From the human T2T-CHM13v2.0 reference genome, Homo sapiens, in the NCBI RefSeq assembly GCF_009914755.1, contig NC_060938.1: a stretch of DNA of 64,000 nucleotides. One strand, 5' to 3'. Of the stretch, positions 1-64,000 are shown piece by piece. The notes beneath the pieces are model-generated. The model was not told where the DNA came from and ran no database searches. It saw only the letters and a program-made list of their open reading frames with translations. Within the stretch, counting starts at the first letter, position 1; the number at the start of each line of letters is the position of its first letter. Both the position numbers and the translations under genes were made by a program.

Positions 1-523
1 CCTGGTCACTCTGGTGATAGCTTCTTTTGCTGTGCAGAAGCTCGTTAGTTTAGTTAGATCTCATTTGTCAATTTTAGCTTTTGTTGTGATTGCTTTTGGT
101 ATTTTATTCATGAAGTCTTTGCTCATGCCTATGTCCTGAATGGTATTGCCTAGGTTTTCTTCTAGGGTTTTTATGGTTTGGTGTTTTACATTTAAGACTT
201 TAATCCATCTTAAGATAATGTTTGCATAAGGTGTAAGGAAGGGGTACAATTTCTGTTTTCTGAATGTGGCTAGCCAGTTCTTTCAGCACCATTTGGTAAG
301 TAGGAAATCTTTCCCCATTGCTTGTTTTTGTCAGGTTTGTCGGAGATCAGATGGTTGTAGATGTGTGATGTTATTTCTGAGGCCTCTGTTCTGTTCCATT
401 TGTCTATATATCTGTTTTGGTATCAGTACTGTGCTGTTTTGGTTACTGTAGCCTTGTAGTATAGTTTGAAGTCGGGTAGCAGGATGCCTCAAGCTTTGTT
501 GTTTTTGCTTAGGATTGTTTTGG
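1..523 (-). mobile_element. L1 (L1PA-type) ORF2-region fragment
   Basis: Translation [34 protein letters not shown]...[11 protein letters not shown] is L1 ORF2p C-terminal sequence. Mirror of the L1 starting at 47592. Confidence 0.93.
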
Positions 524-1384
524 GTTGACAGGCAAACAGGCTCCTATATTTGGGGTCACGTGCCCAGAGTATCACAGCTAATTCAGACGTGAGCTGAGAC
601 TTGAAATGCACGTGCTCTTTCCCTTACCTGGGTCTGTTGTATAATGCATCTTAGCAGCTATGTAACAGTAGGAATTAGAATATTTAGACATCTTTTTAGC
701 AACTTTTTAACCTGCATTTTTGTAACGTGGTAAAGACCTTCATCCCATCCCTGAGCCCCTCTCTCACAACACTGCACCCCACTGCTGACCACACTGTTGT
801 GTGACCATTAGGAATCAGGGGGGCAGCGGGGGCTGGAAATAAATAAGAAAGGATTATGTTTCCCAAATTTGCTCACCTTAGAAAGTCTCCTCAACCATTC
901 TGTGTGAGGTGATTTTTCCAAGGTAATTGTGCCCTGACTGCGCTGGATGTCAGTGTGTCTTGTCTTTTTGAAAATCACTGGATTACTCTCATGAACGGAG
1001 TATTTCTCTTTCTATTTGAAAATGGTCAACTGTCCTCTGCAGGTGTCCTGACTTGCTAGTTTAGACCCTGAAGGTAGCGGTGAGAAAATATTTGGGCCAC
1101 ATCAGAATACCTATTCTCAGCTGGAGGATATATAGAAATTTCTTAATAATATCTAACCATTTTCTCAATAACCATTATATTTAACATTGATAGCTTGGAA
1201 GGCAGGGAAGGACACAGATGGCACAATCTTCAAAGTTTAATTTAGTTATCAGGTTTTTTTTTTGTTCTTGCTTAGTTTTGCTTAGTTTTTGGATACAAGG
1301 TCTTGCTCTGGTGCCCAGGCTGGAGGGCAGTGGCATAATGATAACTCATAATTTGGTTGTAACGGTTCTTTAAAATATATTTTT

Positions 1385-1650
1385 GCCGAGAGTGCTAGCT
1401 CATACCTGTAATCTAAACACTTTGGGTGGCCAAGGTGGGATGATCGCTTGATCCCAGGAGTTCAAGACGAGTCTGAGCAACATAAGTAGACTCAGTCTCT
1501 AGAAAAATATTTAAAAATTGTCTGGGTGTAGCTTTGCATGCCTGTAGTCCCAGCTACTTGAGAGGCTGATTTGAAAGCATCACTGGAGCCTAAGAATTTG
1601 AAGATGCAGTGACCCATGATTCAGCCACTGCATTGACAGAGTGAGATATG
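1385..1650 (+). mobile_element. Old Alu (AluJ-like)
   Basis: Diverged dimeric Alu. A short antisense Alu fragment lies just upstream at ~1285-1350. Mirror at 46470..46732. Confidence 0.85.
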
Positions 1651-3909
1651 TGTGTGTCTCTGTGTGTGTGTATAAAGAATTTGTATGTGAAAAAAATTCA
1701 AGCACAGGAGAAAAGTGAAAGCCCATGGTGGGGGATGTGGAGAAAGGTCAGTGTGGCTCCAGCACCTCAGTGCGACTTGGTTTTCCATCTTGAAGAATTG
1801 CCCATCCACACTGAAACCATAGCCTAACATATGCCATTTCTCACACTACACCTGCTGGGATACAAGTATGTAGCCTTTTGAAAAAAATAAAATCTTTCAC
1901 CTAAGAGAAGGACAAGAGAAAATGAGGGTTTCACATCTAAAGCCTTCATTTTCTTTATGAATCAACAGCCACTTGTCATTTGAATTGTCCAGAGGCGACT
2001 GACAGCACTAATACACTTAATGAATCAACCAGGAAAAATGGGCCTCTCAGGTGAGGAGGAGGCACAATGGTCACAAAACCCAATCCGTTCTCAGCTTTGC
2101 ATGGTGCTCGCATCTCAAGAAGTGGTGTTAGCCATGTGAACCGTGTTCACTGGACAAGGCCAGAGGAAAGAATATTTAGTACAACACAACTATGGGGCTG
2201 CAAATCAAACTGGTAGTGAGAGCATGCATGAGGCTTCAGTGGCCGAGACACTGGTGGCTACCCTTCGGTGTCACTTAAACCTTTGAGGTGAAGGACATCT
2301 TTTTTCCCAACTGGCTCAGAGAAACCAATCAACATTAAAATTGAGATTTGTTTTTCTTTTCAAAATTTCTAAGACATAGAGGAGTCTCTAACACTCCAAA
2401 AGAGATTCAGCTATACATGCAGCTGAGGACCTGCCTGCTCTGTAGAGGGATGGCAGAGCAGCAGCCACCAGCTTTAGTAGCTTTAAGCTCCTCCTCTCAT
2501 AGGGACAGGCCACCCCCACACAACCCCCCTAACTTCATAGGCTCTAGCTGTCAGGTGCACCTGGGGGACTGTCTTCCTCCCATCTCATTAGCTCTCGAAG
2601 ACAGTCCAGCTCAATCTAAAACCTACCTTAGGATGGCGAGATGTAGGCTCTCCTCCATTCTCCCAGTGTAGTGTGACTTCTAGAGAGTGCTTCTCCATCC
2701 TCTTACCTCAGATGATGTGAAAAGAGCCGTTTCCCGGGCAGTTAGATGTTCAGTGACATAACAGGCCCAGCATGCGCAGGGCCTGGCCCCACAGCCTGGC
2801 ACCTCTCCCCTACCTGGCCTTCACGCTGGACTTTTCTCTTCTGCCACAAATATCAGGTGATGATCACCTCTGCCACACTCTCATGAGCTTGGTAAGTAGC
2901 AGGGGTGTAAACCTCAACAGATTTCCTGTGACTCTACCCTCTTACCTCCCACTCAAGTGACATTATAAGCATAATTTTATATTTGATCTAATTTATGCAT
3001 AACCTTTTTATAACATTTCTGACAACAGCCCTCACAACCACATGAGTCTGGGTTACAGAACACACGGGCGAGGCTCGGGTAGCAGGTTTCACTTACTTTA
3101 TTCCAATGTGAAATGAAGATTGATGATTTAAAAACAAGACAAAGTTGTTTATCAGCTGTGGGGTGGCTACACTTGCTAGCTCATGCTCACTTCCTTTGAA
3201 ACAAGGTATCTGGACAGACCATATTCATAAGTAGGTCTTCGCAAAACCCCAGACAGAAGTTCCAGTCAGACACAGCTCCCTCAGGCTCACAGGGTGGCAA
3301 CCGCCTCCATGTTAGGCTCTGACAGCAGGCAAGGAAAGGAGCACAGGCAGCAGGGGACAGGGAGGGTCCGGGACTGTAGGGATCCCCAAATGCCCCAGAG
3401 CTATTCTCTGTAGAAGGGCACACGCAGGTCTCACTGTGTCAGTGCAGTGGCTGAATCATGGGTCACTGCAGCCTCAATCTCTTAGGCTCCAGTGATGCTT
3501 TCACCTCAGCCTCTCAAGTAGCTGTATGGCAAAAAGCCTCCTACTTTTTACTTAAAACCTGGACTTTAAGCCAGGTTGGGCCTGGGAATAGTGGCAGCAA
3601 AAGCAGCAGCCAAATGTATACACTCCAGATGTCTACACTCATGGGCACAGGCATATTCCACACTTGCTGGAGCACGAGAGGCCTGAGAGGCACCTGTTTC
3701 CCAGCTACTAACTGATGTCCACACACCCCATTCACGTGTCTTCATTTAGGTCTCTGCATCGTATATTTGCTCAGCCAGTGCAAACACATCTTCTGGGGGG
3801 CAACATTAATTGCAGCACCTGCCCCACTTGTTCTGGGAGGGAGTCAAGAGGAATCTGGTCAGCTCCTAATCCCCCAGGACAAAGGTGATGCCCTCTTTTC
3901 AGGACTTAC

Positions 3910-6900
3910 ATCCAGCAGCGTCATCTCGGGATGGGTTTTTCAAACACAAGCAGCATGAGGTAGCAAGCATGGTGTGACAGGCTCAGGGCCATGGGCAGCC
4001 GGTTGCTGGAGAAGCAGCACAGGGCAGGCACATCTGTGGGTGGCACCATGACAAGCCAAGACAGCCACAGCCCCTAATCCCAACAGCTCCAGCCCAGATG
4101 GCATTCAAATCTTCCCGGATAGTATTGGGGTGCCCGATGCCCATCACTCGCCCTCTAATTAGCACGGCCTTGTTGGTTACTCAGGGACTAAGGAGAGGGG
4201 GTGGGGGATGTAGATCCAGGGTGGGCACTGCCTCACAGCCAGAGTCCACCTGACTGCAGGCCAGCAAGCAAGCCCAAGAAGCTCAGCTCTAGTCACATCT
4301 GGCTGTACTTTATGTGTATACATTACACAAAGGTAGCAAACAGAGGTCAACAATAGCTGTTGTGACATGAAAGTCTATGCCCCATTAAGACCTTAAAATG
4401 CTATTGTCTTAAGCTATCTTTATTCTAATAAAATTTATACAAATAAACACATACAAGCTGAACTACTATAAAGGAAATATTAGGATTTTTTAAACCCATA
4501 AACAGACATGAAAACAGTCACTGTTTGATTGCAGAGAAAGTGAGCTTCTAAAGCAGCTGACCACAAAACAGCCTCACCAAACCCCAGGCAGGCCAGGCAG
4601 TCTGAACACTACAAGGCCACGTGATGGTCACAGAGGATGACAGCTCCTGTGAGTATTGCAAGGCACTGTGTTAGCTTCTCACTCACAGTCTCAGAATACC
4701 CTGTGAGGGGAGGCCCCATCTCACTAGAGCACAGGAGATTCCTGAGCTCTTCCCAAAAAATGGTCATCAAACGATGGAGCAGAGGGAAGCCCAGACAGAA
4801 CAAGTGAGTCCCTAGGGTCTCCTTAACCTCCCTCAGCTCCTCCACATGGGTCCCTGAGGGAAAGTGAGCAGCCTCCTAACCCCCTTGATAGGGTTCCAGT
4901 CCTGCAGGTCGGACTCTCTCATTTTATGCTACCATAGGGTGTGACAATGCAACCCCAGGCCCCTTATTTGCCATCCCTCAATGCCAGGCCAGACCCAGAG
5001 TCCTTTGCTAACACAGCCCAGGGGATGCTCAAGGCCCACCTCGGCACAGTCACCTGTAGTGTACTGAGATGAGCAAGGAGGTGCAAGTAGACACAAATCC
5101 CCATGGGCTTGGCCTCAGGCATGTTCCACAGGCTCAGGGCCTCCCTGATGAGCTCACAGCCCTCCTTCAGGAATCCTGCAGATCACACCCTCAGGGAGCA
5201 GTGCTCAGATGAGCAGGCAGGCTCCACATCCCCCACCCCATGACGCTCTGTTCCACTTTGCAGGCTTCTGCATTGGCCAGTCCCCACTGCTTTCTGGTGA
5301 GATGTCTGAGTTGAAGTGAATGTTGAAGGCCACAGAGCTGATGGAGCTCACTGCCTTGCACATGTTGTAAATCACCTCCTGGCTTCAAGGGTCAGCTGTG
5401 GACACACAGCTTGATGGGAGTAGGCCCACTCCACCATCAGTAGTGCTGGGTTGCCCTGATCTGCACCTTCCAGGTCCTTTCTGAGATGTCTGCATGCTTC
5501 TCTAAGGGACTGGGTCACGAGACACCCCTGGCAAGAGTCAGCTGGCAGAACAGGCTGGACACTCTCCCTCAGCCTCCCCAGCAGCCCCGCCTGTGCTGTC
5601 ATCTGTGCTGATGATCTCCGTGGTAAGATTATGGGAAATTTTTTAAAGCATCTTTTCCCCGTTCATTTCCCTATCTTAATAACAGCACTGATAACTTTTA
5701 AGCCCTAGCAAGCTGAAACTGCAAGACACATGATCTTCTGCCTTAGAAGGGCCATGTTTGGGCAGTGTGTGCCCAGGTGAGAGCCCCATGGTTGTTAGTG
5801 GAAGCGGGGAGCTGGATGGGCCCGGCCCCATAGCCTAGTGAAAAGTGGGACCCTCTCCTTCCAGAGCATGGAAGTCTCAGAGGCTGGAAAAAGGTGCCTG
5901 AGTGGCCTGCCAAGAAGCAGAAGGCTAGAAGGCCTGGAAAGAACCCCAACAGCCTTCAAGCTGCCTGAGAGGGCTGGGCTCATTCCAGCTTTCTTTGCTT
6001 TCATCCTGTTAGCAAGAAAACCTGCTCACAGATGGCAGGCGGGCCTGAGGCTGCCATTCCCTCATCAGGGGCTATAGGCACCTTTAATGTGGCTCTTTCT
6101 TGAAGCAGCTGCTCAGGCCGGTTCTCGAAGAGCAGTTCCCTTATTATCCACAGGTCCTTGTTCCAGCCCCGTGTCTGCAGAGGGACTAGGGAGGGAGACA
6201 AGGGCTCAGCCTGTGCCCCACAACCTGCTTTGAGACATCTCTTTTGTTACTTCCTCACAGACAGCCTGAAACTTCCAAATGAACAGACCAGAATGGAGCC
6301 TCCAGGAAAGTGTACAGAATTCTGTCTAGTACCCAGAAGGAAGGGGGTTCCCAGTGAAGGCAGGGCCAGGCTGCATGCACCTCTTCAAAAATATTCTCCT
6401 CATAGTCCACCCTCAAGGTGTACATCCTCTGTGTGCTTGCAGTCCATGGCAGCCTCTGCCTTGGGAACCATCCAGCTGCACACCTGCAATATGGTGGTGA
6501 CCCTCTTGAATGGATGGTTCTGGGCCCCATTGCAGGCAGCAGATAGGGAGATGCTCAGCCCATCAAGCCCAGAGCCCTGCCACAGGCTTCTGTGAGGCCT
6601 CCACCTGCTCTGGGTTCTTGCCCTGAGAGGCTGCCCTGAAGTCAAACACAAGCAGGTGGGACTCTCTTCCACAGCTGCTCTCTCTCCCACTGACAGCTCC
6701 CTAGAGGGTAACTCAGACAGAGAAGATAGAATTCTCAGGCAGAAGGACAGGAGTTTCGGCTGCCGATTCATTCCATACCCCCACATGACATGACACAAGG
6801 CAGGGGCTGTGGGACAAAGGCATTGCCTTTCCTTCTGGCATGAGGAATGCCTTAGGAAGCAGGTCTGGTGGGGCTAGGGTTGAGCGATAGGCTTCAGGCC

Positions 6901-7693
6901 ACAAGGAGTGGACGGACACTGAGCAAGTATCCTGCTTATCTGTCCACAGATCCAGAACAAGTGGCATCCCAGGAGCCTGGGAGGGGCTGGCAGAGACTTA
7001 CTGTGTCCAGCAAAAGCCCCATGTGGATGCGGTAATGCTGCCTGCTGGTCCTTGGCTGTAATTACAAACAGGTACATGAGGTCCCCATGGATCTTGCAGC
7101 TCTCAGGGAGTGGGTTCCAGCTGCTCATGGTAGGCACTTTTAGTCACTGAACGTGCTTCAGGAATGGCCAAGCTTGATTAAGCCAGGCGTCTTGCTGTGA
7201 GACCCTCCACCCAACTGAGGACCCTCTTCCTTGTCCCCCCTGACAGTTTACCTTCCAGTTCTGGTTCTGGAGACACGATGGCCCTTCTTGGGCCCCTGGG
7301 AGAATGTGCTCAGATGACACACAGTCGACAGGGCCCATTTCCAAGCCATTCTTCCATTTCCCACTGTTTGAGGGGCTGAGGCCGGTGATCAGCACAGGGC
7401 CACCCAGGGCCAGCTGTCTGCACCTAAACGTCATGTTGGTCTGGATGTCTCAGAGCCAGAACTCTCCAGGTAAGATGGCCTGGTCCTCAGCACCTGGCCT
7501 CCATGCTCCTTTTTCCTCTGTTCAATCCTGGCCCCAATGCCTCCCGCAACTCTCAGGTCACCATTGGAGAAGATGCTCAGGAAGAACAAGGAGCTGCAGT
7601 CAACCCTGCTGAAGGTGGCATATGGGTCCAGGCTCTTGAGCTGGTCTTTGACATGGTACATGTGGATGCAGGCTTTGAGCAGTGTGAGTAGCT
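3910..7693 (-). pseudogene. CLUHP: Unprocessed (duplicated) CLUH pseudogene, left-arm copy
   Basis: Exon-sized blocks match CLUH as recalled. 7550-7693 HMYHVKDQLKSLDPYATFSRVDCSSLFFLSIFSNGDL (CLUH [37 protein letters not shown]); ~7252-7367 SGKWKNGLEMGPVDCVSSEHILPG; ~7002-7155 [30 protein letters not shown] ([30 protein letters not shown]); ~6381-6527 HPFKRVTTILQVCSWMVPKAEAAMDC; 6082-6174 TRGWNKDLWIIRELLFENRPEQLLQERATLK; 5294-5395; 5040-5175; ~4109-4187 RVMGIGHPNTIRE; 3910-4033. Blocks are separated by intron remnants and carry frameshifts and stops. Related 3' sequence may extend to ~3540. Confidence 0.93.
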
Positions 7694-7862
7694 CTTTCCG
7701 GAAGGAGGGGAAAACGGTGTTACCAGGGTCCTACACCCTAGAACGACCCATCTAGCACAGAAAACAGTTTGCAACGTGCTATCATGTGTGATTTTAATTT
7801 TGGGCTTTAGGCTTTCATTTCCAAATTCCACAATAAACACATAAGGTGGGGTTCTGATTTCA

Positions 7863-7925
7863 ACACACACACACACACACACACACACAAGCACACACAC
7901 ACATTCTCTCTCTCTCCCTCTCTCT
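7863..7925. repeat. Compound (CA)n(CT)n microsatellite
   Basis: Directly visible. The CA tract is nearly absent at the mirror site ~40250-40283. Confidence 0.95.
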
Positions 7926-9690
7926 TAGAATCTTCCAGTGCATTCACACTGAAAGCCGAAGTCCTCCCAGAATCTTGTGAGAACCTAAATGATCTGAATA
8001 GTTTGTCATTGCTTTTGGGGATCTGGGAAAATCTCTGCACATTTCTGGAGACCGCTGTTATGCCATTTTTAATAAATCTGTTCTGCTTCAATTCAGAAGT
8101 GTGTGAGGGGAGTTGTGGAGGAATTGGCATTTGGGTTAGAAATTATAGGAACAACAGAGACAGATGACACCTGTTTTCTGCTTCATAATGTCAAGTTTTA
8201 TGAAAGCTAAAACCTAATTCTACAAAAAAATTAGACTGAAAAACTTTATAGGCAAAAATTATCTTATTAAATAGGAAAATCTAATTATTTTATTTTAAAA
8301 TTTTCTTTTCCTTAGTAGGACCTAATCATAGAAATTTAAACACTGTATGCCAACAGCCTCTACTGTAGGATGGTTTATTGTAAGTACTCATTTTACAGAT
8401 TTCTTACAAAAACTTTTTCCGTAAGGGAAATTAGAATATTGTTCAACATATATTGAATTCACAATTATTACCTTATTTCTCACTTATTATTTTATGATTC
8501 TGTTTTCTTTAATATGAAGATTACTATGACTGTGTTTTCACTTTCTGAATTATCATGTGTCACATTTTTCTGTAATTTCAGTTTGAGAAGTTGTAAAACA
8601 GCATGCCCAAATGTATATGTTATGTATCAATTATATAATTAATTATTAAAATATTTGGCTTGTATGTTTAATTGACTCTAGGCACAATGTTACTATTAAC
8701 ATTTTCTTCCAGTTTTCCCAACTTTTATTTGACTAATAGTACAATTTATTTCCAGTTTTTATTTTATCTGTCAATGTTTTATACTGTATTTACAATATTT
8801 ATATTGTCACCATATGTAAAAATGTAAGACCTTTCTATTAAAGGCTAGATTACAGCCTTACCCTTTTGTGTAAGGAAAGCAGCAATGCATCAGTAGCATA
8901 ATTTAAAACTTTCTCTAGTATTACTTAAATTTTTATTTCTTAAAACTTTCTCATCACATCTCTTTCTAATAATTATAATATGGTTTCTTTGAAATGTTGT
9001 TGCCCTAATTGTATCCAAATAATTCAAAATTTATACTTTTTACGGATTCAAAGGAAGAGTTGAAAATTGTAGTTACCTAGGATTCTTTTTCAGTTGGACA
9101 CTATGTTTATTCAGGATTTTATAGATCAAAGTTTCTCTTAATTATGTTTTAGAATTTATGTTTCTGTATTTTTTAGAGTAGGCTGTCTCACAGCAGTTAA
9201 TTGTGTTTTTACTTTCTACCTATTTATTATGATTTTGAATTACATTATTCAAGTAAGAATTCGGGGAAGGTTTCTTTTAAGTTTGTTTTGCAATTTTGCA
9301 TTTCTGTGTTTCATGTTTTAGGGTAGGGCACCTTACATCAGTTTATTGTTTTTAGTTTGAATTTATATAATATAATTTTCTATGACAATATTCAAATCTG
9401 TACACCTTAAGACAGTGTGAGGCAAAAAATATGAACCATCCCTATGGTCTTTTGTTAATATAATGATTTAATTGTTTGTTTGCTTGTATAAATATTGCCC
9501 CTATTTTGTTTATGACTTGTGCATTTTCTTCTTGTTTGATGGCCAATAATTGATTCTGTCTAAGTGAGTAATCATGGAAATTGTCTTAATTTCAACATCT
9601 ATTGTTTATATTATCCTAGTGTGAAAGAAAGACTTATGCGATTTGAAGATAATTTTTCAAAAACTTTGTAACTCTCTCTCTTCGGGTGTC

Positions 9691-9986
9691 TTTACTTATT
9701 TATTTATTTTTTGACAGACTCTCACCCTGTCGCCAAAGTGCAGTGGCACAATCTTGGCTCACTGCAACCTCCACCTCCCAGGTTAAAGCAATTCTCCAGC
9801 TGCTGCCTCTTGAGTAGCTGGCATTAAAAGTGTGCACCACCACGCCTGGTTAATTTTTGTGTTTTTCATAGAGCTGGGGTTTCACCATGTTGGCCAGGCT
9901 GGTCTTGAACTCATGGCCTCAAGTAATCTGCATGCCTCAGCCTCCCAGAGTGCTGAGATTACAGGCATGAGCCATCTCTCTTGGCC
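9691..9986 (-). mobile_element. Alu (AluS-like)
   Basis: Antisense Alu with T-rich head. Mirror at 38181..38475. Confidence 0.92.
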
Positions 9987-9999
9987 ATTGGGTGTCATT

Positions 10000-10915
10000 T
10001 TTAATTTCGATTGTGGTAAAAATACATAACATAAAATTTAGAATCTTTAACATTTTTTCTTATACAGTTCAGTCATGTTAATGTATTTACATTGCTTTGC
10101 AACATATTTGAAAACTTTTTTCTTTTGCAAAACTGAAACTCAGTACACATGAAATGACAACTACCCATTTTCCTTACCACCTGGCTCATGATAAAAATCA
10201 TTCTATTTTCTGGTTCTAAGTTTCAATACTTTAGATATTACATATAAGTAGAATCATAGAGTATCTGTTTTATTGTGACTAATTTTACTTAGCATCATGT
10301 TCTCAAGATTTCTCTTTATTGTGGATGCTACAAGATTTTCTGCCTTTAAAAGCTGAGTAATATTCCATTACTTTTGTATTACAAATTATATTTATTTATT
10401 CATTCTATGAGGAAAGTTTGTGTTGCTTTCACCTATTGGCCTTTGTGAATAATGCTGCAACGAATATGGGTATGCAAATAACTATTTGCTCATATGTGCG
10501 AGGTTTACGTCTGTGCTACCTTCTGTTTTATTGGAAAAATTGTCTGTCTTTATGCTAGAAACAAACTGTTTTCATTGCTGTTGCTTTGTAATGTGCTTTG
10601 AAATCAGAAAAGTTGAGGCCGCTAACATTGTTTTTTTTTTAAACATTTTTGGGCTCTTTATGGTCGCTTGACATTCCACATAATTTGTTGGTTCCTTTTT
10701 CTATTTCAAAAAAATTGCTAATTTAAAAGGGATTGCATTGAATCTGTAACTCGCTTTAGGCATCATGAGCATTCTTCATAATATCAAGTCTTACAACCCT
10801 TAAACATGAGCATGCTCAAAAGTGAGTTGTTTAATTTCCATATATATGTTGCTATTTTTGTTTTCTTCTGTTATTCATTTCTAGTTTTATTCCATTTTGA
10901 TCAGAAATAATAGTC
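10000..10915 (-). mobile_element. Ancient L1M fragments
   Basis: Degenerate antisense L1 motifs (gctgagtaatattccatt, aataatgctgca, ggattgcattgaatctgta). Mirror at ~37255..38170. Confidence 0.65.
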
Positions 10916-10919
10916 ACTG

Positions 10920-12560
10920 AAAGGCTAAACCACTCTGGGAAGTGACCCCCATTATAGAACATTACAAAGATATGTGAGGGCACCACTTCTGCCCTGATGG
11001 GCTAAAGGGATGTGTTCTCTGAGATGACACATTGCACACAAATGCAGGGAACAGTATAACCCCCTTTTCGTGTAAACTCTTCCCTATTTTTCTAGAGTAT
11101 TAATGCTAGTGGTGGCTTTGAAGTCTTGGGGAAGGTCTGGCAGTGCCGTGAAGCTGCCTGCTACAGGTGATACCAGGGGGAATAATTAAAACCATACCAA
11201 CTGTAGTAACATGAATAAATACAGCCTAGTGTAAAGTAAAAACAACACAAAGGTCTTCTCTGATATTTCTACAAGAATGTAAAAAGGGACTTTACACTTA
11301 ACCAAGTTGCCTTTGGGACTAGTTAAGGCTAGATTTTTGGGAGGCAGATCTTTGGGTCACTCATGGAAATCCCCTAAGAGAAAGCGCAGAGAAATTCCAT
11401 ATTTGGGTCTGGATCCTGGGCCCATCCTGGTTTTGTCAGACCCCTGTCTGTAGAGATCCCCATGTGCCTGCTCTCACCATAACTCACTGTATGCCATGCT
11501 TAGGGGTGTGGTGAACCTGCCAGTTGTCCAAGGAGTTGGGGGACTTGAACCCATCAAATACCTGCTCAATGATTTTAATGAAACTCTACAAAGAGTGTTC
11601 CCAGCAGCGAAGCAGAAAAAAAAAAAGAAAAAAGAAAAAAAATTAATTATCTCCTTTGTTTTTACCACCAGGTAACATCTCCATTAGAAATTCTGTTTCC
11701 TAGATCAGGAACATAGGAGTATCTGCATAGACCCCCAGCCAATGAGGAAACCCGAGGACAGCTTAAGGCCTTGGGATTCACATCTGAGTAGACACACTTG
11801 GTCCACAATGCTCAACTTTTTATTCCACCAGCCATGACCTGGGTATGAACATGACATACCCGCCAGGGTTCCAATGCCTTACAGCCTGCCCCTGTGAGAA
11901 AGAGCCCCCTCCTTTCCTGCTCCCCCTGCAACACATGGTAATGGTAGACAGGGTCGGATTGCCCAGATTAGATGACACGGGTGGCCTGGCATGGACGGAC
12001 CTGACCTAGGCTTCACTGTGTTACCTGTGTTTGCCTCTTGTTGAATGGCCAGTGGTATCAAGGATGTAGGCTGAGCCAATATGTATATGGTCAGAAAAGG
12101 CTCTCACTTTGAACCTTTCTCAGGCAACAGCTTAGGAATATAGCACACAATGAGAACACAGTGCTCTCTCAAGCATCTCCCATGAAATTAGCTAGATAGA
12201 GGGCTGTCTCTAGAATGTGGGTTTCTGGTTCCAAAGTTCTAAATTCTGTTAGGTTCTGTCACAAGGGAAGTCTGTTAACTTCTTCAAGGTTTTATCCCCT
12301 GAGCCCTTTTCCTCCATAAATCTATGCAAAGTCCCTGCTGGGCTGCTGATTGCTCACCCTCCTCTCCCATGTCAACTCTTTTCCTGTAAACAGTTATGCA
12401 AACACAATTATGCCTCTTACTCCCCATAAAGATCTAAATACAGCCAGGGCCCCAGGTTTGAGAGAAGAGAGTTGGATTAAAATCTTCTTTTCCTTTTCAT
12501 TTCTGTGACCATATGAAAATGACTGTGCGCTTCAGTTCTCCCCAGCCCTGAAGTATGCAT
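10920..12560 (-). mobile_element. Possible degenerate ERV internal (env-like) segment
   Basis: Composition shift relative to the flanks and vaguely retroviral env-like sequence, but no diagnostic motif recognised. Mirror at ~35630..37250. Confidence 0.3.
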
Positions 12561-12633
12561 AATGGGATTAGGCTAGCATCAACTTCCAGAAAGAGTCATT
12601 GGCGATATATGAGATAGAATGAATCAAAATCAG

Positions 12634-12922
12634 TGGGATGTAGTTGCTCTTGCTTGTAATCTTAGCAGATTGGTAGACCAAGACGGGTGGAACACTTAAG
12701 GCCAGGGGTTTGAAACCAGCCATGGCCAGCATGGCAAAAACCCTTCTCCACTGAAAATGCAAAAATTAGCCAGATGTGTTGATGCTTGCCTGTAATCCCA
12801 GCCACTCAGGAGGCTGAGGTGTAAGAATCACCTGAGCCAAGGAAGCAGAGATTACATTGAGCCTTGATCATGTCTCTGCACTCCAGCCTGGGTGACAGAG
12901 CGAGACTGTGTCTCAAAAAAAA
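12634..12922 (+). mobile_element. Old Alu followed by (TA)n-rich tract to ~13055
   Basis: Diverged Alu dimer ending gagactgtgtctcaaaaaaaa. Mirror at 35270..35555. Confidence 0.88.
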
Positions 12923-13772
12923 TATATACTATGTATATATAATTTATATTTATATATTATATATAATATATAAACTTATACATATACACCTTTATGTATA
13001 AAAGATATATATTTCATATATCTGTATACATAAAAGATATATATTTTATATATATGGCCTTATTTTTCCATTCTACAGCAGAAGAGGTTGAAATCAAAAG
13101 AAAATCAGATACTGTATTCTGGCATTAAATATTCCAGTGCTGTGCATTATATTTGGAATCACATGTATATGCCTCATCTCAGCCTATTTGGTGGGCGCCC
13201 CCAACAAAGTCTCACAACAACACTAAGTTGTGAGTGACTCTGTTATTTTAAAACGCAGCTCACCTCTCAGTGCCTCAGAAGCCGGTACTATAACACCGGG
13301 TTTCCAACAAAGGCATTGGATTCCAGCTGAAGCCTCTTTCCCTGTGCTTACTTAAAGGTAGTAATATTCTCAGAAAGGTTTAAGAGGTGGCTTCTTGTTT
13401 AGCAGGGAATTGCTGAAAGGAAAAATGTATGGAAAGTCACTGGGCATGAACAGCCATCTTTTCTTGCTACACACAGGTCATGTGCAAATTTGGGGACAGT
13501 TAGTACAAAACATGTGATGGAAATTTGGGCTCTGACATCAGTGAGCTTATTTCACACAGACTCCAGTTGACCATATTGGTTCCGACCAATTTTAGCCACT
13601 TTTTAGAAGTCTCATAAGTGGAATAAATTTCATGCTTTCAACAAGTTCTATCTTTTCTTATCTGTCATTCTGCAAACTGAAGAATTTCTGCTAGTCATTG
13701 GTTGAACTCTTTGGGGACCTGGTTCTAGTTTCTGTCAAAGAGAAAACAACAAATGTGATAGGTTATCACTTC

Positions 13773-14110
13773 TGACTTAGTTCAGACTTCTATACCAAAA
13801 AACATAGACTAGGCAACTTATAAACAAAAGACTTTAGTTCTGGAGGCTAGAAATTTGAGATTGGCTTCCAGCATGGTTGGGGTCTGGTAAGGACTCTCTT
13901 CTGAGTTTCAAACTCCAGACTTCAGGTTGTATTCTCATTTAGCAGAGAGAGGGACAGACAGCTTTCTGCGGTTTCTTTTACAAAGCCAGTAATCTCTATC
14001 ACGAGGGCCTCATGCTTAGGACTTAATTACCTCTGACCTGCTAAGGCCATTACACTGGGAATTAATGTTCTGGAATGTGAATATGGTGGGGAATCACATA
14101 GTCTACTGCA
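13773..14110. mobile_element. MaLR LTR (MLT1A/MST-like)
   Basis: Motifs catagactaggcaacttataaac...ttctggaggctag...ccagcatggttgggg...gagggcctcatg...taattacctc. Mirror at ~34036..34374. Confidence 0.75.
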
Positions 14111-14269
14111 ACTTCCAAAGTTATATTTCTAAAATAGCTATTATTTTCCTCCCTCTTGCTCTGTCCTGTGTTTCATCTCTCAATCTCTCTGTCTCCCTTT
14201 CTCTTTTTCTGTGCATATGTCTGTCTATCTCTTTCATTTTCCATCTCTCTATTGTATTCTTCAAGATGA

Positions 14270-14598
14270 GGAAGCGATCTCCAGTGTCCTAAGATGCTCT
14301 AGGCACAGACCCACATGATAGAGAACTGAGGAACTGCCCAGGCCAATCAACAGGAAGAAACTGGGGTTCTCAGTTCACATTGAATCTTGCCAATTTCCAT
14401 GAGGCAGATTGGAGGCTGATCTCTCCCCAAATCCAGCTTCAGTTGAAATCACAGCCCCAGCCTCATAAGGGACCTTGAGGCAGAGGCACCCAACTAAGCT
14501 ATATCGAGATTCTGGTTCACAAAAATTGTGAGATAGTATTTGTTGTCAAAATGTGCTAAAATTCAGGGCAATGTTGTCAGAGATGGGCAAATGACTAA
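14270..14598 (+). mobile_element. MaLR LTR (MLT1D/E/F-like)
   Basis: gaggaactg...cacagcccca...cagaggcacccaactaagct...aaaattgtgagata...tgactaa pattern. Mirror at ~33546..33880. Confidence 0.6.
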
Positions 14599-14699
14599 CC
14601 TCCTCTTTCAGACCCCAGGATACACCCTCCCCTCTTTTCCTTTCTTTCTCAGGCTGCCTACAGCCACACTTGTCCCTTTATAACCTCCTCTGCTAAACT

Positions 14700-15050
14700 G
14701 ACTTGTGCCTCTGAGTCTTTTCACAAAGAGTGGCTTTTCCCTGACACACTTTCCACACCTGCGCAGTTGTCATTCTGGTCACAACGTAATGTCAGCTCAG
14801 TGAGGTATTCATGTCCCCTGCAGGCAACCTCTCCCCAGCCCTCCCTCCAAACATTCTACTTTATTTCCATTATAAAATGCTCTTTTCTTTCGCATGTACT
14901 TGCTTTAGTGTTTTTGTCCTGCAGTCCTCGGGCTGTGGGCTCCCGCCGGGAGGCAGGGATAACATAATCGTTTTTGGTACCACATGGTGAACCTACCAAG
15001 GTAGCTGCCACAGGGTGAGTGCTAGGGGAAGAGCCGCTGAGTAAAATAAC
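14700..15050 (+). mobile_element. L2 3' fragment
   Basis: Degenerate L2 3'-end pattern (ctgtgggctcc...gaggcaggga). Mirror at ~33080..33440. Confidence 0.45.
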
Positions 15051-16811
15051 ATGGAAAATCACAAAGTCCTTCCTGCTTTCGGTCACCCAATAATGTGGAG
15101 ATCAAGAATGATAACAGGAGCTGCAGGCCCTCAGCCTGTCTCTCCCCCGGCTCCAGCTACTCCAGTAAAGTCCAGCGGGCACAAGAAACACGTGGTCTGC
15201 CGCCACCTAGAGACCTCCACTAGCACTGAAGTCCCAGGTGGAAGCATCACAAAACAGGTACCTGCATTGGGGAATTCTCAAGGCAGTGGCTCTTCAGGGA
15301 CCCCTGGGAAAAGGAGCAGTATCTGAAGGCTCCAAGGGCCATAAAAGTGACCTCGGAAGCCTCCCTTGATTCCTATTTTCCTCAGCCTCGTTGGGTGTGC
15401 TGTGCACTCATTAAACATTTTAACAGCATTCGGCGACATTATTTTCTTCCACTTCCGAATGAGGACCTCAAGGACAGCCCAAAAAACTAGTATTTTTTTC
15501 TGGGCCCCACACTCCAGAGCCCAGTGCATTGTCACATTCTGCTTTATTCCAAGTCCTCATCCGCCCAAGTCTCTAGGCCTCTCTCTTCTCTGAAGGACCT
15601 CTAGAAACTGAAAACCCTCTTCCCAGAGTCTCAAAGCATAGTGAGTTACCAATGAAAAGCCAAGAGCAGCAGACACCTATGAGTATCTAGAATCCTTGGT
15701 ATTATTCCTTCAGAGTACCCCTATTTATGAGGGAGAAAACAAAGGCTTTCTTTCCCGTAGCCTCTCTTTACATCACACGGGGTGGTGGGTGGAGGGCATA
15801 GCTCATTTTAGTTCCAGGTGCCCACAGAAGTGGGAGTCACAACCCCAGTCCTGTCCTCTTGAAACAGCTGGGAAGGTCCCCAGGCTTGGAAGAACCCAGG
15901 GAACCTGGAGGATCCTTCATCGCATGCTGTCAGCTCCTGGTCATGTAGCTGGGGGAGTGGATGCCTCTGCCTCATGGCAAAGCTGCATCTACTGTTTCTT
16001 CCCCTTTTGTCACTTCTTTGGTTTCCTCTTCCCTAACCTCACTTTAGAATCTCCACTTTAGATCTCCACTTTAGAAGACTGTGTGTGTGTGTGTGTGTGT
16101 GATGTGTTTGTGTGTGCATGCCTGCACACCTACGTGACAACATTGAAGAGTAGAAAGCCCAGGTAGAAAGTAGAGCACAGGGTTTTCCAGGACTCAGGGG
16201 CTCTCATTTCCAAAGCAAACCTGATGGGTGGGGTGCATGCAAGGCCTAGGAAGCTGGATCCCTCCCTAATACTCTGTGCTCTGCCCAATTTCTGGGATCT
16301 GGACAAGTCTTTGCCTTTTTTGGGGGTCTCAGTCTTCCTGTTGTAAAAAGAAGAGTTGGCTACAAAACTGTATGAGCACATGCTCAGTGAAGACAGGGTG
16401 TCATACTCAATACCACAGAGAATATTGGGATGGGGAAAGTTTGGGCAGACTTAGGTGTCCACGCGTGCTCAGGCCTCTGAACAGGGCCAATGCAGGCGAA
16501 CATAAAGCATGGCACAGCCAGGTTTTCTTTCCAGGGCTACAGGATGAAACAGTGCACCACAGAATCTGCTCTTGAGGTCGGTCCCGCAAGATTTTCCCAC
16601 CTTCAACCAGCAACTGTTTGATGAATTTCATGTCCTGCGAAGCCCATATTCACCCCCATTACAGTGAGGGGCACAGGGCACTACACCTGTAAAATAATGT
16701 CTTTTTCCTTTTTTTCTTTTCTTTTCTTTTTTTTTTTAACTGAGAGGATGTTTCTTCTTTCTCTTTTTCTGTTTTGTTTGTTTTTTAACTAATTTTTAAG
16801 AGGTCTTCACA

Positions 16812-17110
16812 GGTCAGCTGTGGTAACTCGCACCTGTAATTTCAACACTTTGGGAGGATGAGGCAGGTGGATTATTTGAGGTCAGGAGTTCAAAACCAGC
16901 CTGGTGAACCTGGTGAAAATCCGTCTCTACTAAACTTACAAAAAAATTAGCGGGGAATGGTGGCCCAAGCCTGTAGCCCCAGCTACTCAGGAGGCTGAGA
17001 CAGAAGAATTGCTGAAACTTGGGAGGCAGAGGTTGCAGTGAGCCGAGATTGCACGACTGCACTCCAGACTGGGTGACAGAGTGAGTCTCTGTAAAAAAAA
17101 AAAAAAAAAA
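16812..17110 (+). mobile_element. Alu (AluS-like) with poly(A) then (GA)n
   Basis: Full dimer. Mirror at 31022..31314. Confidence 0.93.
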
Positions 17111-17289
17111 GAGAGAGAGAGAGAGGGAGAGAGAGAGTGCTCTTCATGGAAACATGAGCCCCTTTGTAATTTCATGTGTTGAAAATATTTATTCCAATTT
17201 TGCAATTTCTTTTCTTATTGTGGTGTTCTCTTTAAGTTTGGTTTAGATGTTATTAATGTTTCTCCCCAAATTGATTTATTGATTTCCAT

Positions 17290-18785
17290 TTTCACAATAC
17301 AATATTTTGGCAGAAATCTTGTGGAAACTGTCTAATCAGTTTAAAAATTTAAACACATATTAAAAAATCAAAGAACTGTAAAAACTGTCCTGAAGAATGA
17401 CAAAGTTTGTGAGCTTACAATGCCATATATTCAGACTTAGATTAAAGCTATAGTAATAAAAGCTATCTATGGTAGTAATGCAAAAATAGGCACAAAGAAA
17501 ACTAGAAAAACTCGAGAGTCCAACTCAGACTCACACATTTAGACATTTTGTATATTACAAAACAGGCACAGAAGAGCAGTGGAGAGAAGACAGCATCTCG
17601 GTAATTAGCCTTGGGTCATCTGGTTATTTATGTGAGAAAGAAATAAACCTATCTTATATTGTTAACAAATTTCGAGACAAGTGGATTTTAAATTTTAAGG
17701 TGAAAATTGAAAACAATATTTCTAGTAGATAACATAGATAAGTATGTCCATGACTTTGGCACAGGCCAAGATTTCTTGGGACACAAAATGCATAAATTAT
17801 CAAGACAAAAATATGACAAATTGGACTTTATTAGAATTAAAACCTTCTCTTCATAAAAAAAAAATGCTTCAGGAGAGCTGAAAGGCAAGAACAAAGTGGA
17901 AATCAACATTTGTCATATATTGATCTGGCAAAAGCTTTTTATCTAGATTATTAAGCTAAATCCCATCACTTAATAAACAAAGATGCATACATTGAACAAA
18001 ATTGGCAAAGATATGACTAGGAGTTCCACATACAGAACCGAAGGGCCAACAAGTAGATGAACATATCCACATTCTTATGCATCAGAACAATGCATATGAA
18101 AACTACAATTGAATACCACTATGCAATCATTAACATTTTTGAAAACTGACAAAATTAAGTACTAGTGATGATGTCAAGCAACTGGAACTTTCTTATACCA
18201 TTCTGTGTGCAAACTGTTATAACCACATTCAAAACCACTTGAGTAGTAACTCCTTACATACACGATGTACATAAGCACACTCTAGAACCCAGCAACTCTG
18301 CTAGTAGGTATATACACCCAATAGAATTGCCAGCATATTTTCCAATGTAGTAAAGTGCTCGAAGTAGCATTATTTGGTACTTTTCCAAACTGAAAAAAAC
18401 TCAAATGTGCATCAATAATAAAATAAATAACTAAAACAGCTACATATTCCTTTATAAGGGGACATTATACAGATATAAAATTAATTGGAGACATATTAAA
18501 ATATACAAAAATCTAACAAATACAATTTAATTAGATTTAAAAGTCCTATCCAGAGCAATCGGCCAATAAAAAAGAAAAAGGCATACAAATAGAAAAAGAA
18601 ATTGAATTCTCTTTCTCCATTTGCAATATGAGTCACTACGTAGAGAATGCTAAAGCCTCTCCAAAACTACTTTTGGGGAAAACTTGAAAAGCCTCCTGAA
18701 ACGGATAAGCAAGTAAAGTTTTAGGACACAAAACCAATGTACAAAAATCAGCAGCATTTCTATGCATCAACAACTTTGAATTCCT
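17290..18785 (+). mobile_element. Ancient L1M fragments
   Basis: Motifs aaagctatagtaataaa, ggactttattagaattaaaaccttct and aatgtacaaaaatcagcagcatttctat. Mirror at ~29335..30800. Confidence 0.7.
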
Positions 18786-20269
18786 GAACATCTTCTGGTT
18801 TTATTGCATTTTCAATTTTTTCCCTCCATTAACTATACATTTTTTCTTTTTTCAGCTAAACTAATTTATTCTTCTGTATAATTTCACCTTGTTAATAAAC
18901 CCCAGGCCAAAAGGTGGGAATAAAGTATTTGTCTGCATCCTGTTTCCTCATTTTGAAAACTAGTCTAGATGAAACCTATACTTGTTCTAGGGAGTTGGCA
19001 TAGACAGCATTTATTTCCATTCTCTGCAGGGATGCCAGCCAGAAAGAGGGAGTTCCGCATTTTCACTTTGGTTAGACAGGACTCTGGATGGTTGTAGGGG
19101 AAAAGATCCAAACTCTAAGGGAGTCAAATCAGACATTGCAAAGATTTATACATTTACTCTGGGAGCAATTATTGTGTTAAATTTTGTGCAAAACACTGCG
19201 CAAAGAGCAATTAAAGTGAAAATTATTAAGGCATTACCTTTACCTTGGGAAACTCACACTAGTCAGATTCTCCGAACCCCAGAACATAACAACAACCTAG
19301 TAAAATCTTGTTCAGAGTGAAGAGAGGGTGGGAGCAGGAAGGTAAGGTTAAAAATTAGGCTGGGTGAATGAGATAATTACCCCTAGTCAAGCAGTGGAAG
19401 TATGGATGGCTTTGGGATGGGTGAAGACAAAAGAATCTCAGCAGAGGGTGCAGATAAAAAAAGGCAGAAACACAGGAGGCTTATGCAGGAAGAGGAATGA
19501 GTTTGCTGGACTGGGGAGAGTGACAGTAAAAAGCAGAGGATAATAGGCATCTCTGGTCATCTAGGGACTATAGGGTGGATTAGTTGGGGGTTACAGAATC
19601 AGTGAGGTACTTTTTAACAGTAGGATGGGTAAATAAGAGCTATAATTTGGAATAATTATGTAGCAATGGTGGTTAGGAGCAATAGAAACTCAAAGTATTA
19701 CATAAATATGTTTTTTTCTTATTCTCCCACACAAGCCTTTCACCTTCCCTCTTAAACTGAGAACGGAGTGGTTTGCTATGATGTTTTTAAATTCTCACAG
19801 GCAAGCATTACTCTGTGCTGCCTTTTAATAAAGGCTAATTTTAACCAAATTAAAGAAGATTGAATGGATTTTCTTGCTCATAATGGTTGAGTACAACATC
19901 TCTTACCTTCTACTAGTTTTCAGTATAACTGAAGTAACAGAATGTCAATACTCCATGGAGGGGTGCTCCGCTTGCTAAGGCTCCCTCCTCTGGGCTAGGC
20001 CTTCTACACCATGGCTGTCCTGCTGTGGCTGGAGCTGGAATTTGGATTGACCTCTGTGTGTCTTCCTAGCACACAACAGGTGTCCAATTAGCATGGGCAG
20101 AATCAAGCTCCTCCCTCTCACCATTTATTTCTCCATTTGTCCCTTGATGGGAATGGAGAGTCCTGCCACTGAGTTCAGCCCAGGGTTGAAGTTCAAATCT
20201 CAGCTGATACTTGGTGGATGTTGACTTTTTTGAGAAGAACTTGGGAGAATAAAACATTATAAAGGCGCT

Positions 20270-20566
20270 GGCCAGGCACGGTGTCTCATGCCTGTATTCC
20301 TGGCATATTGATTGGCTGAGGAGATAGAATTGCTTGAGGCCAGGAATTTGATACCAGCCTTGTCAACATAGTGAGACCCCATTTATACAAAAAACTTGAA
20401 GCATTAAAAAAATTTAGCCAGGTGTGATAGTTCCAAACTTGTCTCAGCTATGCTGGACATTGAGGCAGAGGATCACTTGAGCCAGGAGTTCTAGGCTACA
20501 GGGAGCTATGATCGTGCTGCTGAACTCCAACCAGGGCAACCACGCAAGATGTTTCAAAAATAAAAT
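20270..20566 (+). mobile_element. Old Alu (AluJ-like)
   Basis: ggccaggcacggtgtctcatgcctgta... Mirror at 27552..27848. Confidence 0.88.
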
Positions 20567-21069
20567 CTTTTATTATTCTTCACCCCTATAGTCTCTCCAG
20601 AACTTGTGCACTATGTAGCAGAAAGAATCAAACTCCCCAAGAGTTTGGTTCTTGCTTATGATTTGGTTTTCTGCTGCTTGGCTGCCCCGTCATGTCCCCA
20701 TTTTGTATAAATAAGAACCCCCAGGTGAAGTGGAGTTTCTCCCCAGCAGAGGGTCTCACCAAGGCCCCAGGACTGGCACTTTAGGTGGAGGCTTGCCTTT
20801 CAACCTCTGAATAATAATTGATACTAAAATTGAGAAGTTTTCCAGACACCAGCTTCCTGAAAGGAGCACTCAGTCGAGACAAGATGAGGTCAGTAGCGAA
20901 GGTGACTCAGGCTGAGTGGGCCGTACATTCCTCTACTTTTCCCAAACTTCCCTCTGACATCCTCCAAACTTTCTGTCTTCCCAGGACTTTCTTGCCAGGG
21001 GTCTAATGAAGTAAAAGCTTTAAAATTGCTTTGATTTTAAAAATAATTTTATTGGTTCTTAAAATGTAC

Positions 21070-26975
<5,906 letters not shown>

Positions 26976-27551
26976 GTACATTTTAAGAATCAATAAAATT
27001 ATTTTTAAAATCAAAGCAATTTTAAAGCTTTTACTTCTTTAGACTCCTTGGCAAGAAAGCCCTGGGAAGATAGAAAGTTTGGAGGATGTCAGAGGGAAGT
27101 TTGGGAAAAGTAGAGGAATATATGGAGGGCAGAAGGAGTGAACATTAGGGAAACCCTCCCCTAGCTCAGTCTTCAGATACGCTGGTGGACTTCCCCATTC
27201 AGCCTGAGTCACCTTCGCTACTGACCTCATCTTGTCTTCTGACTGGATGCTCCTTTCAGGAAGCTGGTGTCTGGAAAACTTCTCAATTTTAGTATCAATT
27301 ATTATTCAGAGGCTGAAAGGCAAGCCTCCACCTAAAGTGCCAGTCTTGGGGCCTTGGTGAGACCCTCTGCTGGGGAGAAACTCCACTTCACTGGGGGGTT
27401 CTTATTTTATACAAAATGGGGACATGACGGGGCAGCCAAGCAGCAGAAAACCAAATCATGAGCAAGAACCAAACTCTTGGGGAGTTTGATTCTTTCTGCT
27501 ACATAGTGCACAAGTTCTGGAGAGACTATAGGGGTGAAGAATAATAAAAGA

Positions 27552-27848
27552 TTTTATTTTTGAATCATCTTGCGTGGTTGCCTGTTTGGAGTGCAGTAGC
27601 GTGATCATAGTTCACCGCAGCCTAGAACTCCTGGCTCAAGTGATCCTCTGTCTCAATATCCAGCATAGCTGAGACAACAGTTTGGAACTATCACACCTGG
27701 CTAAATGTTTTTAATGCTTCAAGTTTTTTGTATAAATGGGGTCTCACTATGTTGACAAGGCTGGTATCAAATTCCTGGCCTCAAGCAATTCTATCTCCTC
27801 AGCCAATCAATATGCCAGGAATACAGGCATGAGACACCGTGCCTGGCC
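27552..27848 (-). mobile_element. Old Alu, mirror copy
   Basis: Reverse complement of 20270..20566. Confidence 0.88.
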
Positions 27849-29334
27849 AGCGCCTTTATAATGTTTTATTCTCCCAAGTTCTTCTCAAAAAAGTCAACAT
27901 CCACCAAGTATCAGCTGAGATTTGAACTTCAACCCTGGGCTGAACTCAGTGGCAGGACTCTCCATTCCCAACAAGGGACAAATGGAGAAATAAATGGTGA
28001 GAGGGAGGAGCTTGATTCTGCCCATGCTAATTGGACACCTATTGTGTGCTAGGAAGACACACAGAGGTCAATCCAAATTCCAGCTCCAGCCAGAGCAGGA
28101 CAGCCATGGTGTAGAAGGCCTAGCCCAGAGGAGGGAGCCTTAGCAAGCGGAGCACCCCTCCATGGAGTATTGACACTCTGTTATTTCAGTTATACTGAAA
28201 ACTAATAGAAGGTATGAGATATTGCACTCAACCATTATGAGCAAGAAAATCCATTCAATCTTCTTTAATTTGGTTAAAACTAACCTTTACTAAAAGGCAG
28301 CAAAGAATAATGCTTGTCTGTGAGAATTTAAAAACATCATAGCAAACCACTCCGTTCTCAGTTTAAGAGGAAAGGCAAAACGCTTGTGTGGGAGAATAAG
28401 AAAAAAAATATTTATGTAATACTTTGAGTTTCTATTGCTCCTAACCACCATTGCTACATAATTATTCCAAATTATAGCTCTTATTTACCCATCCTACTGT
28501 TAAAAAGTACCTCACTGATTCTGTAACCCCCAACTAATCCACCCTATAGTCCCTAGATGACCAGAGATGCCTATTATCCTCTGCTTTTTACTGTCACTCT
28601 CCCCAGTCCAGCAAACTCATTCCTCTTCCTGCATAAGCCTCCTGTGTTTCTGCCTTTTTTTATCTGCACCCTCTGCTGAGATTCTTTTGTCTTCACCCAT
28701 CCCAAAGCCATCCATACTTCCACTGCTTGACTAGGGGTAATTATCTCATTCACCCAGCCTAATTTTTAAACTTACCTTCCTGCTCCCACCCTCTCTTCAC
28801 TCTGAACAAGATTTTACTAGGTTGTTGTTATGTTCTGGGGTTCGGAGAATCTGACTAGTGTGAGTTTCCCAAGGTAAAGGTAATGCCTTAATAATTTTCA
28901 CTTTAATTGCTGTTTGCGCAGTGTTTTGCACAAAATTTAACACAATAATTGCTCCCAGAGTAAATGTATAAATCTTTGCAATGTCTGATTTGACTCCCTT
29001 AGAGTTTGGATCTTTTCCCCTACAACCATCCAGAGTCCTGTCTAACCAAAGTGAAAATGCGGAACTCCCTCTTTCTGGCTGGCATCACTGCTGAGAACGG
29101 AAATAAATGCTGTCTATGCCAACTCCCTAGAACAAGTATAGGTTTCATCTAGACTAGTTTTCAAAATGAGGAAACAGGATGCAGACAAATACTTTATTCC
29201 CACTTTTTGGCCTGGGGTTTATTAACAAGGTGAAATTATACAGAAGAATAAATTAGTTTAGCTGAAAAAAGAAAAAATGTATAGTTAATGGAGGGAAAAA
29301 ATTGAAAATGCAATAAAACCAGAAGATGTTCAGG

Positions 29335-30800
29335 AATTCAAAGTTGTTGATACATAGAAATACTACTGGTTTTTGTACATTGGTTTTGTGTCCTAGAACT
29401 TTACTTGCTTATCCATTTCAGGAGGCTTTTCAAGTTTTCTCCAAAAGGAGTTTTGGAAAGACTTTAGCATTGTCTACGTAGTGACTCATAATGCAAATGG
29501 AGAAAGAGAATTCAATTTTTTTTTCTATTTGTATGCCTTTTTCTTTTCTATTGGCTGATTGCTGTGGATAGGACTTTTAAATCTAATTAAATTGTATTTG
29601 TTAGATTTTTGTATATTTTAATATGTCTCCAATTAATTTTATATCTGTATAATGTCCCCTTATAAAGGAATATGTAGCTGTTTTATTTAGTTATTTTATT
29701 ACTGATGCACATTTGAGTTTTTTTCAGTTTGGAAAAGTACCAAATAATGCTGCTTAGAGCATTTGTCTGCATTGGAAAATATGCTGGCATTTCTATTGGG
29801 TGTATATACCTAGTAGCAGAGTTGCTGGGTTCTAGAGTGTGCTTATGTACATCGTGTATGTAAGGAGTTACTACTCAAGAGGTTTTGAATGCCGTTATAA
29901 CAGTTTGCACACAGAATGGTATAAGAAAGTTCCAGTTGCTTGACATCATCACTAGTACTTAATTTTGTCAGTTTTCAAAAATGTGAATGATTGCATAGTG
30001 GTATTCAATTGTAGTTTTCATATGCATTGTTCTGATGCATAAGGATGTGGATATGTTCATCTACTTGTTGGCCCTTCGGTTCTGTATGTGGAACTCCTAG
30101 TCACATGTTTGCCAATTTTGTTCAATGTATTGCATCTTTGTTTATTAATTGATGGGATTTAGTTAAATAAACTAGATAAAAGGCTTTTGCCACATAAATA
30201 TATGACAAATGTTGATTTCCACTTTGTTCTTGCCTTTCAGCTCTCCTGAAGCTTTTTTTTTATGAAGAGAAGGTTTTAATTCTAATAAAGTCCAATTTGT
30301 CATATTTTTGTCTTGAGAATTAATGCATTTTGTGTCCCGAGAAATCTGGGCCTGTGCCAGTCATGGACATATTTATCTATGTTATCTACTAGAAATATTG
30401 TTTTCAGCTTTGACCTTAAAATTTAAAATCCACTTTTCATTGGAATTTGTTAATAATATAAGATAGGAGTGTTTTTTCTCACATAAATAACTGGTTGACT
30501 CAAGGCTATTTACCGAGAAGACTGTCTTCACTCCTCTTCTGTGCCTTTTTTGTAATATACAGAATGTCCAAATGTGTGAGTCTGAGTTGGACTCTCGAGT
30601 TTTTCTAGTTTTCTTTGTGCCTATTTTTGCATTACTACCATAGATAGCTTTTATTACTATAGCTTTAATCTAAGTCTGAATATATGTCATTTTAAGCTCA
30701 CAAACTTTGTTATTCTTCAGGACAGTTTTTACATTTCTTCGATTTTTTATATGTATTTAAATTTTTTAAACTGATTAGACAGTTTCCACAAGATTTCTGC
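29335..30800 (-). mobile_element. Ancient L1M fragments, mirror copy
   Basis: Reverse complement of 17290..18785. Confidence 0.7.
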
Positions 30801-31021
30801 CAAAATATTGTATTGTGAAAATGGAAATCTATGAATCAATTTAGGGAGAAGTTACATAGAAACAAAGCAAAACAAAACACTAATAACATCCAAAACAAAC
30901 TTAAAGAGAACACCACAATAAGAAAAGAAATTCCCAAATTGGAATAAATATTTACAACTCATGAAATTACAAAGGGGCTCGCATTTCCATAAAGGGCACT
31001 CTCTCTCTCCCTCTCTCTCTC

Positions 31022-31314
31022 TTTTTTTTTTTCCACAGAGACTAACTCTGTCACCATGTCTTGAGTGCAGTCGTGCAATCTCGGCTCACTGCAACCTCTG
31101 CCTCCCAAGTTTCAGCAATTCTTCTGTCTCAGCCTCCTGAGTAGCTGGGGCTACAGGCTTGTGCCACCATTCCCGGCTAATTTTTTGTAATTTTAGTAGA
31201 GACGGGGTTTCACCAGGTTGGCCAGGCTGGTTTTTAACTCCTGACCTCAAATGATCCGCCCGCCTCAGCCTCTCAAGTGTTGAAATTACAGATGTGAGGC
31301 ACCACAGCTGACCT
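31022..31314 (-). mobile_element. Alu (AluS-like), mirror copy
   Basis: Reverse complement of 16812..17110. Confidence 0.93.
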
Positions 31315-31385
31315 GTAAAGACCTCTTAAAAATTAGTTAAAAAACAAACAAAACAGAAAAAGAGAAAGAAGAAACAGCCACTCAG

Positions 31386-31432
31386 TTAAAAGAAAAAGAT
31401 AAAGAAAAAGAAAAAGAAAAGAAAAGAAAAAA
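31386..31432. repeat. (AAAAG)n-like simple repeat
   Basis: Directly visible; a shorter T-rich equivalent lies at ~16702-16737. Confidence 0.85.
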
Positions 31433-34035
31433 AGGCAAAAGACATTATTTTACAGGTCTAGTGCCCTGTGCCCCTCACTGTAATGGGGGTGGATATGGGC
31501 TTCACAGGACATGAAATTCATCAAACAGTTGCTGGTTGAAGGTGGGAAAATCTTGCGGGACCAGCCTCCAGAACAGAGCCTGTGGTGCACTGTTTCATCC
31601 CGTAGCCCTGGTAAGAAAACCTGGCTGTGCCGTGCTTTATGTTCACCTGCATTTGCCCTGTTCAGAGGCCTGAGCTACTGTGGACACATAAGTCTGCTCA
31701 AACACTCCCCATCCCAATATTCTATCTGGTATTGAGCATGACACCCTGTCTTCACTGAGCATGTGTTTATGCAGTTTTGTGACCACCTATCCATTTTACA
31801 ACAGGAAGACTGAGGCCCCCAAAAAAGGCAAAGACTGGTCCATATCCCAGAAATTGGGAAGAGCACAGAGTATTAGGAAGGCAGCCAGCTTCCAAGGCCT
31901 TGCATGCACCCCACCCATCAGGTTTGCTTTGGAAATGAGTGCTCTTAAGTCCTGGAAAACCCTGTGCTCTCCTTTCTACCTGGGCTTTCTACCCTTCCTT
32001 ATTCTCACATAGGTGTGCAGGCATGAACACACAAACACACCACACACACGCACACACACAGGCTTCTAAGGTGGAGATCATGGAGGTGAGGTTAGAGAAG
32101 AGGAAACCAGAGAAGTGACAAAACGGGAAGAAATAGAAGAGGCAGCTTTGCCATGAGGCAGAGGCATCCACTACCCCAGCTACATGACCAGGAGCTGACA
32201 GCATGGGATGAAGGATGCTCCAGGTTCCCTGGGTTCTTCCAGGCCTGGGGACCTTCCCAGCTGTTTCAAGAGGACAGGACAGGGGTTGTGACTCCCACCT
32301 CTGTGGGCACCTGGAACTAAAATGAGCTATGCCCTCCCCCAACCACCCCATGTGATATAAAGTGAGGCTACGGGAAAGAAAACCTTCGTTTTCTCTCTCA
32401 TAAATAGGGGTACTCAAAAGGAATAATACCAAGAATTCTAGATACTCATAAGTGTCTGCTCCCCTTGGCTCTTCATTGGTAACTCACTGTGCTTTGAGAC
32501 TCTGGGAAGAGGCTTTTCAGGTTCTAGAGGTCCTTCAGAGAAGAGAGAGGCCTAGAGATGTGGGCAGATGAGGACTTGGAATAAAGCAGAATGTGACAAT
32601 GCACTGGGCTCTGGAGTGTGGGGCCCAGAAAAAATACTAGTTTTTTGGGCTGTCCTTGAGGTCCTCATTCGGAAGTGGAAGAAAATAATGTCTCTGAATG
32701 CTGTTAAAATGTTTAATGAGTGCACAGCACACTCAAAGAGGCTGAGGAAAATAGGAATCAAGGGAGGTTTCCGAGGTTACTTTTATGGCCCTTGGAGTCT
32801 TCAGATACTGCTCCCTTTCCCAGGGGTCCCTGAATAGCCACTGCCTTGAGAATTCCCCAGTGCAGGTGCCTGTTTTGTGATGCTTCCACCTGGGACTTCA
32901 GGGCTAGTGGAGGCCTCTAGGTGGCGGCAGACCCCGTGTTTCTTATGCCCGCTGGGCTTTACTGGAGCAGCTGGAGCTAGGGGGAGAGTCAGCCTGAGGT
33001 CCTGCAGCTCCTGTTATCATTCATGATCTCCACATTATTGGGTGGCCAAAAGCGGGCAGAAGGGCTTTGTGATTTTCCATGTTATTTTACTCAGCGACTC
33101 TTCCCCTAGCACTCACCCTGTGGCAGCTACCTTGGTAGGTTCACCATGTGGTACCAAAAATGATTATGTTATCCCTGCCTCCCGGCGGGAGCCCACGGTC
33201 TGAGGACTGCAGGACAAAAACACTAAAGCAAGTACATGTGAAAGAAAAGAACATTTTATAATGGAAATAAAGTAGAATGTTGGGAGGGAGGGCTGGGGAG
33301 AGGTTGCCTGGAGGGGACATGAATGCCTCCCTGAGGTGACATTATGTTGTCACCAGAATGACAACAGAGAGCCAGTCCTGCGCAGGTGTGGAAAGTGTGT
33401 CAGGGAAAAGCCACTCTTTGTGAAAAGACTCACTGGCACAGGTGTGTTCAGCAGAGGAGGTTATAACGGGACAATTGTGGCGGCAGGCAGCCTGAGAAAG
33501 AAAGGAAAAGAGGGGAGGGAGGATCCTGGGGACTGAAAGAAGAGATTAGTCATTTGCCCCTCTCTGACAAAATTTCCCTGAATTTTAGCACATGTTGACA
33601 ACAAATACTATCTCACAACTTTTGTGAACCAGAATCTCGATATAGCTTAGTTGGGTGCCTCTGCCTCAAGGTCTCTTACGAGGCTGGGGCTGTGATTTCA
33701 ACTGAAGCTGGATTTGAGGAGAGATCAGCCTTCTATCTGCCTCATGGAAACTGGCACGATTCAGTGTGAACTGAGAGCCCGAGTTCCTTCCTCTCGATTG
33801 GCCTGGGCATCTCCTCAGTTCTCTATCATGTGGATCTGTGCCTAGAGCATCTTAGGACACTGTAGATTACTTCCTCATCTTGAGGATTACAATACAGAGA
33901 TGGAAAATGAAAGAGATAGACAGACATATGCAGAGAAAAAGAGAGAAAGGGAGACAGAGAGATTGAGAGAGGACGCACAGGACAGAGCAAGTAAGAGGAA
34001 AATAATAGCTGTTTTAGAAATATAAATTTGGAAGT

Positions 34036-34374
34036 TGCAGTAGACTATGTGATTCCCCACCATGTTCACATACCAGAACCTTAATCCCCAGTGTAATGGC
34101 CTTAGCAGGTCAGAGGTAATTAAGTCCAAAGCATGAGGACCTCATGATAGCGATTACGGGCTTTGTAAAAGAAACCGCAGAAGGCTGTCTCTCCCTCTCT
34201 CTGCTAAATGAGAAAACAACCTGAAGTCTGGAGTTTGAAACTCAGAAGAGAGTCCTTACCAGACCCCAACCATGCTGGAAGCCCAATCTCAAATTTCTGG
34301 CCTCTAGAACTAATGTCTTTTATTTATAAGTTGCCTAGTCTATGCTTTTTGGTATAGAAGTCTGAACTAAGTCA
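34036..34374. mobile_element. MaLR LTR, mirror copy
   Basis: Reverse complement of 13773..14110. Confidence 0.75.
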
Positions 34375-35269
34375 GAAGTGATAACCTATCACATTTGTTG
34401 TTTTCCCTTTGACAGAAACTAGAACCAGGTCCCCAAAGAGTTCATCCAATGACTAGCAGAAATTCTTCAGTTTGCAGAATGACAGATAAGAAAAGATACA
34501 ACTTGTTGAAAGAATGAAATTTATTCCACTTATGAGACTTCTAAAAAGTGGCTAAAATTGGTCGGAACCAATGTGGTCAACTGGAGTCTGTGTGAAATAA
34601 GCTCACTGATGTGAAAGCCCAAATTTCCATCACATGTTTTGTACTAACTGTCCCCAAATTTGCACATGTGATCTGTGTGTAGCAAGAAAAAATAGTTGTT
34701 CATGCCCAGTGATTTTCCATACATTTTTCCTTTAAGCAATTCCGTACTAATCCAGAACCTACCTCCTAAACCTTTCTGAGAATATTACTACCTTTAAGTA
34801 AGCACAGGGAAACAGACTTGAGCTGGAATCCCATCTCTTTGTTAGAAACCCGGTGTTATAGTACCTGCTTCTGAGGCACTGAGAGGTGAGCTGCGTTTTA
34901 AAATAACAGAGTCACTCACAACTTAGTGTTGTTGTGAGACTTTGTTGGGGGCGCCCACCACATAGGCTGAGATGAGGCATATACATATGATTCTAAAAAT
35001 AATGCACAGCACTGGAATATTTAATGCCAGAAGACAGTATCTGATTTTCTTTTAATTTCAACCTCTTCTGCTGTGGAATGGAAAATTAAGGCCATATATA
35101 TAAAATATATATCTTTTATGTATAAAGATACATAAACTATGTATCTTTTATATATAAAGATATATATGTATAAGTTTATATATTATATATAGTTATATAT
35201 AATTGATATATATATAGTTATATATAATATATAAATAAAATTATTTATATACATTATATATATATATAT

Positions 35270-35555
35270 TTTTTGAGACACAGTCTCGCTCTGTCACCCA
35301 GGCTGGAGTGCAGTGGCAGGATCATGGCTCAATGTAATCTCTGCTTCCTGGGCTCAAGTGATTCTTACACCTCAGCCTCCTGAGTGGCTGGGATTACAGG
35401 CATGCATCAACACATCTGGCTAATTTTTGGATTTTTAGTAGAGAAGGGTTTTTGCCATGCTGGCCATGGCTGGTTTCAAACCCCTGGCCTTAAGTGTTCC
35501 AGCTGCCTTGGTCTACCAATCTGCTAAGATTACAGCAAGAGCCACTGCATCCAAC
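35270..35555 (-). mobile_element. Old Alu, mirror copy, preceded by (TA)n tract ~35095-35270
   Basis: Reverse complement of 12634..12922. Confidence 0.88.
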
Positions 35556-37254
35556 CGATTTTGATTCATTCTATCTCATATATCACCAAAGACTGTTTTT
35601 GGAAGTTGATGTTAGCATAATCCCATTATGCATACTTCAGGGCTGGGGAGACCTGAAGCACACAGTCATTTTCATATGGTCACAGAAATGAAAAGGAAAA
35701 GAAGATTTTAACCCAACTCTGTTCTCTCAAACCTGGGGCCCTGGCTGCATTTAGAACTTTTTGGGAAGTAAGGGACATAATTGTGTTTGCATAACTGTTT
35801 ACAGGTAAAGAGTTGACATGGGAGAGGAGGGTGAGCAATCAGCAGCCCAGCAGGGACTTTGCATAGATTTATGGAGGAAAAGGGCTCAGGGGATAAAACC
35901 TTGAAGAAGTTAACAGACTTCCCTTGTGACAGAACCTAACAGAATTTAGAACTTTGGGAACCAGAAACCCACATTCTAGAGACAGCCCTGTATCTAGCTA
36001 ACTTCTTGGGAGATGCTTGAGAGGGCACTGTGTTCTCATTGTAGGTTATATTCCCAAGCTGTTGCCTGAGAAAGGCCCAAAGTGAGAGCCTTTTCTGACA
36101 GTATACATACTGGCTCAGCCTACATCCTTGATACCATTGGCCATTCGACAAGAGGCACCCACAGGTAACACAGTGTAGCCCAGGGCAGTTCCGTCCATGC
36201 CAGGCCACCTGTGTCATCTAATCTGGGCAACCCGACCCTGCCTACAATTACCCTGTGTTGCAAGGGGAGCAGGAAAGGAGGGGGCTTTTCCTCACAGGGT
36301 CAGGTTTTAAGACACAGGAACCCTGGTGGGTCTGTCATGTTCATACCCAGGTCACGGTTGGTGGAATAAAAAGTTGTGAGTTGCGGACCAAGTACGTCTA
36401 CTCAGATGTGAATCCCAAGGCCTTAAGCTGTCCTCGGGTTTCCTCATTGGCTGGGGGTCTATGCAGATACTCCTATGTTCCTGATCTAGGAAACAGAATT
36501 TGTAATGGAGATGTCACCTGGTGGTAAAAACAAAGAAGACAATTAACTTTTTTTGCTGCTGGGAACACTCTTTGTAGAGCTGCATTAAAATCAGTGAGCA
36601 GATATTTGATGGGTTCAAGTCCCCCATCTCCTTGGACAACTGGCAGGTTCACCACACCCCCAAGCATGGCATACAATGAGTTATGGTGAGAGCAGGCACA
36701 TGGGGGTCTCTACAGAGAGGGACCTGACAAAACCAGGATGGGCCCAGGATCCAGACCCAAATATGGAATTTCTCTGCGCTTTCTCCTAGGGGATTTCCAT
36801 GAGTGACCCAAAGATCTACCCCCCAAAAATCTAGCCTTAACTGGTCCCAGTGGCAACTTGGTTAAGTGTAAAGTCCCTTTTTACATTCTTGTAGAAATAT
36901 CAGAGAAGAGCTTTGTGTTGTTTTTACTTTACACTAGGCTGCATTTATTCATGTTACTACAGTTTGTATAGTTTTAATTAGTCCCCCCTGATATCATCTG
37001 TAGCAGGCAGGTTCACGGTACTGCCAGACTTTCTCCAAGACTTGAAAGCCACCACTATCACTAATACTCTACAAAAATAGGGAAGAGTTTACATGAAAAA
37101 GGGGTTATATTGTTTCCTGCATTTGTCTGCAATGTGTCATCTAAGAGAACTCATCCCAGTAGCCCATCAGGGCAGAAGTGGTGCCCTCACATATCTTTGT
37201 AATGTTATATAATGGAGGTCACTTCCCAGAGTGGTTTAGCCTTTCAATGGCTAT

Positions 37255-38170
37255 TATTTCTGACCAAAATGGAATAAAACTAGAAATGAATAACAGAACA
37301 AAACAAAAATAGCAACATATATATGGAAATTAAACAACTCACTTTTGAGCATGCTCATGTTTAAGGGTTGTAAGACTTAATATTATGAATAATGCTTATG
37401 ATGTCTAAAGCGAGTTACAGATTCAATGCAATCCCTTTTAAGTTAAGAACTTTTTTTTTGAAATAGAAAAAGGAACCAACAAATTATATGGAATCTCAAG
37501 CGACCATAAAGAGCCCAAAAATGTTTAAAAAAAAACAATGTTAGTGACCTCACCTTTTCTGATTTCAAAGCACATTACAAAGCAACAGCAATGAAAACAG
37601 TTTGTTTCTGGCATAAAGACAGACAATTTTTCCAATAAAACAGAAGGTAGCACATATGTAAACCTCACACATATGAGCAAGTAGCTATTTGCATACCAAT
37701 ATTCATTGCAGCATTATTCAGAAAGGCCAATAGGTGAAAGCAACACAAACTTTCCTCATAGAATGAATAAATAAATACAATTTGTAATATAAAAGTAATG
37801 GAATATTACTTAGCTTTTAAAGGCAGAAAATCTTGTACCATCCACAATAAAGAGGAATCTTGAGAATATAATGCTAAGTAAAATTAGTCACAATAAAACA
37901 GATACTCTATGATTCAACTTATATGTAATATCTAAAGTATTGAAACTTAGAACCAGAAAATAGAATGATTTTTATCATGAGCCAGGTGGTAAGGACAATG
38001 GGTAGTTGTCATTTCATGTGTACTGAGTTTTAGTTTTGCAAAAGAAAAAATTTTACAAATATGTTGCATAACAATGTAAATACACTTAACATGACTGAAC
38101 TGTATAAGAAAAAATATTAAAGATTCTAAATTTTATGTTATGTATTTTTACCACAATCGAAATTAAAAAT
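37255..38170 (+). mobile_element. Ancient L1M fragments, mirror copy
   Basis: tacagattcaatgcaatccc and aatggaatattacttagc L1 motifs. Confidence 0.65.
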
Positions 38171-38180
38171 GACACCCAAG

Positions 38181-38475
38181 GGCCAAGAGTGATCACTCAT
38201 GCCTGTAATCCCAGCACTCTGGGAGGCTGAGGCATGCAGGTTACTTGAGGCCATAAGTTCAAGACCAGCCTGGCCAACATGGTGAAACCCCAGCTTCATG
38301 AAAAATACAAAAATTAGCCAGGCGCGGTGGTGCACAACTTTAATGCCAGCTACTCAAGAGGCAGCAGCTGGAGAATTGCTTTAACCTGGGAGGTGGAGGT
38401 TGCAGTGATCCAAGATTGTGCCACTGCACTTTGGCAACAGGGTGAGAGTTTGTCAAAAAAAAAAAAAAAAAAAAA
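38181..38475 (+). mobile_element. Alu (AluS-like), mirror copy
   Basis: ggccaagagtg...gcctgtaatcccagcac...poly(A). Confidence 0.92.
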
Positions 38476-40452
38476 GACACCCGAAGAGACAGAGTTACAA
38501 AGTTTCTGAAAAATTATCTTCAAATCGCATAAATCTTTCTTTCACACTAAGATAATATAAACAATAGATGTTGAAATTAAGACAATTTCCGTTATTACTC
38601 ACTTAGACAGAATAAATTATTGGCCATCACATAAGAAGAAAATATACAAGTCATAAACAAAATAGGGGCAATATTTATACAGGCAAACAAACAGTTAAAT
38701 CATTATATTAACAAAAGACATAGGGATGGTTCATATTTGACTTCTGCCCCACACTGTCTTAATGCATACAGAGTTGAATATTGTTATACAATATTATATT
38801 GTACAAATTAAAACTTAAAACAATAAACTAATATAAGGTGCCCTACCCTAAAACATGAAACACAGAAATGTAAAATTGCAAAACAAAGTTAAAATAAACA
38901 TTAACCCCCAAATTCTTATTTGAATAATGAAAATCAAAATCATAATAAATAGGTAGAAAGTAAAAACACAATTAACTGATGTGAGACAGCCTACTCTAAA
39001 AAATACAGAAACATAAAATTATAAAACATAATTAAGAGAAACTTTAATCCATAAAATCCTGAATAAACATAGTGTCCAAATGAAAAAGAATCCTAGGTAA
39101 CTACAATTTTTAACTCTTCCTGAGAATCTATGAAAATTATGAATTTTGAATTATTTGGATACAGTTAGGGCAACAACATTTCAGAGAAAACACATTATAA
39201 TTATTACAAAGAGCTGTGATGAGAAAGTTTTAAGGAATAAGCATTTAAGTAATACTAGAGAAAGTTTTAAATTATGCTACTGATGCATTGCTGCTTTTCT
39301 TACACAAAACGGTAAGGCTGTAATCTAGCTTTTAATTGAAAAGTCTTACATTTCTAAATATGGTAACAATATAAATATTGTAAATACAGTATAAAACATT
39401 GACAGATAAAATAAAAATTGGAAATAAATTGTACTATTAGTGAAATAAAAGTTGGGAAAACTGGAAGAAGATGCTAATAGTAACATTGTGCCTAGAGACA
39501 ATTAAACATACAAGCCAAATATTTTAATAAATTATAAATTATATAATTTATACATAATATATACATTTGAGCATGCTATTTTACAACTTCTGAAAGGAAA
39601 TTACAGACAAATGTGACACATGATAATTCAGAAAGTGAAAACACAGTCATAGTAATCTTCATATTAAAGAAGACAGAATCATAAAATACTAAGTGAGAAA
39701 TAAAGTAATAATTGTGAATTCAATATATGTTGAACAATATTCTAATTTCCCTTACGGAAAAAGTTTTTGTAAGAAATCAGTAAAATGAGTACATACAATA
39801 AACCATCCTACAGTAGAGGCTGTTGGCATATAGAGTTTACATTTCTATGATTAGGTCCTACTAAGAAAAAGGAAATTTTAAAATAAAATACTTAGACTTT
39901 CCTATTTAATAAGATAATTTTTGCCTATAAAGTTTTTCAGTCTAATTTTCTTGTAGAATTAGGTTTTAACCGTCGTAAAACTTGACATTATGAAGCAGAA
40001 AACAGGTGTCATCTGTCTCTGGTGTTCCTGGAATTTCTAACCCAAATGCCAATTCCTCCACAACTCCCCTCACACACTTCTGAATTGAAGCAGAACAGAT
40101 TTATTAAAAATGGCATAACAGCGGTCTCCAGAAATGTGCAGAGATTTTCCCAGATCCCCAAAAGCAATGACAAACTATTCAGATCATTTAGGTTCTCACA
40201 AGATACTGGGAGGACTTTGGCTTTCAGTGTGAATTCACTGGAAGATTCTAAGAGAGAGGGAGAGAGAGAGAATGTATGTGTGTTGAAATAAGAACCCCAC
40301 CTTATGTGTTTATTGTGGAAATTGAAAATGAAAGCCTAAAGTTGAAAATTAAAATCACAGATGATAGCACATTGCAAACTCTTTTCTGTGCTAGATGGGT
40401 CGTTCTAGGGTGTAGGACCCTGGAAACACCGTTTTCCCCTCCTTCCGGAAAG

Positions 40453-43400
40453 AGCTACTCACACTGCTCAAAGCCTGCATCCACATGTACCATGTCAAAG
40501 ACCAGCTCAAGAGCCTGGACCCATATGCCACCTTCAGCAGGGTTGACTGCAGCTGCTTGTTCTTCCTGAGCATCTTCTCCAATGGTGACCTGAGAGTTGC
40601 GGGAGGCATTGGGGCCAGGATTGAACAGAGGAAAAAGGAGCATGGAGGCCAGGTGCTGAGGACCAGGCCATCTTACCTGGAGAGTTCTGGCCCTGAGACA
40701 TCCAGACCAACATGACGTTTAGGTGCAGACAGCTGGCCCTGGGTGGCCCTGTGCTGATCACCGGCCTCGGCCCCTCAAAAAGTGGGAAATGGAAGAATGG
40801 CTTGGAAATGGGCCCTGTCGACAGTGTGTCACCTGAGCACATTCTCCCAGGGGCCCAAGAGGGCCATTGTGTCTCTAGAACCAGAACTGGAAGGTGAAAC
40901 TGCCAGGGGGAACAAGGAAGAGGGTCCTCAGTTGGGTGGAGGGTCTCACAGCAAGACGCCTGGCTTAATCAAGCTTGGCCATTCCTGAAGCATGTTCAGT
41001 GACTAAAAGTGCCTAACATGAGCAGCTGGAACAGACTCTCTGAGAGCTGCAAGATGCATGGGGACCTCAAGTACCTGTTTGTAATTACAGCCAAGGACCA
41101 GCAGGCAGCATTACTGCATCCACATGGGCTTTTGCTGGAACCAGTAAGTCTCTGCCAGCCCCTCCCAGGTTCCTGGGATGCCACTTGTTCTGGGTCTGTG
41201 GACAGATAACCAGGACACTTACTCAGTGAAGCCCATCGCTCAACCCCAGCCCCACCATACCCTGTTTCCTAAGCCATTCTTCATCCCAGAAGGAAAGGCA
41301 ATGCCTTTGTCACACAGCCCCTGCCTTGTGTCATGTCATATGGGGGTATGGAATGAACCCGTCAGCTTAAACTCCAGTCCTTCTGCCTGAGGAATCTGTC
41401 CCCGCTGTCTGAGTCGCCCTCTAGGGAGCTGTCAGTGGGAGAGAGAGCAGCTGTGGAAGAGAGTCCCACCTGCTTCTGTTTGACTTCAGGACAGCCTTTC
41501 AGGGCAAGAACCCAGAGCAGATGGAGGCCTCAAAGAAGCCTGTGGCAGGGCTCTGGGCTTGGTGGGCTAAGCATCTCCCTCTCTGATGACTGCCATGGGG
41601 CCCACAACAACTCATTCAAGAGGGTCACCACCACATTGCAGGTGTGCAGCTGGACGGTTCCCCAGGCAGAGCCTGCCATGGACTGCATGCACACAGAGGA
41701 TGCACACCTTGAAGTTGGACAATGAGGAGAACATTCCTGAAGAGGTGCATGCAGCCTGGCCCTGCCCTCACTGGGAACCCCCTTCCATCTGGGTACTAGA
41801 CAGAATTCTGTGCACTTTTCTGGAGGCTCCATGCTGGTCTGTTCATTTGGAAGTTTGATGCTCTCCGTGAGGAAGTAACAAAAGAGATATCTCAGAGCGG
41901 GTTGTGGGTCACAGGCTGAGCGATTTTCTCCCTCCCTAGTCCCTCTGCAGACACGGGGCTGGAACAAGGACCTGTGGATAATGAGGGAACTTCTCTTCAA
42001 GAACCGGCCTGAGCAGCTGCTTCAAGAAAGAGCCACATTAAAGGTGCCTATAGCCCCTGATGAGGGAATGGCAGCCTCAGGCCCGCCTGCCATCTGTGAG
42101 CAGGTTTTCTTCCTAACAGGATGAAAGCAAAGAAAGCTGGAATGAGCCCAGCCCTCTCAGGCACCTTGAAGACTGTTGGGGTTCCTTCCAGCCCTTCTAG
42201 CCTTATGCTTTTTGGCAGGCCACTCAGGCACCTTTTTCCAGCCTCTGAGACTTCCATGCTCTGGAAGAAGAGGGTCCCACTTTTCACTAGGCTATGGGGC
42301 CAGGCCCATCCAGCTCCCGGCTGCCACTAACAACCATGGGGCTCTCACCTGGGCACACACTGCCCAAACATGGCCCTTCTAAGGCAGAAGATCATGTGTC
42401 TTGCAGTTCCAGCTTTCTAGGGCTTAAAAGTTATCAGTGCTGTTATTAAGATAGGGAAGTGAGAAAGGAAAACTTGCTGTAAAAGTTTCCCATAATCTTA
42501 CCACGGAGATCTTCAGCACAGATGACAGCACAGGCATGGCTGCTGGGGAGGCTGAAGGAGAGTGTCCAGCCTGTTCTGCCAGCTGGTCCTTGCCAGGGGT
42601 GTCTCGTGACCCAGTCCCTTAGAGAAGCATGCAGATATCTCAGCAAGTATCTGGAAGGTGCAGATCAGGGCAACCCAGCACTACTGATGGTGGAGTGGGC
42701 CTACCTCCCATCAAGCTGTGTCTCCGCAGCTGACCCTTGAAGCCAGGAGGTGATTTACAACATGGGCAAGGCAGTGAGCCCCATCAGCTGTGTGGCCTTC
42801 AACATTCACTTCAACTCGGACATCTCACCAGAAAGCAGTGGGGACTGGCCAATGCAGAAGCCTGCAAAGTGGAACAGAGCGTCATGGGGTGGGGGATGTG
42901 GGGCCTGCCTGCTCATCTGAGCACTGCTCCCTGAGGGTGTGATCTGCAGGCTTCCTGAAGGCGGGCTGTGAGCTCATCTCTGAGGCCCTGAGACTGTGGA
43001 ACATAGCTGAGGCCAAGCCCATGGGGATTTGTGTCTACTTGCACCTCCTTGCTCATCTCAGTACACTACAGGTGACTGTGCCGAGGTGGGCCTTGAGCAT
43101 CCCCTGGGCTGTGTCAGCAAACGGCTCTGGGCCTGGCCTGGCATTGAGGGATGGCAAAAAAGGAGCCTGGGGTTGCATTGTCACCCCCTATGGTAGCATA
43201 AAATGAGAGAGTCCAGACCTGCAGGACTGGAACCCTAACAAAGGGGTTAGGAGGCTGCTCACTTTCCCTCAGGGACCCATGTGGAGGAGCTGAGGGAGGT
43301 TAAGGAGACCCTAGGGACTCACTTGTTCTGTCTGGGCTTCCCTCTGCTCCATCGTTTGATGACCATTTTCTGGGAAGAGCTCAGGAACCTCCTGTGCTCT

Positions 43401-44216
43401 AGTGAGATGGGGCCTCCCCTCACAGGGTATTCTGAGACTGTGAGTGAGAAGCTAACACAGTGCCTTGCAATACTCACGGGAGCTGTCATCCTCTGTGACC
43501 ATCACGTGGCCTTGTAGTGTTCAGACTGCCTGGCCTGCCTGGGGTTTGGTGAGGCTGTTTTGTGGTCAGGTGCTTTAGAAGCTCACTTTCTCTGCAATCA
43601 AACAGTGACTGTTTTCATGTCTGTTTATGGGTTTAAAAAATCCTAATATTTCCTTTATAGTAGTTCACCTTGTATGTGTTTATTTGTATAAATTTTATTA
43701 GAGTAAAGAGAGCTTAAGACAATAGCATTTTAAGGTCTTAATGGGGCATAGACTTTCATGTCACAACAGCTAATGTTGACCTCCTTTTGCTGCCTTTGTG
43801 TAAATTACACATAAAAAGTGCAGCCAGAGGTGACTAGAGCTGAGCTGCTTGGGCTTGCTTGCTGGCCTGCAGTCAGGTGGACTCTGGCTGTGAGGCAGTG
43901 CCCACCCTGGATCTACATCCCCCACCCTCTCTCCTTAGTCCCTGAGTAACCAACAAGGCCGTGCTAATGAGAGGGCGAGTGATGGGCATCGGGCACCCCA
44001 ATACTATCCGGGAAGATTTAAATGCCATCTGGGCTGGAGCTGTTGGGATTAGGGGCTGTGGCTGTCTTGGCTTGTCATGGTGCCACCCACAGATGTGCCT
44101 GCCCTGTGCTGCTTCTCCAGCAGCCGGCTGCCCATGGCCCTGAGCCTGTCACACCATGCTTGCTACCTCATGCTGCTTGTGTTTGAAAAACCCATCCGGA
44201 GATGACGCTGCTGGAT
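40453..44216 (+). pseudogene. CLUHP: Unprocessed (duplicated) CLUH pseudogene, right-arm copy
   Basis: Exon remnants at ~40453-40596, ~40779-40893 (|gt), ~40990-41143 (|gtaagt), ~41597-41744, 41951-42043 (cag|...|gt), 42730-42831 EVIYNMGKAVSPISCVAFNIHFNSDISP (CLUH [29 protein letters not shown]), 42950-43085 GFLKAGCELISEAL (GFLKEGCELINEAL), 43939-44017 and 44093-44216 (|gtaagt). Multiple disruptions. Related 3' sequence may extend to ~44590. Confidence 0.93.
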
Positions 44217-46469
44217 GTAAGTCCTGAAAAGAGGGCATCACCTTTGTCCTGGGGGATTAGGAGCTGACCAGATTCCTCTTGACTCCCTCCCAGAACAAGT
44301 GGGGCAGGTGCTGCAATTAATGTTGCCCCCCAGAAGATGTGTTTGCACTGGCTGAGCAAATATACGATGCAGAGACCTAAATGAAGACACGTGAATGGGG
44401 TGTGTGGACATCAGTTAGTAGCTGGGAAACAGGTGCCTCTCAGGCCTCTCGTGCTCCAGCAAGTGTGGAATATGCCTGTGCCCATGAGTGTAGACATCTG
44501 GAGTGTATACATTTGGCTGCTGCTTTTGCTGCCACTATTCCCAGGCCCAACCTGGCTTAAAGTCCAGGTTTTAAGTAAAAAGTAGGAGGCTTTTTGCCAC
44601 ACAGCTACTTGAGAGGCTGAGGTGAAAGCATCACTGGAGCCTAAGAGATTGAGGCTGCAGTGACCCATGATTCAGCCACTGCACTGACACAGTGAGACCT
44701 GCGTGTGCCTTTCTACAGAGAATACCTCTGGGGCATTTGGGGATCCCTACAGTCCCGGACCCTCCCTGTCCCCTGCTGCCTGTGCTTCTTCCCTTGCCTG
44801 CTGTCAGAGCCTAACATGGAGGAGGAGGTTGCCGCCCTGTGAGCCTGAGGGAGCTGTGTCTGACTGGAACTTCTGTCTGGGGTTTTGCGAAGACCTACTT
44901 ATGAATATGGTCTGTCCAGATACCTTGTTTCAAAGGAAGTGAACATGAGCTAGCAAGTGTAGCCACCCCACAGCTGATAAACAACTTTGTCTTGTTTTTA
45001 AATCATCAATCTTCATTTCACATTGGAATAAAGTAAGTGAAACCTGCTACCCCAGCCTCTCCCGTGTGTTCTGTAGCCCAGACTCATGTGGTTGTGTGGG
45101 CTGTTGTCAGAAATGTTATTAAAAGGTTATGCATAAATTAGATCAAATATAAAATTATGCTTATAATGTCACTTGATTGGGAGGTAAGAGGGTAGAGTCA
45201 CAGGAAATCTGTTGGGGTTTACACCCCTGCTACTTATCAAGCTCATAAGAGTGTGACACTGGTGACCATCACCTGACATTGGTGACAGAAGAGAAAAGGC
45301 CGAAGTGAAGGCCAGGTAGGAGAGAGGTGCCACGCTGTGGGGCCAGGCCCTGCGCATGCTGGGCCTGTTAGGTCACTGAACATCTAACTACCCGGGAACC
45401 AGCTCTTTTCACATCATTTGAGGTAAGACGATGGGGGAGCACTCTCCAGAAGTCACACTGCGCTGGGAGAATGGAGGAGAGCCTACATCCCGCCATCTTA
45501 GGGTAGGTTTTAGATTGAGCTGGACTGTCTTGGAGAGCTAATGAGATGGGAGGAAGACAGTCCCCCAGGTGCACCTGACAGCCAGAGCCTATGAAGTTAG
45601 GGGGGTTGTGTGGGGGTGGCCTGTCCCTATAAGAGGAGGAGCTTAAAGCTCTTAAAGCTGGTGGCTGCTGCTCTGCCATCCCTCTACAGAGCAGGCAAGT
45701 CCTCAGCTGCACGAATATCTGAATGTCTTTTGGAGTGTTAGAGTCCTCTGTGTCTTAGAAATTTTGAAAAGAAAAACAAATCTCAATTTTAATGTTGATT
45801 AGTTTCTCTGAGCCAATTGGGAAAAAAAACGTCCTTCACCTCAAAGGTTTAAGTGACACCGAAGGGTAGCCACCAGTGTCTCGGCCACTGAAGCCTCATG
45901 CACGCTCTCACTACCAGTTTGATTTGCAGCCCCATAGTTGTGTTGTACTACATATTCTTTCCTCTGGCCTTGTCCAGTGAACACGGTTCACATGGCTAAC
46001 ACCACTTCTTGAGATGCGAGCACCATGCAAAGCTGAAAACGGATTGGGTTTTGTGACCATTGTGCCTCCTCCTTACCTGAGAGGCCCATTTTCCCTGGTT
46101 GATTCATTAAGTGTATTGGTGCTGTCAGTCACCTTTGGACAATTCCAATGACAAGTGGCTGTTGATTCATAAAGAAAATGAAGGCTTTAGATGTGACACC
46201 CTCATTTTCTCTTGTCCTTCTCTTAGGTGAAAGATTTTATTTTTTTCAAAAGGCTACATACTGGTATCCCAGCAGGTGGAATGTAAGAAGGGGCAATTGT
46301 TGGGCTATGGTATCAGTGTGGATGGGCAATTCTTCAAGATGGAAAACCAAGTCTCACTGAGTTGCTGGAGCCATAGTCACCTTTCTCCACATCCCCCACC
46401 ATGGGCTTTCACTTTTCTCCTGTGCTTGAATTTTTTTCACATACAAATTTTTATACACACACACACACG

Positions 46470-46732
46470 TCACACTCTGTCAGTGCATGGGCTGAATCTT
46501 GGTTCACTTCAGCCTCAAACTCTTAGGCTCCAGTGATGCTTTCACCTCAGCCTCTCAAGTAGCTGGGACTACAGGCATGCAAAGCTACGCCCAGACAATT
46601 TTTAAATATTTTTCTAGAGACTGAGCCTACTTATGTTGCCCAGACACGTCTTGAACTCCTGGGATCAAGCGATCATCCCACCTTGGCCACCCAAAGTGTT
46701 TAGATTACAGGTCTGAGCTACCACTCTCAGCA
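46470..46732 (-). mobile_element. Old Alu (AluJ-like), mirror copy
   Basis: Reverse complement of 1385..1650. Confidence 0.85.
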
Positions 46733-48272
46733 AAAATATATTTTAAAGAACAGTTACAACCAAATTATGAGTTATGATTATGCCACTGTCCTCCAGCCTG
46801 GGCACCAGAGCAAGACCTTGTATCCAAAAACTAAGCAAAACTAAACAAGAACAAAAAAAAAACCTTATAAACAAATTAAATTTTAAGATTATGTCATCTG
46901 TGTCCTTCCCTGCCCTCCAAGCTATCAATGTTAAATATAATGGTTATTGAGAAAATGGTTAGATATTATTAAGAAATTTCTATATATCTTCCAGCTGAGA
47001 ATAGGTATTCTGATGTGGCCCAAATATTTTCTCACCGCTACCTTCAGGGTCTCAACTAACAAATCAGGACACCTGCAGAGGACAGTTGGCCGTTTTCAAA
47101 TAGAAAGAGAAATACCCCCGTTCATGAGAGTAATCCAGTGATTTTCAAAAAGACAAGTCAGACTGACATGCAGCGCAGTCGGGCCACAATTACCCTGGAA
47201 TAATCACTTCATACAGAATGGTTGAGGAGACTTTCTAAGATGAGCAAATTTGGGCAGCATAATCCTTGCTTATTTATTCCCGGCCCCCGCTGCCCGCCTG
47301 ATTCCTAATGGCCACCCTACAATGTGGTCAGCAGTGGGATGTAGCGTGGTGAGAGAGGGGCTCAGGGATGGGATGAAGGTCTTTCCTGCATTATCAAAAT
47401 GCAGGTTAAAAAGTTGTTAAAAAGATGTCCAAATGTTCTAATTCCTACTGTTAAATAGCTGCTAAGACGCATTATACAACAGACCCAGGTAAGGGAAGGA
47501 GCATGTGCATTTCAAGTCTCAGCTCACGTCTTAATTAGCTGTGATACTCTGGGCATGTGACCCCTACTATACGAGCCTGTTTGCCTGTCAACCCAAAACA
47601 ATCCTAAGCAAAAACACCAAAGCTTGAGGCATCCTGCTACCCGACTTCAAACTATACTACAAGGCTGCAGTAACCAAAACAGCACAGTACTGATACCAAA
47701 ACAGATATATAGACGAATGGAACAGAACAGAGGCCTCAGTAATAACATCACACATCTACAACCATCTTATCTCTAACAAACCTGACAAAAACAAGCAATG
47801 GAGAAAGATTTACTACTTAACAAATGGTGCTTAAAGAACTGGCTAGTCACATTCAGAAAACAGAAACTGGACCCCTTCCTTACACCTTATACAAACATTA
47901 TCTCAAGATGGATTAAAGTCTTAAATATAAAACACCAAACCACAAAAACCCTAGAAGAAAACCTAGGCAATACCATTCAGGACATAGTCATGAGCAAAGA
48001 CTTCAGGAATAAAATACCAAAAGCAATCACAACAAAAGCTAAAATTGACAAATGAGATCTAATTAAACTAACGAGCTTCTGCACAGCAAAAGAATCTATC
48101 ATCAGAGTGACCAGGCAACCTACAGAATGACAGAAAATTTTTGCAATCTATCCATGTGTCAGAGGTCTAATATCCAGAATCTACAAGGAACTTAAATTCA
48201 CACACACACACACACAAAACATCAGAAAGTGAGTAAAGAATATGAACAGACTATTCTCAAAAGAAGACATTT

Positions 48273-48654
<382 letters not shown>

Positions 48655-49489
48655 TTATGTGGTCAACAAACACACAAAAAGGAAAAAGAAAAAAGCTCAT
48701 CATCACTGATAGTTAGAGAAATGCAAATCAAAACCACAATGGGATACCATCTCACACCATTTGGAATGGCAGTTATTAAAATGTCAGGAACAACAGATGC
48801 TGGTGAGGCTGTGGAGAAATAGAAACGCTTTTACACTGCTGGGGGGGTGGTGGTGTAAATTAGTTCAACCGTTATGGAAGACAGTGTGGTGATTCCCTAA
48901 GTATCTAGAACCAGAAATACCATTTGACCCAGCAATCTCATTACTGGGTATATACCCAAAGGAATATAAATCATTCTAGCATAAAGACACATGAACTCAT
49001 ATATCTATTGCAGCACTGTTTACAATAACAAAGACTTGGAACCAACCTAATGCCCATCATTGATAGACTGGAAAAAGAAAATGTGGCACATATACACCAT
49101 GAAATAATATTCAGCCATAAAAAGAATGAGTTCATGTCCTTTGCAGTGACGTGGATGACGCTGGAAACCATTCTCTTCAGCAAACTAACACGGGAACAGG
49201 AAGCAAAACACCATATGTTCTCACTCATATGTGGGAGTTGAACAATGAGAACACATGGACACCGGGAACAAAACATCACACACTGGGGCCTGTTAGGATG
49301 TTGAGGTCAAGGGGAGGGAGAAAATTAGGACAAATACCTAATGCATATGGGGCTTAAATCCTAGACGTCAGGTTGATAGAAGTAGCAAACCACCATGGCA
49401 CATGTAAAACTATGTAACAAACCTGCACGTTCTGCACATGTATTCCAGAACTTAAAGTAAAACAAACTAACAAAAATGCACTAAGGCTG

Positions 49490-50130
49490 AGGGGGAGTGG
49501 GGGTAGGGGCAGGAGTCAGGCGGGGGTGGGTGAGTCCTGGAGTTTTATCCAGTCATTGACACTGATGTGGGAACCGCCCAATCAGGCGCGCAGTTGGAGA
49601 GGACAGGAGAGGAGGGCGTGGCTTCCGGCGTTTGGCGGGATCTGTGTCTCTCGCTGGCGCTGGCACAGGAACTTGGGATCTGTCTCTTCCTTCGCCTCCT
49701 GCACCTTGGGAGCCCTGGGCTACTCTTTCACGGCCCCTGTTGCCCTGTGATCTGTAGGTCCTTGGGGACGCACAGTTAAGGTGCCAGGACATCCTGGAAG
49801 CTGGGAAATGGTGAGTATACGGGGTTCGGCATCCCGAGAGGGGAGAGCAGGCTGTGAAACCGGCAGGACCGGCCTCCCCACGGTTAGCTCCGAGTCTCCC
49901 GCAGCTTGGCCCTCAGTCCCCTGTGGCTGCAAGATGGCCGCTGGGCCAGCAGCGAGGACCCCCACATCCGGCCTGGCCCATCCGGTCCTGTCCCTGGGCA
50001 GCGCCCTGCTCTGCGCCCACAGCCATGAGTATTTCCCAGATTGTTCAGGGAGGCCTGGTGGGTCATCAGGGAAAAACCGCGACTGGGTGTTTGCGTGGGA
50101 GGAGCTGCGGCCCGTGGGGTCCACAGTCTC
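49490..50130 (+). promoter_or_regulatory. CpG-island Pol II promoter with ZNF91-family KRAB-ZNF-type first exon (probable lncRNA promoter)
   Basis: GC/CpG-rich island with GC box and CCAAT (ccgcccaatcag, 49574-49585), SP/KLF gggcgtggc, ETS-like cttccgg (~49622) and YY1-like aagatggccg (49931-49940). The exon ends gggaaATG|gtgagt (ATG 49808-49810). The leader ...ccctgtgatctgtagg...cacagttaag...ccaggacatcctggaagc... resembles ZNF91-subfamily exon 1 as recalled. Confidence 0.82.
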
Positions 50131-51100
50131 TCTTGTTAAAAATTAACGGGAGTCTATGTTAAACGTTAACCAGTTTATCTGAACAAACAGTGATTGGTGA
50201 AATGGAAAGCACCCAGCCATGATTTCTGGTCCACCAGAGGGGCATAAAGGAAAGGCTTTTATAAGATGCATGAGAAAGCAACCCAAATTCAAAAATTGGT
50301 TCCAGTTATGTAGTCACCTTATTTGAACTATCCAGATGGAAATGTCCTGGTTACATATTCAGAGGTTAATTGCATGTTTGCCATTGGTTAAACGTGCATT
50401 TTGTTTCAGGCTAAGATAATGGTTTATAGGAAATGTATTTGAGTTAGGTTTTAGTTTTTTTTTTTTTTTTAACCTATGAACCCAGGACACTAGAGCCACT
50501 TTAGTCTAATTTTCTGCTCTTTAATTATTTTAACTCTCCAGAGGAGGACTGGTTTTCTCCTGTGTTTTTTTTACTATATGGCAAGTGGAACCTCTAATCG
50601 ACCACCCTGTTTTTCAGCCTAACTCAGGCTTGTGGTAAAATTATCAGTTCCCACTTTCTTTGCTGCATTCTCAAATGCAACACAGGAGAACAGCTTTCCC
50701 TTGCAAATTCACAATGCTGTTAACTATTTGTCCTTTATTATACATTTCATTAAAGTTTTCTATTATTGGATTTCTTTCTACTTCTCCCTACAGTTCTGGC
50801 AATATTTGCTTTTTATATTTAGAAGCCTCCCTTTTGGGTGCATAAATATATATAGCTATATTCACTTGACAAATTAACCTCTATTATTATTGTATGGTAA
50901 ACTCATTTCATGCTTGTGAGAGACATTGCTAGAAAGTCTATTTTGTCTAATTTAAGCATAACTACCATTGAACTCCTTTGGCTATTATTTGCATGGAATA
51001 TCATTTTCTATCCTTTCACTTTTAGCCTATGCTCTTAATTCATAATTGAGTCTCTTGTAAGCAGCATATTACGAGGTTTAAAAGTTTCATTTATCCACTC

Positions 51101-51466
51101 TGTCTGCTTTAGTCTCTTTTGGCTGTTATAACAGAATATCACAGACTGGTAATTAATAAAGAACAGAATTTTATTTGACTCATGATTCTGGAGGCTGGGA
51201 AGGTAAAAGAACGTTACTGGTATCTGTTGAAGGTCTAGTTGCTGGATAATAACATGGCCAAAGATGTGAGGGAGAGAGAGCTTTTTTTTTTAATATATAA
51301 CAGATCCATTCTTGTTAAAATTAACCCATTCCCATAATAAGAACATTAATCCATTCATGAGGGCAGAGTGCTTATAGCTTAATTAATTTTTAAAGGTTCC
51401 ACCTCTTAATTCTATCACATTGGCCATTTTATCCTAAATTTTGGAGATGACATTCAGTCTACAGAA
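51101..51466. mobile_element. MaLR LTR (MST/MLT1A-like)
   Basis: ttagtc...gctgttataacagaatatcacagactgg...ttctggaggctgggaag...attaatccattcatgagggcagag motifs. Confidence 0.8.
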
Positions 51467-51609
51467 GTATCTGTTTAGTAGATAATTTAATCTTTTTATT
51501 TGTAAGGTAGTGATAGGTAAGCAGTTACTATTGTACATTTGTAGTTTTCTGTCCATTTTAAGTTTGCTTCTTTTTTTTCTGGTTCTGTCTTTCCTGTGGT
51601 ATTGTTCAT

Positions 51610-51830
51610 TTTTGTTGATACAAAGTTATGCTTTCTTGCTCAGACTGAAGTTCAGTGGCATATCACAGCTCACTGTAGCCTCAATCTCCTGGGCTCAAGC
51701 AATCCTCCCCCCTTAGCCACCCAAGTAGCTTGGACTACTTGGGCACGTACCACAACACCCAAGGAGCTTATGATTCTTCCACCTTGGCCTCCAAAAGTGT
51801 TGGAATTATAAGCAGGAGCCACTGTATCCA
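51610..51830 (-). mobile_element. Degenerate, internally deleted Alu
   Basis: gctcactgtagcctcaatctcctgggctcaagcaatcc...ccttggcctccaaaagtgttggaatta. Confidence 0.75.
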
Positions 51831-53083
51831 ATGTGTAATTTTTGTTGTTTGTGTATGCTTTAATTATTTTCTCTTTTTCTTTACTATGTTTTTTTCCCCC
51901 CAGTGGTTATCATGAGACTTATGTAAAACCTCTTGTATTTTAATAGTCTAGTTTAAGATGATAACAATTTAGAGTATTCTGAATTTCAGTATGTATTTAC
52001 CATTTTTAGTGACATTTATACTTTAGTATTTTTCATATTGTTAGTTAGCATTTCGTCATATCAATGTGAAGATTTCTTCCAGACCATGGCTGGAGAAGGA
52101 AAGAAGGTGTGTTTTGCCTGATTCAGGGACTATAGAGAGAACCAAGTTCTGCAGGCCTGTCACCTAAGTCTCAGATGAGTATGAATTCTCTTGTGTTTTT
52201 CACAGATTTTTGCAGTGGCAGGACCAAGTTCAAATGAGTCATAGCCAAGTCTACAGTAAGATGTGGTAGTATTCTGTTTTGAACCGAGGACCATGATTGG
52301 CAAGCTTGCCACTTGGTCAAGTACTTACCCTCTAAAGATGTCTTCCTTGGTCTTTGCCTCCAGCTGGGTGTCACAAACTCTGAACTGGATTCTAAGGCTT
52401 TCATGAATGCACTTATGTTTCCTGTGGCAGCTGCATTATGTTGTGGGGGATGTGCATGCCGAACCTCCCATTCTGTCGTCTTGCTTATGTTACTCTCCTT
52501 TATGTTTCACTTTCTCAAATGAATGTCAAGCTGGTGATTTTTAGATTCAAAAATTCTAAAATAAATTGCTCAAATTTCCACATTATGTAAGCTATTAATA
52601 AAATGTCTTGTAGGTGCTACATATTCATTAAAATTTTTGGTTGTAATTTTAAGCTCACTGCAGGCAGAATGGAATCATTAACATTTATATTCTTTTTTTT
52701 AGTCTGTATCTAAATGATGGTATATTTTAATTCCAGATATTTACTTTATACTGCAGTAATGCTCGTCATATTTTGCAAAATTTATGTTGTTCTTTTATTT
52801 GGAAATATAAGGCTTTTTTAGCTCCTGAAATCTATATTATAGTCATATAATTTTATTATGTTTTGTGGTAAGAAGTGCAGCAACATATTGAGAACATAAT
52901 AAAATTATCCTGTATTTTTAATGATTATTTATTAAATTCCTCTCATTACAGCCTGTTATTAATGATTGTAATGTATTTTCTGTATAATTTTACTTCAATT
53001 TATTAAATTCTAATGACTTAAATTGTCTGCTTTTCATGAGTGCACACAGTTGAATGCTGTAGGTATCTAAAGAAATATTTTTC

Positions 53084-53393
53084 GGCCGGTTGTGGTGGCT
53101 CATGCCTGTATTCCCAGCACCTTGGGAGGCCAAGGCGGGTGGATCACGAGGTCAGGAGATCGAGACAACCCTGACTAACATGGTGAAACCCCGTCTCTAC
53201 TAAATATACAAAAAATTAGCCGGGCATAGTGGCAGGCGCCTGTATCCCCAGCTACTCAGGAGGCTGAGGCAGGAGAATGGCGTGAACTCAGTGGACAGAG
53301 TTTGCAGTGAGCCGAGATCGCGCCACTGCACTCCAGCCTGGGCAACAGGGCAAGACTCTGTCTCAAAAAAAAATAAAAAAAACAAAACAAAAC
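53084..53393 (+). mobile_element. AluY-like element
   Basis: Diagnostic gatcacgaggtcaggagatcgagac and ggagaatggcgtgaac; A-rich tail. Confidence 0.93.
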
Positions 53394-53685
53394 GGTTATT
53401 TTCCATTGTAAATCTATGTTGTATTCAGGATTTTATGCATGAAAATCTCTCTTCTTATTTTCAATTCCGTGTTATTGTGTTTCTTTTCTTGGGAGTTATG
53501 TTTTCTCAGATCAGTTAAATGTATTTTTATTTTAAAGCTTGATATCATCAGTTGAAAGATAATTTTTAGCTCGGTACACTTTATCTCAATGTGATGTTTA
53601 ATATATGTGTGAATTAGCTGTGTTTGTTGCTTATAGATATATCTGTATGTTTTTCACTTATGTAAGTATGACATCTTTTTCCTTG

Positions 53686-54803
53686 TTTTTTTTTTTTTTC
53701 AGTTTCAGATAGGCTTTTTTTTTTTTTTAAGAGAATTTTAAAACAGAGTCGAAAGAAGAGAAATCAGTTATTTGTCCTCTTGCAGGGTGGGGAGACAACT
53801 TCCTTCCCCACAGGTTTGAGGCTATGCCTAAGTGGTGAGTCTTGAGGAGATGCAGAAAGGATCCATCCCAGGCACTTGGCTGGACTTAAGTAAGCATAGC
53901 CTTTGGGCCACAAGACCTGATGGTTTGGGTACTGGTCTGGACATAAGTCCCCATCTTCCCAGAAATATCGTCTTTTGTCTGCAACAACTGGCTGGAGAAA
54001 TATTTCAGAAAGATATGTGTCTGGAACACCCAAAGGCATACTTTTCCTTTCTCCTTGGCATAGGCCTTGCAGCACTGAAGAAAGACCAGGTTTGCAATGG
54101 AGCCTTCAACAGTCTTCATCCCTATGGAACTCAGGGTCTCATAGGGTGACAGGAGAGGAGACAAAGCTAACTTGGGAAGAGTCTTTGTCCTTCAGCTTCT
54201 CCCCTACTGAAACACTATATATTGGGCCCACAGTTCATCACAAAACACACATGCTCTCTTTCTTTCTCTCACACCCACATCTTGGGAACCCAAAAAACTT
54301 GATGGCAGGTAGCTCTGGGTATCCTTGGTCTGGCATTCACCCACTGGGAATCTAAGCTGTCCTAAAGCTCTTTTCAATCACTTCTCACTGTTTCCAGGCC
54401 CATGTGGGTAGGTGTTCCAGGCTTCATTCTTTCAGGCTGATCATAAAGGCACAGTGTGGGAAAATCCCCTACTGTGATGGCCATTGCTGGGAAGCAGGAA
54501 AGGCTAAGGGCCCACTGCTGCCCAAGGCTAGTGTAGACGCCCTCTGCTCCACTCATGTCCTCAAAGACTGATATCAGGTGCAGCAACTGCTGTCTGGAAT
54601 GTTATCAAACCAGGACTGCACAGGCACTGCATTCTCTGTGTGGAAGACGTAAGAAGCAGGCGAGTTGTCCAGGATGAGAGTTTTCCTCAGGTCCCTCCCC
54701 AGATGGCTGAGGTCATTGACATAGCAGCCCTGGTGGAACAAACGTAACTCATGCACTAGGCAACCCCAGAACACCTCACACTGGTCCAGCACACCCATCA
54801 CAA
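53686..54803 (-). pseudogene. CTDSP2: Processed CTDSP2 pseudogene, 3' part (C-terminal CDS, partial 3'UTR, A-tracts)
   Basis: [45 protein letters not shown], then after a frameshift [20 protein letters not shown], match the CTDSP2 C-terminus. The ancestral stop is near 54504-54506. T-tracts at ~53686-53728 are A-tracts on the minus strand. Confidence 0.93.
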
Positions 54804-56122
54804 TGTGTCTGGAATTGGTGGGTTCTTGTTCTCACTGACTTCAAGAATGAAGCCACAGACCCTCACGGTGAGTGTTACAGTTCTTAAAGGTGGCATGTCT
54901 GGAGTTTGTTCCTTCTGACATTCGGATGTGTTGAGAGTTTCTTCCCTCTGGTGGGCTCGTGGTCTCGCTGGCTCAGGAGTGAAGCTGCAGATGTTCGCGG
55001 TGAGTGTTACAGCTCTTAAGGTGGCACATCTGGAGTTGTTCATTCCTCCAGGTGGGTTCGTGGTCTCGCTGGCTTCAGGAGTGAAGTTGTGGACCTTCAC
55101 AGTGAGTGTTACAGCTCATAAAGGCATTGTGGACCCAAAGAGTGAGCAGCAGCAAGATTTATTGCAAAGAGCAAAAGAACAAAGCTTCCACAGTGTGGAA
55201 GGGGACCCGAGTGGGTTGCCACTGCTGGCTGGGGCAGCCTACTTTTATTCCCTTATCTGGCCCCACCCACATCTTGCTGATTGTTAGAGCTGAGTGGTCT
55301 TTTTTCACAGGGCGCTGATTGGTGTGTTTACAATCCCTGAGCTAGACACAAAGGTTCTCCACATCCCCACCAGTGTAGCTAGATACAGAGTGTTGATTGG
55401 TGCATTCACAAACCCTGAGCTAGACACAGGGTGCTGGTTGGCATGTTTACAAACCTTGAGCTAGATACAGAGTGCTGATTGGTGTATTTACAATCCCTGA
55501 GCTAGACACAAAGTTTCTCCACGTCCCCACAAGACTCAGGAGCCCAGCTGGCTTCACCCAGTGGATCCCCCACAGGGTCTGCAGGTGTAGCTGCCTGCCA
55601 GTCTGGCACTGTGCACCCGCACTTCTCAGCCCTTGGGTGGTTGATGGGACTGGGTGCCGTGGAGCAGGGGGCGGCACTCATCCAGGAGGCTTGGGCACAC
55701 AGGAGCCCACGGATGGTGGGGAGGCTCAGGCATGGCAGGCTGCAGGACCCGAGCCCTGCCCTGTGGGAAGGCAGCGAAGGCCCAGCGAGAAATTGAGCAC
55801 AGCAGCTGCTGGCCGAGGTGTTAAGCCCCTCACTGCCTGGGGCCGGTGGGGCCAGCTGGCGGCTCCAAGTGCGGGGTCCGCCGAGCTCGCGCTGGCCTGC
55901 AAGTACTGCACACCGCCCTGGTTCCCACACGCACCTCTCCCTCCACACCTCGTCGCAAGCTGAGGGAGCCGTCTCTGACCTTGGCCAGCCCAGAAAGGGG
56001 CTCCCACAGTGCAGCGACAGGCTGAAGGGCTCCTAAAGTGCCGCCAAAGTGGGAGCCCAGGCAGAGGAGGCCCCGAGAGCAAACAAGGGTTGTCAGGACT
56101 GCCAGCACGCTGTCACCTCTCA
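54804..56122 (-). mobile_element. Solo LTR12 (ERV9 LTR, LTR12C-like), 1319 bp
   Basis: Minus strand begins tgagaggtgacagcgtgctggcagtcc and ends aagaacccaccaattccagacaca (TG...CA). It has ~41-bp CCAAT-containing tandem repeats at ~55310-55520 and three gtgagtgttacag repeats at ~54868-55115. The 4-bp target duplication is acaa/acag. Confidence 0.95.
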
Positions 56123-56920
56123 ACAGGATCTGCATACTTGTTCAGGCTGGAATGAAGAGAGCAATGAAGAAAACACATTTAAACAGTTCCTCCAGTCATC
56201 TCAGGAACTCATCCATATAAGGCCTCATGGTCCCCTCAATCTTTACAGTCACTACGCAGTCAGCATTGCTGATTGGCTTAATGGAGCTATGCACAAGGGT
56301 TTCATCCATGTCAGTGACCATACACATCTTTCCTTGATTTTTCTCTGTCACCTCTGGGAGCAGGCAGGTCCCTGGGATCTGATAAAACTGATACTGGAGA
56401 CCCTGGAGCTGATCCGACTTAGCAATGGTGTTGACTCCCTCCTTATGTGTGGAGAACTCAGTGGGGGAACTTGACTTGCCAACATGCTGGGTGCAAGAAC
56501 AGCAGAAAGTTACCTTCTAAGATGTGACAAACATGAGACCTCTTCGGAGAGCACTTTGGAAACCAGGCCTTGCTTGCTAAGGACCAGGGCATCTTCCCTC
56601 CATGCCTGGGTGGTGATGGAGCCTGGTTCCATCTAACAATCCTGAGGGCTCGGCTGGCTGGCTGGGAAGACAGCGGGCACGTTGGCTGGACTGGGCTGGG
56701 GGGCATGGGCTGGGGCCTGATTCAGTTCCCGAGAGTCTGACTTCCACAGCTGTTCACATACCCCTTCTCCTTTCCATCACAGGCCAGGAAGGGAGGCGGC
56801 CTGTAGGGACGGTGGACGGCCTTGGCAGCAGCTCCCCAGGGTGCCCCCAGCCCCAAATCCCCCAGCAGGAGCTTCAGGATCCTCAGTTTGGGTCTAACAT
56901 AGGGAATCCACCTCATACTC
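56123..56920 (-). pseudogene. CTDSP2: Processed CTDSP2 pseudogene, 5' part (5'UTR and N-terminal CDS)
   Basis: ATG at 56632 gives MEPGSITTQAWREDALVLSKQGLVSK (CTDSP2 MEHGSIITQARREDALVLTKQGLVSK), followed by a frameshift. Downstream are LQYQFYQIPGTCLLPEVTE, DMDETLVHSS (DLDET motif) and KYADP. No introns. The 5' boundary is approximate. Confidence 0.95.
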
Positions 56921-56923
56921 ATG

Positions 56924-60437
<3,514 letters not shown>

Positions 60438-60759
60438 CTTTTCTTGGTTTCTAGTGATTATTTTATTCTATCTTGGTGAGTAGTCAGGGAAATAATCTTA
60501 AATTTACAATCAACTTATAGTTTAAATCTAAATAATTAAGTGAGAAGAACCCTTTGTTATTTGAAGGGGATGTTTGAAGATTTTGTAACCGTGCCTTTTA
60601 GGTAGTCCTAAATTTCTAATTGTAGTTAAAAACATGCCATTTTCATTTCTAACATTTTAAGTATATGGTTTAGAAGTGGTAAGTATAGTTCTATTTTTTT
60701 TGCAATAGGTTTTAGATAATTTTTGTCTTACAAAAGTAAAAGTGAATACTCATTAATTC

Positions 60760-61940
<1,181 letters not shown>

Positions 61941-62299
61941 TCTTGGTGCACTGCTGAGACTACAACACTTGGTTTCTTTGAGTTTGACTAAATATTTTAC
62001 ATAGGTGTAATTATACAGTTTTCCTTTTTGACTGTCTTGTTTTACTTAACAGAATGTTTTCGAGATTTGTCCTTATTGTAGTACTTTTCAAGATTTCCTT
62101 ATTTTTAAGGCTGAATGCTATCCAGTGAATATACGTGCCCTGTTTGTTGAATCTACTCATCCTTAAAGGTACATTTGCTTCCAGGTAGTATGTTTGTGAG
62201 TAATGCTACAGTGTACATAAATGTGCATATATCTATTCCATGTTCTGCTTTGCCTGTTTGGGATATTTTTCACACACTGATTTAGTACCATGTGTATTC

Positions 62300-64000
62300 C
62301 CTTGCTTTTGTTGTCTGATTCGTTGATGTTACATCCCCCAAATTATTGCCGAGACCAATTGTCATGAAGCTTCACCCTTCTGTATTGTGCTAGGAATTTT
62401 ACAGCTATAGATTTTACATTATAGTCTTCATATTTTAAAATTGACACATGTAATTGTACAAATTTTGGGGAAACAATTATGTATATATGTTGTATAGCAA
62501 TAAAAATCAGAGTACTTAGTGTAATTATTGCCTCATACATTTGTTATTTTTGTGGTGAGAACATTCAAAAGCTTCTTCTCTAGCTATTTTTTTATATCTT
62601 TATATATTAACTTTTTTTAGAGACAGGATCTTGCTCTAACACACAGATTGGAGTGCAGTGGTGCAATCCTAGCTCACTGTAACCTCAAACAATCTTCTAA
62701 CCTCAGCTTCCCAATTAGCTGAGACTACAGGAACCTGCCTCCATGCCTGGATAATGTTTTAATTTTTCATAGAGACAGGGTCACACTATGTTGTCCAGGC
62801 TCATCTTGAACTTCTGACGTCAAGTGATTCTCCTACCTCATTCTCCCAAAATGTATGGATGGCAGGAATGTGCCACCACAACTGGTCTCTTTTAGCTATT
62901 TTGTAATTTGAGATAACTTTTCATTAATTATTATTATTCTGCTGTGTAACAAAAAACAAAAACTTATTTCTCCTATCTAATTGTAACACAATACTTTTGA
63001 AGCTGCCTTTTCCCATCTCCCTGCTTCAGTCTCTGGGAACCCCTGTTGTACTCTTTGCTTCTATCAACCCTTTTTTTCAGGTTCCTCAAATGAGTGAGAT
63101 AATAAGATCATAAAGTATTTGTGTTTCTCTATGTGGCTTATTTTACTTAACATGGTATGCTCAAGGTTCATCCATGCTCTTTTAACTGACAGAATTTTAT
63201 CCTTTCTTATAGCTGAATAGTATTTCACTGTGCATATATAGTACATTTTCCTTATCCATTTATCTGTTGCTGTACATTTGAATTGATTCCATATATAAGC
63301 TATTATAACTAGTTCTGTAACTAACATGGAAATGCAAATATCTTTTTGACACAGTGATATCCTTTCTTTTGTATATACATGCAGGAGTAAAATTGCTGGA
63401 TCATGTAATACATATATTTTTAATTTCTTTCAGAAACCTCCATAGTATTTTCTATAGTGGCCATACTAATTTACAATTCCACCAACAATGTATACATTCA
63501 CTCATTTTATATCCTCATTAGTACTTGTTTTATTTATTTATTTATTTTTATTATAGCCATTCTAAATGGGAGTGAGGCGGTACCTCATTGTGGTTTGGAT
63601 TTTCATTTCCTTAGTGATTAGTAATGTAGAACATATTTTTATGTTCCAGTTAGCCATTTTTGTATCACTTTTTGACAAACATCTATTAAGATCTTTTGCA
63701 TTTTTTTAATTAGATTATAAGTGTATTTTATTTTGAGATTTTAAAGTTTCTTATTTATTCTGAATATTAGCCTTTTGTCATATGTATAGCCTGAAAGCAT
63801 TTTCTTTTATTGCCTAAGCTGTCTCTTCAATCTTTTAGTTTTTTTAATATGGAAAAGCATTTTAGTTTGACATAATGTTGTTTGCTTATTTTTGATTTTG
63901 TTGCCTATGTTTTGACATGTTATTTTAATAATCCTTTCCCCGTCGAATGTTATAAAGCATTTTTTAGTTTTTCTCTAATAGTTTCATAATTGATAGCATT
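62300..64000 (-). mobile_element. Ancient L1M (L1MA-like) 3' region
   Basis: Antisense L1 motifs (gtggcttattttacttaacat, gctgaatagtatttcactg, aaacctccata, tacctcattgtggttt); ORF 63064..63327 resembles the ORF2 C-terminal/3' region. Confidence 0.8.
62610..62885 (-). mobile_element. Old Alu (AluJ-like)
   Basis: tttttagagacaggatcttgctct...ggagtgcagtggtgcaatc...gagacagggtcacactatgttgtccagg. Confidence 0.85.

What the first reader, a model, noticed from the sequence alone, without database searches (positions are those of the whole stretch)
1..48115. Giant inverted repeat (arms over 21 kb, 5.9 kb spacer), probably the core of the rDNA distal-junction palindrome
Seen: arms 1..21069 and 26976..48115 are reverse complements with the axis at ~24020. 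The CpG promoter at ~49.6 kb is ~25.5 kb from the axis, so if the arm continues a twin promoter lies ~1.5 kb before the window start, ~51 kb away and facing the opposite way. Recalled, not verified here: the human NOR distal junction on acrocentric short arms has a long diverged inverted repeat with lncRNA promoters named disnor187 and disnor238, which implies 51 kb spacing. Inference: this window is that palindrome's centre, a region linked to nucleolar anchoring. The structure is likely known but thinly annotated.
Basis: partly seen in the sequence, partly recalled or inferred. Interest (0 to 1): 0.8.

Follow-up and report, generated by a model that had tools for sequence, protein, structure and literature searches.

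The report
Centre of the rDNA distal-junction palindrome
This window is the middle of the large, already published inverted repeat that sits next to the ribosomal RNA gene arrays on all five human acrocentric chromosomes, so the structure is real but not new.

Summary
Window 1-21069 and 26976-48115 form one gapped reverse-complement alignment at 93.3% identity, around a 5,906-nt spacer.

- The promoter block at ~49.6 kb has ten full-length copies in the assembly: a + copy and a mirrored copy ~51 kb away on each of C13, C14, C15, C21 and C22.
- On C14 the arms are ~113 kb each, C14:1,767,954-1,999,203.
- ACRO138-type arrays lie mirrored ~78 kb from the axis, and the rDNA lies on the + side.

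This is the distal-junction (DJ) palindrome of Floutsakou 2013, van Sluis 2019 and Yoo 2025, with disnor187 in the window and disnor238 just outside it. It is already known.

Details I did not find in print:
- The arms homogenise between chromosomes, not across the axis: 97.8-99.98% same side, 94.0-94.5% opposite.
- At least two ~0.7-0.8 kb tracts (3187-4002, 19020-19736) were copied across the axis on the chr14/15/22 lineage only.
- Substitutions are unusually rich in transversions, ts/tv ~1.25.
- Each promoter lies in a ~10 kb duplicon shared with 4q35, 10q26 and 3p12.

The parts
1..21069 (.). Innermost 21 kb of the telomere-side arm of the DJ palindrome. The arm continues ~92 kb beyond the window start, to C14:1,767,954.
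21070..26975 (.). Unique 5,906-nt spacer. It has exactly 5 full-length copies in the assembly, one per acrocentric, all in the same orientation. It has sharp inner boundaries, no internal symmetry, and an Alu at ~26566-26871.
26976..48115 (.). The part of the rDNA-side arm that pairs with window 1-21069.
48116..64000 (.). Continuation of the rDNA-side arm. It pairs with sequence left of the window (C14:~1,845,000-1,860,000) at ~90-91.5%.
49500..50200 (+). GC-rich, intermediate-CpG promoter region of the rDNA-proximal lncRNA (LOC389831 = disnor187 by position). A CCAAT motif lies at 49578-49582 and the annotated start is at 49592.
   Evidence: hub annotation
49592..49810 (+). Exon 1 of LOC389831, followed by a GTGAGT donor at 49811-49816. 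Only 1 fixed left/right difference, but 31 of 219 columns vary among the ten arm copies.
   Evidence: hub annotation
62110..62168 (+). Exon 2 of LOC389831. Taken from the annotation only, not examined here.
   Evidence: Hub annotation
3187..4002 (.). Tract A. The left arm of chr14/15/22 carries right-arm states, pairing with ~44124-44942. It has 44 informative sites without a normal left/right difference, one exception at 3526, and a 401-nt perfect run at 3527-3927.
19020..19736 (.). Tract B. Same pattern, pairing with ~28382-29097. It has 30 informative sites, one exception at 19205, and a 362-nt perfect run at 19348-19709.
1..7926 (.). Left-arm part of a ~10 kb duplicon shared with 4q35, 10q26, 3p12 and pericentromeric C22/C14 copies at 86-92%. 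It continues left of the window to the mirrored promoter.
40250..49784 (.). Right-arm copy of the same duplicon. It ends inside exon 1 of LOC389831.
6299..6389 (-). mir-1324 precursor-like hairpin (Rfam RF03247, 87.1 bits), left-arm copy.
41736..41826 (+). mir-1324 precursor-like hairpin (97.7 bits), mirrored right-arm copy.
54802..56123 (.). 1.3 kb interspersed repeat present only in the right arm, on all five chromosomes, so it inserted after the duplication. It contains a 41-nt tandem repeat at 55377-55514.

Best explanation

Origin (inferred): one ancient inverted duplication of ~113 kb around a non-duplicated 5.9 kb spacer. The two copies have since diverged by ~7%.

Content: each arm carries, ~25.5 kb from the axis, a GC-rich promoter that fires away from the axis. 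The promoter in the window (49592, + strand) drives disnor187 (LOC389831) toward the rDNA. Its twin, ~1.5 kb left of the window, drives disnor238 toward the telomere.

Shown here: the structure, its copy number, its position and the mirrored promoters. Sequence identity is kept up mainly by exchange between heterologous chromosomes. Copying across the axis is only sporadic and kilobase-sized.

Taken from the literature, not tested here: the DJ sits in perinucleolar heterochromatin, and its spliced polyadenylated lncRNAs are needed for normal nucleolar function and rDNA transcription. They probably act in trans or redundantly, because deleting one DJ leaves that NOR active.

I hold the identification at ~0.97. 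I hold the functional mechanism (a lncRNA transcription unit that matters for nucleolar function, with the inverted layout itself incidental) at ~0.5.
For: Structure:
- One 21 kb alignment at 93.3%.
- Arms of 113.1 and 112.2 kb on C14; 104,228 ungapped aligned columns, 6.9% mismatch, K2P 0.072.

Locus:
- 10 of 10 full-length promoter copies lie on the five acrocentric contigs in mirrored pairs 51 kb apart.
- The spacer has 5 of 5 full-length copies on the same contigs.
- 139-140-nt tandem arrays lie in opposite orientation at C14:1,804,484-1,807,177 and from 1,962,173, ~78-79 kb either side of the axis, as published for ACRO138.
- On C13 the first listed 5.8S gene is 203 kb to the + side of the right-arm promoter copy. 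That is ~192 kb to the DJ/rDNA junction after subtracting ~6.6 kb of pre-rRNA (recalled) and ~4 kb (van Sluis 2019), against the published 187 kb.

Promoter: CCAAT motif, annotated start and consensus splice donor.

Literature (passages only):
- Floutsakou 2013: arms ~109 kb, disnor187/238, perinucleolar location.
- van Sluis 2019: all acrocentrics and chimpanzee; antisense knock-down.
- Ataei 2025: CRISPRi of the repeat arms lowers EU incorporation.
- Yoo 2025: 230 kb palindrome conserved in great apes.

Mode of homogenisation: same-side copies 97.8-99.98% identical, opposite arms 94.0-94.5%.
Against: Nothing argues against the identification. Against a strong cis function:
- Giemza 2026 (passages) deleted the NOR-distal region, including most of the DJ, on one chr15. 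[quoted passage not shown]
- Exon 1 is highly variable among the ten copies, 31 of 219 columns.
- The region evolves fast: chr14 and chr21 left arms differ by 2.3% within one genome.
Both sequence points speak against tight constraint. My position estimate relative to the rDNA was measured on C13, not C14; one search scored only 40 candidates and all were on C13. The disnor names are assigned by position and spacing, not by aligning the published cDNAs.
Confidence: 0.9

Rival explanations
1. The palindromic layout is itself functional. The two arms fold back on each other, or otherwise form a symmetric chromatin domain, that positions the twin promoters and anchors the NOR at the nucleolar periphery.
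For: The palindrome is retained on all five human acrocentrics and in all great apes. Ataei 2025 reports enriched contacts at the centre of the inverted repeat in naive hESCs. The spacer is nearly identical on all chromosomes; bit-score deficits correspond to roughly 2 to 20 differences in 5.9 kb (my conversion from bits).
Against: Siamang carries only half of the palindrome per haplotype (Yoo 2025). One NOR stays active without its DJ. With 7% divergence and a 5.9 kb spacer, DNA-level hairpin or cruciform formation is very unlikely (general knowledge of inverted-repeat stability, recalled). The spacer has no symmetry or recognisable element.
Confidence: 0.2
2. The palindrome is a neutral passenger. 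It is an old inverted segmental duplication that persists because it is linked to the rDNA and is swept along by exchange between acrocentrics. Its transcripts have no specific role.
For: Fast and unconstrained-looking evolution: 6.9% arm divergence, 2.3% between chr14 and chr21 left arms, exon 1 variable at 31 of 219 columns. The promoter sits in a duplicon that exists at many other loci. The single-DJ deletion is tolerated.
Against: Antisense depletion of the transcripts and CRISPRi of the arms both impair nucleolar function. Transcription is conserved in chimpanzee. Fixed left/right differences nearly vanish across promoter, exon 1 and intron start: 5 in ~620 columns against 5-6.6% in the flanks.
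Confidence: 0.25
3. The two high-identity patches reflect purifying selection on conserved elements rather than copying across the axis.
For: Both patches are strong outliers in the chr14 arm comparison: 11 and 12 differences per kb against a mean of 53.6.
Against: In the same patches the chr13 and chr21 left arms differ from the right arms by 41-61 (patch A) and 18-35 (patch B) mismatches per kb, which is ordinary divergence. At 14 of 26 discriminating sites in patch A, the state shared by all right arms and the chr14/15/22 left arms is derived relative to four outgroup paralogues. All arms are equally distant from the outgroups.
Confidence: 0.05
4. The inverted repeat is an assembly artefact.
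For: None found.
Against: The same structure occurs on five contigs, with arm-specific and chromosome-specific variants. It was found independently in BAC contigs and in captured long reads from single-chromosome hybrids.
Confidence: 0.01

Closest known systems
Human rDNA distal-junction (DJ) inverted repeat / palindrome (Floutsakou 2013; van Sluis 2019; Yoo 2025)
   Same: It is this object. The five chromosomes, arm length (~109 kb published, ~113 kb here), mirrored ACRO138 blocks, twin lncRNA promoters 51 kb apart and position ~190 kb from the rDNA all match.
   Different: Nothing structural. The published figure of ~80% average arm identity includes indels. Here the substitution divergence is 6.9% overall and 5.1% in the inner 21 kb.
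Y-chromosome ampliconic palindromes P1-P8 and X-chromosome palindromes (recalled)
   Same: Large inverted repeats with a unique spacer. Copying between the arms occurs.
   Different: Y palindrome arms are kept >99.9% identical by frequent arm-to-arm conversion (recalled). The DJ arms are only ~93% identical, and conversion across the axis is rare and kilobase-sized: two clear tracts in 21 kb. Homogenisation runs between chromosomes instead.
4q35/10q26/3p12 FRG2-region duplicon
   Same: About 10 kb including disnor exon 1, its promoter, the upstream L1 3' end and a mir-1324-like hairpin is colinear with these loci at 86-92%.
   Different: FRG2 coding sequence (PF15315) lies ~26 kb from those copies, and none of that search's 32 matches lies in the window or the DJ. 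The paralogy ends inside exon 1 at window 49784. Those loci are not palindromic and not next to rDNA.

Membership tests
rDNA distal-junction palindrome | Present once on each of chromosomes 13, 14, 15, 21 and 22 and essentially confined to them | tested here: met
   10 of 10 full-length promoter-block hits lie on C13/14/15/21/22; 5 of 5 full-length spacer hits lie on the same contigs; patch B has only 10 hits genome-wide, all on these contigs.
rDNA distal-junction palindrome | Two inverted arms of about 100-110 kb | tested here: met
   left arm C14:1,767,954-1,881,069, right arm 1,886,976-1,999,203. 105,407 of 113,116 left-arm bases fall in aligned blocks.
rDNA distal-junction palindrome | Lies distal to (upstream of) the rDNA array, with the promoters ~187 and ~238 kb from it | tested here: met
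   on C13: first listed 5.8S at 5,780,910 (+). This puts the right-arm promoter copy ~192 kb and the left-arm copy ~244 kb from the inferred junction. Not measured on C14 itself; inferred there by synteny.
rDNA distal-junction palindrome | Mirrored blocks of the 138-nt ACRO138 tandem repeat within the arms | tested here: met
   arrays of period 139-140 in opposite orientation ~78-79 kb either side of the axis. Identity to the published ACRO138 consensus was not checked.
rDNA distal-junction palindrome | Mirrored spliced lncRNA genes (disnor187/238) with starts 51 kb apart | tested here: met
   Hub annotation gives starts at 49592 (+) and -1541 (-), 51,133 nt apart. The mirrored promoter sequence is confirmed at 95%. 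cDNAs AK026938/BX647690 were not aligned.
rDNA distal-junction palindrome | Perinucleolar localisation and a requirement of the transcripts for nucleolar function | not testable with these tools
   Literature only.
Conversion-homogenised palindromes (Y-chromosome type) | Arms kept near-identical by frequent arm-to-arm gene conversion | tested here: not met
   Arms differ by 6.9%. Same-side copies on other chromosomes are closer than the opposite arm on the same chromosome. Only two clear tracts of ~0.7-0.8 kb were found in 21 kb.
CpG-island promoter | GC >= 0.55 and CpG o/e >= 0.65 over >= 200 nt | tested here: not met
   no window passes; 49501-50100 has GC 0.61-0.68 but o/e 0.42-0.62.

The most novel reading that the evidence does not exclude
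The DJ palindrome is not evolutionarily inert between its arms. Kilobase-sized tracts have been copied across the axis on particular haplotype lineages: tracts at 3187-4002 and 19020-19736 on the chr14/15/22 left arm, a reciprocal-looking tract on chr15's right arm, and possible tracts on chr21. These tracts then spread to some but not all acrocentrics. Substitutions in the whole region carry an extreme form of the transversion-rich, CpG-transition-poor spectrum reported for segmental duplications (ts/tv ~1.25 against 1.78 for duplications and 2.06 for unique DNA in Vollger 2023). Together these would mark the NOR flank as a site of frequent double-strand-break repair. They would also give sequence markers for tracing exchange between acrocentric chromosomes. 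I found neither point in print in the searches or the passages. Supplements of the ape and T2T papers were not read and may cover it.
Probability: 0.4. Interest if true: 0.35.

Novelty: already known. Interest (0 to 1): 0.15.

Why it matters
The DJ is the only non-rDNA sequence shared in sequence and position by all human nucleolar organisers. Its palindrome encodes the lncRNAs implicated in nucleolar function, so placing this window in it correctly is useful. It adds nothing new to the field. The side results would matter modestly if they hold in more genomes. They would show how a 230 kb palindrome survives without arm homogenisation. They would point to break-repair-driven mutagenesis beside the rDNA. 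They would also link the disnor promoter to the duplicon family at the FSHD-region subtelomeres.

Tried and rejected
- Spacer as a transposon insertion: rejected. Only an Alu at its right edge and a ~1.4 kb old repeat (69% to C9) are repetitive; the rest is unique to the five acrocentrics.
- Residual symmetry inside the spacer, or a shared repeat at the two inner junctions: none. The best self-inverted hits are 63 nt or shorter at E >= 0.005, and homology ends at the same base on both arms.
- Coding potential: 31 stop-to-stop ORFs of >=110 aa gave one near-cut-off RVT_1 fragment (58922-59311, 28.6 bits against a cut-off of 29.6) and one weak UPF0228 match below its cut-off. Nothing turned up in the arms' unique parts.
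- FRG2 gene inside the DJ: none of the 32 PF15315 matches lies in the window or the DJ.
- Strict CpG island at the promoter: not met.
- chr13/21 left arms overwritten from a 4q35-type paralogue: rejected. All arms are 13.6-15.6% from the four close outgroups, and the outgroup supports the right-arm state at 10 of 26 sites.
- Misalignment as the cause of the low ts/tv: rejected. Isolated mismatches give 1.23.
- Known RNA families: only the two mir-1324 hits.
- Earlier notes of this scan were not open.
- A full ten-arm comparison of the inner 10 kb was not possible. The ten-arm data therefore cover only the 4.4 kb promoter block and the two 1 kb patches, and the 21 kb scan uses chr14 left, chr14 right and chr21 left only.
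Full report
**Observation.** A self-comparison of the window on the opposite strand gives a single gapped alignment of 1-21069 with 48115-26976. It has 21,281-21,283 columns, 93.34% identity, 1,060-1,063 mismatches and 353-357 gap columns in 81-83 openings. The ungapped repeat finder saw the same pairing in 33 pieces. The spacer is 21070-26975 (5,906 nt) and the axis is at ~24,022. The left arm ends at base 1 only because the window does.

**Full extent.** I fetched 100 kb on each side from the same contig and compared the pieces, kept as separate records, with the window. The pairing continues to C14:1,767,954 on the left and 1,999,203 on the right. The arms are therefore 113.1 and 112.2 kb.
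- 29 chained blocks cover 105,407 of the 113,116 left-arm bases and give 104,228 ungapped aligned columns.
- Mismatch is 6.9%, K2P 0.072, and non-CpG mismatch 6.1%.
- Divergence is uneven. It is ~5% in the inner 21 kb and in a block 87-95 kb from the axis, 6-8.5% through most of the arm, and up to 10-12% in several blocks 77-112 kb out.
- Window 48116-64000 is still right arm. It pairs with sequence left of the window, apart from a 1.3 kb repeat at ~54802-56123 that only the right arm has.

**Locus.** The window is G000:C14:1,860,001-1,924,000.
- The promoter block (48900-50300) has ten full-length matches: + copies on C14 (self), C13 (100%), C15 (98%), C22 and C21 (97%), and mirrored copies at 95% about 51 kb upstream on each of the same five contigs.
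- The C14 mirror copy is at 1,857,766-1,859,163, i.e. window -2234..-837. That agrees with the hub's minus-strand lncRNA ending at -1541.
- The spacer has exactly five full-length copies, one per acrocentric, all in the same orientation and almost identical.
- Tandem arrays of period 139-140 lie in opposite orientation ~78-79 kb either side of the axis, as published for ACRO138.
- On C13, where the DJ has the same orientation, 5.8S genes start at 5,780,910 on the + strand with 46,970-nt spacing. That places the junction ~192 kb from the right-arm promoter copy and ~244 kb from the left-arm copy. One search scored only 40 candidates, all on C13, so the C14 distance is inferred by synteny.

**What is published.** I read passages, not whole texts.
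[quoted passage not shown] Promoters at 187 and 238 kb give the spliced, polyadenylated disnor187 and disnor238. ACRO138 blocks lie in a mirrored arrangement.
- van Sluis 2019 (PMC6942050): the repeat is on all acrocentrics and in chimpanzee. Indel patterns show crossovers between heterologous chromosomes within the DJ. Antisense depletion of the transcripts reduced cell numbers about twofold; this is later summarised as nucleolar stress or defects.
- Yoo 2025 (PMC12058530): a 230 kb palindrome conserved in all great apes; siamang has one half per haplotype.
- A 2026 preprint (10.64898/2025.12.22.696095) uses 'DJ palindrome' as a standard term.
- Ataei 2025 (PMC11795452): a DJ L1PA2 at ~350 kb contacts the disnor sites, and CRISPRi of the arms lowers EU incorporation.
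- Giemza 2026 (PMC13726607): deleting the NOR-distal region, including most of the DJ, on one chr15 leaves that rDNA array active and causes only a marginal loss of nucleolar association.

By position, the promoter in the window is the rDNA-proximal one (disnor187). Both promoters fire away from the axis.

**Anatomy of the window.**
- The inner boundaries are sharp. Homology ends at the same base on both arms, and the spacer has no internal symmetry and no repeat shared by the two junctions. Apart from an Alu at ~26566-26871 and an old repeat, the spacer is unique.
- The arms have CpG o/e below 0.4 throughout.
- The promoter region 49500-50200 has GC 0.61-0.68 and CpG o/e 0.42-0.67. It fails a strict island test.
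- A CCAAT motif lies at 49578-49582 just before the annotated start (49592). Exon 1 ends at a GTGAGT donor. An L1 3' end finishes at ~49470.
- ORFs of >=110 aa gave no meaningful Pfam match.
- Rfam finds mirrored mir-1324-like hairpins at 6299-6389 (-) and 41736-41826 (+).

**How identity is maintained.** In a ten-arm alignment of the 4.4 kb promoter block, same-side copies on different chromosomes are 97.8-99.98% identical, while opposite arms are 94.0-94.5% identical. There are 144 fixed left/right differences, 112 sites polymorphic only on the right, 89 only on the left, and 15 on both. Haplotype groups differ between the sides: right {14,13}, {22,21}, {15}; left {14,15,22}, {13}, {21}. That fits the exchange between heterologous chromosomes within the DJ reported by van Sluis 2019.

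**Copying across the axis.** In the chr14 arm alignment there are 1,140 difference events, 53.6 per kb. Two 1 kb patches have only 11 and 12 events (Poisson ~2e-12 and 8e-12). They contain perfect runs of 401 and 362 nt, whereas the longest run in 2,000 uniform simulations was 277.
- Genome search showed that in both patches chr14's left arm is identical to the left arms of chr15 and chr22 and 98-99% identical to all five right arms. It is only 95-98% identical to the left arms of chr13 and chr21.
- With all ten copies fetched, chr14-left differs from the right arms by 10-13 (patch A) and 9-11 (patch B) mismatches. It differs from chr13-left by 40 and 19, and from chr21-left by 48 and 34.
- For patch A, four paralogues at ~90-92% served as outgroup. 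There are 26 sites where chr14/15/22-left and all right arms share one state and chr13/21-left share another. The outgroup majority has the chr13/21 state at 14, the other state at 10, and neither at 2.
- So at 14 sites a derived state is shared across the axis by one left-arm lineage only. That requires transfer, not lineage-specific mutation.
- All arms are equally distant from the outgroups, so chr13/21 were not overwritten from outside.
- chr15's right arm shares derived states, including a 3-nt deletion, with the chr14/15/22 left arms over positions 87-427 of the patch. This is a second event.
- No right arm is identical to the converted left arm, so this is not a mis-assembly of reads.
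- A 21 kb three-way scan (chr14-left, chr14-right, chr21-left) gives 839 normal left/right sites, 255 where chr14-left sides with the right arm, and 202 where chr21-left does. Runs free of normal sites delimit tract A at 3187-4002 (44 sites, one exception) and tract B at 19020-19736 (30 sites, one exception). Weaker runs at 12440-12875 and 5174-5403 may be tracts on the chr21 lineage, or clusters of mutation on the chr14 lineage.
- Patch B has no outgroup, so its direction is unpolarised.
- I found no description of such tracts in the searches or the passages. Supplements were not read.

**Mutation spectrum.** Ts/tv is 1.24 over the full arms. In the inner 21 kb it is 1.25 (591/472), and 1.23 for isolated mismatches (271/221). 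It is 1.26 for polarised between-chromosome differences in the promoter block (108/86). It is 1.26 (269/214) for chr14-left against chr21-left, and 1.28 when polarised (n = 457; C>T 146, T>C 111, C>A 73, C>G 49, T>G 40, T>A 38). Non-acrocentric paralogues of the same sequence give 49/23 (4q35 against 3p12), 49/22 (10q26 against 3p12) and 108/60 (4q35 against C12); these counts are small and share branches. Vollger 2023 (PMC10172114, passages) reports Ti/Tv of 1.78 in segmental duplications and 2.06 in unique DNA, with more C>G and C>A and fewer CpG transitions, and did not cover acrocentric DNA. The DJ shows the same direction of skew, more strongly. This is suggestive and needs proper matched controls.

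**Age (inference).** The arm K2P of 0.072 is ~1.8 times the published human-chimpanzee DJ divergence of ~4%. This places the duplication well before the human-chimpanzee split. It is compatible with origin on the great-ape stem, as the siamang half-palindrome suggests. Conversion makes this a lower bound.

**Duplicon link.** About 10 kb is colinear at 86-92% with C4:193,420,044-193,430,149, C10:134,602,661-134,612,628, C3:75,683,060-75,692,445 and copies on C22 and C14. This segment runs from inside exon 1, through the promoter and the L1 end, to ~8 kb toward the axis. Copies at 79-85% lie on C12, C7 and C19, and as an inverted pair on C24. FRG2 coding sequence lies ~26 kb from the 4q35, 10q26 and 3p12 copies, and none of that search's matches is in the DJ. 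In those paralogues the CCAAT motif is kept and exon 1 carries a 5-nt deletion.

**Verdict.** The structure is already known and well studied, so interest is low. The arm-to-arm tracts, the transversion-rich spectrum and the deep divergence between chr14 and chr21 left arms (475 of 20,813 sites, 2.3%) are modest additions worth checking in more genomes.

Noticed in passing
window 3187-4002 and 19020-19736 (partners ~44124-44942 and ~28382-29097): Kilobase tracts where the chr14/15/22 left arm carries right-arm states while the chr13 and chr21 left arms keep ordinary ~4-5% divergence. Outgroup polarisation for the first tract shows derived states shared across the axis at 14 of 26 sites.
   Followed up: yes
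whole palindrome (C14:1,767,954-1,999,203); window 1-48115: The transition/transversion ratio is ~1.25 in every comparison (arm against arm, chromosome against chromosome, isolated mismatches). Non-acrocentric paralogues of the same sequence give ~1.8-2.2, and published values are 1.78 for duplications and 2.06 for unique DNA.
   Followed up: partly
window 1-21069 against L052-L054 (C21:2,865,951-2,887,050): Left arms of chr14 and chr21 in the same genome differ at 475 of 20,813 sites (2.3%) in a mosaic pattern: 0-4 differences per 500 nt in 6251-7750 and 0-3 in 17501-18250, and 13-30 in many others. The published DJ average between chromosomes is ~99%.
   Followed up: partly
window ~1-7926 and ~40250-49784: A ~10 kb duplicon containing disnor exon 1 and its promoter is shared at 86-92% with 4q35, 10q26 and 3p12 (each ~26 kb from an FRG2 gene) and with pericentromeric C22/C14 copies. 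More distant copies include an inverted pair on C24.
   Followed up: partly
window 6299-6389 (-) and 41736-41826 (+): Mirrored matches to the Rfam mir-1324 precursor family (87.1 and 97.7 bits, gathering score 70), lying inside the shared duplicon ~7.8 kb upstream of each promoter.
   Followed up: no
window ~54802-56123: A 1.3 kb GC-rich interspersed repeat with a 41-nt internal tandem repeat. It is present in the right arm on all five chromosomes and absent from the left arm, so it inserted after the duplication. From memory it looks like an LTR12/HERV9-type solo LTR; this was not checked against a repeat library.
   Followed up: partly
window 49470-50110: Promoter, exon 1 and intron start have only 5 fixed left/right differences in ~620 columns (flanks 5-6.6%). 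Yet exon 1 varies at 31 of 219 columns among the ten copies, and several alleles are shared between left and right arms.
   Followed up: partly
window 12440-12875 and 5174-5403: Runs of sites where chr21's left arm agrees with the right arm against chr14's left arm. These may be further conversion tracts on the chr21 lineage, or clusters of mutation on the chr14 lineage.
   Followed up: no
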